Shown here piece after piece: positions 1-64,000 of a DNA stretch of 64,000 nucleotides; the stretch's first letter is position 1, and every line of letters starts with the position of its first letter. Source of the stretch: Dehalococcoidia bacterium. GTDB taxonomy: Bacteria > Chloroflexota > Dehalococcoidia > Lucifugimonadales > Australimonadaceae. Under the pieces are notes generated by a model, which saw nothing but the letters and a program-made list of their open reading frames with translations, did not search any database and was not told the origin of the DNA. The position numbers and the translations under genes are program-made. The DNA lies in contig OZ252088.1 in assembly GCA_965248065.1 (NCBI GenBank), positions 2,002,389 through 2,066,388 of the forward strand, in the 5' to 3' direction.

Positions 1-381
1 CTCGTCGATGAGCTCCTCCTCGCGCGTTCGGATGTCGATCTTGACCATGTCCACGCCCGCTTCCTCTTTGAAGCGCTTGGCCGCGGCGGCCACGGCCTCG
101 ACGCCGGCTGCTGAGGGCACGGTGGGCATGTCCGCGCTCACAATCGCCCGCTCTCTGCCTCGCACGACCGACCGCGCAAAAGGAATCATGTCATCCACGG
201 TGCACTCGTCGACGTGGTCGTGTCCGAGCATGTTCCGGCCCAGGCTATCGCCGACCGAGAGCAGGTCCACTCCTGCCCGCTCGCAGATCTTGGTCATCTG
301 GAACTCGTAAACGACAGCCGCCGCAATCTTCCGGCCGTTGCGCTTCATCTCGTGCAGGTCTTCTACCGTAAGCACCGCCAT
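1..381 (-). CDS. panB: 3-methyl-2-oxobutanoate hydroxymethyltransferase (PanB-like), C-terminal part cut by the window edge
   Basis: My translation of the minus strand from ATG at 379-381 gives MAVLTVEDLHEMKRNGRKIAAAVVYEF...LLSVGDSLGRNMLGHD...SADMP...MVKID. This fits the PanB pattern (VGDSLG, ADxP). The listed + ORF 8..310 is its antisense shadow. Confidence 0.75.
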   Translation of the reverse strand, partial: MAVLTVEDLHEMKRNGRKIAAAVVYEFQMTKICERAGVDLLSVGDSLGRNMLGHDHVDECTVDDMIPFARSVVRGRERAIVSADMPTVPSAAGVEAVAAAAKRFKEEAGVDMVKIDIRTREEELIDE

Positions 382-444
382 AGGTGTTGACTCCCTTTCT
401 GTCAGCCGCTCATGTGAGCGTTGAGTGCCTCTTCCGCAATCGGA

Positions 445-1695
445 CTATAGACCGCGGGGCTGAGAAGGCATGAACCGCAAGGTGAAGACCACCACCAGCA
501 GCGCCGCAGCGCCCATCGCCGCTATGTACCAGAACATGGACTCGAAGCCCCAGGCTTGCACTACGGCCCCGACCATGAACGGGGCGGCGCCCCTGAAGAC
601 GAAATTGCTCCCGTCGAGCACGCCTAACATCGTCCCTTCGATATTCCGTCCGTGGGCGATGTCGAGGGCCCACGTCTGCACCAGCGGGTTCACCACGAAG
701 TTGAACGCCCCCATCGTCGCAATCAGCACCGTCAGGAGAATGCCGGAGCCCGCCACGGCGATGAGCACGGCTATCACCACCTTCGCGGCCAGCACCATGA
801 CGACAACCGGCTGGCGTCCTATGCGGTCGGACAGGAAGCCGAAGGCCGGGTTGGTGCCGATGCCGACGAGGGTCAGCAGCGAGAGGTGGAGCCCTACCTG
901 AAAGGTGCTCATGCCCACGCTCTCCTTCAGGTAGAGCGGGATCCAAAACAGTATGCCGCCTTGACCGAGGCCGGCGATCCCCTTGATCAGGATCAGGAGC
1001 GTGAGCGTTCTGCCGCTGTCCTGGAAGAGCGCCTTGACCTCAGCGAACTGGCCCGCGAAAGAGCGCGACGGCCCTTTCGAGCGCGCCCCAAGCTCCTGGA
1101 ACACCTGGGAGCGCCGCAGGGCCAGCCAGAGGAACACCACGAGCGCCAGCGCGAGCGGAAAGGCTAAGACGAAAAGCTGCTGCCATATGAAGAACCCTAG
1201 CAGCCAACCGGCGGCCAGCGGCCCTATCGTGTCGCCTACGCCGCCCGCCGAGCGATCGACCGAAATCATGAACCCGCGGCGGCGCGGGTATATCTGCGAC
1301 AGAAGGCCGCGCGCGGTGGGGTGCCAGATTGCTCCGGCTATCGAAGTCGCCGCCATTGCGGCGAGGATCACCATGAGGGTGGGGGCCTGCGCTATGAGGA
1401 AATAGCCCAGACCCATCGAAGACAGGCTCAGGTAGAGAATCGCGAGCCGACGATGCCGGAGACGGTCGACCAAGACACCGCCCACCGTCGAGGACACTCC
1501 GCTGCTGACGTTGCGCACCGCGCCGATCAGGCCGGCCGTCAGCGGGGAGAGCCCCAACGCTACGTATATCTCGGGAAGCACCACGAGGAACGCATGGCCG
1601 TAGAGGTGCTGGAGCGTATGGCTCCCGATGACGGCGCCCGTGGCGACATGGTCGCGTGTGCCTGGCTCAGTCGAGACTACCCTTGTCGCCGCCAT
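445..1695 (-). CDS. MFS transporter
   Basis: 416 aa, about 12 hydrophobic segments, MFS-like loop motifs (DRLRHRR, GPLAAGWL). Confidence 0.8.
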   Translation of the reverse strand: MAATRVVSTEPGTRDHVATGAVIGSHTLQHLYGHAFLVVLPEIYVALGLSPLTAGLIGAVRNVSSGVSSTVGGVLVDRLRHRRLAILYLSLSSMGLGYFLIAQAPTLMVILAAMAATSIAGAIWHPTARGLLSQIYPRRRGFMISVDRSAGGVGDTIGPLAAGWLLGFFIWQQLFVLAFPLALALVVFLWLALRRSQVFQELGARSKGPSRSFAGQFAEVKALFQDSGRTLTLLILIKGIAGLGQGGILFWIPLYLKESVGMSTFQVGLHLSLLTLVGIGTNPAFGFLSDRIGRQPVVVMVLAAKVVIAVLIAVAGSGILLTVLIATMGAFNFVVNPLVQTWALDIAHGRNIEGTMLGVLDGSNFVFRGAAPFMVGAVVQAWGFESMFWYIAAMGAAALLVVVFTLRFMPSQPRGL

Positions 1696-1797
1696 TCTCC
1701 CCTCCCCGGCCGGAACGGCCGCCCCATCCTCTCAACGAGAGGCCTCATTCTAACTACAGAACTCCGCTTGCTCCTCGCCGCATCCGGGGCGGCGCGT

Positions 1798-2835
1798 TCA
1801 CGGGAGCGGCAGACCGACCCAGCCGCCTTGGGCAAGGGACAGAGAGGACGCCTCCAGGAACTCCATGTTCTTGACGCCGTCGTAGAAGGTCTCGTTCCCT
1901 GCTACATCCTCCCCGCGCACGAGGCGCACGAAGTCTTCTTCCGCATGCCAGGTCTCTTCGTACTCCGCCGGCGTCGGGAGAGGGGCCAGCTCCTTGTCGC
2001 CCTCGCGAGCGCCCAGCAGCTCTCCCCTCCGTGGATAGACCAGCGTTCCCTCTTCCCCGTATACCTCGATTCGCTCCTCGCCAAAGAGCGTGACGCCGCT
2101 CTGGATGCAGGCGATAGTCACGTCCTCCGCCATCTCGGCGATGACCGTCAAGGCGTCCGGCATTTCTATGCCGATGAGCTCGCCGTCCGGCCCGTCGGCC
2201 CGCTGCCTCGTGAAGGTGCGCCCCCAGGCCAGGACTCGCTCGGGATCGCCGAACAGGAGGCGGAGGACTTCCCAGTCGAGTCCGAGGTGCAGGGGGTTGA
2301 TCGCGCCGAACGAGCGGTGGTCTTGACGGCGCTGTAAAGGGGCCGAGCTATCGGCATAGTCGGAGACCATATAGTAGGAGAAGACCTGTCGGACCCTGCC
2401 AACGTAACCGGCGTCCAGAAGATGCTTCATGTACAAACGCGACCTCTCGTAGGAGGTCGCCGGGACCAATCGGGCCTTGAGGCCCGTCTCTTCGGCCTTG
2501 CGCAACATCTGCCGGGCTTCGAGGAGGCTCGTGGCCATGCGCGTCTGGCACAGGACGTGCTTGCCCGCGTCGAGCGCGCCGATGACGACCTCGTGATGGA
2601 GGCGGGGCAACGTTCCGACCACGACCGCATCGACGTCTTCCCTCGCCACCAGCTCACGCCAACTTCCCGCCGCGGCGGGGATGCCGAGCTCCTCAGCGGC
2701 CCGCTCCGAGCTTTCGAGGCTGCTGTTGGCGACAGCCGTGATTTCCACGCCCTCTACCGAGCGCAGGTTGGGGAGCATGCGGCGGCGCGTGAACCCCCCG
2801 GCCCCGACGATGCCGATACGGACCGTTTCAGACAT
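1798..2835 (-). CDS. Gfo/Idh/MocA family NAD(P)-dependent oxidoreductase
   Basis: The N-terminal Rossmann motif MSETVRIGIVGAGGF starts at ATG 2833-2835. The upstream 52 codons of ORF 1798..2991 run into a REP repeat and were trimmed. Confidence 0.85.
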   Translation of the reverse strand: MSETVRIGIVGAGGFTRRRMLPNLRSVEGVEITAVANSSLESSERAAEELGIPAAAGSWRELVAREDVDAVVVGTLPRLHHEVVIGALDAGKHVLCQTRMATSLLEARQMLRKAEETGLKARLVPATSYERSRLYMKHLLDAGYVGRVRQVFSYYMVSDYADSSAPLQRRQDHRSFGAINPLHLGLDWEVLRLLFGDPERVLAWGRTFTRQRADGPDGELIGIEMPDALTVIAEMAEDVTIACIQSGVTLFGEERIEVYGEEGTLVYPRRGELLGAREGDKELAPLPTPAEYEETWHAEEDFVRLVRGEDVAGNETFYDGVKNMEFLEASSLSLAQGGWVGLPLP

Positions 2836-2855
2836 GCTCCTCCCAAGCGGGCTGA

Positions 2856-2892
2856 CCCCCTCCCTAACCCTCCCCCATAGACGGGAGAGGGG
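2856..2892. repeat. REP-like repeat, module B variant (CCCTCCCCC-ATAGAC-GGGAGAGGGG hairpin)
   Basis: Sequence family shared with 5895, 10803, 17860, 40581, 46971 and 47009. Confidence 0.6.
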
Positions 2893-2959
2893 ACCAGGAG
2901 GGCTATTTTCGAAGCAAGCCGCCCTAGCCAGCTCAGCGGCAGGCTGCCTCGATCTCTTG

Positions 2960-4360
2960 CTACTCGTGCCCCAGCCTGGACCTGCCGGCAAAGTGGAACG
3001 GCTTTTCGGCCACCATGGCGGAGCGCTCCTCCTGTCCCATGTTGAACAGCCGCAGCCCCTCTTCCTTGCTCAGGCCAGCGATGTTGTCGGAAGTGATGCG
3101 GATGATCCCGTTATCCTCGGGGGCGCGGATGATCCCGATCGGGTCCTGCCCCTCCTTCACCCTCACCATCTGCTCCCTCCAGACCCGGCGGTTCATGATG
3201 AGTCCCTCATCGGTAATCCCCAGATGCCACTGCTCCCAGTCCGGGAGGTAGTGCCGCTCGGCGGGTCCCTGGGTCTGCTGGGCCACCTCGTCTTCCCAGA
3301 TGTTGCCCTGGCGCCACGGGTGGCCGTAGTTCCAGTAGGAGCCCACCTGCTGCGCCCAATCGTCCGGCAACCCCCGAGCCCTGCCGATGCTCGGCAACGG
3401 GCTGTTCATTGCATCAATGGCGGCCTGGCCCTCCTTGGAGATCTTCCCGTCCACGAAGGGGAAGAAGTCGACCGTGAACCAGCGGGTGTTGTAGTCGTCC
3501 ACCGGCATCGCCCACTTCATGCTGCCCGCGTTGTCTTGGTTGCAGCGCTGGGTGGGCCAGACGGTATGCGTCTCGTGGTACATGTACTGGCCCTGACGCC
3601 CGGACATCTCCTTCAGCACCTTCATGCGCGTTCCCCACGGGGTGCGCTCGTACTTCATGGGCGTCGCAAGCTGGCCGTCCGCTCCCCAGTACATCGACCC
3701 GACTTTCGGCGGGTCCCTGAACCAGCCGTGGGCGATTTCGCCGTGCCATGGGTCCATGTTGTTGTCGTGCAGCGCCTGAAATACGTTGCACCGCTCGGTG
3801 TAGCCCCCGTTTCCGGTGACGCGGACTCCATCATCGCTGAAGAGCTGGTGATACCGAGGGAAGAGCGGCTGCAGGTCGGGCGGCCCCATGTAGGCGAAGA
3901 TCAGGCCCGCCACTTCGAAGCACGGGTAGGAGAGGTGCTGCACCTTCTCGGCGAACCGGCTGCCGGGGGGCTCGCCGGGCATCTCGACCACAACGCCGTC
4001 GCCGTTGTAGAGCCAGCCGTGGTAGAGGCACCGGATGCAATCGCCCTCCACGCGACCATAGCTGAGAGAGGCGCCGCGATGGCTGCAGTGCTCGCCCATG
4101 AGGTGCGGCTTGCCCTGGGAGTCGCGGAACAGGATGAGGTGCTCTCCGAGCGCGGTTACACGCACGGGGTTGTTCACGCCGCGGTTGCTGCCGCCGCCCA
4201 CGTTTGCGGAGATCTCCACCGGGAGCCAGTAGCGACGGAAGACGTCGCCGGACGGCGTTCCCGGTCCCACCTGAATCATCTCGAGCTCTTCGTCGTTCCT
4301 CAAGACGCCACCTCCTATTCGGGACTGCAGAACAGGGACATCCAACCTAGAGGCCTGCAT
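2960..4360 (-). CDS. Rieske [2Fe-2S] aromatic ring-hydroxylating oxygenase, alpha subunit-like
   Basis: Rieske motif CSHRGASLSYG...CLYHGWLY. The start is uncertain (ATG 4360 or ATG 4279). The ORF-track start at 4438 lies inside the IS30 left inverted repeat, so it was rejected. Confidence 0.8.
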   Translation of the reverse strand: MQASRLDVPVLQSRIGGGVLRNDEELEMIQVGPGTPSGDVFRRYWLPVEISANVGGGSNRGVNNPVRVTALGEHLILFRDSQGKPHLMGEHCSHRGASLSYGRVEGDCIRCLYHGWLYNGDGVVVEMPGEPPGSRFAEKVQHLSYPCFEVAGLIFAYMGPPDLQPLFPRYHQLFSDDGVRVTGNGGYTERCNVFQALHDNNMDPWHGEIAHGWFRDPPKVGSMYWGADGQLATPMKYERTPWGTRMKVLKEMSGRQGQYMYHETHTVWPTQRCNQDNAGSMKWAMPVDDYNTRWFTVDFFPFVDGKISKEGQAAIDAMNSPLPSIGRARGLPDDWAQQVGSYWNYGHPWRQGNIWEDEVAQQTQGPAERHYLPDWEQWHLGITDEGLIMNRRVWREQMVRVKEGQDPIGIIRAPEDNGIIRITSDNIAGLSKEEGLRLFNMGQEERSAMVAEKPFHFAGRSRLGHE

Positions 4361-4429
4361 ACCACTTTCCCTCGGTTGGGTCAATCGTGGCGGCCCTCCT
4401 CCCCGCGCTTCGCTGCGCTTGCGCGTCCC

Positions 4430-4455
4430 TGAATCCACAAACGAAGTGCAACACC
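4430..4455. repeat. IS30 left terminal inverted repeat
   Basis: tgaatccacaaacgaagtgcaacacc. Its reverse complement recurs at 5428-5453 with 3 central mismatches. Confidence 0.75.
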
Positions 4456-4471
4456 AGATTAGGGTGTTGCC

Positions 4472-5638
4472 ATGGAATACAGACAGCTCTGCATTGAGGA
4501 ACGGTGTGAGATTGCCCGCTTACGCGCCAAGGGCTCCTCGGTCCGGCAAGTCGCTACAACTCTGGATCGCGCGGCATCGACCGTGGCTCGGGAGCTGAAG
4601 CGGAACGCACTGCGAACGGACGGGTACCAAGCGTCGCCGGCCCAGGAGCGTGCCCGCGCGCGGCGCTGGACGGGGGCGCGGCTGGAACGGGACGAGGGGT
4701 TGCGGGAGCGGGTCTTGGCGGGCCTGAAGTGGGGGTGGTCGCCGGAGCAGGTCGCCCATGAGATGCGCAGAGAGGAGGGCCGGACGGTGACCTCGGACGA
4801 GAGCATCTACCGGTTCGTCTACGCCCAGGCCGCGCGGCACAAAGACCATGATTGGCGGCGCTACTTGCCGAGGGCGAAGTGGAAGCGGGGGAGGCGGGGC
4901 CGCAGGGGGGGAAGCTCGGTTTCCTTCATCCCCCTCCGGAGGGCGCTCTCGGAACGGCCTGCGGCGGCGGCCGACCGGCGGACCTTCGGGCACTGGGAGG
5001 CGGACACGATGCAGTTCGGGAGGTCGGGAGAGGTGGTGTTGGCCCTGCAGGAACGCTCCTCGCGCCTCTTGCTTCTCGCGCGTGCGCCGTCGAAGGAGGC
5101 GGGGCCGATCGCGGAGTCCATCGCCCGGATGCTGGGGCCGTTGCCGCCGGAGTTTCGCCAGACGGTGACCTTCGACAATGGGACCGAGTTCACCCGTCAC
5201 TACGAGCTCCACCGGTTGGGCATCGAGACGTTCTTCTGCGACACGTACTCGCCGTGGCAGAAGGGGGGAGTGGAGAACGCGATCGGCCGGCTGCGGCGGT
5301 TCCTGCCGCGGGGGACGAATCTGGGGGAGGTGTCGGATGAGCGGTTTGCGCTGATCGGGCAGGCGTACAACAATACGCCGCGCAAGTGCCTGGGCTACCG
5401 GACACCGGCGGGGGTCGTCGAGGAACAGGTGTTGCACTTCAAATGTGGATTCACCGTTTTCCTGAGCTGGATATGCTCAGCCAACATTGCCCAGCGGTCC
5501 AGTAGAGCTGTTAGCGGTCGGTACGAAGGGCATCTGTTCGGGACTTCCAACCGGCCAAACATCAGATATTCGTTACCGAATAAGATTGCGGTTGGCTTCT
5601 CCAAAAGCCTTGTGATGAATCTCAGCCATAGGAGGTAG
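4472..5638 (+). CDS. IS30 family transposase (ORF reads through the right IR into flanking DNA)
   Basis: N-terminal HTH (CIEERCEIARLRAKGSSVRQVATTL...ARELKRN) and a DDE core (GHWEADTM...). There is no stop codon inside the element. About 60 C-terminal codons (5454-5638) come from lower-GC flanking DNA. Confidence 0.85.
   Translation: MEYRQLCIEERCEIARLRAKGSSVRQVATTLDRAASTVARELKRNALRTDGYQASPAQERARARRWTGARLERDEGLRERVLAGLKWGWSPEQVAHEMRREEGRTVTSDESIYRFVYAQAARHKDHDWRRYLPRAKWKRGRRGRRGGSSVSFIPLRRALSERPAAAADRRTFGHWEADTMQFGRSGEVVLALQERSSRLLLLARAPSKEAGPIAESIARMLGPLPPEFRQTVTFDNGTEFTRHYELHRLGIETFFCDTYSPWQKGGVENAIGRLRRFLPRGTNLGEVSDERFALIGQAYNNTPRKCLGYRTPAGVVEEQVLHFKCGFTVFLSWICSANIAQRSSRAVSGRYEGHLFGTSNRPNIRYSLPNKIAVGFSKSLVMNLSHRR
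5428..5453. repeat. IS30 right terminal inverted repeat
   Basis: ggtgttgcacttcaaatgtggattca, the reverse complement of the left IR. Confidence 0.75.
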
Positions 5639-5815
5639 ACACATGACATCAATCACGGAGAGAACACGCATTAGAGAGGGTAGAACGCCTAGTGGAAACC
5701 CCCTTAACAATACTGGCCATCCTGACTATACCGCTGCTAATAAGTCCGCTATGGCACGAGGACATAGGCGCTCCAGGCCAGTTCTCACCCCTGCCCTCTG
5801 CGCTCCCCGCGCACC

Positions 5816-5943
5816 CTGGATTCCCGCCTTCGCGGGAATCCCTCATGTGGGGCTACGCCCCACACCATAACCGACGAAAATAGGGGGGCGGGGCGGCCCC
5901 CTCTCTAACTCCCCCCCGCAGACGGTGGAGAGGACTTTCGAGG
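5816..5943. repeat. REP-like repeats (module A variant 5816-5841, module B 5895-5943)
   Basis: Module A is ctggaTTCCCGCcttcGCGGGAAtcc. Module B is ccccctctctaactcccccccgcagacggtggagaggactttcgagg. Confidence 0.7.
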
Positions 5944-5969
5944 CAATCCCTGAACTTGGGTGTGCGTAA

Positions 5970-6141
5970 CTGTTCAGAGTTGATGAGGCGAGTGCCAGCG
6001 GAACCACCCCTAGCCCCTCCTTGGTAAGGAGGGGAATGACGGAGGGGGCGTTGGTTGGCGGGGCGGCGTGGTTCGACAGGCTCACCACGAACCAATCAGG
6101 GAAGGGCTCACCACGAACCTAAACTCATCAACTCTGAACAG
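5970..6141. repeat. MITE-like unit bounded by perfect 18-bp inverted repeats
   Basis: CTGTTCAGAGTTGATGAG (5970-5987) and CTCATCAACTCTGAACAG (6124-6141). GGGTGTGCGT occurs directly outside both ends (5958-5967, 6146-6155). The interior holds a REP-like hairpin at 6011-6046. Confidence 0.45.
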
Positions 6142-6319
6142 CTACGGGTGTGCGTCCCTGGGTATCGGTTTCCGTCACGATGGGCTATAATGTCGCGGCA
6201 CGCGCTAATTAGCGCACCAAGGTTTGATACAAGAACGGACCGGCCTCTCACCCTCTCTTCTTGTTCGCCCCCGGTGATTCGCCCGTGTTCTCACTCTAAT
6301 TTAGGGAGTCCGTTCTCGT

Positions 6320-7702
6320 ATGGCCCTTGCTTATCCGTCCGCCCGCCCGCGCCCGTCCAACCGCACCCCACACCAGACCGTTTGCGATGACTGCAGTATG
6401 CCGGCCACGCTCTCTTTCCGGCCCACCCAGGGCAAGCCGGTGTATTGCCGCTCATGCTTCAAGGCCCGCCGTCAGGGGACTTCCCCTGCGGTCGGCGCCG
6501 ACCTTGTCCAGGCCATCCGTCCGCGTCCCGTAAGTGAGCAAGCCGTTGAGGGCATCCTGACCGGCGACGCCACGTTTTCCGGGATGTCCCTGAACCCAGC
6601 CACCAAGACGGCGATTTCCCGGATGAACATATCCAGGCTCACGCCCATCCAGGAGAAGGCTATCCCTGAGCTCCTAGCGAGACGCGACCTGATCGGCCAG
6701 GCGCGCACCGGCTCCGGTAAGACGCTGGCATTCGCGGCGCCTTTGGCGGAGATATGCGACCCGTTGGTCCGGCAAGTGCAGGCCATTGTGCTGGTCCCCA
6801 CCCGGGAACTGGCCATGCAAGTGGCCGGAGTCATCGAAGCCCTGGCTTCCCCGCAGAAAATCCGTGTGACGCTGCTGTATGGCGGGCGGTCTCTGAAGCC
6901 GGAATATGCAGCGTTGAGGAACGGAACCCAAGTCGTCATCGGCACTCCGGGCCGGACGCTGGACCATCTGCGGCAGAGGACGCTGGACCTCAGCTCCGTG
7001 CGATTCCTGGTGCTGGACGAAGCGGACGAAATGCTGGACAGGGGGTTGGGCCCCGACGTTGAAGCCATCATAGGCCGGACGCCCAAGGAGCGGCAGACGG
7101 CGCTCTTCTCCGCAACGATGCCGGAGTGGGTGTCCCAGACCGCCTCGAAGCACCTGCGCAATCCTGTAACGGTGGAGGTGGACGCGGGCCTGCAGGCCCC
7201 TCCCGCCGTGGAGCACCTGGTCTACACCATCGAGAAGAGCGACAAGCTCGAGGCGCTGCGGACTCTGCTGGACCAGCGGGAAGATGCCCCGGTGATCGTG
7301 TTTGGCAAGACCAAGCGCGGCGTCAAGCAATTGGCCCAAAAGCTGGATTCCTTGGGCTATCCGGTTGGAGCGCTCCAGGGAAATCTCAGCCAGGGCGCGC
7401 GCGAACGGGTTGTGAGGGATTTCCGTTCCGGCGCGGCGCCGGTCCTGGTGGCAACCAACGTGGCCGCCAGAGGTCTGGACTTCGAGGGTATCGGCCAAGT
7501 TATCAACTATGACCTGCCGGACTCGGAGCAACTGTTCACCCACCGCGTTGGACGGACCGGCCGCATGGGGCGCTCCGGCGAGGCGGTGACGTTCATCACG
7601 GCGGACGAAGAACGGAAGTGGCACGAGATCGAGCGCGGCCTAGGCCGCCGGTTCGTCCGCAAGCCCTGGCAGCCGGTCCGTAAGGCCAGGCCGCTCCTCT
7701 AG
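6320..7702 (+). CDS. DEAD-box ATP-dependent RNA helicase with N-terminal CxxC...CxxC zinc ribbon
   Basis: Motifs AQTGSGKT-like (ARTGSGKT), PTRELA, DEAD (VLDEADEM), SAT (FSATMP) and HRVGRTGR. N-terminal CDDC...CRSC. Confidence 0.9.
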   Translation: MALAYPSARPRPSNRTPHQTVCDDCSMPATLSFRPTQGKPVYCRSCFKARRQGTSPAVGADLVQAIRPRPVSEQAVEGILTGDATFSGMSLNPATKTAISRMNISRLTPIQEKAIPELLARRDLIGQARTGSGKTLAFAAPLAEICDPLVRQVQAIVLVPTRELAMQVAGVIEALASPQKIRVTLLYGGRSLKPEYAALRNGTQVVIGTPGRTLDHLRQRTLDLSSVRFLVLDEADEMLDRGLGPDVEAIIGRTPKERQTALFSATMPEWVSQTASKHLRNPVTVEVDAGLQAPPAVEHLVYTIEKSDKLEALRTLLDQREDAPVIVFGKTKRGVKQLAQKLDSLGYPVGALQGNLSQGARERVVRDFRSGAAPVLVATNVAARGLDFEGIGQVINYDLPDSEQLFTHRVGRTGRMGRSGEAVTFITADEERKWHEIERGLGRRFVRKPWQPVRKARPLL

Positions 7703-7776
7703 CGGCGTCCGCTTCATACGCTTCGCGTCTGTTAGCACCCTCTCGCTGAGGGCGGAGCCGGAGGCGATGACGGGCG

Positions 7777-8889
7777 TCAACCCCAGACTTGGCGGGCGGT
7801 CTCGGCGACGATGCGGAGTTTGGCGTTCTGCTGTTCGATGGTGAGGTTGTTGCCCACGATGGACGTGCCGAAGCCGCACTGGGGGCTTATCGCTAGCTGC
7901 TCGCGGGGGAAGCAGCGGGCCGCCTCGGCAATCCTGGCCGCTAGCTCGGAGGGGGTTTCGGGGCGGGGGGACTTGGTGGTGACTAGGCCGAGCACGACGG
8001 TCTTGTCGTCGGGGACGGCGCGCAGGGGCTCGAAGGAGCCTGAGCGCTCGTCGTCGTACTCCAGCATGAGGCGTTGGGCGTTCACGCGGCGGAGGACCGG
8101 CTCCACGAGCCTGTCGTAGCCGCCTTCGGCCAGCCAACGGCTGCCCTGGTTGCCGCGTCAGAGGTGGAAAGCGAACACCGCCTCGGGGAAGCCGTCCATC
8201 ACTGCGTTGTCCAGCTCGACGCCCTGGGCGATCCAGTCCTCCGCGGTCCAGCCCCGGGCCTGGTAGAAGGCCGCCCACGCCGGGTCCAGCACGAGGGGGT
8301 AGTGGGGAGCGTCGAGCTGGATATAGGTTGCGCCCAGCCTGATCAGCTCCTCGATCTCCTCGCGGACGATCCGGGCCACATCGGCCAGGAACGCGTCGAG
8401 CGTGGGGTAGGCCTCGGCGGACTTCGCCGGCGACCAGAAGTTGGCGAAGAGGCTAGGACTCGGCAGCGTCACCTTCGCTATGCGGGCCGTCCTGCCGCGC
8501 AGGTACGCGAACTCCTCCGCCGACAGGTGGCGCTTGCGCCGGAGGGGCCCGACGACGCCGAGGGCCGAGGGGCGCTCCTTGCGCAAGTCCCCTACCCGCT
8601 CGCCGCCTCGCCAATCGCCCCAGAGGAAGGCGTCGATATCGAACTCGCCGAAGCCTTCGACGGCCTCGGGCATCTGGCTCTGGAACGAGAGCCTGCGCAT
8701 CTCGCCGTCGGTGACGATCTCGAGTCCGGCGTCTTCCTGGGCGGCGACGGCCTGGTCGACGGCGGCGTCCTCGATGCGCTTGAACTCCGAGGGGGCGATC
8801 CGTTCAGCGGCAAGGTCATCGCGGGCGGCGAGGAGCTCCGGCGGTCTGATCAGGCTGCCGACGACGTCGGCATGGGGCAGGTGTGGCAT
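7777..8889 (-). pseudogene. Cobalamin-independent methionine synthase (MetE C-terminal domain/COG0620)-like methyltransferase interrupted by one in-frame TGA
   Basis: ORFs 8158..8889 and 7777..8106 are in the same frame (checked by arithmetic). They are joined through the TGA at 8158-8160 in the context AFHL-TGA-RGNQG, where the family has H-x-C-RGN (zinc ligands). Start ATG is at 8887-8889 (MPHLPHADVVGSLIRP). Confidence 0.7.
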
Positions 8890-8944
8890 GGCGGGGAGTT
8901 TCGCACATCCGGGGGGGCTGGGCCTCAGTACTTCCCCGCGCGGA

Positions 8945-9289
8945 TCAGCTCGCCCTGGTCGCCTGTGGGGCTGCGACTTCGATTTCAACCATCTCAATGA
9001 TCGGGGGCAAACCGGGGACTGCGTCCGCGAAGAGGGCGAGGGTTTCCTCGTCGCTCTCGGCAAGGAGTTGATTGTGATAGGCCAACGCCTGCTCGATGGA
9101 CCTCTTCGGCTCCGGGACCGGGGCACCGTCCTCCATCAAGAACTCGATGTGGAACGTGAGAGCTTCCCGGATCATCGCCTGCATCTCGTCCCAGGTCTTG
9201 CCGACGCTGATGCATCCCGGCACGTCGGGAACATAGGCAGCGTAGTTGTTGGGGGTCTGCTCGAAAACTACCGCGTAGGTCAGCTTCAT
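8945..9289 (-). CDS. hicB: HicB-family antitoxin
   Basis: MKLTYAVVFEQTPNNYAAYVPDVPGCISVGKTWDEM... is a typical HicB/UPF0150 fold sequence. There is a 4-nt ATGA overlap with upstream hicA. Confidence 0.8.
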   Translation of the reverse strand: MKLTYAVVFEQTPNNYAAYVPDVPGCISVGKTWDEMQAMIREALTFHIEFLMEDGAPVPEPKRSIEQALAYHNQLLAESDEETLALFADAVPGLPPIIEMVEIEVAAPQATRAS

Positions 9290-9486
9290 GGTTCTCTCCC
9301 AAGGAGACCTGCTTGCTCCTGGATACTCCGCCACGTGCCCGGCGGTAAATCCTCTCTCATGTGGCCGGGAATAGTGACCTTGCCGGGTTTCTGCGGGTGA
9401 CGGAAGTGCCGGTGGCTGCCCCTCGTGCGCACATGATACCAGCCCTCTCGCTCCACGAGCCGGATGGCCTCCCTAACTTTTGGCAC
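9286..9486 (-). CDS. hicA: HicA-family mRNA interferase toxin
   Basis: 66 aa with GWYHVRTRGSHRHFRHP, the HicA (YcfA) signature. Confidence 0.85.
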   Translation of the reverse strand: MPKVREAIRLVEREGWYHVRTRGSHRHFRHPQKPGKVTIPGHMREDLPPGTWRSIQEQAGLLGREP

Positions 9487-9606
9487 GCCCAGGCTCCGCG
9501 AGCAGACCGTCCCTCCTGCGCTCTCTAGGAACCGTGAGTCTACTACGAGCGCGTTCAGAGGACCGCCATCCTGGTCCTCATCCGCAGACGGGGGATAAGG
9601 GCGCGA

Positions 9607-9684
9607 GGTTCCCGCCTGCGCGGGAATGACGGATGGGGAGTCTCCGCAGACGGAAGGGGAATTTTCGAGGAATGACGGGAGGGG
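9607..9684. repeat. REP-like repeats (module A 9607-9632 plus degenerate module B)
   Basis: ggTTCCCGCctgcGCGGGAAtgacgg followed by ctccgcagacggaagggg...ttttcgaggaatgacgg. Confidence 0.7.
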
Positions 9685-9729
9685 GGCGCGGGTCTATACT
9701 CGGCGCTACTCGGACCCAGGAGGCTAGCG

Positions 9730-10800
9730 ATGAGCGCAAATATCGAGCTGGTCATTGACGCCGATGGTCATATTCAAGAGGACGACAACGGCATCAGGCA
9801 GTTCTTGCCGAGCGACTTCCACAAGGACCGTATGCAGAGCATGTTTCCGCCGTTCGATCACTTCCATCGCTTTCACCTGATCGAGCCGGACCCGGAGCGC
9901 GCCAAACGGGGGGTGGTCGGGCCTGCCGAATGGGTGGATTTCCTGGACGACGTGGGCATCGACACCACCGTGCTCTATCCGACGCGCGGGCTCGCCTACG
10001 GGAAGATCACCAGCATCGACTGGGCAATCGCCGCCACGCGAGCGTACAACGACTGGCTCCACGCGACCTACTGCAGCCAAGACCCTCGTTTCAAGGGCAT
10101 GGCCCTGATTCCGATGCAGGACCCCGCAGCCGCCGTGGATGAGCTCCGCCGAGCCGTGACCGAGCTGGGAATGGTGGGCGCGATGCTGCCGTCGCGGGGG
10201 CTGAGCACGCACCTGGGCGCCAAGTGCTACTGGCCGGTGTACGAGGAGGCCAGCCGGCTGGGCTGCGCGGTGGCGGTCCACGGCGGGTGTCACGACGGGA
10301 TGGGCTTCGACGACCTGAACCGCTACGCCCCTATCCATGCGATGGGGCATCCGATAGGGGTGATGATCGGGATGGCCAGCATCGTCTTCAACGGCGTGCT
10401 CGACCGGTTCCCCGGCCTCAGGATAAGCTTTCTCGAAGGCGGGGTGGGATGGTTTCTGATGGCGATGGAGCGGTTCGACCGCTCCCACGTCACCCACATC
10501 GAGCACGATCCGGGAGGCGAGTACGGCCCGCACGGGGACGAAACGCCCAGCGAGTACATTCTGCGGCACATCCGCGACGGCCGGCTGTTCATCGGGTGCG
10601 AGGGAGAGGAGCCGGCGCTCGGCTTCGCGGCGACGCGCTACAGCCCGGAGGCCTTCCTGTATTCGAGCGACTTTCCGCACGAGGTCACGACGGAGATGTG
10701 CAAGCGGGAGATCCAAGAGGTGCGGGAGAGCGAGGAGCTAACGGACGTCGCCAAGGAGGCGATACTGAGCCGGAACGCGCAGCGGTACTACCGACTGTAG
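9730..10800 (+). CDS. Amidohydrolase family 2 (ACMSD-like) metal-dependent hydrolase/decarboxylase
   Basis: The N-terminal IDADGHI motif, paralogy with 13531, 17966 and 43615, and the C-terminal SDFPHE motif. Confidence 0.85.
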   Translation: MSANIELVIDADGHIQEDDNGIRQFLPSDFHKDRMQSMFPPFDHFHRFHLIEPDPERAKRGVVGPAEWVDFLDDVGIDTTVLYPTRGLAYGKITSIDWAIAATRAYNDWLHATYCSQDPRFKGMALIPMQDPAAAVDELRRAVTELGMVGAMLPSRGLSTHLGAKCYWPVYEEASRLGCAVAVHGGCHDGMGFDDLNRYAPIHAMGHPIGVMIGMASIVFNGVLDRFPGLRISFLEGGVGWFLMAMERFDRSHVTHIEHDPGGEYGPHGDETPSEYILRHIRDGRLFIGCEGEEPALGFAATRYSPEAFLYSSDFPHEVTTEMCKREIQEVRESEELTDVAKEAILSRNAQRYYRL

Positions 10801-10802
10801 GG

Positions 10803-10968
10803 CGCGCCCCCTCTCTAGCTCTCCCCCGCAGACGGGGGGAGAGGACTTTCGGAATTCTTCCCCCGCAGGCAGGGGGCGCCCTGGATTCCCGCGTTCGCGG
10901 GAATGACGGAAGGGGGCGCGGGAATGACGGAGAGGGCTGCGGGGTTCCCGCCTTCGCGGGAATGACGG
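10803..10968. repeat. REP-like repeat cluster (B 10803-10851; A 10881-10909; partial A 10917-10930; A 10943-10968)
   Basis: Same two modules as the other REP loci, in the intergenic gap between the amidohydrolase and ADH genes. Confidence 0.75.
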
Positions 10969-10978
10969 GGGAAGCGAG

Positions 10979-12070
10979 GTGACGCTGATGGAGACGTGCA
11001 AGGCCGCCGTAGTGACCGGGTTCGGCGAAGCGACCGAGGTCCGGGACATCCCGATGCCCGACCTGGAGCCGGGAGGTCTGCTGCTCCAAGTCGAGGCCGC
11101 GACGCTGTGCGGGACCGACGTGCACATGTGGCACGGGGGGCCTGCGCGCATGCTCCCGTACATACCGGGGCACGAGACGTCGGGCCGCATCGTGGCCATG
11201 AACGGAGCGCGGTGGGACGTTCAGGGCAGAGCTCTCCAAGAAGGCGACCGGATCATCTCCGCCTACCGCTTCTGCGGCCACTGCTTCTACTGCTCCGTGG
11301 CGAACCAGCCGACGCTGTGCTCGGACAGCATCCGGTTCGGACGCGCGCGGGCCGACGAGCCGCCCTACCTGCTGGGCGGCTGCGCGGAGTATCACTACAT
11401 TCCTCCGGGCACGGCGATCGTCTCCGTCCCGGATCAGGTCACGGCGCCTCAGGCCGCGTCCGCCGCGTGCGCGCTGCGGACCGTGATGCACGGGTTCGAG
11501 CGGCTGGGCGCGCTGCGGAGCCACGATACGGTCGTCGTCCAGGGGTCGGGACCCGTCGGCCTCTACGCGTCGGCGGTGGCCCGCGACCGGGGCGCAGGCC
11601 GCGTGCTGGTGATCGGCGCGCCGAGGGCGAGGTTGGAAGTCGCTGAGGCGTGGGGCGCGGACGAAACGCTTGATATCACAGAGGTCCCCGAGGCGGCCGA
11701 CCGTCACGCGTGGGTGCTGGACCGGACCTCCGGGCGGGGGGCGGACGTCGCTATCCAGTGCGTTGCCGCGTCGGTCATCCCGGAGGGGCTGGGGTTCCTG
11801 CGGCCAGGAGGGCGGTACCTGTCCATCGGAGGCGGGGGCGGGCCGATTTCGCTGCCGGGATTCGGTCAGCAGGTCACGATCCTCAGCGTGCGGTCGGGGG
11901 AGGGGCGTCACTACCACCAGGCGCTGGAGTTCCTGCGGACGCGGCAGGCGTCGACGCCGTTCGAGCGGCTGCTCTCAGGGACTTACGCGCTCGACGGGAC
12001 GGGTGAGGCCCTGCACGCGATGGCCGACTTCCGCGAGGTCAAGGCGGTCATTCTTCCTCACGGGGCATAA
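10979..12070 (+). CDS. Zinc-dependent alcohol dehydrogenase family (MDR) oxidoreductase
   Basis: GHETSGRIV catalytic-zinc motif, structural Zn Cys cluster CGHCFYC and Rossmann GSGPVG. GTG at 10979 or ATG at 10988 is the start. Confidence 0.85.
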   Translation: MTLMETCKAAVVTGFGEATEVRDIPMPDLEPGGLLLQVEAATLCGTDVHMWHGGPARMLPYIPGHETSGRIVAMNGARWDVQGRALQEGDRIISAYRFCGHCFYCSVANQPTLCSDSIRFGRARADEPPYLLGGCAEYHYIPPGTAIVSVPDQVTAPQAASAACALRTVMHGFERLGALRSHDTVVVQGSGPVGLYASAVARDRGAGRVLVIGAPRARLEVAEAWGADETLDITEVPEAADRHAWVLDRTSGRGADVAIQCVAASVIPEGLGFLRPGGRYLSIGGGGGPISLPGFGQQVTILSVRSGEGRHYHQALEFLRTRQASTPFERLLSGTYALDGTGEALHAMADFREVKAVILPHGA

Positions 12071-12226
12071 GGGGCGCAGCCCCGGCGGTTTTGGGCCAGC
12101 CTTGCGAGAGCCGGGAGTCTAGGGCGAGCCAGAAGAGAACCTGTACCCGCCGCGGCACAAGACGCTCCGGTTTCCCTCTGCGGTCTAGTAGAGTCAGGAG
12201 AGCCCAGCCGCTTCGATAGCCCGGGC

Positions 12227-13252
12227 GTGGGGGAAGCGATGCCGGAACCAACGGATGATCAATGGCGCGACCTGTACATGACGTTCGACGATTACTGCCG
12301 AGCGGCGCCGTGGCAATGGCTGAGCAACGCCGACATCTTAGGCATCGAGCACCTGTCCGGCGAGTTCATGGGCTATTGCGTCGTCATGGGGCAGGCAGGG
12401 TTCGAGTACGGCCTGGCGGTATATGTCGGGGACGTGGGATTGGCGGGGTACCTTGCGCTGATGACAGACGAGGTCGCGCCCGAGTCAGATGAAGTCTTGG
12501 AACAGACCAACGCCCTGTCGGTCATGCTTGCCGACAGAGAATTCTTGGACACGGCAGACCTCGCCACCATCCGCAGATTGGGCCTCAAGTACAGAGGGAA
12601 AGGCAGGTGGCCTCTGTTCTACAGCACCAGACCCGGCTACACGCCGTGGCGCCTGGAGGCGGATGAAGCGGTCTTCTTGACGATAGCGTTGAAGAACGTG
12701 ATGGACGTCGCTTCCAGAATCGCAAGCGGCGAGCTGGACCTGTACTCGGGGAGAGACCCCGGCACGATGCTGACCCGTCTCTACCGGAACGGCGCTTGGC
12801 GGGACCACTGGGAAACGTTCAGGCTGCCGCCTGCGCCGCCGCCAGTCGCCGACTATCCCGACGTGGAGAGACTCCGGCGACTGACCGAATCAAAGCCCAA
12901 GGCGCCATGGACCTGGGAGCTAGGCGTCTTCTATGTGCACACGCCGGTCCAGGAAGGGAAGGGACAGCGACCTTACTACCCAACCATGACGCTTCTCGTT
13001 GATGGAGACTCCACGTTAATCCTGGGCTTGAATGTTCTCGAGGAAGTTCCATCGACCAAAGAGCGCCAGGACGCCTTGGTCGAGCTGCTGGAGGCCGAGG
13101 ACATGCTGCCGGAAGCGCTGGCCGTAGATTCAGCGCGCACAGCCCAGCTCGTGGAATCGGTCGCGGAGTCACTTGGCGTCGAGCTATCAGTAGGAGCAAC
13201 ACCGGCGCTCGACGAAGCGAAACTGTCGCTGATGATGTTCGCGGAGGAGTAA
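12227..13252 (+). CDS. Hypothetical protein (341 aa, acidic, no motif recognised)
   Basis: Long ORF with normal codon bias, flanked by a 42-bp duplication of the ADH 3' end. Confidence 0.6.
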   Translation: MGEAMPEPTDDQWRDLYMTFDDYCRAAPWQWLSNADILGIEHLSGEFMGYCVVMGQAGFEYGLAVYVGDVGLAGYLALMTDEVAPESDEVLEQTNALSVMLADREFLDTADLATIRRLGLKYRGKGRWPLFYSTRPGYTPWRLEADEAVFLTIALKNVMDVASRIASGELDLYSGRDPGTMLTRLYRNGAWRDHWETFRLPPAPPPVADYPDVERLRRLTESKPKAPWTWELGVFYVHTPVQEGKGQRPYYPTMTLLVDGDSTLILGLNVLEEVPSTKERQDALVELLEAEDMLPEALAVDSARTAQLVESVAESLGVELSVGATPALDEAKLSLMMFAEE

Positions 13253-13374
13253 CGTGCGGGAGGCGCACCTCCCCCCGCAGACGCGGGAAGCGGAAGTGGC
13301 AGGCAGTCCGGTATCGATACCGGCGGCTCGCGCGCGGAGACTGCGGCTCAGGGCCGGACGGGCGTCGGCTTCCG

Positions 13375-13419
13375 CGAAGTCAAGGCGGTCATTCTTCCTC
13401 ACGGGGCATAGAGGCTCAC
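13375..13419. repeat. Duplicate of the ADH gene 3' end (copy of 12028-12070)
   Basis: ttccgcgaagtcaaggcggtcattcttcctcacggggcata versus ttccgcgaggtcaaggcggtcattcttcctcacggggcata. It encodes FREVKAVILPHGA-stop in both places. Confidence 0.7.
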
Positions 13420-13530
13420 GGGGCATAGGGCGGGGCTGAGGCCGAGCCAAAGAGAATGGCGCCAGGCCCGCTTTGACGCGGCTGTGAAGGGATGCTATAC
13501 CCAGTCCGTACACATTTGGAGGCGTACGCC

Positions 13531-14634
13531 ATGACAACCCAGCTGCAAGTCGTTGACGGAGACGGACATTTGGTGACGGATATCGCGGCGGTGGCCAGCC
13601 GCATGCCGCAGGAGTACCTGAACCGGGCCGGGGGCAGCAGCCTCGGCAGTATCTTTCCACCCATCGACCACCTCCACGCTGCTCAGCCGGTCGCAACGCC
13701 TCCCGGCTCGTTTCCCAAGATCGGGGTCGAGGAATGGCTGATGTTCATGGACGAGGTCGGCATCGACTGCGCGGCGTTGTTCCCAACCGGCGGGCTGTCC
13801 TATGGGCGCATCGTCAATCGGGACTGGGCCATCGCCGTGTGCCGGGCTTACAACGACTGGCTGCACGACACCTACGTCAAGAGCAGCCCTCGGTTCGTGG
13901 GTCTTGCCCTCATACCTATGCAGGAGCCTGAGGAGGCGGCTGCGGAGCTCCGCCGGGCGGTGGAGGAGCTTGGGATGGCGGGCGCGATGCTCCCGACCAG
14001 AGGCCTTCCGAACCACCTAGGCGCCAAGGAATATTGGCCCGTCTATGAGGAGGCGGACCGGCTCGGCTGCTGCCTCGCGATCCATGGCGGCTCGCACAGC
14101 GGCATGGGTTTCGACCACCTGAATGTGTACGCGCCTGTCCACGCGATGGGCCATCCGGTGGGGCTGATGACCGCCTTCGCCGGCGTCGTCTTCAACGGCG
14201 TCCTGGACCGCTACCCCAATGCGCGTTGGGGCTTCCTCGAAGGCGGCGTCGCCTGGTTCATGCTCTGCATGGAACGGTTCGACCGCTCCTACGAGACCCA
14301 TATCGACCTCGACCCTCGCGGGGAGCTACTACAGCTGCGGGAGGGCGAACGCGTAAGCGACTACATCCTGCGCCACATCCACGACGGCCGACTGTTCGTC
14401 GGATGCGAAGGCACCGAGCCGCTCATCACCGAGGCGCTGCGTCTGACCAGCGGGAAGTGCTTTGTCTTCTCGTCGGACTTTCCACACGAGGTCAACGCCG
14501 ACATCTGCAAGCATGAGCTTGGGGAGATCTTCGGCAACACGAGGATCACCGGCGAGGAGCGAGCAGGGGTGCTGTCGGAAAACGCCCGCGCACTTTACGG
14601 ACGTCCCGTCGCCGCCGGCCTCGAAGGTCGCTAG
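13531..14634 (+). CDS. Amidohydrolase family 2 (ACMSD-like)
   Basis: ATG at 13531 preceded by GGAGG (13518-13522). VDGDGHL and SDFPHE motifs. Paralog of 9730..10800. Confidence 0.85.
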   Translation: MTTQLQVVDGDGHLVTDIAAVASRMPQEYLNRAGGSSLGSIFPPIDHLHAAQPVATPPGSFPKIGVEEWLMFMDEVGIDCAALFPTGGLSYGRIVNRDWAIAVCRAYNDWLHDTYVKSSPRFVGLALIPMQEPEEAAAELRRAVEELGMAGAMLPTRGLPNHLGAKEYWPVYEEADRLGCCLAIHGGSHSGMGFDHLNVYAPVHAMGHPVGLMTAFAGVVFNGVLDRYPNARWGFLEGGVAWFMLCMERFDRSYETHIDLDPRGELLQLREGERVSDYILRHIHDGRLFVGCEGTEPLITEALRLTSGKCFVFSSDFPHEVNADICKHELGEIFGNTRITGEERAGVLSENARALYGRPVAAGLEGR

Positions 14635-14857
14635 CCGCGTCGCGAGATTGGCGGCTCGCGAGTGGGACGGGCTCAACGGGACAGCCGACATTCCGAACGG
14701 GTGGCGCCGGGATTGGTCAACTGAAGCCGCTCATCGAATCTTGGGAAGACCCCAACGCCCAAACCATCATCGGCGATGTAGAGCGTGTGGGAGGTCAGCG
14801 CGGGCTTCATAGACTCAAAAGAGTGGGGCATACTACCTTCTTTCTACGAATCAGGCG

Positions 14858-15309
14858 ATGCGACGCTTCAGCCTCAATAGCATGCTCGTGCTAATCGCTG
14901 TCATCTCCAGCCTGTTGGTGGTTGCGTGCAACACGGACGCCACGCCAACGCCCCTCCCGACACCCACTCCTCTCCCATGCCCCCGAGCCCTCCCAGCGCT
15001 CCCGACGCTATCGGGGAGGTCATCAGTATCTTCGATACTCCCAGCGTCCATCTTGAACGCAGCCACTTCCTACCTGACTTGCCCATCTCCACTACTGCTG
15101 TGCTTAGCGGTTTCCTAGAGGGCGAGGAGATTGACCTTACGCTCGTAGCTAGCGATGGCGTGTTGACATCCATGGGAACGGCCACTGCCAACGCTGGCGG
15201 CATAGCATCCCTAGACATCAGGCACGATGGCCTGCCCGCAGGCACATACGCCGTTATAGCCGTCGGCGACCAGGGCAGCAAGGACGCCACCGGGTTCTAC
15301 GTCAAGTGA
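14858..15309 (+). pseudogene. Lipoprotein (signal peptide plus lipobox LLVVAC) split by a frameshift in a Pro-rich linker
   Basis: ORF 14858..15118 supplies the signal peptide and TPTPLPTPTP linker. The folded-looking C-terminal domain continues in ORF 14926..15309. The frame change is near 14960-14990 in C-rich runs. Confidence 0.5.
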
Positions 15310-15333
15310 GCCCCTCGGTGCGTCGCCTGCGCC

Positions 15334-15648
15334 CGCTTACGCACACCACTGGCGTATCGCCAACCGCGCATCATCGCCGCCTTCGTTGAGGAGATGAGCG
15401 AGTTCCTCAAGACCAGCGAGCTGACCGAGACCAAGGCATTCGTCGGATCCTTCGTCAAGGAAATCGTGGTCAAGCCCGGCAGGGCCACCATCGTCTACTC
15501 CATACCCACGCCGGACGACAGTCCTATAGGCGGAGCGGACGTTGTAGAGGTCGCTCTGAACGGGCGGGTTCGCAGTTCGGTACGTCATGGTGGGCCAGAC
15601 TGGACGGTAGGCAGCACCATCTTTGAGACGTGGCTGGGAGGGCTGTGA
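15334..15648 (+). pseudogene. C-terminal remnant of a large serine recombinase
   Basis: IIAAFVEEMSEFLKTSELTETKAFVGSFVKEIVVKPGRATIVYSIPTPDD...GGPDW aligns by eye with the C-terminus of the intact recombinase at 19934..21550 (IKEYVADFRAFLEEGTIPECKALIRNFVEGIKVNGDEAVLTYTIPMPND...GPPDW). No N-terminal catalytic domain is present. Confidence 0.55.
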
Positions 15649-15781
15649 GCCTACCGAGGTCCTCGGCCCAAGTAGTATGGCGTGACAGGGCGGAGGAACG
15701 CGCGAGGAGCATGGCGGCCCCGTACCTCTCTTTCAGTTCTGTCAAACCGTCTCGTAGTGGTAGAATGTCAGGTGTTGAAGT

Positions 15782-16117
15782 ATGCCATCGAGAGGGGAAA
15801 CTATGAGGGACGGGGAGATGTCGGCACTCACGCATGAAGAAGGAGCCGCACCGCCCGCCCGCCGTCCCGCCGAAGAGACGGCCCGCCTCGGCGACGAGAT
15901 ATACGAGCGAGACATCCGGCGGAAAGTCGAAGATGTCCACCACGGAGAAATCGTCGCCATCGATGTCGATAGCGGGGACTACGCCATTGCCGACAGCATC
16001 ATGGCCGCAGCGAAGGGACTCCAAGCGCGGCGCCTGGGGGCCGATGTCTGGTTGGTACGAGTCGGGTATCGGGCACTGCATCACTTCGGGGGCCGCCCCT
16101 TGCGGAAAGCCGAGTGA
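15782..16117 (+). CDS. Hypothetical small protein, upstream partner of the retropepsin-like protease
   Basis: 4-nt overlap with the next gene. Start uncertain. Confidence 0.55.
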   Translation: MPSRGETMRDGEMSALTHEEGAAPPARRPAEETARLGDEIYERDIRRKVEDVHHGEIVAIDVDSGDYAIADSIMAAAKGLQARRLGADVWLVRVGYRALHHFGGRPLRKAE

Positions 16118-16491
16118 TTGAGGGCATGGTGAACGCTGCTTACGAAGCCGTCGTAACCCTTCCCCTGCGAGGCCCAGAGGGACAGGCGCGGGAAATCGAG
16201 GCAGTGGTGGACACCGGCTTCACTGGGTTTCTGACCTTGCCGACGGTGCTGGTGACGGAGTTGGGACTAGCGTTCGTGGGCCAAGGCCGGGCGATGCTGG
16301 CCAACGGCAGCGAGGATGTTTTTGACGTATGGGACGTCACGGTGCTCTGGGACGGCCAGCCGAGATACGTCGTAGCAGATGAGGCCGATACCACCCCGCT
16401 CGTGGGCATGTCTCTGCTCGACAGCCATAGCTTGTACGTGGAAGTCTTGAACGGCGGCCGCGTCGTCATACAGCCCGCTAGGGACTCCTAG
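16114..16491 (+). CDS. Clan AA (retropepsin-like) aspartic protease, single-domain
   Basis: 125 aa with VVDTGFTGFLTLP (the D-T/S-G catalytic motif). Confidence 0.7.
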   Translation: MIEGMVNAAYEAVVTLPLRGPEGQAREIEAVVDTGFTGFLTLPTVLVTELGLAFVGQGRAMLANGSEDVFDVWDVTVLWDGQPRYVVADEADTTPLVGMSLLDSHSLYVEVLNGGRVVIQPARDS

Positions 16492-16506
16492 GACGAATCC
16501 CTGACG

Positions 16507-16580
16507 TGGGCCGGGCAGGACTTGAACCCGCAGCCAGGCGATTATGAGTCGCCCGCTCTAACTAACCGCGCTATCGGCCC
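16507..16580 (-). tRNA. tRNA-Met(CAT)-like gene, imperfect copy (possible pseudo-tRNA or att-associated duplicate)
   Basis: Its reverse complement folds as a cloverleaf with anticodon loop CTCATAA. From D-stem position 22 to the discriminator base it is identical to the tRNA at 37887-37963 apart from two variable-loop bases (TGGCT vs TGGTC). The 5' part has an A7:C66 mismatch, a G12:A23 mismatch and no canonical A14/G18G19. No CCA is encoded. Confidence 0.55.
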
Positions 16581-16643
16581 ACGGAGCATGGGGACGCGGC
16601 CTCGGTGGTGAGGCTAGACAACCGATTGGGCAGGACGGGGTCC

Positions 16644-17720
16644 CTAGTCCCGCTCGTCCTGCAGGAACCATTCGGTGGGGAGCTCCCGGCCTATGCCTGC
16701 GGCCTTCGCCAGCTCGTAGGCCCGGAATGCAACGGCTGCGAACTGCAGTCCGGAGCCCGGCACGTTGTAGTAGCAAGTCAGCTGATCGTCGCTCGAACGT
16801 CCGGCGACCTTTCCGGACACCAAGTCGGCCAGGGTCGGCGCGTCGCTGCGGTCGACTCCACGGTACGAGCTGTCGAAGTGGCCCGCGGGCAGTCCGACGT
16901 AGTCCTCGTCTCCTCCGACGAAGAACCCCTCGGCGCCGCCGTTGTTATGCCGCACGACGACGTCGAACTTCTCGACCGATGCAGGCGGCAGCTCTTTCGG
17001 CAAGACGGGCGTCACGTGCATCCCCGGCGTGAGGTACTGCGGATGGATGACGGGCTGCGCCGAGTCGGTACACCCGGCTACGATGTCCACTCCCTCGGTG
17101 ACCTGATCGGGGCTGTCCACCGCGACGACGTTGATGTCCAGTTTGTCGCTCATCTCCGCCGCGTACGCCTCGCGGTGCGCGCGCGTGGGGCTGTACACCC
17201 GACAGTAGTCGATCTTGCGCACCTTCGCGAACGCTTCCAGGTAGGTCCTCGCCATCCCGCCGGAGCCGAACATGCCAACCGACCGCGCGTTCTCCCGGGC
17301 CATGTAATTCGCCGCGACGCCGGCCGTCGCGCCGACGCGCATGTGCTGGATGTGGCCGTCGTTCAGGATGGCCAGCAGCTCCGCGTTCCAGACGCTGAAC
17401 AGCAGGATGAGGCCGCAGTACTTGCCGGGCGTGACGCTATACTTGTCGAGCGTTTGGCCGTCCGCCTCCCAGGGGAAGTGCATGATGTCGGACTTGAATC
17501 GGAGCGCGAACACGCCCAGGCGCCGGCTCGCGCCCTGCAAGGAGCCAAAGACGTAGAACTTCTCGTCGCCGATGGGAACCCAAACGTCCCAGCGGCCTCC
17601 GGGGGGCGCGACGACGGCCTCCTTGTCCGCGAGGTCCTTATAGGCCGTGTCCAGGTAGTCGAGGCAGTCGTCCATCGATAGGACGCGCCGCGCGTCGTCT
17701 GTGTTGATGAGTAGCGTCAC
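16644..17720 (-). CDS. Ornithine cyclodeaminase/mu-crystallin family protein
   Basis: 358 aa. The internal Rossmann region GMFGSGGMART and overall pattern fit the OCD/mu-crystallin family. Confidence 0.8.
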   Translation of the reverse strand: MTLLINTDDARRVLSMDDCLDYLDTAYKDLADKEAVVAPPGGRWDVWVPIGDEKFYVFGSLQGASRRLGVFALRFKSDIMHFPWEADGQTLDKYSVTPGKYCGLILLFSVWNAELLAILNDGHIQHMRVGATAGVAANYMARENARSVGMFGSGGMARTYLEAFAKVRKIDYCRVYSPTRAHREAYAAEMSDKLDINVVAVDSPDQVTEGVDIVAGCTDSAQPVIHPQYLTPGMHVTPVLPKELPPASVEKFDVVVRHNNGGAEGFFVGGDEDYVGLPAGHFDSSYRGVDRSDAPTLADLVSGKVAGRSSDDQLTCYYNVPGSGLQFAAVAFRAYELAKAAGIGRELPTEWFLQDERD

Positions 17721-17764
17721 CGTTCACCTCCTATAACGTCGCTAGTGCAGACAGGGGCCGATAC

Positions 17765-17922
17765 CTGGATTCCCGCCTTCGCGGGAATGACGGAGGGGAG
17801 GGATCGCGGCGCTATCGCGCCGCTACGAGGTTCCCGCCTGCGCGGGAATGACGGAGGGCGGCCCCCTCTCTCACTCTCCCCCACAGACGGGGGAGAGGGT
17901 TTTCGAGGGAATGACGGAGGGG
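17765..17922. repeat. REP-like repeat cluster (A 17765-17793; A 17829-17854; B 17860-17907; partial A tail)
   Basis: Same modules as the other REP loci, in the intergenic gap. Confidence 0.75.
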
Positions 17923-17965
17923 CTTTATGCACGCCCGGATCTTCTCCTACACCCCAGCCCCGTCT

Positions 17966-19030
17966 CTACACATTGAAGAAGCGTATCGCATTTCCGCCCA
18001 GCACGGCGGCCTTGTCGTCGTCCGTCAGGCCGGGGTAATGGGCAAGCTCGTCAATCTCCTCTTCGGCCTTGAGCGCATCCACCTCGTGGGGATAGTCGGA
18101 GGCGTAGGCGAACGGCGTCGGCCCGACACGCTCGACCAAGTGGCCGAGCGTTCCCTCGCTGCCCTCGCAACCGATCAGCACGCGCCCGCTCTTGACCCAT
18201 GCTTCGGCGTCGAGGCCGGAATCGCGCGGCCGGTACTCGTCCTCGCGGGCGATGCGGTCCAACACGAACGCCAGCCAGCCGGCGCCGCCTTCCATGAACC
18301 CCACCTTGAGGTCGGGGAAGCGGTCGATGGCGCCCTGGCGGAAGAACGATACGAAGTTGATGATCAGCGGCAACGGGTGATGAAGGATGTGCGAGGCGCC
18401 GTTGTCGGTGAAGCCCTCCATGCCCAGGTTGAGGTTCGAGCCGCCGTGGAGCGCGAGCACGCAGCCGAGGCGCTGGGCCTCCTCGTACACAGGCCAGTAC
18501 ATCTCGTGGCCGAGGTTCACCGGCAGCCCTCGCGTGGGCAACATCGCCCCCGGCAGTCCCAGGTCCTCCACGGCGCGGCGGAGCTCCTTCACTGCCTCGG
18601 TCACGTTCTGCATCGGGACCAGCGCCATGGGGTGCAGCCGGTCGCTGACGAGCCGGTACTTCGCGTGAACGTAATCGTTGAATCCCTGACACACCGCAAC
18701 CGCGTATTCCGGGTTCTGGATAATGCCCACGGCGAGCCCGGCGGTCGTGAACATGACGGCCTTCTCGATATCCGCGCGCTCCAGGAACGCCACCCAGTCT
18801 TCTCCGGAGCCCATGCGGTGCTCGCTCGCGTTCACTCGCTCGCGCCCGGCCGCTCCCGACCGTCGAGCCTGCGGCATGTGCATCCCGTCCAGACCGGGGA
18901 ACAGCCGGTCGATGTTGCGGCCCCCTCGGATGGACGACCTGAAAGGCTCCGGCATGAAGTCGAGCATCTCCGGGCCGGCCTCAATGATGTGGCCGTCGCA
19001 GTCGACGACCGGAAAACCGCGCTTCGCCAT
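17966..19030 (-). CDS. Amidohydrolase family 2 (ACMSD-like)
   Basis: VVDCDGHI and SDYPHE motifs. Paralog of the other three. Confidence 0.85.
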   Translation of the reverse strand: MAKRGFPVVDCDGHIIEAGPEMLDFMPEPFRSSIRGGRNIDRLFPGLDGMHMPQARRSGAAGRERVNASEHRMGSGEDWVAFLERADIEKAVMFTTAGLAVGIIQNPEYAVAVCQGFNDYVHAKYRLVSDRLHPMALVPMQNVTEAVKELRRAVEDLGLPGAMLPTRGLPVNLGHEMYWPVYEEAQRLGCVLALHGGSNLNLGMEGFTDNGASHILHHPLPLIINFVSFFRQGAIDRFPDLKVGFMEGGAGWLAFVLDRIAREDEYRPRDSGLDAEAWVKSGRVLIGCEGSEGTLGHLVERVGPTPFAYASDYPHEVDALKAEEEIDELAHYPGLTDDDKAAVLGGNAIRFFNV

Positions 19031-19189
19031 CTCGTTCCTCCTCCGGCCAGCAACGCCTGGCCCACGCCTACAATACGGCTGCTCTCGCCGGCACTATACG
19101 CCGTTCTCGCTCATTGCGCCCAGGGGGAGTCCGGGAGCCGCAGAGCGGAGTTGTTAGCATCGGACCCGCGCGAGGGATCTTCAGTCCAT

Positions 19190-19636
19190 TTATCCGACGT
19201 GCCGCTCCCGCGGATCAATCGCGTCGCGTAGCGAATCACCCAGTAGATTGAGGGCCAACACCAACAAGACTATGGCTAGGCCCGGGAAAACGGATAGCCA
19301 CCAACCATCCCGGATGTACCCTCGACCTTCGGAGACCATCAGCCCCCATGAAGGCGTGGGGGGAGGTATCCCAGCGCCCAGGAAACTAAGACCGGCCTCA
19401 AGGATGATTACCCAGCTTAGCTGGAGCGTCGCCAATACCACTAGAGGGTTAACGACGTTCGGGAAAATATGTCTCACGATAATACGTGTGCTGGAACCCC
19501 CTGCGATCTTCGCGAGCGCTACGAACTCTCGCTCCTTCAAACTGAGGACTTCTCCCCGAATAAGGCGAGCGAATCGTGCCCACATGGCCAGGGCTAACAC
19601 GACGATAACGACTGTTAATCCCGGACCGAACAGCAC
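19190..19636 (-). pseudogene. C-terminal fragment of an ABC peptide/nickel-type transporter permease (DppC/OppC-like)
   Basis: LFGPGL...ARLIRGEVLSLKEREFVALAKIAGGSSTRIIVRHIFPN...LSFLGAGIPPPTPSWG...NLLGDSLRDAIDPR is the conserved C-terminal half only. The N-terminal half is replaced by transposase-derived sequence. Confidence 0.7.
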
Positions 19637-19975
19637 GGCGAACATCACGCTCAGGCTCTTCAGGTCATCCGTGACCTCCGCCCAGGCGAGCCGGGTGCAG
19701 GCGTCGATCACGCACACCAGGTAGGAGCGCCGTCTGGCGCCCACGAGCAGGTCCTTGCTCAGGTGGTGGCAGTCCAGGTGGCCCAGCTCCCGGCCCGGGT
19801 CTTGATGATCTGGCGCTTGGACTGCTCCATCGGCGTGGTCAACCGGTCCAGACCGTGGCGCTTGCTGATGGCGTAGATCGTGGAGGGCGCCGGGGTGTGG
19901 GACTTCAACTTCGGCTTGAGTATGGCATAGGTCTCATAGCGGTTGGCGCCCTCGCGCCGCAGCTTGAGCACCCAT
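19637..19975 (-). pseudogene. Fragment of an rve/DDE integrase-core transposase (IS481/IS3-superfamily-like), frameshifted and truncated at both ends
   Basis: My translation gives ...STIYAISKRHGLDRL... in one frame and PGRELGHLDCHHLSKDLLVGARRRSYLVCVIDACTRLAWAEVTDDLKSLSVMF in another. It fuses in frame to the permease fragment. Confidence 0.5.
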
Positions 19976-21550
19976 CCAGTCTGGTGGGCCGGACTTGACG
20001 AAATCAAGAACCGAGGCCGATTCCGAGGTCACACCATCGTTCGGCATGGGGATGGTGTACGTCAGAACGGCCTCGTCTCCGTTGACCTTGATGCCCTCCA
20101 CGAAGTTGCGGATGAGCGCCTTGCACTCGGGGATAGTCCCTTCCTCCAGGAAGGCTCGGAAGTCCGCTACATACTCCTTGATCTCCTCCGTGGTCGGCAG
20201 CTCCACCCTGCGCTGTTCAAGCTGGCGCTCGGCATCATCTCGCGCAGCCTCCAGCTGCTCCTCGCGGTGCCTCAGAGACAGGATGCGGGGCGACAGGACC
20301 TCCAACGTCAGCTCGCTGGTCTCGATGGCCTCGTAGAGCTTCTCAAGCCGCTTCCGCACGTCTCCTAGCTCCGCCTCGATGACCTCCAGCCTGCCGGACA
20401 GCTCTCCGGCCATGGCGTCGATCTCCTCAGCCACCATCGTTACAAGCTCGACGATGGTCTCCTCAGTCAGGATCCGCTCTCTGATCTTCTCGACGACGAA
20501 CGCCTCCAGCCTGGGAGCGTTCAGGTAGCGGGCGCTGCACGTCCCTGCGCCCTCCGTGAACAGGGTGCCGCAGATGTAGTAGGCGAACTGGCCGCTCTTG
20601 GCTCCCTGGGCTCTGTAGGGCCTGCCGCACACACCGCACTTGAGCAAACCGCTCAGCAGGAACTTGCTTCCCACTCTAGCGGGCCTCTGCACCTTCGGCG
20701 CACGCTCCCGCATGGCTTCCTGAACGGCGTCGAACATCTCCCTCGACACCAGCGCGGGCCACGCCCCCTCAACCCTCACCGGGTCCTGGGCCTTCTCTCC
20801 CTTGCTGGTTTTGCCCCAGACGGCGGCGCCGGTGTAGGCTTCATTGGTGAGCAGGTAGTGGAGTCCGCCTTTGTTCCAGCGTTTGCCCCTGTTGGTGATG
20901 CCCCGGCCGTTCAGGGTCTTGCATATCTCCTTGAGGCCGTTGCCACTGAGCGAGCTCTCGAACATCTCCTTCACTACCGGAGCGGCGGCCGGGTCAACCT
21001 CCAACGTGGGACGCTCCTTCGCCCCGTCGCTGACCTTGACCCGCTTGTAGCCGAAGGGGGCAATGGAGGCAAGGAAGAAGCCCCGTGACGCGGCCTCCCG
21101 CATACCCCGGACAACCTCCTGCGCCAAATTCTCGCTGTAGAATTCGTCCACGCTCTCGATGATGGCCTCCATGAGCTTCCCGGTCGGGGAGTCGTCGGCG
21201 TGCTCGGTGATGGACACAACCCTGATGCCCTTGCGCCGTAGCATCGACTTGAAGGCGACTGCGTGCTCCCGCTTGCGGGTGAAGCGGCTGAACTTCCAGA
21301 CGAGGATGACCTCAAAGGGGGCCTTCGGCTGGCTGCCCTGCTCGATCATCTCCCTGAACTGGGGCCGGTCCGCCACGCGGCCGCTCTCGGCCTCGTCCAC
21401 GTACTCGCGGGCGACGGAGTAGCCGTTGGCCTTGGCGTAGTCCCTGAGCGCCCTCAGCTGGGCGGACACGGACAGGTCCACGTCCTGCCGCTCGCTGGAC
21501 ACCCTGGCGTACAGGGCCGCCGGGGTGAGCGGCTGTAGTTGCTTCTTCAT
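19934..21550 (-). CDS. Large serine recombinase (resolvase/invertase N-domain plus recombinase and zinc-ribbon domains, coiled-coil)
   Basis: The catalytic region AALYARVSSERQD, the zinc ribbon CGVCGRPYRA...YYICG and a long coiled-coil. The last ~15 codons lie beyond the predicted island boundary. Confidence 0.9.
   Translation of the reverse strand: MKKQLQPLTPAALYARVSSERQDVDLSVSAQLRALRDYAKANGYSVAREYVDEAESGRVADRPQFREMIEQGSQPKAPFEVILVWKFSRFTRKREHAVAFKSMLRRKGIRVVSITEHADDSPTGKLMEAIIESVDEFYSENLAQEVVRGMREAASRGFFLASIAPFGYKRVKVSDGAKERPTLEVDPAAAPVVKEMFESSLSGNGLKEICKTLNGRGITNRGKRWNKGGLHYLLTNEAYTGAAVWGKTSKGEKAQDPVRVEGAWPALVSREMFDAVQEAMRERAPKVQRPARVGSKFLLSGLLKCGVCGRPYRAQGAKSGQFAYYICGTLFTEGAGTCSARYLNAPRLEAFVVEKIRERILTEETIVELVTMVAEEIDAMAGELSGRLEVIEAELGDVRKRLEKLYEAIETSELTLEVLSPRILSLRHREEQLEAARDDAERQLEQRRVELPTTEEIKEYVADFRAFLEEGTIPECKALIRNFVEGIKVNGDEAVLTYTIPMPNDGVTSESASVLDFVKSGPPDWMGAQAAARGRQPL
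19978..19998. repeat. attL-like copy of the tRNA 3' end
   Basis: agtctggtgggccgg-acttga equals the tRNA-proximal sequence at 37883-37908 apart from a 5-bp gap (gcagg). Confidence 0.55.
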
Positions 21551-21580
21551 GGCGATTCCTCCTTGGTCTCTTGGTCTGGT

Positions 21581-22051
21581 CTATCGCGGCTGATTCGGGC
21601 CGCGCGTCTCTTCTCCAACGACCGCCACTGCCGGGTCTGCGGTATCTGCGGCGGTCACGTGCAACCGCTGTCCGATGGCTCCCAGGGCGGCGTCCATCTG
21701 GTCGATCCGTGACCGGTGCTGAACGTCCAGCACCCTGTCCACCTGCGGCATGTGCCATCCCAGGCGACGGGCCAGCTCAGCCTTGCCGACGCCCTGGTCT
21801 CTCATCCCCTGGTACAGCATCACCTTCACCGAAGTCAGCGTTGGCAGTGCGGCGTAGGTCTCGCCTCGTGATGGCGTGGGAATGTCCTTGCGGTCATGGA
21901 TACGGGCCGCTATCGCCTCTTCCAGCGCGTGGACGGCGCGGGCGATCGCCTCCTCCCGGTCGTCTCCGAAGGTGGTCAGCTCCGGGAAGTCGGGGGAGGT
22001 CACCAACACGGTCCCGTCATCATCTTCAAGCGTTATCGGATAGGCAAGCAT
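21581..22051 (-). CDS. hicB: HicB-family antitoxin with C-terminal HTH domain
   Basis: MLAYPITLEDDDGTVLVTSPDFPELTTFGDDREEAIARAVHALEEAI (HicB fold) followed by an HTH (GVGKAELARRLGWHMPQVDRVL). It abuts hicA. Confidence 0.8.
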   Translation of the reverse strand: MLAYPITLEDDDGTVLVTSPDFPELTTFGDDREEAIARAVHALEEAIAARIHDRKDIPTPSRGETYAALPTLTSVKVMLYQGMRDQGVGKAELARRLGWHMPQVDRVLDVQHRSRIDQMDAALGAIGQRLHVTAADTADPAVAVVGEETRGPNQPR

Positions 22052-22239
22052 CAGTCCAACCCCAAGTCTTTCTTGATCTTCTCTACGAGTCTGCGTCCAA
22101 GCTCCTTGCCGCCTCCGTGCATCGGAAGTTGGCTGGTGCGGTCTCCGAGCCGGATGGTGAGATGCCCGCTGCCTCCCTTGTGGGTGTGGAAGGTGCAGCC
22201 CTGCCTTCTCAGCCAGCGTCGAAGCTCTCGTGCGTTCAT
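22051..22239 (-). CDS. hicA: HicA-family toxin
   Basis: 62 aa with LRRQGCTFHTHKGGSGHLTI. Confidence 0.85.
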   Translation of the reverse strand: MNARELRRWLRRQGCTFHTHKGGSGHLTIRLGDRTSQLPMHGGGKELGRRLVEKIKKDLGLD

Positions 22240-22519
22240 CCCTTCATATCATGCACAACATTTGCGTTGTTGTCAACATCCGCGTTGTCCTTGCACAAAT
22301 CGACCCGGGCTTGCGCACAGGCCCCCCTCAGAAGGCGCGGGATTCGCGGTGTCGCTTGGGGTGCTCTACCCGTGTACAGGAGAATGCGGGGGGCGGCAAG
22401 TTGCAGGGCGGGCGATTCCATAGCTGAAATCGGGGTGAACGGCGCTGCCTGCTACATCGGAGCAAGCAATCCGATTCCGTAGCTCCTTCCACTCCTATAG
22501 GACAGCCTCAGCTACGAGA

Positions 22520-22570
22520 GTGGACAAAGTGCCGGTCGGCGAGTCGGGCGGAAGTGGACAAAATGCCGGT
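22520..22570. promoter_or_regulatory. Two 17-bp direct repeats GTGGACAAA(G/A)TGCCGGT, 34 bp apart (iteron/operator candidate)
   Basis: 22520-22536 and 22554-22570, in an apparently non-coding ~1 kb stretch of the island. Confidence 0.35.
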
Positions 22571-22633
22571 GGGGTTTGCGGGCGTGAATTGAGAGCATGG
22601 TCTGAAGGCTCGGCGCCGGTTCCCGTGAGCCGC

Positions 22634-22846
22634 TCAGTCTGCGTCCTCGCCCTCCGCCGGCGGCTCCGGCGCAGCCCCGGACCGGAGCGCCCGACGCCGC
22701 AGGTGAGCGCGGGCGATCATTCGGGCCAGGATGCGAAGCCCGCGCCGCACCGCCTCCTGCTGCTCGGCGGAGTGCGCCGTCGCCCGGCGATTGTTCGATG
22801 GTCTCCGCGCCAACTCTTTCCCTCTCTGCGGTTTGCCGCGACTCAT
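22634..22846 (-). CDS. Hypothetical small basic protein (70 aa)
   Basis: ORF from MSRGKPQRGKE... No recognisable domain and weak support. Confidence 0.3.
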   Translation of the reverse strand: MSRGKPQRGKELARRPSNNRRATAHSAEQQEAVRRGLRILARMIARAHLRRRALRSGAAPEPPAEGEDAD

Positions 22847-23316
22847 CGGATCGCGGCTCTCGCAAGAGAGTGTGCACAATCGCAACGCGGAATAAGACCT
22901 CCCATAGCTCTGCGCACGGATGCGGGGCGCTATAGGCTCTCTTTTTTTCGGCCCCTTCCGCGCAGTACTGGGGGTGTACAGGAGTTTGAGTTTGGTAACA
23001 GAATGGCGAGAGGCGTGAGTTCGTAGCTGAAACAGGGGTAAATCACCCCTCTACAGGACATAAAAGAGTGAACACTTTTAGAAAGGGTGCGTTCCGGACG
23101 GCATTGACATCGCCAAACGTGGGGAATGACATCCGCAGGCCCGTGGGAGCGGCGGCTCAATGACATTAGGCCCCGGAAAAGGCGATTGAAGTGGGGGTGC
23201 GTTACGTCCCGTTAAGACGGAGACGAAGACCGGGGTGACGTGCCTGCGGCACTGGCGATCACCCGGACGGGATACGCAGACCTAGCTATTTATGAGATAA
23301 TTGGCATTAAAGAGAG

Positions 23317-23817
23317 GTGCGTATGATGCTCGGCTTGCGGCGGGCCGGTCGCCGATGCGCAGGGTTCTTCCTTCTCGGCGTGCTGGCCGTTGTTTCGCTC
23401 TCGGCATGTGGTCCCACGCCCCAGGCCACACCGTTGCCCGACTTGGTAATAGAGATTGAGGCTCGGTTGAAATCGAATCCCGATATCGTGTATGGAGACG
23501 GTTGCATAGCCTCCAGCAGCGCGCGCTTGTCGCCTCACGTCGGAGAAGTAACCGCCCACGTCAGGAACGTTGGAGGTGGAGATGCGGGAAGTTTCACTGT
23601 TCAACTGAACAACTTCAACGCAGAAACGGTGGACGGCCTGAAAGCCGGGGCATCTACGACGGTCGTGCTCTCCGAGAGTGCTCGCAGTGAGAACGTCGCC
23701 GTCGTAGATGCCGGTTCCTCTATCGACGAGAGCGACGAGTCCAACAACACCGCCGAGGCGTTCATTCCAGTCCCTACCATCGCCCCGTTTCCAACCTGCA
23801 CACCTGAGTCCCGCTGA
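23317..23817 (+). CDS. Lipoprotein with CARDB-like domain
   Basis: Signal peptide plus lipobox (VSLSAC). PDLVI...VRNVGGGDAGSFTVQL...LKAGASTTVVL...IDESDESNN matches the CARDB pattern. Confidence 0.7.
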   Translation: MRMMLGLRRAGRRCAGFFLLGVLAVVSLSACGPTPQATPLPDLVIEIEARLKSNPDIVYGDGCIASSSARLSPHVGEVTAHVRNVGGGDAGSFTVQLNNFNAETVDGLKAGASTTVVLSESARSENVAVVDAGSSIDESDESNNTAEAFIPVPTIAPFPTCTPESR

Positions 23818-24101
23818 CGATGGCGTTCCGCAAGCCCCGGACAGACAGGGAGAGGTGGTGAGGGCCAAGGCTTCCCCTACAGCATGTGGGGGAGCGTGAA
23901 GTGGCGGGTGGCGTTGTCGGACCGCAGGGTGTTCCACGTCAACCATTCTTGTCTTGCCGGTCGCGCGACAATCATTTTTGCCGGGGTCGGTGCGGGCTGC
24001 TGCTGTGTGGCTAATCGAGTGCGACGGCTACCCCTCAGGGAGTAGTCACTTCTGGCATCCGAGCGAGCAATTCAGGGGCTGGAGATCATCAAGGCAGGCC
24101 C

Positions 24102-24566
24102 CTACCTCAGCACAAACCACCACAGGAGAACGCTGCCGATCAGCAGCGCCAACAGCACGAAGACGGTCGCGCGTACTGCGATGAACAGATCATTCGTCTC
24201 CTTGTGCGCGGCGACCTCCTTCTGGTACGCCCTCTCAAGCTCCTGATACGGCCGTCTGCCGGCGGATGCGGACTCCCTGGCCTCATCCCGCTCCCGCTCC
24301 AAGTCGGATGCTCTAAGCTTCAACTCCGACACGGTTTGCTCCAACTCCCGCACGGTCTGCTGAAGCTCGTCCTCCCTGGCGATGGCCCGGCGCAGCAGCT
24401 CCGCGTCGCTCAGATACTCCGGCCCCAGCATCCGTACGAACACCCGGCGGCCCTCCCGGACAACCTCGATCTCTCCCATCCTGATCTTCCGGTTCAGGGT
24501 CGAGAGGGATATCTCCATCTCCTCAGCCGCCTCCGCTTTCGTCACCCAGCGGACAGGCTCATCCAT
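24102..24566 (-). CDS. Excisionase/MerR-type HTH protein with coiled-coil and C-terminal transmembrane helix
   Basis: WVTKAEAAEEMEISLSTLNRKIRMGEIEVVREGRRVFV (excisionase-family HTH), a heptad-rich middle and the C-terminal FVLLALLIGSVLLWWFVL. Confidence 0.65.
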   Translation of the reverse strand: MDEPVRWVTKAEAAEEMEISLSTLNRKIRMGEIEVVREGRRVFVRMLGPEYLSDAELLRRAIAREDELQQTVRELEQTVSELKLRASDLERERDEARESASAGRRPYQELERAYQKEVAAHKETNDLFIAVRATVFVLLALLIGSVLLWWFVLR

Positions 24567-24670
24567 CGCTGTTCACCCTCCTATCGGCTGACACGTCAGC
24601 GGTTGTATCGGGGGTACAAAATGTACTCGGACGCGTTCTTTATTTTAGCACAGCTTCCCATTTTGCCCCC

Positions 24671-24692
24671 TGACATGTCAGGCGACATGTCA
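24671..24692. promoter_or_regulatory. Tandem palindromic boxes TGACATGTCA / GACATGTCA (operator candidate)
   Basis: Located about 105-125 nt upstream of the HTH gene start (24566). Confidence 0.35.
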
Positions 24693-26583
24693 ACCCCATT
24701 TCGTAGCTAAAACAGGGTGATTTCGGTGTCGGCAGACCTCGACAATCACCCTGCCGGACGCATTTTGCAACTCCCAGCCAGCATAGAGGGGAGATAGGGA
24801 CGCATCGTCCCTATCTCCCCCTACAGGACGGGGACGCATCCGGTGATAGAGCGAGTCCCACTGGTAGGCTCTCAGCTCGGACAGGGACCGTCGGGGGGAC
24901 TCCGGTTCCCACAGTGGACGCCAGGAACAGCCAAGTATCCCTGTGCTGGACAGAACGGGGATGCAGGACACGAGGATGGGCAGGGACATCCGGCTCATCC
25001 GGGCGGCGGTGCGCACGTAGGTGTCCTCGACGTCCTCCGTGTCCACGACGAATAGAGTAGTGGGGAACGGCGGCTGGTCGTCTTCATGCTCGGGCGACCA
25101 GTAGTAGCTCGTGTAGGGGCTCAGACGGGCGATGACTCCCCTGGGGTGACGGGCGCGAAGCTCGTACTCGAAGTAGAACGGCACGTGAAGGCCCCCGGCG
25201 ATCACCTTCCCCACGGCGGTCCGGTGCGATGGCGGAACCGCCCCAGTTGTAGGCCCGGTCGGACCTGGCGGTGGGGACGGACCACAAGAGCTCGCTGTCG
25301 GGGTCTGCCCTGGCCTCGGCCTCCAGCTTCGAGAGGAACCACGTGATGCCGTCGGCGTGCTTCGTCTGCCGAGCCCACGTCTCGATGCGGTGGCCCACGT
25401 GCCGTCTGCGGCCCTGTGTGTCGGTGGTGAGGGCCGTGCTCCAGATGCCCCGTGTGGTGGGCAGCTGGGCGCGGTCCCTGTGGGTGACGTAGCGAATGCC
25501 CTCGGCGGACAGCGCGTAGCGGGTGTCTCCGCGTTGTCCTCGACGCTCGACAAGGCCCCAGGTGTTCACGAGGCTGTGCATCATCTGGCTTACGCGCCCC
25601 TCGGAGACGCCGAGCCAATTGGCCAGGTGCTCGCGGGGGATCATCGGGTGGTCGGTCACTAGGTCGAGCGTCCGCTTCTCGGAGGGGCTGAGGCCGAAGG
25701 CCGGCGCAGCCCGCGCCATCCGCTCGGGACGGGGCAGCGACGCCCGCTTCCGCTCCGGCGACTGAGTGCGAGGCCCTCCGCCGGGGCTGGCGCCGGAGAT
25801 CACGCCCTTCAGCGAGAAGAACCTGCTGCCTATCACCCACGAGGTGCAACACCAGAGGCGAAGGTCCCGTCTTTCGAGGGCGTCCCTGGACTCCACGCCG
25901 ACGTAGCAGTCGCGGATGTTCCGCTCCTCGCAGAACCTCGTCGTCAGTCTCTCCTCCCAGACGCTGGGCACCAGGATCAGAACGGTGTCGGGGCGGCGCG
26001 TATAGTCGTACTCCGCTATGGCTCTCAGCCTGTCGTAGAGCGACCGGCACCGCAGGGCGAGCCCCTGGCGCACGATGCCGAAGCTGCGGCCGTCGTGGAG
26101 GGTGATGGTGGCGTCGAAGCGTCCTCGTCGGTGGAACTCCACGTGGGACCGAAGCCCGTCGATGCCGGGTGACAGTGAGGCTGCGAGGCGGTAGACGGCG
26201 GCAACCGCGTCCATCCTGCGGATGAGCAGCATCAGCCATTCCCTGGACAAGGGGTAGGCCCGCACGAAGTCCGAGGGCGTCGCAAAGCCGGGCACCTGGG
26301 CGGCTTCGCCGATGCCCTTTGCCGTCAGGTAGTATCTCTGGCTCGAAGGCAGGTGGGCGGTCCCGTGACTTACCCTCCCGACGATGCCGTCAGCTAGCAG
26401 GCCGGTCAGGGCGCGGTGGACCGTCGCGTGGGCCTCGCCTAGGATGCGTGCCAACTCCGCCGAATCGACGAACGGCGTCCGGCTGAGGGAGTCGAGCAAC
26501 TGTCGTTCGGAGAGGGGCATATCCGGGTCCCCGTTTCGCGCTGTGCCGTATTCGGGCAATTGCTCTAGATTGCAGTTGTCCAA
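24690..26583 (-). pseudogene. Replication-relaxation (Replic_Relax)-like protein with tandem winged-helix domains, frameshifted near 25200
   Basis: Two wHTH-like segments (LSRTPFVDSAELARILGEAHATVHRALTGL and MIPREHLANWLGVSEGRVSQMMHSL). The expected C-terminal core ...PDxxG...FYFEYELRARHP continues in a +1 frame (ORF 24690..25553). An alternative start is at 26520. Confidence 0.55.
24788..24820. other. Perfect 15-bp-stem hairpin GGGGAGATAGGGACG-CAT-CGTCCCTATCTCCCC
   Basis: The arms are exact reverse complements. It lies in the 3' tail of the replication-relaxation-like gene. Its role (terminator, oriT-like site or recombination site) is unknown. Confidence 0.6.
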
Positions 26584-26771
26584 CTATCAATTGTCGCGGG
26601 GGAAAGCGTCGTATGTAATGCCTTGCAAGCCATTGTGTCGAATCCAATCTTGTGGTAGGGCGAAGGGGCCAGCAGGCTCGGCTGTGGCTAGTCAACGGGA
26701 GCGTGGCTTGGGCAGCGCGATGCAGAGCCCGGGGTGAAGCTCCGGGGCAGACTGGAGGGGGAATACCCGCA

Positions 26772-29700
26772 TCAACTCCAGATATAGTCGAAGCAGACTA
26801 GGTGCAGGTCTTCCCGTGTGAGGGGTGTGTGGGCGTCTGATCCGGATGACCCGGCGTCGGCCTCCACAGCATCCATTGAAAGCACATATCCAATGACTGG
26901 CACGATGTCCTGGTCCCGCTGGAACTGCTCGTAAACCCGTCGCAGGTCTCGGATGGCCGTGTGAGTCATTGGAAACCGTAGTCTCTGCATCGCCTCCCTG
27001 ACCTCGGCTCGCAGGACTGCCGGGCTGTTCAGGTACCCCCGCAGCAACGTTATGACTGTTTGTTGCAGTGGGTCTAGGATTCGTGGGGCTGCCTCCACCG
27101 CCTGCTGCTCACGGACAGAGCCGAGTATGTCGTCAATCACCCTGTCCTGGATGGCAAAAACATCGCAGTCGCCTACCACTCGCGGCGTGTCCGGCGAGCA
27201 GGCGATGAGATTGGCGATAAGGAACCTGTTGTCGAGCACGCGGCCTCTGTCGATATCGTAGTAGCGCCAGAAGTGCCGTCGGTCCTCGCCTCTCGGTCCG
27301 GGCGCGGTGAAGTAGAAGAACATCCCCTTCTCCCCGTCGCGCGCCAAGCCGGAGTGGATGCCGTCCGGCAGCTCTTCAAGCATCTCACGCGCCCCGGTGT
27401 CCAGTAGACCCCGCAGCTGCTGGAGCAAGAACTCGTTGCTAGCCAGTTCAGTGAACTGCTCCTGCTCCTCTATCACCGCGCCATCCTCGTTCATAATGCG
27501 GCGCAGGGTGTTGAAGTTCCTGGGGTGAACCGTCTCACCCAGGACCGACGCATCGAGGAACCCGGTGCGGTCGATGTCGGTGATCTTGCGGTTCAGACTC
27601 TCCACCAGGCCGAGGAGCTTCTCCAAGCCTGCCTCCGGGAACATGTTGTTCACCCACAATAGCGGGTGCCTTGACCCGATGCGGTCGATACGCCCCGCCC
27701 TCTGAACCATGCGGGTGGGGTTCCAGTGCAGGTCGTAGTTGACCAAGACGCCGCAGTCCTGGAGGTTTTGGCCTTCGGACAGGACGTCCGTTGAGATGAG
27801 GATGTCCACCTCTGCGTCGAAGCCAACCAGGTCTGGCCGTTTGTTGGATTGGGGGGCAAAGGCCTGTATGAGCCGGGACCGCTCCGCTGGCGAAGCGCCG
27901 CCGTCCATGCGGCGAATCGACGGCTCCCCCGCGTCCTTGCGGAAGTCTTCGCCGCTGTCGCCGCCCAGCTCTCGGTAGAGGTAGCGAGCCGTGTCCCGGT
28001 AGTAGGTGAACACGATGACCTTTCGGCCCTTCAGGTCCTCCGACAGCAACTGTTTGAGAGTATGAAGCTTGGCGTCCTGGTCCGAGGTGATGCCGCCGAC
28101 CAACCGCCACAGTTGGGTCAGGGAGTCCACGTCATGCTGGAGCGCGTCGTGCAGCCTTCTCAGGTCATACTGGCTGGTATCCAACGGCTCAAGGCTTTCC
28201 AGCACATCGCGGGCCTCGTCGCTGGCGTCCATCTCGTCAGCCCGGCTGACCGGAGCGCCGTCGTCGTCCTCGTCCTCGCGGGCGAGGTACCGCATGGCCT
28301 TCTGGAAGGAGGAGCTGTCAAGGAGCTTGCCGTCCAGCACGTAGCTCTCGAAGGTCTTGGTGAACTCCAAGGCGCGCCGCACGCTGATGCGGAAGGCGTC
28401 CACGCTGGACTCGAAGCGCTTCAGGTAGCGGCTCCTGAAGATGCCGGCTAGCGCTTCCTCCCGGCCCTGCTCGAACTCGTCCCGCTTGACGCCGGCCTTC
28501 TTGTACGTCTCAAGTTGGTAGGGCGCAAGGTAGAGGCCTTCAACGGCCTCCACAACCTTGTCGTAGATTCCGGAATAGGTGGATTCCAAGTCGTACCGCA
28601 CCGTCTTGAGCCGGCGCTCCGGCCAGCTGATGCGCTCACCCCGGATCATGGCCTCCGGGTATGTCTTGCGCACGAAGGCGCGGGTGCGGCGGATGACCAC
28701 CTCCTCCAGCAGGTTGAAGAGCGCGACGCCGGTCTCGTGGTCGGCAACGTTGCGGCGGGCGTTCAGGAAGAAGCGGTACAGGTCGCCGATGCCGGCACCG
28801 GAGAAGTAGCTGCGGTCGCCCCCGGTTATCAGCGTCAACTGGTTGTACAGGTCGAAGATGGTGTTGTTGATGGGTGTCGCCGTTAGCAGGATGAGCTTCT
28901 TACGGCCGCCGTCCCGCCCCCTGCCTCCGTTGGCGCTGATGATGCGCTCCAGGTTCTCGTAACGTTGGGTTGTGCGGTTACGGAAGTTGTGGGACTCGTC
29001 GATAAGGATGACGTCGGCGTCGCCGATTGAAGACTGTTCATAACCCGCCTGGCCCAACTCCTCCTGGGAGACGATGGCTCCGGCGATAGTGGCGTCTCGA
29101 AGTTCGTCGGTCCACATCTGGCGAAGGGATGCCGGGCAGATGACCAGCGCCTTCTGCCGCAAGTGATAGGCATAGTCCTCCAGCAGCTTCTTCCCGATCC
29201 AGGTCTTGCCCAGGCCCACCGAGTCCCCAATCAGAACGCCGTCGTAACGGGCAAGGACCCGGCGTGCCTTCTTTACCGCGTCTTCCTGGAACTCCGACAG
29301 CTCCACAGCCGACTTGCCGTGCTCGGTCTCGGGAGACCCGAGGTCATCCTTGAAGTACTCGAAGAGGGCCTTCATGTACACCTGGTAGGGGGTGTACTCC
29401 ACCTGGCCGAACTTGGAGGCATCCAGAAGCTCGATGAGTTGGTCCTTGAAGTCGCTCGACTCCTCCCAGCGTTCCCGAAACCAGCGGTCGAGCTCGGTGA
29501 TGGCCTGGGGCCTACGCCACTCATCAACTCGCGGCGAAGCTCCATCTCCTCTCGCCCATCTACAGGAGCCGGGCTTATCCTCAACATCTCCTCTTCGGTG
29601 AGGGTCGTCTTGTGGGAGAGGTTGAGCTCCCTGTTGGTGGTGAGTCCGGCACCGGTGAAGTTGCTGGAGCCGACGATGGCTGCCACTGACTGGAATCGGT

Positions 29701-30103
29701 CCGCGCCGCCCATCGGAAGGTCGCCGTAGAAGATGTAGCTCTTGGCATGGAGGAACCCCTGTTGGTAGGCCCGGACGCCCACCATGTCGCGGCGCAGGAA
29801 GGCGATCAGGTCCTCTACTGCCCGGAGGGTCGCCTCGTTGAAGGGAGCGGCGTTCAGTTCCTGAACCAGACGTGAGGCGGCCCGAGGCCGCAGCCCGATG
29901 CTCTCGCCGTCCCGCGGCTCGTCCCCCAGTAGCAGGCGGAAGCTTCCCAGCCCTTGCAGACCCTCTTGCAGCAGGACGAATCCACGCACGTTAAAGTAAG
30001 CGGTGGCGATGTCCAGCGACTTGCCACCGTGCCCCGCCAGAATCTCGCCGAGCACTTCCGCCATGCGGTGGTTCTGGTTGTCTATGACGTAGGGGATGTA
30101 CAT
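26772..30103 (-). pseudogene. PLD-family nuclease fused to an SNF2/DEAD-like helicase (~1100 aa), split by a 1-nt frame change near 29510
   Basis: PLD motifs are FLHAKSYIF...VGSSNFTGAGL (29372..30103). SNF2 motifs are DSVGLGKT, LIDESHNFRN, LTATPINN, SEGQNLQD and QRAGRIDRIGS (26772..29402). My translation shows the helicase frame stays open upstream (ITELDRWFRERWEESSDFKDQLIELLDASKFGQVEYTPYQ) and overlaps the PLD frame. Confidence 0.8.
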
Positions 30104-30108
30104 GGCGC

Positions 30109-30351
30109 TCAGGCAGGTATGTACACCGGACGGGCATGGGTGATGTCCTTGCTGGTTACGGCCCGCGCCTGCGACGGCGATACTGTGGCGATGGCAGCCG
30201 TGTCGCCGTCGCAGGTCAGGAACTCCACCACGTAGGCCTCTCCATCCGGGTGCATATGCACGACAATGCCGACGTCACCAGGCCTCAGCTCTTCACTTTC
30301 GTCCCCGGTAAGGTCGGTGGTTAGTACGACCTGCTCATGCTCTCTGAACAT
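30109..30351 (-). CDS. DUF4926-like small protein
   Basis: MFREHEQVVLTTDL...LRPGDVGIVVHMHPDGEAYVVEFLTCDGDTAAIATVSPSQARAV. RBS GAGAGGTGA lies upstream of ATG 30351. Confidence 0.65.
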   Translation of the reverse strand: MFREHEQVVLTTDLTGDESEELRPGDVGIVVHMHPDGEAYVVEFLTCDGDTAAIATVSPSQARAVTSKDITHARPVYIPA

Positions 30352-30364
30352 CTCTTCACCTCTC

Positions 30365-30646
30365 TCATGGTGCATACTGAATGCCCCAACCCTCCATCTC
30401 ATTCCGAATGCTCTCTACGTCAGCTTTGCTAACTCCATATAGGCGAAAAGTAAGTTGGTTTGCAAACTCGGTAATATGATGACGCTTCTCTATTAACCGC
30501 CCAATGTTATGCTCAGATACTCCTTCACTGATCTTGCTTGAAAGATTCTCGATTTCAGCAGCACAGAGGTCTAGGCCTAGTAAGAGGGCCGCCGCCCGCT
30601 CCCCTTCTTCCATTGAATTAAGACTTTCCAACAGGTCGCTAAACAT
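30365..30646 (-). CDS. Hypothetical helical protein (93 aa), low GC
   Basis: 8-nt overlap with the HNH gene and a 13-nt gap to DUF4926. No motif recognised. Confidence 0.5.
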   Translation of the reverse strand: MFSDLLESLNSMEEGERAAALLLGLDLCAAEIENLSSKISEGVSEHNIGRLIEKRHHITEFANQLTFRLYGVSKADVESIRNEMEGWGIQYAP

Positions 30647-31097
30647 CGATCTGACTCCAAAGGTCGCTCACATTTCGTTTTATAGTTAGATTCAATCCAT
30701 TGACCGCTATCTGTGTTTCCTCTGAGTTATTGAAAATCACCCGCATCGAAGGAGCTCTGTGAAGGAGGACATGATGGCTAGCACAGAGCAAGCAGAGATT
30801 GGTGGGACTATCGGAACCGCCGCTTGAGACAAACTCAATATGGTGAACATCCAGTATTCTATCTGCTAGAGCCTCAGGTAGCTCATTGTGAGACAAACAC
30901 CCAACTACTTGGCACTTGCTCTCCCAAGCTCTAAGTACAAGCTGTCTGAGTGCAGGGTCCCGTTCCCACGAGGTGTAACCTCGCCTCCGCCGGGCGACAT
31001 CTTTGACCTTTGCAAGCCGTATAGCTTCCCTTCGAACTTTCTTCCCTTCTGTAGTTTCTAAATAACCACCACTCCGCGTACGCAAGCGAACTTGCAT
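30639..31097 (-). CDS. HNH endonuclease
   Basis: CQVVGC...LDVHHIEFVSSGGSDSPTNLCLLCASHHVLLH (HNH/His-Me finger). Confidence 0.75.
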   Translation of the reverse strand: MQVRLRTRSGGYLETTEGKKVRREAIRLAKVKDVARRRRGYTSWERDPALRQLVLRAWESKCQVVGCLSHNELPEALADRILDVHHIEFVSSGGSDSPTNLCLLCASHHVLLHRAPSMRVIFNNSEETQIAVNGLNLTIKRNVSDLWSQIDV

Positions 31098-31371
31098 CCC
31101 CAGGACCGACTTGTTCGACAGTGACTAGCATCGGCGCGTTCCAGTGGATCCACGTCTTAATCCATCTGACGAGCTCTCTCCCACCGATATAAGGATTCGC
31201 TGGATGCCTACGAAAACGTCCTGTAACAGTTTTCCCGTCCAATAGTGTCACCGCGCAGTCGCTATCGACGGTTGGCAAGTAGTCCAACTGAGCAGGCCTG
31301 AATCGAACCATCGTTCCGGTATGGTGAACGAGAGCCCCTTCCAGTTCTTGAACGCCGATTAAGAAACTCAT
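30931..31371 (-). CDS. Hypothetical protein overlapping the HNH gene (possibly its frameshifted N-terminal domain)
   Basis: ATG at 31369-31371 overlaps the MTase stop (ATGA). The first ~92 aa look protein-like (TLLDGKTVTGRFRRHPANPYIGGRELVRWIK). The last ~55 codons overlap the HNH ORF in another frame. Confidence 0.4.
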   Translation of the reverse strand: MSFLIGVQELEGALVHHTGTMVRFRPAQLDYLPTVDSDCAVTLLDGKTVTGRFRRHPANPYIGGRELVRWIKTWIHWNAPMLVTVEQVGPGDASSLAYAEWWLFRNYRREESSKGSYTACKGQRCRPAEARLHLVGTGPCTQTACT

Positions 31372-34300
31372 GTTTCCTTCTCTCCCTGCAAACTCCAGGT
31401 CAACCGTCTTACCCATTCCCTAACTCTTACTGTTTCTGCCAGTTTACGGTCAGGCGGTCTTGGAAGTCGGCGCAGATGACTTATCTTCACTTGTGGGAAA
31501 CTCCGCTGCTGTGCATCGCGATTCGCCCTGATGTGTAGCCAGGCAAGTAGGTCAGAATTTAGCAAGGCTACTAGAGTACCGTCCGGAAGCCCGGTTACTC
31601 CATAGCACGCAAGAACACTATTCCTAAAGTAAGTAGGGTCTCGGTGCAATGCAGCTATCGGACGAGATGCGGTTTGTCTCAGTACAATAGGACACTGTTT
31701 ATACCGCTCTCGAGGTCCAATTCGAAAGTATGTCCCATCTTTCTGGGTAGTATCCAAGCGGAGGAATATCCGTGGCGCACGAACGTAATAAGGGGTTATG
31801 TCACGACCTTCTCGTATAGGTACATTCGCAGGCATTACCAGTATGAACACCAGAGTCGCCAAACACTTCTTTATCAAATGAGGGCAGATCCTGCAGATAC
31901 TCAAACAGATCGAGCAGTTCGGGGTTAGTGGTCGTATCGATTGAAGCGTCACCTTTTGCATTGATGGTCCATGGGTCTTGATGTGGCAAATCATTGAATA
32001 GAGTAGGCTTGCGCTCAAAAATGACAGTAATAGAGGGTTCGGTCACACCCTCAAAGGCGTTCTCGCCGTGGTATGGGCACGGTTCTTGCGTCACTCCTAT
32101 GCCAGCAATGTACTCGCGGACACTTGCATATCCTTCAAGATCCGCAACCTGTGCGGGTATAATCAGCCCAAGAAAACCGGTTTCTTGGAGAAGAGAAGCA
32201 TTTCTTTCAAGGAATAGCCCGTGTGTCGAAAGCCAGCCGCCATTTCCAGAGGAATAAGTGTTCTTGAAGTATCTTACAGTCCTTTCCGCTACAGAAACAC
32301 GCTGGCGCCCTGAATAGGAAAGCCAAGGCGGATTGCCCACCACGGCGTCAAAGCCCTGATCGTCCTTGCGCTTCCATGTCCCACGTCCAAGGTCAACGAA
32401 CGCCTCCGGGAACTCCAGGTCCCAGTGGAAGAAACGATTCCCTGCACCTGTCTTCCTTCCCTTGGTAATGGCCTCCTGGTAGTCAGGTGACAACCCTGTT
32501 CCGCCGGAGCGTATCTGCTCGATAAGGTTGGGCCCGGCCAGCGTCAAATACTCCCTCGCCTTCGCGTTCCCGAAGTGCCGGCTCACCCAGATGTCCAAGG
32601 CGGCCTTATAGGGGGCCTGCGCTCGCTCGAAGTCGGCGTAGAGGCTGTGGCTGCGCTCGGCCTGCTCCACCGTGGCGTCAGGAATGCGGCGCAACTGCTC
32701 GATTGATGCCGTGGCTGAGAGCAGGCCCTGGAAGGGGCCGCCGAACAGGGTGGCAGTGTGCCCCTTGGTCTGCTTGGCAAGCTCAGCTTCTATCTCCTGC
32801 ACCGTCGTCCCGATGAGGGAGTTGCCGCACTTGAGGTGGTGGTCCAGGAACGAGAGCGGCGCCCCGATGGTGAAGCAGTCCAGCCACAGAGACACCTTGG
32901 ACAACTCCACTGCCATGGGGTTCAGGTCGACGCCGTAGGCGCACCGCTTGAGCACATGGCGCTTCAGCAGGTTGATGTCGGTAAGGCGGCCGGTGTCTAC
33001 GGCGACTCCCTGCCTCTCCATTTCGGCGATGATGGCCTCGCGGGTGTCTTGCAGGAACTTGGTAACTGGATTCCAGGGGAAGGCTCGCAGGAAACCCTCG
33101 CGCTCCCCCAGGATGCGGTCGCAGATGAAGTCCACTGCCTCTACGAGGAAGTGGCCGGAGCCCATAGCCGGGTCGAGCACCTTCAGGTCGAACAACTCGT
33201 CAACCAGGCTGGCGTAGGTGTTAGCCACCTTGGCCGGGTCGTCGGCCTTCATTCCCTGCCTTCTGAACCCCTCAGCCCTGTCCAAAGCTTTCCTGTAGTC
33301 CTGCTGAGCATCCCGGAACTTGGAGCGCAGCTTGTCGAACTTCTCCGCTAGAACCGGGCCTACCGTATTCTTGACGATGTACTTCACGATGTGGTCGGGC
33401 GTGTAGTAGGAGCCGGAGGCCTTCCGCTCCTGCCGGTCATTCTCCAGGTATACGTCGCCTGGTTGGTACACTCGCTCTTGGGCGTTGCGGCCTCGTCCCA
33501 AGGTCAGCACCCTCTTCTTGGACTTGACTGCCTCCTGATAGGGAATTACCTCCTCGGTCTTCTTCCCCTTGACCACCGCCATCTTTTCCTGGGCGATGCG
33601 CACCTTGAACTCCAGTAGCCCCTCGTAGATGGAACCCAACTGCCGGACGCCCAGGGACTTGTAGTCGATGAACACCAAGTCCTGACGCTTGTCGTCTAGG
33701 TCCCGGGCCAGCAAGTCCAGCCCCAGCGCCAGATATCGGTCGGTTATCTTGTGCGAGGCTAGGAACCGGGCGGTCTCAGCCTCCTGGGTGTAGTCGGCTG
33801 AATCGGGATTCGTGATGAACAGCCCCCCATTGTAGAGGGGTACGTTCAGGTCACGGTTGCCACGGTCGATAACGGAGAACAGGTCCAGAAGGCGATCGTA
33901 CAGCTCAGTGGCGTCCGCCGAAGCTCGGTACGCCTTGCGCAACTGGTCCGGTACAGCATCTCCTATAGGACCGGCCTTGTCTGCTATGTCCGCCTTCAGC
34001 TTGGTGAGGCTCCGCTCCCAGTAGCCGCGAACCTCCTTCACCGGCAGCAGGTCGCGGGACTCTGCGTACAGGAGGAAGAGCAGCCGGTAGAGCAGAGTCA
34101 GCGTGCCGTTGAAGACTTGGCGGCGGAACGCTTCGTCTGGCTCGCGCTTCAGAGAAAGCTGCTCCGAAATGGGCAACAGTGAAGCCTGGTGGGAACCTGC
34201 CAGTCCAATTTGCCCCTTGAGATGCTCGATGAATCCGGTGGCGAAGTGGGGAAACACCTGCTCGAACACCCGCTCCTTCAGACGTTCGCCAAGGCCCTTG

Positions 34301-35496
34301 GCGTAGCTTTCACTCTCGTCCAGCAGCCTATCCAGGAAGCTCAACTCCCCGGCCTGACCATCCCGCTGGAATTTCCTCGTGACGAAGGCGTTCAGGCGGA
34401 AGAAGAGCCAGAAATACCGGAACGACTCGTTGGGATCGGCCATAGCCAGCGTTTCATCCAGGTCGATCTCGTAGTAGTTGGTGGACCGGGAATGCGTTCT
34501 CGCCGAATAGAGACGCCACAGCTTGCCATTGGTAACGATGGCCCACGGTGCTTCATCGGATTCGAGGACGGAGACTACGCGAGCGCCGGGGTTCTCGTCG
34601 GGCACCTGGGCGTCGCGGGCCTCGTCTCTGCCGTCGAGGTACCGATTCCAAGCGTAGGCCAAACAAACGGCGACAGGCTTCTCAGGGTTGTGAGGGGCAT
34701 AAAGACGGTAGTCGGGTTCGTCTCTACCGGCAGCCTTCACGGGCTTGAACCCCAACGTGTCCAGAGCCGACTCCACGGGGAGTTGGGCAACTCCGCCGTC
34801 GTCATCCGTGTTGGCCTGCTGCCGCAACTGGGGGAGCAATTCTCGCAGGCGGTGGTACGCGTCCTCCGGCCGCTCCCTCCACTCAGGGAGCTCGGGTAGC
34901 CGCTCGTTCAGGTAGTAATCGGAGAACAGAGCACGGTTGTTAAAGAACGGTTCCGACCACTCGGCCACTGCGTACGCGGAGAGGAGCTTGTCGTACTGGG
35001 CATCGGCATCCGGCTCGGTATAGGTGAATCGGCGCAGAACCCGAAGCTGGACCTGAGAGGGATTGTGGCGGTTGACCGTGAGGATGCGGGGCCGCACCGA
35101 CACTTGACGGGCCGCCATGGGCGATGCTGGCGTCCCGGGCAGAGAGCGCTGCAACAGCACAAAGTCCAGGCGTTCGTAATCGTCGGTCAGGACCAGCAGA
35201 TAGTTTCCGGCGCGGTTCCTCAGCGCACGAGCCAGTCCCTGCGTCGCCGCAATGGTCACGGACGTGAGCTCAATCAGGTACGAGTCCATCGGCTCTGCGC
35301 CGTCGTCATGTACGGCGATGCGTTCGATATGCTTGATCTGGCGCGAGAGCGACCCGGCGGTGATCCCCATCGCCGACACGCTCTGAGGCTGGCGGCTGTC
35401 CGTGCGGTAGCCAAGGGCAGCGAAGAAGGCGGCCACGCCGTCTCGCGTCGCCAGGGTCTGGACGTCGGCTACGGATATGTTCCTGTCGTCAGTCAT
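31368..35496 (-). pseudogene. Large N6-adenine DNA methyltransferase (Eco57I/PglX/type IIG-like, ~1370 aa) with TaqI-like C-terminal specificity domain in a +1 frame
   Basis: The AdoMet motif is LDPAMGSGHFLV and catalytic motif IV is VVGNPPWL. ORF 31801..35496 ends just after GVHTGNA. The expected continuation (IREGRDITPYYV...KIFLR.. / LLALLNSDLLAWL...FPQVKISHLRRLPRP) is ORF 31368..32018. The frame switch is near 31835. Confidence 0.85.
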
Positions 35497-35502
35497 GGGT
35501 GC

Positions 35503-36114
35503 TCACGCTGTCCGGCTCATGCCATCGGCGACCATCGCGCTTACAGGTTGCGCCATCCACGCGGGCATAACCGCCCGTGACGCGGCCAACTCTCGCATGT
35601 CTTCGGCAGAGAGCCTGCATTCAAGTGCTCGCAGGTTGTCCTCCACCGCTCCGGGACCCAGCCAGGCCAGTGCGCGAACTGCCTCGCCCGCCGGTCGGTG
35701 CGGCGCCGTCAATTGCCAACGAGGGGCATGTCGTAGTTCGACCGTCAACCCGCCGAGTTTCAGCTTGCGGTTGGGCCCAGAGGTCAAATAAACGGACCGT
35801 ATCGGCACCTGCGTCGTGAGTCCGAGAGCGTTTGCCGCCATGTCGCCACAGGGTACAATTGTATCGCCCCAAAGCGCGGACAGCGACGCAAATACCTTCT
35901 CAACGGCGGGCGGTCGAGAACCGAAGCGGGACTGGATGGGCCGGACGTAGACGCCTTGGCAGACCCGCACAAGCTCTCCCTTGCGGGCAAGCCGGGACAG
36001 CGCCTGGTCGACAGCAGCTCTGCTGCCCATGTGCAACAAAGCGCTTGGGCACACCAACGCACCCTCCGACGACTCGGCGGCGTGGCTCATGATCTGAGAT
36101 GGAAGGCTTGGCAC
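35503..36114 (-). CDS. DUF6088/AbiEi-antitoxin-like winged-helix protein (candidate regulator)
   Basis: GSRAAVDQALSRLARKGELVRVCQGVYVRP...GDMAANALGLTTQVPIRSVYLTSG. It ends 7 nt before the MTase start. An alternative start is at 36090. Confidence 0.7.
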   Translation of the reverse strand: MPSLPSQIMSHAAESSEGALVCPSALLHMGSRAAVDQALSRLARKGELVRVCQGVYVRPIQSRFGSRPPAVEKVFASLSALWGDTIVPCGDMAANALGLTTQVPIRSVYLTSGPNRKLKLGGLTVELRHAPRWQLTAPHRPAGEAVRALAWLGPGAVEDNLRALECRLSAEDMRELAASRAVMPAWMAQPVSAMVADGMSRTA

Positions 36115-36306
36115 CGAGAAAACCTCTGTAATAGAATGTCAGAACTATAGCGCAACGACTGACTGGACGCAAGCTACCTATGGCTCTGAACACATTGCTT
36201 CGCAAACGCTTTGACCACAAACTCGTAGCAGTATAGGCTGCCGCCGCTGGCGTTGCAGGAACTAGAACTATGGGAATCACACTGACAGGATGAAGGGACG
36301 CAGCTA

Positions 36307-37620
36307 TTGAAACTGAATAGTAGATCCAGCTTATCCAGCTTCCTAAGATGCTTGGCCGAATCCGCTCCCGAAATGCTAAAGAAGGGAGAACCGGAGTTTG
36401 ATTCCACGCTAATCTCCTTCTGGTTTGGTAAAGAGTTGGCTGCTAGGTTCTGGTCAGCTCTGAATGAAATAAGGTTAGAACTGGTTCCTCGACACGCAAG
36501 AGACATGGATATTCTCAATGCATTTTGGGACGACTTGGCCTGCCAAGTGGCTGCCAGCCCTCAGGTCTATCTTGAACGGAAGGAAGCGTTGGGCGACCTC
36601 ATCGACCAGTTCGGTGACCGCTGGAAGAAACCCCTCTCTACGTTCGAAGTGATATATTCGGTCGAATATCTGGCAGTAGGGCAAGACCCAATTACACTTC
36701 TCGGGGTGGATTTCTTTGCTCCCACTGATGAGGCCCTAGAGGAAAGATCTATACCTAAGGCTGAGGTCGCAAGATGGAGTAAGCATGAACGAATCGTTAC
36801 TCTGGCGACAGCCAGAGTGGAGGCTGCTGGGATTGATATCGCTTTTGAAGCAGGAAGAGATCAAGTAGTTGATGCAATCATCTTGATGCAAGCGTCAGCT
36901 CTACGTGGACTGGCTGGAAGAACCCTTACGGACGAATTACTCCAATGGAAGCTGTCTGGATGGTACCTTTCGAGGCCGGTTACCGTCGGAGAGCCATCCG
37001 ATACGTGGCTCTGGGGATTCCATCGACAGTTTGGCCCAGTGGTTGATGATTTAGGCAACTACATACGACAGGGCATTGAGGGGCTTAAGCTGCAACTGCT
37101 CAGTGACCTTCCAGAGGATATCCGTGAGCGAATTCTTCGGTCAATGTATTGGATCGCACACAGTGCTGTACACGAGGCAGACGACCATAAGTTCGTGGAC
37201 CTATGCACTACACTGGAAATCCTACTTCTTCCTGAGGGCCAGAGTGTAACGAGAAAGGGTGCCGTTATCGCCCTGCGATACAACCTGCTGGGAGGGGATC
37301 TGAATCCTCCAGCGGTGAAGCGGATGTACGATCGCCGAAACGACGTGATCCATGGCAATCGATTACCTGTGGTCGGGCCGCAGGACACTTGGCATCTCAG
37401 GTTGGTTTGCTATGCGGCTGTTCGCCTGATTATTGATGCCTCAGCCAAGCAGACAGACAAATTGACACTCCAAGACTTGATTGGCACGCTGGAGACAGAG
37501 GAGAGCCTCACCGTTTTTGTTGATCGGGCAGAGAAGGGCATATACGAGGGTTCTTCGTTGCTGCAGATTCTAAAGGAAGCACGGAACAGGCTAAAGCAGC
37601 TAAGGCGAGTCGGCAAGTAG
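36307..37620 (+). CDS. HEPN-domain protein (Rx4H motif), predicted RNase/abortive-infection-type effector
   Basis: The C-terminal region is ILRSMYWIAHSAVHE...LEILLLPEG...AVKRMYDRRNDVIHGN (RNxxxH). Lower GC than its surroundings. Start uncertain (TTG 36307, ATG 36373 or 36505). Confidence 0.55.
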   Translation: MKLNSRSSLSSFLRCLAESAPEMLKKGEPEFDSTLISFWFGKELAARFWSALNEIRLELVPRHARDMDILNAFWDDLACQVAASPQVYLERKEALGDLIDQFGDRWKKPLSTFEVIYSVEYLAVGQDPITLLGVDFFAPTDEALEERSIPKAEVARWSKHERIVTLATARVEAAGIDIAFEAGRDQVVDAIILMQASALRGLAGRTLTDELLQWKLSGWYLSRPVTVGEPSDTWLWGFHRQFGPVVDDLGNYIRQGIEGLKLQLLSDLPEDIRERILRSMYWIAHSAVHEADDHKFVDLCTTLEILLLPEGQSVTRKGAVIALRYNLLGGDLNPPAVKRMYDRRNDVIHGNRLPVVGPQDTWHLRLVCYAAVRLIIDASAKQTDKLTLQDLIGTLETEESLTVFVDRAEKGIYEGSSLLQILKEARNRLKQLRRVGK

Positions 37621-37882
37621 CGGGCAGTGGTTGGGAACGCATTACTCCTCGGGCCATGAGTTTCCCCCGCAGGCTGGGCCGGCATGGGGATGAGCCCGCG
37701 TACATCTTCAACGAGCCTCGCGTCGGCTACGGCATGGCGAAAGGCAAGGCACCGAGAGAGGCAGAGCATCGAGAGTAGCGGCCACCGTCACCGCTCACGG
37801 CGGCCTCTACTCGACAGGGTAGAACAAAGGCTCGACTACACCACCAGCCTGAACCTCAACGTGAAAGTTCTTGATTTTATCA

Positions 37883-37908
37883 AGTCTGGTGGGCCGGGCA
37901 GGACTTGA
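37883..37908. repeat. attR-like core overlapping the tRNA 3' end
   Basis: agtctggtgggccgggcaggacttga, the direct-repeat partner of 19978-19998. Confidence 0.55.
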
Positions 37909-37963
37909 ACCCGCGACCAGGCGATTATGAGTCGCCCGCTCTGACCAACTGAGCTACCGGCCC
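37887..37963 (-). tRNA. tRNA-Met (anticodon CAT; elongator Met versus Ile2-lysidine cannot be distinguished), CCA encoded
   Basis: Reverse complement: GGGCCGG TA GCTC AGTTGGTCA GAGC G GGCGA CTCATAA TCGCC TGGTC GCGGG TTCAAGT CCTGC CCGGCCC A CCA. This is a clean cloverleaf. Confidence 0.9.
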
Positions 37964-38000
37964 CCGGAACATTATGCGCCAGCCCCGGCGCGAGCGCGCG

Positions 38001-38948
38001 CTACTCCGACTCCGGGCCAAGCTGACGCAACTCGCCGATGATCCGGTCAACCGTGATGCCCGCGTTCTCCAGCAGCTGGCTGGCCATGTCCTCCGGCCTT
38101 TCAGCGAGCGCTTGCAACAGGTGCCCGGTACCGACGACGCGCTGGCCGGAGGTGCGAGCCATACGGGCGCCTTGCTCGATGACTTGCTGGCAGCGGCGGG
38201 TCATGCCCGAGCCGCCCGTGAGAAGCGTCCCCCGCCTGCTGATGGAGTTCTCGATCTCCCGCTTCATCGACGCTGGGTCGCCACGGAGGTTCACGATGAC
38301 CCGCGCAGAGTGCGAGCGGGGGTCGCGAATCAGGCCAAGGAGCAGGTGCTCGGTGCCCATGTGGGAATGCTCGAAGCGTTGGGCCTCTTCCTGCATGAAC
38401 GAGAGCGCCCGCCAAGCGTTCGGGGTGAACCGGCCCGGCAGTCCACGGAGTCCGGTCCCGCTGACCCGGGCGGGCTGCGTCCTTATCGCCGGCTCATTCA
38501 CCCAGCCGGGGAAGAGGCGGCGCAGGTCGACGACGCCGATGAAGAGGGCCCCAAGGGAGGCCGCGAGCACCATGCGGGCCGGCGGCCCCATCAGGAATTC
38601 AGGAAGGCCCAGGAAGGGCGGGGACCCGAACCGCTGCATCGGCGTAATCAGTAAGGCCAGCATCGGAGCGGCGACGAGCAGGTACAGCAACCAGGCAAAT
38701 CGCCGGGTGAAGTACTTGGCTTGCCGAACGCCGATGAGCATGGCGCCGCCAGTCGCCGCGCCGAGGCCCACGGTGATAAGGGTGGCGATATAGGCGTTGC
38801 GAGGACTGAGTCCGCTTGGGAGGGGTCCATGGCCCAACGATGAGCCTGTCCGGTCAGCGAACCAGGCGGCCAGCAGAGCTAGCCCCCAGATGAGAGCGGA
38901 CATCAGCACCACGTAGAGCGCCTGCCATGAGGTAGATCGTTCAGACAT
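38001..38948 (-). CDS. Membrane protein with C-terminal double Clp_N (Clp R) repeat domain
   Basis: 4-5 N-terminal TM helices, then MGTEHLLLGLIRDP and VGTGHLLQALAERP repeats. Confidence 0.7.
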   Translation of the reverse strand: MSERSTSWQALYVVLMSALIWGLALLAAWFADRTGSSLGHGPLPSGLSPRNAYIATLITVGLGAATGGAMLIGVRQAKYFTRRFAWLLYLLVAAPMLALLITPMQRFGSPPFLGLPEFLMGPPARMVLAASLGALFIGVVDLRRLFPGWVNEPAIRTQPARVSGTGLRGLPGRFTPNAWRALSFMQEEAQRFEHSHMGTEHLLLGLIRDPRSHSARVIVNLRGDPASMKREIENSISRRGTLLTGGSGMTRRCQQVIEQGARMARTSGQRVVGTGHLLQALAERPEDMASQLLENAGITVDRIIGELRQLGPESE

Positions 38949-39167
38949 ATTGTGTAAACCAAGGCGGCGGGCCGCCGGGGGTAGATTCCAGAAGATTCTA
39001 CTATCGTAACCTACCGTCCGTAACCCAGCTTAGGGAACACGTTATGCAGTTATGCACGCCCTTTACGGCGGCTTAGGCCGCCCTGCCCTGGCAGCCGCGC
39101 GACGACGGCGATAACATGACGGACTGGCGGACGCCGCCCATCACTGTCGCAGGAGCCCAACGCCCAG

Positions 39168-40580
39168 ATGACCGAGAAACAGGCTAGCCGAATAGAGAAA
39201 GACACCATGGGGGAGATGGAAGTGCCCGCGGAGGCGTATTGGGGGGCATCCACCCAGCGCGCCGTCCTCAACTTCCCCATCAGCGACATGCGCTACCCCG
39301 CCGACTTCATCCATATGCTCGGACGAATCAAGCGCGCCGCGGCCCAGACGAACGCAAGCCTCGGGCTGCTGGACCGGGAGGTCGCCGACGCCATCAGCGC
39401 AGCCGCCGGGGAGGTCATCGACGGCACCTGGGACGAGCATTTCGTCGTCGACCTCTTCCAGACGGGGTCGGGCACCTCGACGAACACCAACGCCAACGAG
39501 GTCATCGCCAGACGGGCGCGCGAGCTTGCGCCCGGCGTGAACGTCCACCCCAACGACCACGTCAACATGGCGCAGTCGTCCAACGACGTCATCCCCACCG
39601 CCAGCCACCTGACCGCCGCTCGGGTGCTGCGGAATGAGCTGGTCCCTGCCCTAGAGATGGCGCGAGACGCGCTTGCCGCCAAGTCCGAGGAGTTCTGGGA
39701 GATCATCAAGACGGGCCGCACACACCTCCAAGACGCGACCCCTATCCGGTTGGGGCAGGAGTTCGCCGGATACGCGAGCCAGATGGAGCTTGCGATTGCC
39801 CGGCTGCAGCCGCACGCCGACGCGCTCTGCGAGGTCGCGCTCGGCGGGACGGCCGTCGGCACCGGCATCAACGCCCACGAGGAGTTTGCGGCTCGGACCT
39901 GCGCCTTCCTGTCCGACGAGCTGGGCCTGCCGGTCAGAGAGACGGAGCACCACTTCCAAGCGCAAGGCACACAGGACACGATGCTCGCGGCCAGCGGCGC
40001 CGTCCGCGGGGCCGCGGTCTCGCTGCAGAAGATCGCGAACGACCTGCGCTGGCTGTCGTCCGGGCCGCGCGCCGGGATTGCCGAGCTCGATCTGCCGACG
40101 GTCCAGCCGGGCTCATCCATCATGCCGGGCAAGGTGAACCCGGTGATTCCGGAGTCGGTCGTGCAGGTGGTCTGCCAGGTCATCGGCAATGACGCCGCCG
40201 TCGCCGCCGCGGCCCAGGGCGGCTACTTGGAGCTCAACACTTACTGGCCCGTGGCCGCGTACAACCTGCATCAGGCCGTCACGTTGCTCGCGTCGGCCAC
40301 GGAGAACTTCGTGGTCCAGTGCCTGCGCGGCATCAAGGCGACGAGCAAGGGGCCGGATATGGTCGAGCAGGGCCTGATGATGGCGACGGGCCTCACTCCG
40401 GCCATCGGCTACGACAAGGCGACGGCCATCGCGAAGGCGGCCGCGGCCCAGGGAGTCACGATCCGCGAGCTCGCCAAGGCCGAGGCCGGACTGAGCGACG
40501 AACAGCTGCAAGACCTCCTCGATCCCGCACGCATGACCGCGCCGGGCATCGTCGAGGGCGCATCGGGAGGCGGGGGGTAG
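39168..40580 (+). CDS. Aspartate ammonia-lyase/class II fumarate hydratase family lyase (AspA-like signature)
   Basis: The signature GSSIMPGKVNPVIPE (the NPV(I/V)PE variant is AspA-like) and the N-terminal IEKDTMGEMEVPAEAYWGASTQRA. Confidence 0.9.
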   Translation: MTEKQASRIEKDTMGEMEVPAEAYWGASTQRAVLNFPISDMRYPADFIHMLGRIKRAAAQTNASLGLLDREVADAISAAAGEVIDGTWDEHFVVDLFQTGSGTSTNTNANEVIARRARELAPGVNVHPNDHVNMAQSSNDVIPTASHLTAARVLRNELVPALEMARDALAAKSEEFWEIIKTGRTHLQDATPIRLGQEFAGYASQMELAIARLQPHADALCEVALGGTAVGTGINAHEEFAARTCAFLSDELGLPVRETEHHFQAQGTQDTMLAASGAVRGAAVSLQKIANDLRWLSSGPRAGIAELDLPTVQPGSSIMPGKVNPVIPESVVQVVCQVIGNDAAVAAAAQGGYLELNTYWPVAAYNLHQAVTLLASATENFVVQCLRGIKATSKGPDMVEQGLMMATGLTPAIGYDKATAIAKAAAAQGVTIRELAKAEAGLSDEQLQDLLDPARMTAPGIVEGASGGGG

Positions 40581-40650
40581 TCCCTCCCTCGCTCCTCTCC
40601 CGCAGACGGGGGAGGAGGAAGTGAGGTTCCCGGCTGTGCGGGAATGACGG
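40581..40650. repeat. REP-like repeats (module B 40581-40621 plus module A 40625-40650)
   Basis: ctcctctcccgcagacgggggaggagg and ggTTCCCGgctgtGCGGGAAtgacgg. Confidence 0.7.
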
Positions 40651-40697
40651 CAGAGATACGAGGACGGAGACTGGAGTTGCGACCGGAGGGTAGAGTT

Positions 40698-41207
40698 ATG
40701 GATTTCGGCATCCAGATACGCGAGTACAGGCCCCAGAAGATCGCGGCGATACGCGCCAAGACGACCATCGACAAGGTCACCCCAAAGGTCGCTCTGCTGC
40801 TGCAGGAGACCGCCGACTACCTCGATTCTGTCGGGGTGACGCCCACAGGGCCCGGCGTCGGCGTGTACTACGAGGTGGGCAGCTTCCTCGTCGACGTCCA
40901 GGTGGGCTATCCGGTGGACGTGGAGGTCGAGGGCAACGAGCGGGTGCGGGCGGACGAGCTGCCCGGCGGCCGGTGCGCGGTCGCGGTCTACAAAGGCCCG
41001 CACAAGGACATCGCCGACGCCCACCGCGCCGTCCACAGCTGGATGCATACGAACGACGTGCAATCGACCGGCGAGCCGGCCCGCGAGGTCTACATCACCG
41101 ACCTCCGCAACCTGGCCGACGGAGAGGACTGCGAGGCGGAGTCAGTCTGGCCCGTCGTCCACGAGACTCGCGCGGAGAAGCGCCGGCAGCAGCGACAGAA
41201 GGCTTAG
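40698..41207 (+). CDS. GyrI-like/AraC effector-binding small-molecule-binding domain protein
   Basis: ATG at 40698 after GGAGGG. IREYRPQKIAAIRAKTT...VYKGPHKDIADAHRAVHSWM...EVYITD is the typical GyrI-like pattern. Confidence 0.65.
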   Translation: MDFGIQIREYRPQKIAAIRAKTTIDKVTPKVALLLQETADYLDSVGVTPTGPGVGVYYEVGSFLVDVQVGYPVDVEVEGNERVRADELPGGRCAVAVYKGPHKDIADAHRAVHSWMHTNDVQSTGEPAREVYITDLRNLADGEDCEAESVWPVVHETRAEKRRQQRQKA

Positions 41208-41227
41208 GAAAGGCATTCGGAGCAGCA

Positions 41228-42580
41228 ATGGACCACGCAACGCGGAAACACATCGACGACCACCTCGAAGAGACCATCGACGAGCTGAAGCGGCTCGCCG
41301 CGCAGCCGAGCGTCAGCGCGCAACGGTTGGGCGTCCGCGAGTGCGGCGAGATGGTCGTCGGGATGCTCCGCGACGCCGGGTTCGAGGCCGACCTCGTGCC
41401 GACCGCCGACCCCGACTATCCCGGCGTCATCGCCGAGGCGAAGGGCGCGTCGGATAAGACGCTCCTCTTCTATAACCACTACGACGTGCAGCCCCCCGAC
41501 CCGCTCGACGAGTGGGAGACGCCACCCTTCGAGCCCACGGAGCGCGACGGCTACATCTACGGGCGCGGCATCTCGGACGATAAGGGCCCCATCGTCGCCA
41601 GGCTGGCCGCGGTGCGGGCGCTTCGCGACTCCAAGGGGGAGCTGCCCGTCACCATTCGGTGGTGCCTGGAGGGCGCCGAAGAGATCGGCAGCCTCGGCTT
41701 CCAGGAGTTCGTCGAGGCGAACGCGGAGCGCATCGCGTCGGACGTCTGCATCTGGGAGGGCGGCGGCGTGAACTGGGACGGCCGTCCCATGGTGATGCTC
41801 GGCGTGAAGGGACTGCTGTACGTCGAGCTGGAATGCCGCTCGGCGAGCACCGACTCCCACTCGTCCTACGCGCCCGTGGTTCCGAACCCCGCCTGGCGGC
41901 TGGTCTGGGCGCTCAACACGCTCAAGGACTCCGGCGAGCGCATCGCGCTGCGCGGCTTCTACGACCGCGTGCGGCCCGCGCTCCAGCAGGAGGTCGCGGC
42001 AATCGAAGGGCTGCCGGACACATCGCGCGAGTTCCTGCACAACCTGGGCGTCGAGATGGCCGTCGGGGAAGCGTCGGGGTACGAGTTCCGGCGGCGACTC
42101 ATCATGGACCCGACCGCGAACATTGCCGGGTTCGGCGCCGGGTACACCGGCGAGGGCGCGAAGACGATCCTTCCCGCGGTGGCGCGCGCGAAGCTCGACT
42201 TCCGGCTCGTCCCCAACCAGGACCCGGACGAGGTCCTCGCGAGCCTGCGGCAGCACCTCGACGAGCACGGCTTCAGCGATATCGACGTGAAGGTCCATAG
42301 CTCCGAGCACCCGGCGCGAACGCCGATAGACGATCCGTTCGTCAAGCAGGTCGTCGACTCGGCACGGCGCGTATACGACAGCGAGCCGTACATCATGCCG
42401 AGCATGACCGGCACGGGACCGCAGCACCCCATCCAGCATATTCTGGGAGTGCCCGTCGCCTCCTGCGGCATCGACTATCCCGGCAACCGCATCCACGCGC
42501 CCAACGAGAACATCCGCCGCGATTACTTCCGGCTGGGCATCCTCCATACCGCCGAGCTTATCGAGGAGCTTGGAGGCTGA
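41228..42580 (+). CDS. M20/M25/M40 family metallopeptidase (dipeptidase-like)
   Basis: LLFYNHYDVQP, GRGISDDKGP and EGAEEIGS motifs. The N-terminal extension of ORF 40973.. was rejected. Confidence 0.85.
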   Translation: MDHATRKHIDDHLEETIDELKRLAAQPSVSAQRLGVRECGEMVVGMLRDAGFEADLVPTADPDYPGVIAEAKGASDKTLLFYNHYDVQPPDPLDEWETPPFEPTERDGYIYGRGISDDKGPIVARLAAVRALRDSKGELPVTIRWCLEGAEEIGSLGFQEFVEANAERIASDVCIWEGGGVNWDGRPMVMLGVKGLLYVELECRSASTDSHSSYAPVVPNPAWRLVWALNTLKDSGERIALRGFYDRVRPALQQEVAAIEGLPDTSREFLHNLGVEMAVGEASGYEFRRRLIMDPTANIAGFGAGYTGEGAKTILPAVARAKLDFRLVPNQDPDEVLASLRQHLDEHGFSDIDVKVHSSEHPARTPIDDPFVKQVVDSARRVYDSEPYIMPSMTGTGPQHPIQHILGVPVASCGIDYPGNRIHAPNENIRRDYFRLGILHTAELIEELGG

Positions 42581-42634
42581 GCGCGCCAGCAGCCGGGCGA
42601 GCGTTGGCCCGCCGGCCATGATGGGCGCCGCACA

Positions 42635-43618
42635 ATGAAATCGCTCGTCCTCGCCCCTTTCTCATCGGACGGCATCGCGCGCCTTCAAAGGCTCGGCGCC
42701 GTGACCCATGAGCCGTGGACCGAAACGCAAGCCCTCTGGGACCCGGAAGAACTGGGCGCGCGCGTGGAGGCGGAAGGCTTCGACGCGCTCGTGGTCGAGG
42801 CCGATTTCGTGTTCGAGGAGCTGTTCATCGCCGCGCCGAGGCTCAGAATCGTCGCCGTGTGCCGAGGGGCGCTCAATCAAGTGGACATGGACGCCGCGAC
42901 GGAACAGGGCGTGGCCGTCGTCCACACGCCCGGCAGGAACGCGGAGGCGGTGGCCGAGCTGGTAATCGGGCAGATGCTCGCTCTGGCCCGGCATACGGCA
43001 GAGGCGGAGCGATACGTTCGTGAGGGCCGATGGTCCGACCCGACAGACGCTTACACCCGGTTCCAAGGACGCGAGCTGGCCGGCGCGACGCTCGGGGTCG
43101 TCGGTCTCGGCGCCATCGGCGGGGCCGTAGCGCGCCTCGCGGCGGGAATCGGCATGCGGACGCTGGCCCATGACCCCTACGTGGCGCAGGCGGACGGGGT
43201 GGAGCTCGTGGAACTCGACGATCTGCTGAGGGCCGCCGACTTCGTCTCCCTGCACGTGCCGGACACCGACTCGACCGCCCGAATGCTCAACGCCGACCGC
43301 ATCGCGGCCATGAAGCGCGGCGCGTTCCTGGTGAACGTGACCTCGCCCTACGTGGTCGATCAGCAAGCCCTCGCCGAGGCGCTCGCGGCGTGCCGTCTGG
43401 CGGGGGCCGCGCTCGACGTGCACGAGGCGCACCCCATCCCGCCCGATTCGCCGTTCCTCGGTCTGCCCAACGTGCTGCTCACCCCTCACATCGGCGGCGC
43501 GACGCGCGAGACAATCGAGCGTCACTCAGCGATGGCAGTGGAGGACCTAGAGCGTTTCGCCGCAGGGATAGAGCCCGCGCGCTTGGCGAACCCCGACGTG
43601 TGGGGCCAGCGGCGCTAG
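42635..43618 (+). CDS. D-isomer-specific 2-hydroxyacid dehydrogenase (PGDH-like)
   Basis: GVVGLGAIGGAVARL NAD motif and the catalytic-region pattern ...LLTPHIGGAT. Confidence 0.85.
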   Translation: MKSLVLAPFSSDGIARLQRLGAVTHEPWTETQALWDPEELGARVEAEGFDALVVEADFVFEELFIAAPRLRIVAVCRGALNQVDMDAATEQGVAVVHTPGRNAEAVAELVIGQMLALARHTAEAERYVREGRWSDPTDAYTRFQGRELAGATLGVVGLGAIGGAVARLAAGIGMRTLAHDPYVAQADGVELVELDDLLRAADFVSLHVPDTDSTARMLNADRIAAMKRGAFLVNVTSPYVVDQQALAEALAACRLAGAALDVHEAHPIPPDSPFLGLPNVLLTPHIGGATRETIERHSAMAVEDLERFAAGIEPARLANPDVWGQRR

Positions 43619-44748
43619 TCGAGGCGGTAGAGCTTCGCGCAGTTGTCCCAGAGGACTTTGCGGCGGGTCTCGTCCGGGAGGTCGACCTCGAAGAACTCGT
43701 CCATCGCGTAGGGGAAGGGGCTGTCGGGGTGCGGGTAGTCGGTCGAGATGACCATGAAATCGTCGCCGTAACGCGCCATGACGTCCTTGGCCATCGTCTC
43801 GTCGGCCTCCATGGAAATCAGGCACTGGCGCAGGAAATACTCGCTGGGCTTGAGCGGCAGGAGGTTCTCGCGGTACTTCTCCTGCTGATCGTCGAGGCGG
43901 TAGAGAAGCCAAGGCAGCCACGAGCAGTTCGCCTCTAGGAAGGCGACGCGCAGGGCGGGATGGCGCTCCAGGACTCCCGTGACCGTCAGGCCGGCGAGCG
44001 CGGACATCATCTGGGTTGGGAAGCTGAGCGCGTGGGTCATTGTGCGGGCCGCAGGGTGACGCAGGTACTTGCGGCTGATGTCCTCCCGCCCCGGCGCGGT
44101 CGAGGTCCCGTGCAGGCAGACCGCCGTCCCCAGACGCTCGATCTCGCTCCATAGGGGCTCGACCTCCGGGTCATAGAGGAGGCGTCCGTTCACGGGCTCG
44201 GGGTGGACCGTCACGCCGACGAACCCCAGTTCGTCGACGGCCCGCCGCGCCTCCTCGATGGCGAGGTCGATGGCCTGCAACGGAAGGAGCGCGATGCCCT
44301 TCAGGCGCTCGGGGTCGGTTTTGCAGTAGTCGCGCATCCAGTCGTTGTAGGCGCGGCAGAGGGCGGCGGCATACTCAGGGTCTAGGTCGTCGAGGCCGAG
44401 AATCCAGGTCCCGCCGTTCGTGCGAAAGAGCGCCGCGACATCGACGCCTTCGATGTCCATCGCTTCCAGGGTGGTCCGCGCGTCGAAGCCGTGGGCGAAC
44501 GCTTTGACCTGGAACGGCGTCTTCTCCTTCTTCTCCTTCAAAGCCGCGTTGGCGTGAGCGAAGTCCGGCCACTCGTTCCAGATGGGGAAGACTTGGTCCT
44601 CAATGACCCAAGTGTCGACGCCGGTCACGTCGCTGCGCCGCATCACCGGCATACGCGACCTGAACGGCCCGTCCAGGAAGTCCTCGAAAAGGGAGGCCGG
44701 CTCGATGACGTGGATGTCGCTGTCGAGGATGCGGAAGCCGTTCTTCAC
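43615..44748 (-). CDS. Amidohydrolase family 2 (ACMSD-like)
   Basis: ILDSDIHV and STDYPHPD motifs. Fourth paralog. Confidence 0.85.
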   Translation of the reverse strand: MKNGFRILDSDIHVIEPASLFEDFLDGPFRSRMPVMRRSDVTGVDTWVIEDQVFPIWNEWPDFAHANAALKEKKEKTPFQVKAFAHGFDARTTLEAMDIEGVDVAALFRTNGGTWILGLDDLDPEYAAALCRAYNDWMRDYCKTDPERLKGIALLPLQAIDLAIEEARRAVDELGFVGVTVHPEPVNGRLLYDPEVEPLWSEIERLGTAVCLHGTSTAPGREDISRKYLRHPAARTMTHALSFPTQMMSALAGLTVTGVLERHPALRVAFLEANCSWLPWLLYRLDDQQEKYRENLLPLKPSEYFLRQCLISMEADETMAKDVMARYGDDFMVISTDYPHPDSPFPYAMDEFFEVDLPDETRRKVLWDNCAKLYRLD

Positions 44749-44801
44749 AGGGATATCTTACTCTCCCCGCCAGGCGCGGCGGGAAGGTGTAAGCTCCCCG
44801 A

Positions 44802-45710
44802 GTGCTCGGCATTGTCTTTACGCTTATCTCCTCCGCGCTGTTCGGCGTAACGACCGTCCTTCTGCGGCGTGGGACCGTCGCGGGCTCCGCGGGCCAGGGG
44901 CTCGTGATAACCGTAATCGGCGGAGTCCCGTTGTTCCTCATCGCGGCGCTGGTGAGCGGTCAGCTCTTCTCCACCGGCGACATCACCGGCCGGGGGTACG
45001 CGGCCCTGGCGGCTGCCGGAGTCATTCACTTCCTCATCGGGAGGTACTGCACGTTCCGGGCCTACGCCGCAATCGGCGCGAACCGAAGCTCTCCGGTGCT
45101 TCAAGGGACAGCGCTCCTCTCCGTGCTCTTCGCGCTCACGTTTCTCGACGAGGCGATGACGCCCCTGAAAGCCGTCGGGATTGGGCTCATCTTTATCGGG
45201 TCCGCTTTGGCCGCGAGCAGCCCGGCGCCCCAGCGGGCGCCCGCGGGAGCGTCCGAGGACGCTGACGCCCCCGCCCGGCTCCTGGAGGGCTACGGCTTCG
45301 CCGCGCTTGGCACGCTGATGTTCGGCGTAAGCCCCATCCTGATCCGCTTCGCCCTGGAAGACAGCGGCGGGTTGGGCGTGCTCGGAGGACTGGTCTCCTA
45401 TGCCGCGGCGGCGGCTATTCTGGCGCCTATCGCACTGTGCAGCGGGCAGGCGTCCGGCGCACTGAACCTCGACCGCCGCACGCAAGCCTGGTTCCTCAGC
45501 GGCGGACTCACCATCTTCCTCGGACACATGTTCCGATTCCTCGCCCTGAGCCTCGCGCCCGTCACCATCGTCATACCGCTGCTCAGGTCCCAGGCGATCT
45601 TCGCTCTGGCGCTCGGGTACGTGGTGAACCGGCGCTACGAAAGCTTCCACCCGCGTACGCTCGCCGGAGTCGCAGCGGCCGTGGCAGGCTCGTCGGCGCT
45701 GGTGGCGTGA
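44802..45710 (+). CDS. EamA/DMT-family transporter
   Basis: 10 predicted TM helices in two EamA-like halves. Confidence 0.8.
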   Translation: MLGIVFTLISSALFGVTTVLLRRGTVAGSAGQGLVITVIGGVPLFLIAALVSGQLFSTGDITGRGYAALAAAGVIHFLIGRYCTFRAYAAIGANRSSPVLQGTALLSVLFALTFLDEAMTPLKAVGIGLIFIGSALAASSPAPQRAPAGASEDADAPARLLEGYGFAALGTLMFGVSPILIRFALEDSGGLGVLGGLVSYAAAAAILAPIALCSGQASGALNLDRRTQAWFLSGGLTIFLGHMFRFLALSLAPVTIVIPLLRSQAIFALALGYVVNRRYESFHPRTLAGVAAAVAGSSALVA

Positions 45711-47341
45711 TGGACGGCGCGACGCTCGTCCTGGACCTCGGCAGCAGCCGAATGCGCTGCTCGAGCGTTGCGGACTCGCATCCGGTCCGGCCGGTCGAGA
45801 TTGCGTCGGCCCCCTACCCCATCATCGGCGCGGGTAGCGGCGGACTGGCGCGGAGCTTCAATCCGCGCCTCCTGCGGACGCGGCTGTTCGACGTGCTCGC
45901 GAAGGCCGCCCGCGAGGTGGGGCCGGGAAACGTCGAGACAATCGCGGTTGTCGGGCAAAGGTGCGCGGCCTGTTTCTTCGACACGGAGCTTCGGACGGTG
46001 TACGCCGGGCCGCAAACCGACATACGCGCGGTCTTCGAGGGCGGCGCGATAGATGAGGAGCACGGCCCGCTCGTGCACGCGACAGCCGGTCATCTGCCGT
46101 CGCTGATGCTCGTCCCCGCCAAGCTCCGCTGGTGGCGGACGCACCGTCCGCGCGCGGCAAGCCGCATCGCCAAAGCGTCGGGGCTGGACGCGTGGGCTGC
46201 GCTTCAGCTCACCGGCTCGCTGGCCGAGACGCCCCACGGGCTAGCCGAGCTTGGCCTGCTCGACGTGTCGGCGCGAGCGCCCGCGACCGGGCTGCTCGAT
46301 ACGCTGGGCATACCCATGGACATCCTGCCTTGTCTGCTGCCGCTAGGCGCTGCGGCGGGCCGTCTGACGCGCGACGCCGCCGACGCGACGGGCCTCTCCT
46401 CGACGGTTGAGGTGCGCCTGGCGGGGCCCGACGCGCAGGCCGCGGCGGTTGGGAGCGGCGCCGTATCGGATGGCTCGGCGTCAGTCCCGGCAGGATGGAG
46501 CGCGCCCGCGCAGGTGACGACGGCGGCCTCGACCTTCGACCCGCGACGGCGCACGTGGACGACGCTCCACTCCGTGGACGGGCGGTGGGTGGTCGAGGGG
46601 AACCCCGGCGACACGGGGGGCGCCGTCGATATCATTCGCCGTCTGCTCGGACCGCGCGTGACGCCCGCGCGGTTCGATGCGCTCGCGGCCAACGCGCCGG
46701 AGACCACGCGCGTCGTCGCGGCGTTCCTCGGCCCACGGGCGCTCGACCTGTCGAACCCCGGTATGACGATGGGGGGTCTGCTGTCGCCGGTTCCCATCAC
46801 TCAGGAAGGCCTCGATTCCGGCACGGTCGCCCGCGCGGCGCTGGAGAACGTGGCGTTCGCTATCCGCGAGAGCTTGTCCTTGGCCCGCGAGGTGGTCGGG
46901 CAGGCTTACCACCAACAGATTAGAGAGGGGGGCGAGGTTCCCGCCTTCGCGGGAATGACGGAGGGGAGCGGCCCCCTCTCTAGCTCTCCCCCGCAGACGG
47001 GAGAGAGAACCCCCTCTCTAGCTCTCCCCCGCAGATGGGGGAGAGAACCGGAGCCGGCGGACGCGGTGGCGTTGTCGGGGGGAATGGCGGAGAGCAGCGT
47101 CTTTCCCGGCCTCTTGGCGGACGTGCTCGGCGAGCCGGTGCGGATCCATCGCAAGGCGACGGCCATCGGCGCGGTGATGATCGCGACGACTCCGCCCCTG
47201 GAGCTGGCGGCGCGGTCGGCGGCGCTCGCGGCGGAGGGCGAATTCGTCGAGCCTGGGGAAGGCTCCCTGGAAGCGAACGAGCTCTACGAGCGCTGGCTGC
47301 GTCTGTGCGCCAAGCTCGATGGGCTGGCGGGGGAGCTGTAG
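45710..47341 (+). CDS. FGGY-family carbohydrate kinase carrying an in-frame REP-repeat insertion
   Basis: The start ATG overlaps the EamA stop (GTGATGG). LVLDLGSSRMR is the N-terminal motif and GGMAESSVFPGLLADVLGEPV the C-terminal motif. The extended ORF start at 45437 was rejected. Confidence 0.8.
   Translation: MDGATLVLDLGSSRMRCSSVADSHPVRPVEIASAPYPIIGAGSGGLARSFNPRLLRTRLFDVLAKAAREVGPGNVETIAVVGQRCAACFFDTELRTVYAGPQTDIRAVFEGGAIDEEHGPLVHATAGHLPSLMLVPAKLRWWRTHRPRAASRIAKASGLDAWAALQLTGSLAETPHGLAELGLLDVSARAPATGLLDTLGIPMDILPCLLPLGAAAGRLTRDAADATGLSSTVEVRLAGPDAQAAAVGSGAVSDGSASVPAGWSAPAQVTTAASTFDPRRRTWTTLHSVDGRWVVEGNPGDTGGAVDIIRRLLGPRVTPARFDALAANAPETTRVVAAFLGPRALDLSNPGMTMGGLLSPVPITQEGLDSGTVARAALENVAFAIRESLSLAREVVGQAYHQQIREGGEVPAFAGMTEGSGPLSSSPPQTGERTPSLALPRRWGREPEPADAVALSGGMAESSVFPGLLADVLGEPVRIHRKATAIGAVMIATTPPLELAARSAALAAEGEFVEPGEGSLEANELYERWLRLCAKLDGLAGEL
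46936..47046. repeat. REP-like repeats inside a coding sequence (A 46936-46961; B 46971-47007; B 47009-47046)
   Basis: Same modules as the intergenic copies, translated in frame as EVPAFAGMTEGSGPLSSSPPQTGERTPSLALPRRWGRE. Confidence 0.75.
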
Positions 47342-48634
47342 ATGGACCCGCAGCTCGCCGCCTTCCCGCGCCGCCGCGTCATCTGGGCGCAGTACTTCAT
47401 GTCGTTCTCGTGGAGCCTCGGCCTCTGGGCGGCCGTGCCCGTCATTCCCATCCTCTCGCTACAGCTCAACGAGAACCTCGCGATGGCAGGGTTGGTCGTC
47501 TCGATAGGCGGCGCGGGGCGGTTCTTCGTGAGTTACATCACCGGGCCCCTGCTGGACAGGTTCGGGCGCCGGGGCATCGGGGGCATCGGCGTGTTCATCC
47601 GCATGGTGTTCTCCTTCCTGGAGGGCCTGTCGCCGACCTATTTCTCGCTCCTGGCCTTCCGGTTCGGCTCCGGCATCGGCACGTCGGTCTGGGGCACGGC
47701 GCAGCAGACCATCACGGCGGACGTTTCGACACCCCAGGACCGCGGCCGCATCAGCGGGCGCAAGCAGGGGTTCGCGCAGTTCGGCGGCATCATCGGGCCG
47801 ATAGTGGGCGGCGCGGCGTGGGCCCTGACCGACGACATCCGCGTGCCGTTCTTCATCAACGGCTTCAGCAAGATGGCCTGCCTCCTGGTGATGATCTTCA
47901 TCATGGTCGAAACGCGGCAACTTTCGGCGCTCGCCACGCCCGCCTCGCCGACCCCCGCCAGAGAAACGGCGCGTCTTGCGAGGCCTAGCCTCATCGTCCG
48001 CTTGGGCGGCGTGCCGTCGGCCATAGCCGCCCTGGCCGCGACGGGATTTCTGTACGTGTTGATCGGGACGTTCGCGGTGAACCTGATGCGCTCGACGGTG
48101 CAGGACCTCATACTGCCGGTCTACGTGGAGCAGGCGCTCGGGCTGGCGGAATCACAGCTGGGCATCGTAATCGCGGCGATGGGCATCGGCGGGCTGCTGA
48201 CGTCGTTCGGCGGAGGGTGGGCGACGGACCGGTGGGGGGTGCAAGCCGTGCTCGTGCCCGGCGCGCTGCTAGCGGCGGCCGGCCTGACGCTGACGGCGCA
48301 GGGCCCCGGTCTCGCAGGCATGGTGCTTCTGGCGATGGCGCTCGGCGGGGCCGCAAGCCTCGTCATGGTCGGCACGCACGCCTTCTCCATCGACGTCTCG
48401 CCACGCGGGGCGCGAGGGAGGTTCTTTGGTCAGACGCAGGCCGCGGGGCACCTGGCGACGTTCGTCGGCCCCTTCGCCGTCGGCGGCATCGCGGACCTCT
48501 TCGGGCTGGCGACGGCGTTCTACGTCATCGGCGCGGTCTTCCTCTTCATGGCGCCCGTCGGCGTCGCCATGGGGATCGTCGGCCCGCGCGTGCGGGCGCG
48601 GCAGGCGGAGGAGGCTGAGCGGCCGCTATCCTAG
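47342..48634 (+). CDS. MFS transporter
   Basis: 430 aa, 12 TM pattern, with GPLLDRFGRRG loop motif. Confidence 0.8.
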   Translation: MDPQLAAFPRRRVIWAQYFMSFSWSLGLWAAVPVIPILSLQLNENLAMAGLVVSIGGAGRFFVSYITGPLLDRFGRRGIGGIGVFIRMVFSFLEGLSPTYFSLLAFRFGSGIGTSVWGTAQQTITADVSTPQDRGRISGRKQGFAQFGGIIGPIVGGAAWALTDDIRVPFFINGFSKMACLLVMIFIMVETRQLSALATPASPTPARETARLARPSLIVRLGGVPSAIAALAATGFLYVLIGTFAVNLMRSTVQDLILPVYVEQALGLAESQLGIVIAAMGIGGLLTSFGGGWATDRWGVQAVLVPGALLAAAGLTLTAQGPGLAGMVLLAMALGGAASLVMVGTHAFSIDVSPRGARGRFFGQTQAAGHLATFVGPFAVGGIADLFGLATAFYVIGAVFLFMAPVGVAMGIVGPRVRARQAEEAERPLS

Positions 48635-48694
48635 AGCGAACTTCAGACAAGGCCCGCCACGAACCATCCCTCCGCGGCTGCTATCCTTAGGCGG

Positions 48695-49384
48695 ATGACC
48701 AACGCCGACGACACACGCTATGAGCAGCAGCGGCGCGAGGTGCTCGACGCGGCGCGGGCGATGCACCGCAACGGGCTCGTCGTGGCGTCGTCGGGGAACG
48801 TCAGCGCGCGCATACCCGGCGATGCCGAGCTGCTCGCCATCACGACCGCCGGCAAGGACTACGAGTCGATGGGGCTGGAGCAGGTCGTCGTCGTCGATTT
48901 CGACGGCGAGCCGGTCGAAGGGGACGGACTGCCATCCACGGAAATGCTGCTGCACGTGGCCATCTACCGGGCGCGGCCCGACGTGCGCGCGGTGATGCAC
49001 ACTCATTCGGTGTACGCGAGCGCCCTAGCCGTGGCAGGGCAGCCGCTCCCGCCGCTGATCGACGAGATGGTGGTGCTCCTTGGCGACAGCATCCAGGTGT
49101 CGGAGTACACGTTCCCCGGCACGGAGGAGATCGGCGACGCCGTCGTGGCGGCGTTGGGCGAGCGCAACGCGGCGCTCATCCGGAACCACGGATTGGTCGG
49201 CGTCGGGGGAAGCGTCGGGCAGGCGTTGAACGTGTGTCTGCTCGCCGAGCGCATCGCCCACATCTATACGGCGGCGAAGGCGCTCGGCAACGCCTCGCCG
49301 CTCCCGGAGGACGCGGTGGCGACGGAGATGGAGCTATTGAGGATGCGCAGGGAGGCGGAGCAACGGGGACGAGGCAATAGATGA
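48695..49384 (+). CDS. Class II aldolase/adducin family protein
   Basis: SSGNVSARIPG and the HTHS metal-binding region. Confidence 0.85.
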   Translation: MTNADDTRYEQQRREVLDAARAMHRNGLVVASSGNVSARIPGDAELLAITTAGKDYESMGLEQVVVVDFDGEPVEGDGLPSTEMLLHVAIYRARPDVRAVMHTHSVYASALAVAGQPLPPLIDEMVVLLGDSIQVSEYTFPGTEEIGDAVVAALGERNAALIRNHGLVGVGGSVGQALNVCLLAERIAHIYTAAKALGNASPLPEDAVATEMELLRMRREAEQRGRGNR

Positions 49385-49749
49385 AGGTGCCCTCATTCCT
49401 GCTGCGGCGGCTGTACGTGAAGGGGAGCCTGCGAGCGACGGCGGACGGGTTCGCGTTCGAGCTGCGAAACCAGCTGGGTTCGGGGTACGCGAAACGCCTG
49501 CTCCCGCTCACGCTCGACGGCGACGATCTCGATATGTCCGCGACGACGTTCGAGATCGAGGGGAAGAAGGCCACGTTCGACGCCGTATCCGGCGATACGC
49601 CCTTCACCCTCGCGATGAACAAGACGACGATAGTGGCCTACTCCGGGGGCGCAATTGCGCCGGGGCCGCACAAGGTGGGGATGCGGTTCGAGGTGGCCGG
49701 CCTCGGCGAGCTGGGCTTCGACTTCACCGACAACGCCGCTCCCGGCTGA
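49381..49749 (+). CDS. Hypothetical protein (122 aa), translationally coupled to the aldolase
   Basis: ATGA overlap at 49381-49384. No motif recognised. Confidence 0.5.
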   Translation: MKVPSFLLRRLYVKGSLRATADGFAFELRNQLGSGYAKRLLPLTLDGDDLDMSATTFEIEGKKATFDAVSGDTPFTLAMNKTTIVAYSGGAIAPGPHKVGMRFEVAGLGELGFDFTDNAAPG

Positions 49750-49753
49750 CGCG

Positions 49754-50713
49754 ATGACCACACAACAGACCGGCGGGCAGCGCCAACTGACAGTGGCCGT
49801 CACCGGCGCCGCCGGGTACATCGGCAAGCGCCTCGTGGAACGTCTCCTGCAGAAGGAGGGCATCCGCCGCATCGTAGGCGTGGATATCCGGCCCTCGGTG
49901 ATCGAGGACGTCCGCTACACCCACGTCCAACAGGACATCCGCGCTCCCCTCGGCGCCGTGTTCGAAAACGCCGGCGTGGAGGTTGCCGCGCATCTCGCGT
50001 TCGTCCTGCGCCAGACGCGCAAGCGGGAGGAGGGCTGGGGCGTCAACGTCGGCGGCGCAGCCAACCTGCTCAAGGCGTGCGAGTCGGCCAACGTGCGGCG
50101 CGTCGTGCTCATGTCGAGCGCGACTGTCTACGGCCCCCGGCCCGGCAATCCCGACGCGCTTACGGAAGAGGCGGCGCTCCATCCGCCGAGGGGGTTCGCC
50201 TATGCGGAAGACAAGGCGGCGTGCGAGGCGCGCTTCCTGCGGTTCCGGCAGCAGGGGGACGACCGCGAGGTCTCGATCCTCCGGGGGTGCGTCGTGATGG
50301 GGCCGAACGCGAGCAACTTCATCACGAGCGCGCTGGACAAGCCTCTGCTGATCGGCGTGCGGGGCGCGGACCCGCCGATGCAGTTCGTCCACGAGGACGA
50401 CCTCATCGAGCTGCTTGCGCGGTTCGTGACGGAGTCTCATCCCGGCGTCTACAACGTCGCCGCGCCGGGAGGCGTGCGGTGGTCGGAGGTCGTGGCGATG
50501 GCGGGCAAGCGAATGCTCTCCCTACCCGCCCCCCTCGCCTACGGGCTGACCAACCTGGCGTGGACGGCCCGAGCGCAGAGCGAGGCGCCCGCAGTCGGCC
50601 TCGACTTCATACGATGGCCGTGGACCGTCAGCACGGCCAAACTTGAAGCCGAGCTAGGCCACCGATTCGCACACTCATCCCGCGCGGCGCTGGAGTCGTA
50701 CCTGCGGCTTTAG
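49754..50713 (+). CDS. NAD-dependent epimerase/dehydratase (extended SDR)
   Basis: VAVTGAAGYIGKRL Rossmann motif and a YAEDK-type catalytic YxxxK. The longer ORF start at 49655 was rejected. Confidence 0.85.
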   Translation: MTTQQTGGQRQLTVAVTGAAGYIGKRLVERLLQKEGIRRIVGVDIRPSVIEDVRYTHVQQDIRAPLGAVFENAGVEVAAHLAFVLRQTRKREEGWGVNVGGAANLLKACESANVRRVVLMSSATVYGPRPGNPDALTEEAALHPPRGFAYAEDKAACEARFLRFRQQGDDREVSILRGCVVMGPNASNFITSALDKPLLIGVRGADPPMQFVHEDDLIELLARFVTESHPGVYNVAAPGGVRWSEVVAMAGKRMLSLPAPLAYGLTNLAWTARAQSEAPAVGLDFIRWPWTVSTAKLEAELGHRFAHSSRAALESYLRL

Positions 50714-52893
50714 GACTCGCCGCCCTCTCTCGGAAGCGCGCGCCAGACGCGCTCGGCGAGCAGCGGCATGTCGACTGCGCCGGACCCGGCTCCCGCGCGG
50801 ATGAGGGCGTCGACGACGGCGTTGGTCACGGCCACGGGCGCGGCCACCGTCGGCAGTTCGCCGATGCCCTTGATGCCCAGCGGGTTGGTCGGCGAGGGCG
50901 TCTGCTGGTTCTCCAGTTGGAACGTCGGCAACGACTCCGCGATGGGGATGCCGTACGACATGAAGCTGCCGGTCTGCGGATAGCCCGCTGCCGTGTAGAG
51001 CATCCCCTCGCTCAGCGCCTGCCCGATGCCCTGCGCGATGCCGCCTTGGATCTGCCCGCGCACAATGACCGGGTTAATCATCGGCCCGCAGTCGTGCACC
51101 GCCGCGTAGTCCGTGAGGCGCACGTCGCCGGTGCCCTCGTCCAGCTCCACGACCGCCACGTGCGCAGCGAACCCGAACGGGTTGGCGGGCAGCTCCCACT
51201 CCAGTTCCACGGTGATGCCGTTCGCGGGGATCTTACCGCCTGCGGCATCCAGCTGTTGTTTCACTTCCAAGAGCGCCATATAGGCCGCGTTGCCGCCCAC
51301 GGCGAGGCCCCGGCTCGACGTGGTGCCGCCGCCCGACGCGAGTTCGTCCGTGTCGCCGTGGTGCAACTCCACCGCCTCCGGAGGCACGCCGAGCGTGTCC
51401 GCCGCTATCTGCGAGAACGACGTGGCCGTGCCCTGTCCGTGCGGGGATACGTCCGTGACGATGACGACGCGCCCGTCCGGCGTCATCTCGACGCGGGCGA
51501 GGCTCTTCCGCACGTTCGCCTTGCCGCCCGAGGCCTTAGTGACCGTTGCGACGCCGACGCCGGTACGGAACGGGCCGCTCTCGGATGCCTGCCGCTCGCG
51601 GAGCGCGCCGTACCCGGCCATGTCGAGCGCGCGGTCGAACGCGGCGTCAAAGTTGCCGGAGTCGTAGACTAGGCCGGTGGCCGTCTGGTAGGGGAAGGCG
51701 TCGGCAGGGATGAAGTTGCGTCGGCGTATCTCGGCGGGGTCCATGCCGAGCTGCCGCGCAGCGTCGTCCATGATGCGCTCGATGGGCACGGCGGCCTCCG
51801 GTCCGCCCGCGCCGCGGTACGGGCCGGTGGGCGGCCGGTTGGTCGTCACGCCGAGGCATTCCACGTCCATCGCGGGGATGGCGTACGGCCCGGCGACGCG
51901 CTGCACTGCGTTGCCGAGCGGCCCGCCGCTGGACGTGAGGAAGTACGCGCCCATGTCAGCAATCATGCGGATGCGGACGCCAAGGACCGCGCCGTCTGTC
52001 CGCACGGCGGCCTGCACGTCCGCCGTGAAGCCGCGACCGTGCGACGCGAGCGTGCTCTCCGAGCGCTGCTCCGTCCACTTGACCGGCGCGCCGAGCTGCA
52101 CAGCCGCGTACGCCGTCGCCACCTCCTCCGGCCACACCTCGATCTTCCGCCCGAAACCGCCGCCTACGTCCGGGGTGATGACGCGCACGTCCAGATCGCC
52201 GGGGAGCAGCATCGCGAGGAACGTCTTCACGCGGTGCGGCACCTGTGTGGACGTCCACACCGTGAGCCGTCCGCTCTCTGCGTCCGGCGCGGCCACGATG
52301 CCCCGGCACTCCATCGGCATCGCGACGAGGCGCGGTATCTCGTAGGTCGCCTCGACGATCTCATCCGCCGTCTCGAACGCGCGGGCGACGTCGCCCGCGC
52401 CCGCCGACGTGCGCATCACAACGTTCGTGCCGATGTCCGGGTGCAGCGGGCTGGCGTCCGCCGCCGATATGCGCGGGTCGAGCAGGGGCGGGAGCGGCTC
52501 ATAGTCGACGACGATGCGGTCGCGCGCGTCGAAGGCTGCTGCCTTGGTCGACGCCACGACGATGGCGACGGGCTGGCCGACATAGCAGACGCGGCCGCGC
52601 GCCAGCACGGGGTGCTCGGGCACCGGCGTCTCGCCCATGCCCTCGCGGCGTATCGCGCCGATGTCAGGCACGACGCCGTCCAGGTCCGCGCCGGTGTAGA
52701 CGGCGGCGACGCCCGGACTCGCCAGCGCGCCGGCGGCGTCCACGGAGCGGATGCGGGCGTGCGGCTCCGTGCTGCGAAGCACGGCGGCGTGGAGCATCCC
52801 GTCCAACTGGATGTCATCGACGAACTGCCCACTGCCGCGCAGCAGCCGGTCGTCCTCCATGCGGGCCATGCCCTGACCGCGATAGGTGGTCAT
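50710..52893 (-). CDS. Xanthine dehydrogenase/CoxL-family molybdopterin-binding large subunit (orphan, no adjacent small or medium subunit)
   Basis: 727 aa with the N-terminal RMEDDRLLRGSGQFVDDI... pattern of aldehyde oxidase/XDH a/b-hammerhead proteins. Confidence 0.9.
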   Translation of the reverse strand: MTTYRGQGMARMEDDRLLRGSGQFVDDIQLDGMLHAAVLRSTEPHARIRSVDAAGALASPGVAAVYTGADLDGVVPDIGAIRREGMGETPVPEHPVLARGRVCYVGQPVAIVVASTKAAAFDARDRIVVDYEPLPPLLDPRISAADASPLHPDIGTNVVMRTSAGAGDVARAFETADEIVEATYEIPRLVAMPMECRGIVAAPDAESGRLTVWTSTQVPHRVKTFLAMLLPGDLDVRVITPDVGGGFGRKIEVWPEEVATAYAAVQLGAPVKWTEQRSESTLASHGRGFTADVQAAVRTDGAVLGVRIRMIADMGAYFLTSSGGPLGNAVQRVAGPYAIPAMDVECLGVTTNRPPTGPYRGAGGPEAAVPIERIMDDAARQLGMDPAEIRRRNFIPADAFPYQTATGLVYDSGNFDAAFDRALDMAGYGALRERQASESGPFRTGVGVATVTKASGGKANVRKSLARVEMTPDGRVVIVTDVSPHGQGTATSFSQIAADTLGVPPEAVELHHGDTDELASGGGTTSSRGLAVGGNAAYMALLEVKQQLDAAGGKIPANGITVELEWELPANPFGFAAHVAVVELDEGTGDVRLTDYAAVHDCGPMINPVIVRGQIQGGIAQGIGQALSEGMLYTAAGYPQTGSFMSYGIPIAESLPTFQLENQQTPSPTNPLGIKGIGELPTVAAPVAVTNAVVDALIRAGAGSGAVDMPLLAERVWRALPREGGES

Positions 52894-52895
52894 GG

Positions 52896-53903
52896 CTACT
52901 CCACCGGCAACACCGGAATGTGAAGCTGTACGTAGGTGCCGGGAATCTGCTGCCAGCAGATGAACCGCAGGTCTTCGTCATGCGGGTTGAGCGTCTCGTG
53001 TCTGCTCCCCGCGGGGATACACGTGAAGTCGCCCGCCTGCACGGTGACCCGCTGCTCGCCGATGACCTCGACCCCCTGCCCTGCGATGTAGTAGCGAACG
53101 GCGTCGCCGGACGTTTGTGGGGTGCCATGGTCGGTCTTTCCCGGCACGTTCTCCATGAAGAGCTGGAACGAGTAGATGTCGAACCCAAGCTCCGGGGAGA
53201 TGATGTGGTGTCTGCCGGGGCCCCATTCCATAATCGGAGCGTCGGCGGCTTTGACGTAGAGGCGCTTCTGCTCCCGCCTACGCTGCACCTCGAGCGCGAC
53301 GCGTCCGAACACCATCTGCTCTTCGAGGTACCGCAGGTAGAGCGGCCACGGCTCGAGCTTGGAGAGCTCGGCATCCGAGAGGTCGCTGACCTCGGGCGCC
53401 TTGTTCGGCGCCGTGAAGTGGACGAACGGCGTCGCGACCTGCCGGTAGGTGCCGGGGAACTGCTGCGCGGCCAGGAAGACGAGCGGCTCCGGGTGAGGGT
53501 TCTCGGTGCCGTGCCAGATATTGGCCGGGACGTGGCAGAAGTCGCCGACCCCCACGTCGAAGCGAACGTCCTCGATGAGCTCCTGGCCGGACCCTTTGAC
53601 GTAGTACTTCAACGCGTCGCCATGGGTGTGATAGCGCTCGGAGCCGCCGGCGCGCCCCGACGTGAAGACGTGGAGGTTGTGGACGTTGAAGCCGAGCTCC
53701 GGCCCAACGATCATGCGCTGGTTGGGCCCGGCCCCTTGCACGTCGGCCTCCGCTGCCGGTACGTGGACGCGGCCCGCCTTGCGCCGTTTGTCCAGCGCGA
53801 GCGCCGCACGCCCGAAGTTGACCTGCTTCTCCATGTAGAGCGCGTAGAGCTCCTCGGGCGAGAGCTCCCCAAGCTCCTCAGGCAGTACGCCGTCGGTCGT
53901 CAT
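52896..53903 (-). CDS. Bicupin protein
   Basis: Two cupin motifs (HTHGDALKYYVKGSG...CHVPANIWHGTEN and SGDAVRYYIAGQG...TCIPAGSRHETLN). ATG at 53903 after GGAGGAGAGG. The upstream 290 codons of the listed ORF are antisense to the aldolase and were rejected. Confidence 0.75.
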   Translation of the reverse strand: MTTDGVLPEELGELSPEELYALYMEKQVNFGRAALALDKRRKAGRVHVPAAEADVQGAGPNQRMIVGPELGFNVHNLHVFTSGRAGGSERYHTHGDALKYYVKGSGQELIEDVRFDVGVGDFCHVPANIWHGTENPHPEPLVFLAAQQFPGTYRQVATPFVHFTAPNKAPEVSDLSDAELSKLEPWPLYLRYLEEQMVFGRVALEVQRRREQKRLYVKAADAPIMEWGPGRHHIISPELGFDIYSFQLFMENVPGKTDHGTPQTSGDAVRYYIAGQGVEVIGEQRVTVQAGDFTCIPAGSRHETLNPHDEDLRFICWQQIPGTYVQLHIPVLPVE

Positions 53904-54026
53904 CCTCTCCTCCGCCTCGTGTCTAGTGGTTTGCGTGAGGCTAGGCGCGCCGACAAGGGGTGTCAACATCAGGACATGGCCGCGCCTTGACACCGTTCCG
54001 GCCTCGTCACTAGCATCCGCCACACT

Positions 54027-54794
54027 ATGGCAGACGACGCCCAAACCAAGGCCCTTCGTGAGCAGGTCGCTCTCGCGAACCGCCTGCTGCACCACTATGG
54101 CCTCGGCTCCTACCAAGGACACGTGAGCGCGCGCGTGCCGGACTCCGATCTCGTCCTCATCCGTGCGACACCGGCCGTCAGCCTGGAGCGCGTCGAAGGC
54201 GACGACCTCATGCTCATCGACCTCGACGGCAACGTCGTGCAGGCCAGAGAGCGCTATCCGGGGCGCGTCGGCTCGTGGGCGCTGCACACCGAGATATACA
54301 AGGCGCGGCCCGAGGTGAACGCCGTCACGCACACGCACCAGAAGTGGTGCACCGTGTTCGGCCTCGCCGGACGCGACGTGCTGCCCGTCATCCACCCCCC
54401 GACGGCGTCCGTCGCGGCGGAGCGGTGGCCGGTCTACACCGGCACGCCGGACGCGATCGACTCGCCGGAGAAGGGTGCTGCGGTCGCCGCCTTGCTGGGC
54501 GGGAACGTGGCGTGCCACCTGAAGGGACATGGGATGGTCTTCGTGGGCACGACGGTCTCGAAGTCCATGCTGGCGGCAGCCGACGCGGAGGAGCAAGCCG
54601 AGGTGACGTGGCGGGCGATGCTGGCGGGCAGGCCGGAGGCCATCGAGGAGCGCTACCTCGCCGACGACGCCGCGAAGCGCTGGGAGCCGCCCCGCCCCGA
54701 CGTGCGCGACGGCGTCGCCCGCGGCGAGTGGGGCAACCAGGAGTGGCTGGACGAGCACCGCGACGCATCCTACGTCCGCCACCCGGGGCTATGA
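54027..54794 (+). CDS. Class II aldolase/adducin family protein
   Basis: YQGHVSARVP and the VTHTHQ metal site. Confidence 0.8.
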   Translation: MADDAQTKALREQVALANRLLHHYGLGSYQGHVSARVPDSDLVLIRATPAVSLERVEGDDLMLIDLDGNVVQARERYPGRVGSWALHTEIYKARPEVNAVTHTHQKWCTVFGLAGRDVLPVIHPPTASVAAERWPVYTGTPDAIDSPEKGAAVAALLGGNVACHLKGHGMVFVGTTVSKSMLAAADAEEQAEVTWRAMLAGRPEAIEERYLADDAAKRWEPPRPDVRDGVARGEWGNQEWLDEHRDASYVRHPGL

Positions 54795-54822
54795 CCATTC
54801 CCTCGGCCATTCCCGCCCACCT

Positions 54823-54856
54823 CCGTCATTTGTATGTTGCAGAAGCGGGAATCCAG
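54823..54856. repeat. Degenerate REP module A in reverse orientation
   Basis: ccgtcatt...gcagaagcgggaatccag, with one stem arm mutated. Confidence 0.4.
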
Positions 54857-55004
54857 TGAGCGGCGCAGAGAGCCGCTCGTAGTGTGAGGGAGTGCAGAGG
54901 GGCGCGCCCCTCTGCCGGGGATGTGGGGGTATCCCCACAGGCGTTCGGGCGGGTGGGTGGGAAGAACAACGTTGCGCCAAGCGCGGAGTGTAGGAGGCGA
55001 ACCG

Positions 55005-55748
55005 ATGGACAACGACGCGCTGGCAGCCCTACGCGAGACGGTCGCCGTCTCCCACCGCCTCCTCTACCTCACCGGCCTCGGCACGACGCGCGGCCACACC
55101 AGCGCGCGCATCCCCGATACCGACACCTTCTTCATCAAGCCGTGGCCCCACATCCAGATGCACCGCGTCCGCGCCGAGGACCTCATCGCGATGGACTTCG
55201 ACGGCAACATCGTCGGCGCGGGCGACCGCAAGATCACCAAGGTCAGCGAGTGGCCCATCCACGCCGAGATCTACCGCACGCACACGGACGTCGGCTCCAT
55301 CATCCACACGCACCAGAAGTGGGCGACGATGATGGGAGTCGCGGGCGCGACCATCCTCCCGCTCCTCGACCCCGAGCTCGCGACCGCCGTCGCCCACGAG
55401 CCCGTCATGTTCGACGAGGACAAGGCGCTGATACGCAGCGTGGAGCAGGGCAAGACGGTCGCCGCGCGGATGCAGGGCGCGAACGCCTGCCACCTGCAGA
55501 ACCACGGCATGGTCTTCTCCGGCCCGAACGTCGAGACCGCCACGATAGACGCCATCGCAATCGAGCACCTGGCCGAGATGACGTGGCGCGCGCAGCTCAT
55601 CGGCGCGCCCGAGGCGATGCCCTCGCTCGTCCTCCAGCCGTCGCTCAACCGCCGCGCCCGCGGCGAAGTCTCCGAAGCGTGGGAGCACTACTGGAAATGG
55701 GTCGACGCCAACCCGGAGTCGCTCCGGCCAAGGTCAGCGGATATCTAG
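55005..55748 (+). CDS. Class II aldolase/adducin family protein
   Basis: ATG at 55005 after AGGAGG. RGHTSARIPD and IIHTHQ motifs. Confidence 0.8.
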   Translation: MDNDALAALRETVAVSHRLLYLTGLGTTRGHTSARIPDTDTFFIKPWPHIQMHRVRAEDLIAMDFDGNIVGAGDRKITKVSEWPIHAEIYRTHTDVGSIIHTHQKWATMMGVAGATILPLLDPELATAVAHEPVMFDEDKALIRSVEQGKTVAARMQGANACHLQNHGMVFSGPNVETATIDAIAIEHLAEMTWRAQLIGAPEAMPSLVLQPSLNRRARGEVSEAWEHYWKWVDANPESLRPRSADI

Positions 55749-55794
55749 GGGAAACCTAAGCCGCAACCGTCTGGCAAGTACAGGTTCTCTGCCC

Positions 55795-57108
55795 CTACTC
55801 GCGTGGTTGACTACGTCCCCGCCTTTTTACAAAATCGCCTACCTGATCCAGCGGACCGATTCGGTCGCCCGCATCCTGAGGGGTAAGCCCGCCCTTGAAG
55901 TACTCTGGAGTAATATTCCTAAGGATAACTATTCTTTCTGCTTCAGGCAGACGATTTATGAACGGCCACAATAACATCAGTTCATTGGCTACACGTGAAA
56001 GGTCCTGCTCTCGCCGCCGGTGATGCCCTGACTGCTTAAGGGCGTAGGTTGCGAGTATCAATGACGAAAACACAATGCTATAGCGTCCAATGGTTGTGGC
56101 GATAGACAGCCCTACATCAGCAGACGTCCAAATATAATACAAAAAAATTCCTATTGCGACAAAGATTGAAAGGCCGAGCGCACTTACGCCAATCCAACGC
56201 CAAAAATTGGCGGCAGAGTTCTGTTCGTCACGCAATTGTTGGTAATGCACTGCCGTACTAGCATCGGCCACTTCTTCAAGCATAGTTCTGGCTAGCTCTT
56301 GCTGGTCCGCTATTTCGCTCTTGTTCGTTTCCAGCCATTCTTGATATTCTTCATGACGACGGGTTTGCGATTCCTCTCGCTGGGCCTGAGATGCCAAAAA
56401 CTCTTCATCGCGTGTGTTTTCGGATCTTCGGAAAGTATCGTGGAGGTCTATAAGTTCCTGGTGTAGGCGCAGGGCAGAGTCTCTCGACTCTTTCAGTAAA
56501 GCATCAGCTGTTTCTCTTATACTAGACAACGATTGATTTGTATTGCTTTCTGCCTCAGAAACGCGTTGGTTCATTGTCGCCTCGGACTGGGCGGCGAGAT
56601 GCTGGAAGTGGTCGATGGCTTCTTGCACCTGCTTACGGGCATCGGATATCTGAGAACGGATAGAATCCATGTTCTCTGTGAGCATAGCCCTTGAAGACGT
56701 TACCTCACTGTCGAATTGCTCGGCTGCCTTCCGAAGCACTTCCGGAGTGGTTCGAATAGGTAAGACAGGAAGTCCTACTGCAGCGATTAGAAGATTATCA
56801 ATATGATTATTTATAGATGGATAGTCTGGCTCATCAGATAATGGAATAGCAGCAACTTCATTAGTTGCATTTAGGAAGCGGCGAGACGGCTACGCGAGTT
56901 CATTAAGGATTTGTTCCGATACTAGATTCCGGTTCGCCAGTGTTAACCTGCTGAGTACATTCTTCCCCACTGCATCTAGCCGATCAACGAGGCCTATCAC
57001 GCGGTAATGCTTCCATTCCCGAGTCATCAGTTCGGGCAGCATCTCTACAGACTGCCTCAGATTTGATACAGCTTCCGAGTCACGTACCCTATCGTCGAAT
57101 TCGCTCAT
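55795..57108 (-). pseudogene. Low-GC coiled-coil protein with two C-terminal TM helices, interrupted by a single in-frame TAG (56890-56892)
   Basis: My translation shows ORF 56890..57108 and ORF 55795..56739 are one continuous frame (437 sense codons) apart from the TAG. The segment is AT-rich relative to its flanks. Confidence 0.5.
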
Positions 57109-57764
57109 GTTCTTTTTGCCTCAAACTAGGCTTCGCAGCAACGTATCATTGTAATGCGATAATAGTTTGGAACTGGCTAAGTACAGTACTATCGCCTCGC
57201 AAGAGCCCCCCCTACTGCCCTAGCGCGTTCGCGGGAGGGCGGCGTTCGCGCGAGTCTGCCAGCCGGGGCCGTCGGGCGAACCCGCGCCACACGGGCGTCG
57301 GAGTCGAGAGCAATGCCTCTGTTAATCGCCTCTTCCTCTTCCGGGGTCGGGCTGATGTGTCCGGGCTTAAGTGACGGCATGGCTGTCGCTTCCTCGCAAG
57401 CGTACAAACGATTCTACCACATACGGAGCGTCTCGCCCCATCTCTACATCATCCTGTGCATCGAAGCTGGGGGTGATCTTGTGACACGAGCCCCTTACCC
57501 GAACGCCACCTGTCCGCGTACGCTGTTCCGTACGCCTGAGTTCACCGCAGGCTGCTCCATGCACTGAAGCAGGCTTGGAGGTGGAATGAGCACGAATGAG
57601 CCTAAATGAGCCTTAAACAACAGAACAGGGCGTCTTCAACCCCTATAAGCGCTCGCTGGCAGGCGCTTCTCCCCGCCGGGGCTAGGAGTGGAATGGCGCT
57701 AAATGTCCCACAATGTCTCAGGTGCAAACGCGCCCATCCTGTGCATCCCTGTGAGCTATCGGGG

Positions 57765-59246
57765 TCAGCCCCCGTTGTGCGACGCCTTCCGCACGTCCTT
57801 GCGGACCTTCCCGTCGGCGGTGAAGAGCTGCGGCCACTGCGCGCGGAGCCCGGCGGCCTGCTCCTGCGTCGCGCGCGCCACGGGCGGGAACGTCGCGAGC
57901 CGATCGTACGGACGGCACGCGTCGATGATCATGCGGTTGTTATAGTAGCGCGGCCCCTCGTCTCCGGCGTACGCCATCGGGTCGAGCGACGTGCTCCACA
58001 TCCGCTTCACGATGTCGACATCCTCCGTCACTTCCGTGCGCGTGCAGAGCGCCCACAGCACCTCGTTCGTGTCCGTGGGGTCGATGTCGTCGTCGACAAC
58101 GATGACGAACCGGTTGGCGTACGCCCCCGCGTGTACGGCGGTCGTCGCGTGCCCCACCTGCTTCGCGTGGCCGGGGTACATCTGCTTGATGGAGATGACG
58201 TTCAGGAAGCGCCCCCCGCCGGCCTCATGCGACCACGCGCCAACGATGCCCGGCACCCCCGCGCGCTCCAACTCGTTCCAGAGCATCGCCGCGCGCAGCG
58301 GGCTGCGGAAGTACGTGTTGTCGTTCGGGGGCTTGCCCGGCAGGCAGCCCATCACGATGGGGTTGTTCCGCCAGTTGATGGACTTCACGTTGATGATGGG
58401 CATGTCGCGCTCGCCGCTGGCGTAGTAGCCCGTCCACTCGCCGAACGGCCCCTCCTGGTGGAACTGGTCCGGCGGGATCTCGCCCTCGATGACGATCTCG
58501 GACGTCGCGGGGACGGGCAGACCGGTGAGCGGCGCGGCAATCACGTCCAGCGGCTCGTTGCGGATGCCGCCCGCGACCGCGAACTCGTCCTCGCCGTAGT
58601 CGACCTCCAGCCCGCCGAGCAGCAGCAGCAGCGGGTCCTGCCCGAACGACACCGCGACCGGGCACGACTCGCCCTTCGCCCAGTACTTCTCGCGGATCAT
58701 GCGTCCGTGCTTGCCGGGCGAGATCATGATGCCGAGCGTGTTCTTGTCATGCACCTGCACGCGGTACGTGCCCGCGTTCACCCAGCCGGTGTCCGGGTCG
58801 CGCATGATGACGATGTTGCCGGTGCCCAGAAAGTTGCCGCCGTCCTCGGAGTGCCAGAACGGCGCGGGGAACTGCGTCACGTCCACCTCGCCGTCCTCCT
58901 GACGGTTGTCGAGCACCGGCCCGTCCTCAACCTGCCTCGGCGCGATGGGCGTGAATTCCTTGAGGCGGTCGCGCCACGTCTTGACGAACTCCTGCCGCGT
59001 CAGCTCGGTCGGGAGGTCGAGGCTCAGGCAGATGCGCGGGAGCGACGTGAGGACATTCGAGATGAGCCGGTAGCCCTCCGGGTGGCCCTTGATCTTCTCG
59101 AAGAGCAGGGCGGGGTTCTCCATGTCCCACTGGTAGAGGTCGGTGAGCCCGCCGATCTCCAGGTTGGGGTCGGCGCCCTCGATGCGGGTCAGCTCGCCCA
59201 TCTCCTCGATGCGCGCGATCCACTCACGCAGGTCCTGCACTGGCAT
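57765..59246 (-). CDS. UbiD-family (prFMN-dependent) decarboxylase
   Basis: MPVQDLREWIARIEEMGELTRIEG... is the typical UbiD N-terminus, and the length is ~493 aa. ATG follows AGGAGG. Confidence 0.9.
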   Translation of the reverse strand: MPVQDLREWIARIEEMGELTRIEGADPNLEIGGLTDLYQWDMENPALLFEKIKGHPEGYRLISNVLTSLPRICLSLDLPTELTRQEFVKTWRDRLKEFTPIAPRQVEDGPVLDNRQEDGEVDVTQFPAPFWHSEDGGNFLGTGNIVIMRDPDTGWVNAGTYRVQVHDKNTLGIMISPGKHGRMIREKYWAKGESCPVAVSFGQDPLLLLLGGLEVDYGEDEFAVAGGIRNEPLDVIAAPLTGLPVPATSEIVIEGEIPPDQFHQEGPFGEWTGYYASGERDMPIINVKSINWRNNPIVMGCLPGKPPNDNTYFRSPLRAAMLWNELERAGVPGIVGAWSHEAGGGRFLNVISIKQMYPGHAKQVGHATTAVHAGAYANRFVIVVDDDIDPTDTNEVLWALCTRTEVTEDVDIVKRMWSTSLDPMAYAGDEGPRYYNNRMIIDACRPYDRLATFPPVARATQEQAAGLRAQWPQLFTADGKVRKDVRKASHNGG

Positions 59247-59256
59247 GTCGGCCTCC

Positions 59257-59703
59257 TTAGCTGCCCAGCTCCGCCGCAATGTTCCGGCTGAACTCGACGC
59301 GGGTCTCTTCCGCCTTGCGCTTCACTACCGTGTTCCCGAGCGTCGCAAGTCTACCGAACAGGTTGAAGTCAAGCTCGTAGCTGACCTCGGTCCGGTCCGC
59401 CGACGGCTCACTTAACTCGAGCGCGAGCCTATTGATGCGGAGCCTGTTGCCCATGCGGTCCTTCCCTCCGCCCGAGACGACGATGCGCCGCCCCTGCTCG
59501 ACCTCGTCGACGGCCATGTCGATGTCCATAGCGACTTGGAAAGGGCCAACCTTCTGGACCAACCGCGCCCTGTACGTGGAGTCGCCGGTCGTCTCGATGC
59601 TCTCGCAGCCGGGCAGACAGCGGGCCACGCGCGGCAGGTCCCAGAAGAACGCCCACGTCTCATCCGCCGAGGCGCTCACGGCGAAATTGTCCGCTAGCTC
59701 CAC
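59257..59703 (-). CDS. CoxG/SRPBCC-family protein
   Basis: The GTG start overlaps the upstream stop (TAGTG). ETWAFFWDLPRVARCLPGCES... is the CoxG pattern. Confidence 0.65.
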   Translation of the reverse strand: MELADNFAVSASADETWAFFWDLPRVARCLPGCESIETTGDSTYRARLVQKVGPFQVAMDIDMAVDEVEQGRRIVVSGGGKDRMGNRLRINRLALELSEPSADRTEVSYELDFNLFGRLATLGNTVVKRKAEETRVEFSRNIAAELGS

Positions 59704-60164
59704 TAGCCCTTGCCCCGGGCGGCGGCCTCGACCGACCGCAGTATGCCCGCATACCCGGTGCAACGGCAGATGTTGCCGCCCATGTACCGGATGATCTCCT
59801 CCCGGCTTGGGCTGGGGTTCTCGTCGAGGAGCGCCTTCGCGAGGAGAATCATCCCCGGCGTGCAGTAGCCGCACTGCAGCCCGAAGTTGTCGACGAAGGC
59901 TTGCTGTATCGGGTGCAGGCCATCGGCCGGCGTGAGGCCCTCGATCGTCACGACGTCATGCCCATAGGCCTGGCCCGCCAGAAGACTGCACGAGCTCGCG
60001 GCGCGACCGTCGAGGAGGACGGTGCAGGCCCCGCAGACGCCGCTATGACAGTATTCCTTGGTCCCCTTCAAGCCGAGACAGTCGCGGAGCAGGTCGAGCA
60101 GCGTCGTGGACGGGGGAACGTCCATGCTGCGGGCAGCGCCGTTCACCGTGAGCTCTAGGCGCAC
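59703..60164 (-). CDS. (2Fe-2S)-binding small subunit of a Mo-hydroxylase (CoxS-like)
   Basis: Cys clusters CHSGVCGACTV and CGYCTPG...CRCTGY. Confidence 0.9.
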   Translation of the reverse strand: MRLELTVNGAARSMDVPPSTTLLDLLRDCLGLKGTKEYCHSGVCGACTVLLDGRAASSCSLLAGQAYGHDVVTIEGLTPADGLHPIQQAFVDNFGLQCGYCTPGMILLAKALLDENPSPSREEIIRYMGGNICRCTGYAGILRSVEAAARGKG

Positions 60165-60166
60165 GC

Positions 60167-62485
60167 CTACTCCTTCCCCGCCGCGTCCAGCGCTCCCAAC
60201 ACCTTGTACGGGAGCAGCGGAATGTCGTGGAACAGGACGCCCGTCGCGTCGTACACCGCGTTCACGACAGCGCCGGGCAGGATAACGGCGCCGATCTCGC
60301 CCATGCCCTTAGCGCCGAAGGGGCCCCCCTCGAAGGGGTGATCGACCAGCTCGGACGCGTAGCTGGGCATCGTTTCCATGGTGGGGAGCGGATAGTCCAA
60401 GAGCGCGGAGTTGATGAGCTGGCCGCCGTCGTCCCAGACCATCTGCTCGAAGAGCGTAGGCCCGAGCTCCTGACCGACCCCTCCCTCCAGCTGCGTTTCG
60501 ATGGAGTGCGGGTTCACGGCAGTGCCCGTGGTTGCGGCCGCAGCGGCCTTGACCAAACGCACTTGCCCAGTCTCCGTATCGACCTCCACCTCCGCCGCAC
60601 ACGATGCGAACGTCCAGAATGTCGAGGCAATCGGATAGTCTTTGCCGTCCGGCGCGCGGTACGTGCCGCCAACGACGCACTCCCCGGTCGCGGCCAACGG
60701 CTCCCCAACATGGCGAACGAGCTCCGACAGGCTGACGCCGGCGCCGTCCCCATCCGGCCCAACGACGCCCTCGCCGCTGACCGTCAGCTCGGAAGCCTCG
60801 CGTTCGAGCAGATGCGAGGCGGCCTCGACGATCTGCTGCTTGACCTTTCCAGCGGCTTCGACGACCGCGACGCCCATGTGGTACGTCGACCGACTCGCCG
60901 TCGTCGAGCTGTCGACGGGGACGCGGCCGGTGTCGCTGTGGACGATTCGTATCGAGTCGAGACCGACTCCCAGCGCGTCGCCTGCTATCTGCGCCATCGC
61001 GGTGTCGGACCCCTGGCCGATGTTCACCGTCCCGATGCGCGTCTCGAAGACGCCATCCTCGCCGAGGACGATCTCGGCGCTGTTCTCGGACATCTGCCGC
61101 GGGGGAGTGAGCGTGTACTTGATGGTGCAGGAGACTCCGCGCCCGCGCAGCGTCTTGCCGTCCGGCGAGGGAGCGAGCGGTTCGCCCCAGCCAATCGCCG
61201 CGGCTGCTCTGTCGAGGCACTCGTGGGCGTGCGCCGACCGCAGGTAGTCGCCCGTGATGTGGATATCGCCGTCTCGGACCAGATTCTTTCGCCGTATTTC
61301 GAGGCGGTCGATGCCGAGGTCCCGCGCGATGCGGTCGAGCTGGGCCTCGTAGGACATGGTGTGTTGCGTCGTCGGAAGGCCGCGATACGGCGCGGACGGA
61401 GGCTTGTTCGTGTAGACGGCGTAGCAGTCGGCGCGCGCGTGGGGGACCTTGTAAGGGCCGGTCGCCACCTTGAGGGTATTGTTCGCGCTGCGGGCGCCGC
61501 TGATGGCGTACGCCCCGACGTCCACGTAGAAGGTGTTGTGCCGCGCCACGATCGTGCCGTCGCGCTTCACGCCTGTTCTCATGCGGTTGGCGTAGGCGGG
61601 GCGGAGGTAGGTCAGGAACGTCTCCTCTTGGGTGAAGACGTAGCGCACCGGCCTGCCGGCAAGCTTGGCTGCCGCTGTGATGACGCACTCGATGCGGTCC
61701 CTGCTCTTGCTGCCGAACCCGCCGCCGACGTACGGCACGATGACCCGCGCGGGCATCTTGAAGATGCGCTCAAGCTCGCGGCTGAGTGGGAAGGGCGACT
61801 GGCAGTTCGTCCAGACCGTAATCCGACCGTCGTCGACCTGGGAGATCACTGCATGCAGGTCGAGCGCGCAATGCTGGACGGGCGGCGCTGAGAACTCGTC
61901 CTCGTAGATGAGATCAGCCTCCGCAAACCCCTGCTCCACGTCGCCGCGCGCCAGCGTCGCCCGGTGACAGATGTTCGTGCCTTCCACCGGACGCAGCTCC
62001 GGCGCGATGGGGAAGAACTCCTCGTGGACGCGCGATGCTCCTTCCGCCAGCGCAGCGCTCACGTCCATCACGGCAGGAAGCTCGTCGTATTCGACATCCA
62101 CCTGCTCGGCGCCCGCCTCCGCTGTGGCGATGTCTTCCGCGACCACGACGGCCACGATATCGCCGTGGTGTCTGACCTTGTCCATCGCCACGAGAGGAGC
62201 GTCCCGGTAGACGAACCCATACATCTTCTCGATGTCCGGATCGGCCCAAATCTCGTCGCGGGTCAGAACGCAGATGACGCCCGGCAGCGCGCGGGCGGCG
62301 GACGCGTCGATGGAAACGATACGCGCGTGGGGCAATGGACTGCGGACGACTTTCGCGTGCGCCATGCCCGGCACGACGAGGTCGCCCATGTACTCGGTCC
62401 GCCCCGCCGCCTTCTCAGCGGCTTCGAGGGTCGGCATCGAGGTTCCGACGAGACGCGTTACTCTTGGGCCCGTTGCAGCGCACAT
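60167..62485 (-). CDS. Xanthine dehydrogenase/CoxL-family molybdopterin-binding large subunit
   Basis: 772 aa. Shares family pattern and order (M-L-S) with its neighbours. Confidence 0.9.
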   Translation of the reverse strand: MCAATGPRVTRLVGTSMPTLEAAEKAAGRTEYMGDLVVPGMAHAKVVRSPLPHARIVSIDASAARALPGVICVLTRDEIWADPDIEKMYGFVYRDAPLVAMDKVRHHGDIVAVVVAEDIATAEAGAEQVDVEYDELPAVMDVSAALAEGASRVHEEFFPIAPELRPVEGTNICHRATLARGDVEQGFAEADLIYEDEFSAPPVQHCALDLHAVISQVDDGRITVWTNCQSPFPLSRELERIFKMPARVIVPYVGGGFGSKSRDRIECVITAAAKLAGRPVRYVFTQEETFLTYLRPAYANRMRTGVKRDGTIVARHNTFYVDVGAYAISGARSANNTLKVATGPYKVPHARADCYAVYTNKPPSAPYRGLPTTQHTMSYEAQLDRIARDLGIDRLEIRRKNLVRDGDIHITGDYLRSAHAHECLDRAAAAIGWGEPLAPSPDGKTLRGRGVSCTIKYTLTPPRQMSENSAEIVLGEDGVFETRIGTVNIGQGSDTAMAQIAGDALGVGLDSIRIVHSDTGRVPVDSSTTASRSTYHMGVAVVEAAGKVKQQIVEAASHLLEREASELTVSGEGVVGPDGDGAGVSLSELVRHVGEPLAATGECVVGGTYRAPDGKDYPIASTFWTFASCAAEVEVDTETGQVRLVKAAAAATTGTAVNPHSIETQLEGGVGQELGPTLFEQMVWDDGGQLINSALLDYPLPTMETMPSYASELVDHPFEGGPFGAKGMGEIGAVILPGAVVNAVYDATGVLFHDIPLLPYKVLGALDAAGKE

Positions 62486-63321
62486 GTCAGTGCTCGCTCC
62501 ACCAACACTTTCGTGATCCTACGCTTGTACCAGACCGGCCCCCGTAGGTCTTCGATGGGGTCGGTCTCCTCGGCGGCGGCGGCGGCGGCCTCCGCCACCC
62601 GCGCCGGGGACGGGACATCCCCGACAAGTCCGGCGAGGGCCTGAGCGACAACAGGCACTGGCCCCGTAGCGCCCATGACGACGCGAGCCGCGCTGCATAC
62701 TCCGGAAGAGGCATCCACCGTCACCAACGCGGACGCGTTCGCAACCGGCTTGTTCTCCGGAGAGCCAACGGTGAACTTGAGATGGCTCCCGCCGGAGCCG
62801 GGCGCCGGACGCGGCGCATCGATTCCCGCCACCAGCTCCCCCGGACGCAGGACCGTCTCGTACGGTCCCAGGTAGAACTCCTCGATCGGCGCCGCGCGGC
62901 TGCCCTCGGGCCCTGCGATGCGGACCGAGGCCCCGAGCGCCGTCAATGCGGTGGGCGTGTCCGTCTGCGGCTCGCCGTAAGCCACCGCTCCGCCGACGGT
63001 CGCGACGTTCCTGACGCGCACGTTGGCGACCTGCGACGCGGCCTCCGCCAGAAGCCCGTAGTCGCGCCGGATGTCGGGATCCAGCTCCAGCGTGCGGATT
63101 CGCGTGAGCGCGCCAATGCGCAGGCTGCCGTTCTGCTCGATTCCGTTCAGCTCCTCGACGCCCCCCAAATCAACGACGTACTCCGGTCGTACGACGCCGA
63201 GCTCCAGCATTACGACCGCGGCGCTGCCCCCGCCGAGGACGAGGGATCTGTCCGCGTGTTCGGCCAGGAACTTGGTCGCTTCAGCGACGGTGGCGGGCCG
63301 GACGTACTCGAAGGGCTGCAT
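62458..63321 (-). CDS. FAD-binding medium subunit of a Mo-hydroxylase (CoxM-like)
   Basis: MQPFEYVRPATVAEATKFLAEH...GGGSAAVVMLELG is the PCMH-type FAD domain. Confidence 0.85.
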   Translation of the reverse strand: MQPFEYVRPATVAEATKFLAEHADRSLVLGGGSAAVVMLELGVVRPEYVVDLGGVEELNGIEQNGSLRIGALTRIRTLELDPDIRRDYGLLAEAASQVANVRVRNVATVGGAVAYGEPQTDTPTALTALGASVRIAGPEGSRAAPIEEFYLGPYETVLRPGELVAGIDAPRPAPGSGGSHLKFTVGSPENKPVANASALVTVDASSGVCSAARVVMGATGPVPVVAQALAGLVGDVPSPARVAEAAAAAAEETDPIEDLRGPVWYKRRITKVLVERALTCALQRAQE

Positions 63322-63325
63322 AGTG

Positions 63326-64000
63326 TTAGGCCGACTTCCGGATGACATCCTCGGCAAAGCTGAGGAGGTACTCCTTGCGCGCTTCGAGCGTCTTCGGCAG
63401 GTTGTAGAAGGTCATGCCCACGTAGCTGACGCCTTGCTCCGTGAGCCGGTCGAACTGCTCCAGACAGTCGCCGCTATTCCCGGCCACCGCCCAGTCGTCG
63501 ACCTTGGAATCGCTGTCTATGTTGATCCGCACCATCGTGTCCTCCTGCATGTTCCAGGTGCTGTACATGCGGTAAGAGGACTCGGCGACGGCCTGCGCCT
63601 CGGCGATAGCGCTTGGACGGTCCTTGGCGAAAGCCACGCCCCGCGAGACGGTCACGCGTCCGGCCGGCTGGCCGCTCGCCTCGCGCTCCTCTCGATAGAC
63701 GCCGATGAGCGCCGGAAGGTCGTCAAACCCAACCTGAGGAGCGATGTAGCAGGCGTCGGCGATACGAGCCGAGCGACGGACAGCGCCGTCGCTCTGGCAA
63801 GCTATCCAGATGGGGGGATGCGGCTGCTGGACTGGCAGGAACCCCATGCGGGCCTCGTGGACGCTCCAGTAGCGGCCCTCGTGGTTGACCTCCTCGCCGG
63901 ACCACAGCTTCTTCATCAGCTCGATGGACTCGGTGAGGCGCGGCGCGCGGTCCTTCCTGGTCGCGCCGACGGCCTCGAGCTCGGCCTCCCGGTACCCGAT
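63326..64000 (-). CDS. Luciferase-like (LLM class) flavin-dependent oxidoreductase, N-terminus beyond the window
   Basis: LMKKLWSGEEVNHEGRYWSV...PPIWIA is the LLM pattern. The frame stays open to position 64000. Confidence 0.8.
   Translation of the reverse strand: MGYREAELEAVGATRKDRAPRLTESIELMKKLWSGEEVNHEGRYWSVHEARMGFLPVQQPHPPIWIACQSDGAVRRSARIADACYIAPQVGFDDLPALIGVYREEREASGQPAGRVTVSRGVAFAKDRPSAIAEAQAVAESSYRMYSTWNMQEDTMVRINIDSDSKVDDWAVAGNSGDCLEQFDRLTEQGVSYVGMTFYNLPKTLEARKEYLLSFAEDVIRKSA

Follow-up and report, generated by a model that had tools for sequence, protein, structure and literature searches.

How a 17.9-kb island came to sit in the 3' end of a tRNA-Met gene, and by which enzyme it was placed there, is the question raised by this locus in the window, the whole 64,000-nt stretch of DNA that was analysed. 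tRNA genes are classic targets of tyrosine integrases, and the gene at the left end of this island encodes a large serine recombinase (LSR). We consider it very probable that the island is a mobile element integrated by its own LSR through conservative site-specific recombination. The sequences themselves show the two junctions, empty sites in relatives, an attP that is contiguous elsewhere, and the position of exchange.

Island ends and site of exchange

The target gene, tRNA-Met(CAT), was located by ARAGORN at 37887..37963 on the minus strand. It is intact, with CCA encoded, and its sequence is identical to that of the tRNA at the empty sites in loci L084/L088 and in L082. The island measures 17,905 bp and is bounded by a 2-bp crossover, which reads GG on the plus strand (19986-19987 and 37891-37892) and corresponds to CC at tRNA positions 71-72. 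The tRNA bases after the crossover (ACCA) come from the island.

A 15-bp direct repeat, AGTCTGGTGGGCCGG, occurs in exactly two copies in the window (19978-19992 and 37883-37897; expected count 0.01, with two or more copies in none of 100 shuffles), and the inverted arm GTTCTTGATTTYRTCAAGT lies at 19993-20011 (minus strand) and 37867-37885 (plus strand; expected count 0.00). The inverted arms are 19-23 bp long, with 87% complementarity when extended to 23 nt. Both repeats had been placed correctly by the first-pass annotation, and they are far above chance. The right-hand direct repeat consists of the final 11 nt of tRNA-Met (CCGGCCCACCA) and 4 nt outside the tRNA. An extension of the repeat by ACTTGA had also been claimed, which holds for the left copy, where ACTTGA is contiguous with it, but not for the right copy, where it is found 5 nt further in (37903-37908) as part of the tRNA T-loop. 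This offset reflects the half-site spacing of attP-type versus attB-type sites, and ACTTGA is outside the direct repeat. The reading of these sequences as serine recombinase att sites was borne out for the dyad-symmetric attP, whereas the 15-bp repeat is not the exchange site; it is tRNA-end mimicry (ACCA) plus chance or relic flank identity (GACT), and the exchange itself takes place at the 2-bp CC.

The tRNA-proximal junction, attL (37866..37912, minus strand), is composed of a B half-site from the tRNA T-loop and acceptor (37893-37912), the crossover, and a P' half-site (37866-37890, AGTTCTTGATTTTATCAAGTCTGGT on the plus strand). In at least 12 loci, a related element has this P' arm, with its TTTCAC..TTGAG flank, at its own far end. 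The integrase-proximal junction, attR (19966..20012, minus strand), is composed of a P half-site (19988-20012), which lies within the LSR coding sequence and encodes SVLDFVKSG, the crossover, and a flank half-site (19966-19985). Conservation over 79 junctions is at least 90% through the last base of GGCCCACC and then drops to 30-70%. On the other side of the exchange, variation among the partner arms stops at core position 3, and the exchange is thereby placed at CC (core positions 4-5). The 79 and about 15 further junctions together narrow the exchange to these two bases, which are also the centre of the 52-bp dyad.

The reconstructed attP is about 52 bp long, GGTTCTTGATTTCGTCAAGTCCGGC-CC-ACCAGACTTGATAAAATCAAGAAC(C/T), with two 25-bp inverted half-sites around CC. 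Its left half-site and core form the last ~10 codons of the integrase gene, a location absent from the first-pass annotation. Third-codon conservation is 0.91 in the last 13 LSR codons versus 0.75 upstream, which denotes a DNA-level constraint on the 3' end of the gene. The IR-core-IR junction that had been predicted was found as contiguous DNA in two loci. In L001 (11543-11592) it is one base off the reconstruction, and in L086 (~3027-3078) it runs on into the island-internal TTTCACG.TT.AGGTTCAGG. The 8.6-kb contig L086 has no terminal overlap and is not circular, and scans of JGI metagenomes gave 0 matches to the empty or occupied outer junction (GYCCGGCCCACCAGACTGGATGGG) and 0 matches to the contiguous attP. 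No circular or excised island molecule was found in L086 or in the two metagenome scans, which counts against the integration model.

Integrase, backbone genes and cargo

The recombinase gene reported at the left end (19934..21550, minus strand) encodes an LSR of 538 aa according to its Pfam and PHROGs matches and the tails of its homologues. It possesses the Resolvase (PF00239, E=2.7e-33, residues 11-157), Recombinase (PF07508, 3.1e-24, residues 187-283) and Zn_ribbon_recom (PF13408, 4.5e-15, residues 298-357) domains and matches the phrog_95 integrase (1e-115). The ORF is full-length with the catalytic RVSS motif, in YARVSSERQ; residues ~370-470 are rich in E/L/R heptad-like sequence, and the structures of TP901-1 and SPbeta YokA are distant sequence matches. 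We infer that this LSR is the catalyst of integration. Its last 14 codons, past ...SGPP, are read from flanking DNA, and since attP lies inside the 3' end of the gene, integration swaps the C-terminal tail of the protein. At least 120 closest homologues were listed (86-94% identity; one hybrid at 81%), nearly all of them conserved to ...SVLDFV(K/Q)SGPP and followed by unrelated tails from 0 to more than 100 aa long. The tails of P0014, P0021, P0053 and P0061 are close to the predicted circular-junction tail GPPD(L/W)(I/T)KSRTF....

A comparison of 81 loci shows that the LSR, the Replic_Relax protein and the HTH_17 protein constitute a conserved backbone, while the cargo is unique. The HTH_17 gene (24102..24566, minus strand) encodes an excisionase-family DNA-binding protein of 154 aa, with matches to TIGR01764 'excise' (1.5e-4, below cut-off) and phrog_66 (1.6e-4), and is conserved in 43 of the 81 loci. 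The Replic_Relax/MarR-wHTH gene (24786..26682, minus strand; PF13814, PF12802) is conserved in 63 of them. In relatives it is a single ORF of 565-632 aa; here it is split over two frames, with the frameshift at ~25.2 kb beside a G5 run.

The cargo is composed of anti-phage and toxin-antitoxin genes that vary between elements; all genes of the following groups are on the minus strand. A HicB-like antitoxin (21581..22051; PF15919, 3.2e-07) is a variable accessory gene present in 5 of 81 loci. An SNF2-family helicase (DrmD-like, 'HKD+Snf2') and a PLD-family nuclease (26772..30103; Pfam, PADLOC) form the first defence group; the helicase matches PDLC01075 (1e-54) and DrmD (2.4e-39) in PADLOC, and a counterpart of this cargo was found in 0 of 80 related loci. 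The small cargo at 30109..31097 comprises a DUF4926 protein, a 93-aa ORF and an HNH endonuclease (Pfam), with a weak PADLOC match to type IV REase. A large Eco57I/MmeI-type N6-adenine methyltransferase, DrmMI-like or type IIG, follows (31368..35496; Pfam, and PADLOC DrmMI 5e-90, REase_MTase_IIG 1e-55). Its TaqI_C specificity domain is encoded in a separate overlapping ORF, and the gene is probably frameshifted in this copy. The two disrupted genes, Replic_Relax and probably the methyltransferase, were counted against the integration model and may reflect a decaying copy or assembly indel errors. The last annotated cargo gene encodes an AbiEi-type antitoxin/DUF6088 protein (35503..36114; PADLOC AbiEi 3.8e-61, Pfam). 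Beside the P' end, two low-GC ORFs of 437 aa (plus strand) and 119 aa (minus strand) at 36307..37769 gave no match in Pfam, NCBIfam, PHROGs or PADLOC. GC content is 0.50-0.56 at 30-32 kb and 36-38 kb versus 0.66-0.70 in the flank, and these dips agree, as do the Pfam and PADLOC matches, with the low-GC, toxin-antitoxin and defence cargo claimed earlier.

Two known categories were rejected for the element. The DISARM core comprises drmA (helicase), drmB (DUF1998) and drmC (PLD) together; here a DrmD-like SNF2 protein, a DrmMI-like methyltransferase and a PLD protein are present, DUF1998/DrmB is absent, and the top helicase match is 'HKD+Snf2'. A prophage or phage satellite, which should have virion, packaging or phage replication genes or relatives among viral contigs, was rejected as well: in PHROGs nothing beyond the integrase, the Xis-like protein and a weak match to a nicking-Rep was found, and IMG/VR contains no more than a 29% relative.

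Empty sites, composite flank and related elements

No record matched the window's Clp_N protein exactly, and Clp_N homologues were used for the locus comparison instead. The same fumarase-Clp_N-tRNA-Met synteny without the island was found at L083, L084/85, L088/89 and L090-95, in at least five lineages, which answers the suggested search for an empty attB beside the tRNA. In the closest relative, L082 (~93% nucleotide identity), which bears a relic P' arm, synteny resumes only at window position 12073. The left flank is thus non-native, as had been stated; it holds the C-terminal portion of an OppC/NikC-type permease and a weak IS481-type fragment (E=0.0067), of which a tblastn search of the related loci revealed no intact copy. 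The idea of a lone insertion followed by later rearrangement was not upheld: positions 12074-37886 (~25.8 kb) are a composite array, to which the island was added last. The OCD gene left of the island was rejected as native synteny (Clp_N-tRNA-Met-DLH-OCD in marine relatives), as it is only 31% identical and thus not orthologous. A candidate type I-E mini-CRISPR at 17770-17921 (28-nt repeats, 61-nt period) was found to be copies of a dispersed REP-like hairpin, TTCCCGC-N4-GCGGGAATGA, with 12 copies across the window.

Among species representatives, at least 563 relatives were detected. The 80 best of these are all but one from Dehalococcoidia/Chloroflexota MAGs, several of them named from sponge samples. 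No description of the family was found in the literature; it is apparently a large, undescribed family of sponge-associated Dehalococcoidia. Relatives are often multi-copy and in arrays, stacked in tandem and head-to-head at one common core, where half of them have a convergent LSR paralogue directly beside them. Contrary to expectation, ARAGORN found almost no tRNA genes in the 80 related loci, and no tRNA fold was seen by manual inspection of their 'inverted T-arm' flanks. We propose only tentatively, with more doubt than confidence, that the LSR paralogue families and their elements form an interacting system rather than independent islands. They would share a core, GGC-CC-ACC, that mimics the tRNA acceptor end, carry attP in their own 3' coding ends, and recombine not only with tRNA T-loop/acceptor sites but also with the attP, attL and attR of one another. 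To our knowledge, such pairing among attP, attL and attR sites is forbidden to canonical LSRs. If true, it would yield long shuffled arrays of defence cargo, with convergent integrase genes overlapping at the junction, as an integron-like platform on which defence islands are assembled.

Integration model, alternatives and known systems

In the proposed mechanism, the circular form would carry the ~52-bp attP. The chromosomal attB would very probably be the tRNA T-loop and acceptor arm, CC, and whatever lies 3' of the tRNA. Two observations on attB count against the model. The native B' half-sites at the empty sites have no common motif, although LSR attB sites usually do, and in this copy the DNA past the integrase end is not what natively follows the tRNA, so that its original attB is not reconstructable. 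Cutting and rejoining at CC in both sites would give the integrated island, and as the element supplies ACCA, the tRNA would be left intact. The integrase would then be at the island end away from the tRNA, and flanking DNA would supply its new C-terminal tail. In attP, a GAACC motif is displaced outward by 6 bp relative to its position in attB and, after the published LSR half-site model, may be the contact of the zinc-ribbon domain. Excision would need a directionality factor, for which the HTH_17 protein is possibly a candidate, if it is not a regulator, and the Replic_Relax protein may serve replication or mobilisation of the circle.

It is possible, though doubtful, that the island records a past LSR integration and is no longer mobile. 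The non-native outer flank, the foreign integrase tail, the split Replic_Relax gene at ~25.2 kb and the separation of TaqI_C from the methyltransferase ORF fit such a fossil, and decay at this locus is evident from a nearby LSR fragment and a remnant att site. On the other hand, the LSR ORF is full-length with its catalytic motif kept, the core and both arms (P and P') are undamaged and fall within the family consensus, homologues with tails of 0-1 residues exist, so that the tail is probably dispensable, and the frameshift at the G5 run could be an assembly error.

That a tyrosine integrase or another system used the 15-bp repeat as its core, with the LSR as a passenger, is very improbable. 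A direct repeat of a tRNA 3' end around an island is the classic signature of such enzymes (PMC4383910), but no ORF with a Phage_integrase domain was present among those scanned at 12-38 kb, the break in similarity tracks the 3' end of the LSR gene in 79 loci regardless of cargo, and the site geometry is that of LSRs. Even less credence is given to a reading in which the arms are a hairpin closing the LSR gene, serving as terminator or as mRNA element, while the copy beside the tRNA is unrelated and the island ends are coincidental. Folded as RNA, the reconstructed site does give a strong hairpin (-27.5 kcal/mol, z = -6.6), and both the arms and the core recur often in these genomes; the arms do so because they end elements of the same family. 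However, the half-arms are 17.9 kb apart here yet adjacent in L001 and L086, and the DNA between them is missing from the orthologous site in at least five relatives.

The locus offers a clean, comparison-backed case of tRNA use by an LSR, since both junctions are present, attP is contiguous in other loci, several sites are empty and the crossover is narrowed to 2 bp. The combination of an LSR, a tRNA target and an attP inside the integrase gene is rare. Evidence for the use of a tRNA gene by LSRs has so far been limited to few computational calls: of 297 S-Int elements, TIGER assigned only 14 to a t(m)RNA, and its authors asked for experimental proof (PMC7192596). The locus suggests how an LSR can use a tRNA: the universally conserved T-loop lies where the outer (zinc-ribbon) motif of attB is expected, and the element brings the 3' ACCA. 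Short, factor-independent LSR sites matching a conserved tRNA end could serve as landing pads for genome engineering. The abundance of the family and its variable defence cargo make it relevant to the acquisition of immunity genes in uncultured Dehalococcoidia.

The island resembles the LSRs of phages and integrative elements (phiC31, Bxb1, A118/LI, SPbeta SprA, TP901-1) in its Resolvase, Recombinase and zinc-ribbon architecture and in its ~50-bp dyad-symmetric attP, ~40-bp attB and 2-bp exchange window. The outer motif likewise sits closer to the centre in attB than it does in attP, by 6 bp here and reportedly by 5 bp in the published LI integrase model. Unlike those systems, it targets a tRNA gene, has attP within the integrase ORF, shares 11-15 bp rather than about 2 bp between attP and attB, and has an outer attB half-site that is not conserved, and the elements are not phages. 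The tyrosine recombinase genes Mx8 intP and SSV1 int also contain attP, and there too integration alters or splits the 3' part of the gene, so that C-termini differ between excised and integrated forms; here the enzyme is a serine recombinase, only the last ~14 residues change, and any tail length is tolerated. SCCmec/Ccr composite arrays and phiRv1 at REP13E12 are LSR elements that stack or use repeated targets, and the related loci described here are similar in lying in tandem or at repeated sequences. Here, in contrast, the neighbours are distinct LSR paralogues, with convergent genes that overlap each other at the crossover core, and the targets are tRNA-like T-loop/acceptor sequences. Finally, Islander-type tRNA islands display the same intact tRNA with a displaced copy of its 3' end, an integrase gene at one end and a restored tRNA (PMC4383910). 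The island carries this signature of tDNA and displaced fragment, the displaced copy covering only 11 nt of the tRNA; unlike those islands, which use tyrosine-family integrases, the only recombinase among the ORFs scanned here is an LSR.

Element ends at the tRNA-Met gene

Exactly two copies of AGTCTGGTGGGCCGG, at 19978-19992 and 37883-37897, are present in the 64 kb window, where 0.01 would be expected; 0 of 100 shuffles contained two. Directly inside each copy lies GTTCTTGATTTYRTCAAGT (expected count 0.00 in the window), in opposite orientations at 19993-20011 (minus strand) and 37867-37885 (plus strand), and these inverted arms can be extended to 23 nt with 87% complementarity. A tRNA-Met(CAT) gene was predicted by ARAGORN at 37887-37963 on the minus strand, so the right-hand repeat copy consists of the final 11 nt of the tRNA and 4 nt beyond it. 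The direct repeats and inverted inner arms of the first-pass annotation were thus recovered at their places, at frequencies far above chance. Its extension of the repeat by ACTTGA holds for the left copy, where the hexamer is contiguous; in the tRNA copy ACTTGA is found 5 nt further in and belongs to the T-loop. The recombinase gene which it had put at the left end is a 538-aa ORF at 19934-21550 (minus strand) with Resolvase (2.7e-33), Recombinase (3.1e-24) and Zn_ribbon_recom (4.5e-15) domains, and its model of a large serine recombinase (LSR) integrative element is right in essentials.

Excision of the island would create a circular junction reading ...GTCAAGTCCGGCCCACCAGACTTGATAAAATCAAGAAC... 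and would leave the scar ...CCTGCCCGGCCCACCAGACTGGATGGG... in the chromosome. The attP earlier proposed to be reconstructable from the two ends exists as contiguous DNA in two related loci from other assemblies. L001, which encodes the LSR homologue P0053, carries GGTTCTTGATTTCGTCCAGTCCGGCCCACCAGACTTGATAAAATCAAGAACC at 11543-11592, with one mismatch to the junction rebuilt from both window ends. L086, the locus of homologue P0014, has the same contiguous arrangement, and its sequence runs on into TTTCACGATTAGGTTCAGG, a match to the part of the island that lies beside the tRNA in the window. No excised circle was seen: a second island-like gene set follows the L001 integrase, so this copy sits in a tandem array, and the 8.6 kb linear contig of L086 has no terminal overlap.

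An att site inside the recombinase gene

The left att site is located within the LSR gene, whose C-terminus reads ...SESASVLDFVKSGPP|DWMGAQAAARGRQPL* on the minus strand; the inverted arm codes for VLDFVKS and the core CCGGCCCACC for GPP. The 120 closest homologues listed are 86-94% identical to the window LSR, except one 835-aa hybrid match (81%), and in nearly all of them conservation ends at SVLDFV(K/Q)SGPP, beyond which the tails are unrelated and range in length from 0 to over 100 residues. Third-codon positions are more conserved in the last 13 LSR codons (0.91) than in the preceding 37 (0.75), as expected if this 3' stretch is constrained as DNA in addition to coding sequence. The C-terminus predicted from the window for the circular form is GPPDLIKSRTFTLRFRLVV*, and four database proteins possess tails close to it, namely P0053 (GPPDLIKSRTFSLNLKLLL), P0014 and P0021 (GPPDWTKSRTFTIRFRLAL), and P0061.

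Across 79 integrase-end junctions, nucleotide conservation stays at 90% or higher up to and including the final base of GGCCCACC, beyond which it falls straight to 30-70%. The few core variants at these ends touch positions 6-8 only (ACT, AGC, GCT, ATC). At the far element ends the partner sequence varies at core positions 1-3 only (GGC, GCT, CGC, GCC, AGC), and CCACC together with the arm of P', the tRNA-proximal element half-site, is constant. This partition of variants between the two ends places the predicted exchange at the CC of core positions 4-5, which is also the centre of a 52-bp dyad with 21-nt arms around CGGCC|CACCA and corresponds to tRNA positions 71-72. With the crossover GG at 19986-19987 and 37891-37892 on the plus strand, the element is 17,905 bp long.

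Numbered from CC towards the outside, positions 1-25 of both attP half-sites are xCCxGACTTGAxxAAATCAAGAAC(C/T), and positions 1-19 of the tRNA half-site are GCCGGGCAGGACTTGAACC, so that the GAACC motif ends at position 19-20 in attB versus 25-26 in attP. In 15-17 other family members, GGAnTYGAAC occupies exactly positions 9-18 of the half-site that lies past the integrase end. In the published LSR model, the zinc-ribbon contacts in attB lie about 5 bp nearer the centre than those in attP. The half-site geometry appears to agree with this model, and by that match the conserved T-loop GGTTCRAnTCC would be the outer recognition motif.

Empty sites, relics and joints between elements

Orthologous fumarase-Clp_N-tRNA-Met loci were found in relatives through homologues of the adjacent Clp_N protein. 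In L083, L084/85 and L088/89 (70-74% protein identity) and the marine L090-95 (60%), the tRNA-Met is followed by unrelated sequence in which the P' arm and LSR are absent, providing the empty sites that the first-pass annotation had looked to in relatives. The closest relative, L082 (about 93% nucleotide identity), carries a degenerate P'-type arm (ATCCTGACAAGATCAAGAACCTTCGTGCTGCGGTT) at 11063-11097, immediately following this tRNA-Met gene, and the 10 kb around the arm contain no integrase; the arm is what remains of an earlier, different element in this attB. After the arm come 1.8 kb and then synteny with the window from 12073 downward. The point at which this synteny restarts and the empty sites together mark window 12074-37886 (about 25.8 kb) as non-native, as judged from sequence comparison.

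The left flank, earlier described as a transposase fragment joined to a permease fragment, falls in this non-native region and comprises, at 19759-19977, a fragment with a weak IS481-type match (E=0.0067) and, at 19190-19744, the C-terminal portion of an OppC/NikC permease. The first 11 nt past the integrase-side crossover (ACCAGACTGGA) are identical to the beginning of certain P' arms, that of L086 for example, a suggestion only that the former neighbour on this side may have been another family element. Also in the non-native region, the 3'-terminal ~83 codons of a distinct LSR paralogue (15373-15648, plus strand; 63% identical to the convergent paralogue of L009) end in their own att site at 15567-15618, with arm, core and arm GGTTCGCAGTTCGGTACGTCAT-GGTGGGCC-AGACTGGACGGTAGGCAGCACC, and are the leftover of a second element with opposite core polarity. 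The region further contains a degenerate second tRNA-Met(CAT)-like copy at 16506-16580 (minus strand), which matches the intact gene at 89% identity across 84 nt, 9 nt of 5' flank among them, shows mismatches in the acceptor and D stems and does not encode CCA. The sequence after it, GTCAGGGATTCGTCC, is similar to the inverted T-loop-like half-sites found in relatives. This copy may have arisen as a pseudo-tRNA by displacement or import, or could be a pseudo-attB that no element occupies. Three copies with 61-nt spacing at 17770-17921 were considered as a mini-CRISPR and rejected, being copies of a dispersed REP-like hairpin, TTCCCGC-N4-GCGGGAATGA (12 matches in the window versus 0.06 expected; also at 2664, 5818, 9609, 10883, 10945, 40627 and 46938).

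In related loci, the flank at 39 of 79 integrase ends is formed by the 3' end of a convergent LSR paralogue gene that is full length and 52-60% identical (e.g. L009 11530-13146, L080 11534-13129, L017, L022). The convergent genes overlap by about 35 bp at their 3' ends, and the two read their shared crossover core in opposite directions (for the paralogue, GGTGGGCC, ...V.FGGP). The reciprocal joint, consisting of the paralogue's non-coding arm, core and P', was found at the far end of L007, L008, L009, L014, L015, L053 and L054. Such joints would be expected if one attP-type site recombined with another, or attP with attL/attR. To our knowledge, canonical LSRs perform neither reaction, and the arrays could also have come from homologous recombination between highly similar integrase genes. 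Two family elements lie only 82 nt apart in L054 (11571-11653) and L053 (11568-11650; OZ247426.1, 1.56-1.67 Mb), the spacer comprising an inverted T-loop-like arm and a paralogue-type arm; this spacing and a third LSR locus, at a further distance of 74 kb, are evidence for long arrays of family elements. P' arms of other family members also abut tRNA-like 3' ends in L006 (~400-455, TTCGAATCCCCTCAGCTCCACCA) and L012 (~12770-12830, minus strand, GGTTCGAGTCCAGTAACGCCCACCA), where ARAGORN called no tRNA gene; these may be displaced tRNA fragments used as targets.

Family, cargo and relation to known elements

With each species represented by a single genome, at least 563 relatives were detected. 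Among the 80 best, 79 belong to MAGs of Dehalococcoidia, Chloroflexota or SAR202 and one lies on a short contig binned as Gemmatimonadaceae; several record names indicate sponge samples. Up to five copies per chromosome occur among the top matches, some just 19-100 kb apart (OZ247426.1: L054, L070, L056). The backbone across 81 loci consists of the LSR (81), a Replic_Relax/wHTH protein (63) and a 154-aa HTH_17 excisionase-like protein (43; length in the window), and the complete relatives among the loci span 8.3-11 kb. All window sequence from 26.7 to 37.8 kb is unique cargo relative to these loci. The cargo of the island comprises a DrmD-like SNF2 helicase, a PLD nuclease, an HNH protein, a DrmMI/type IIG-like methyltransferase, AbiEi and HicB, in line with the toxin-antitoxin and defence cargo first described; a complete DISARM system was ruled out. 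A prophage reading was rejected, since the nearest IMG/VR relative is only 29% and PHROGs detected no virion genes in the island. The island is an integrative element, and possibly mobilisable. Mobility of the window copy is unproven. Its Replic_Relax gene is frameshifted beside a G5 run (25190-25220), and its outer flank has been rearranged. This frameshift and the TaqI_C specificity domain in an ORF overlapping the end of the 1231-aa methyltransferase ORF (31800-32020) each represent either real decay or an assembly indel error.

The literature covered, which is incomplete and may have omitted an earlier description, held nothing relevant on this island family, on LSR elements of sponge Chloroflexi, or on attP inside a serine integrase gene. 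In the TIGER survey, t(m)RNA targets were assigned to 14 of 297 S-Int elements versus 44.5% of Y-Int elements, and its authors considered S-Int use of t(m)RNA unreported before and in need of experimental proof (PMC7192596). The finding is real, and LSR integrative elements are a known kind; this one is unusual in variant, with its tRNA target, its attP inside the integrase ORF and its large, unexplored, array-building family.
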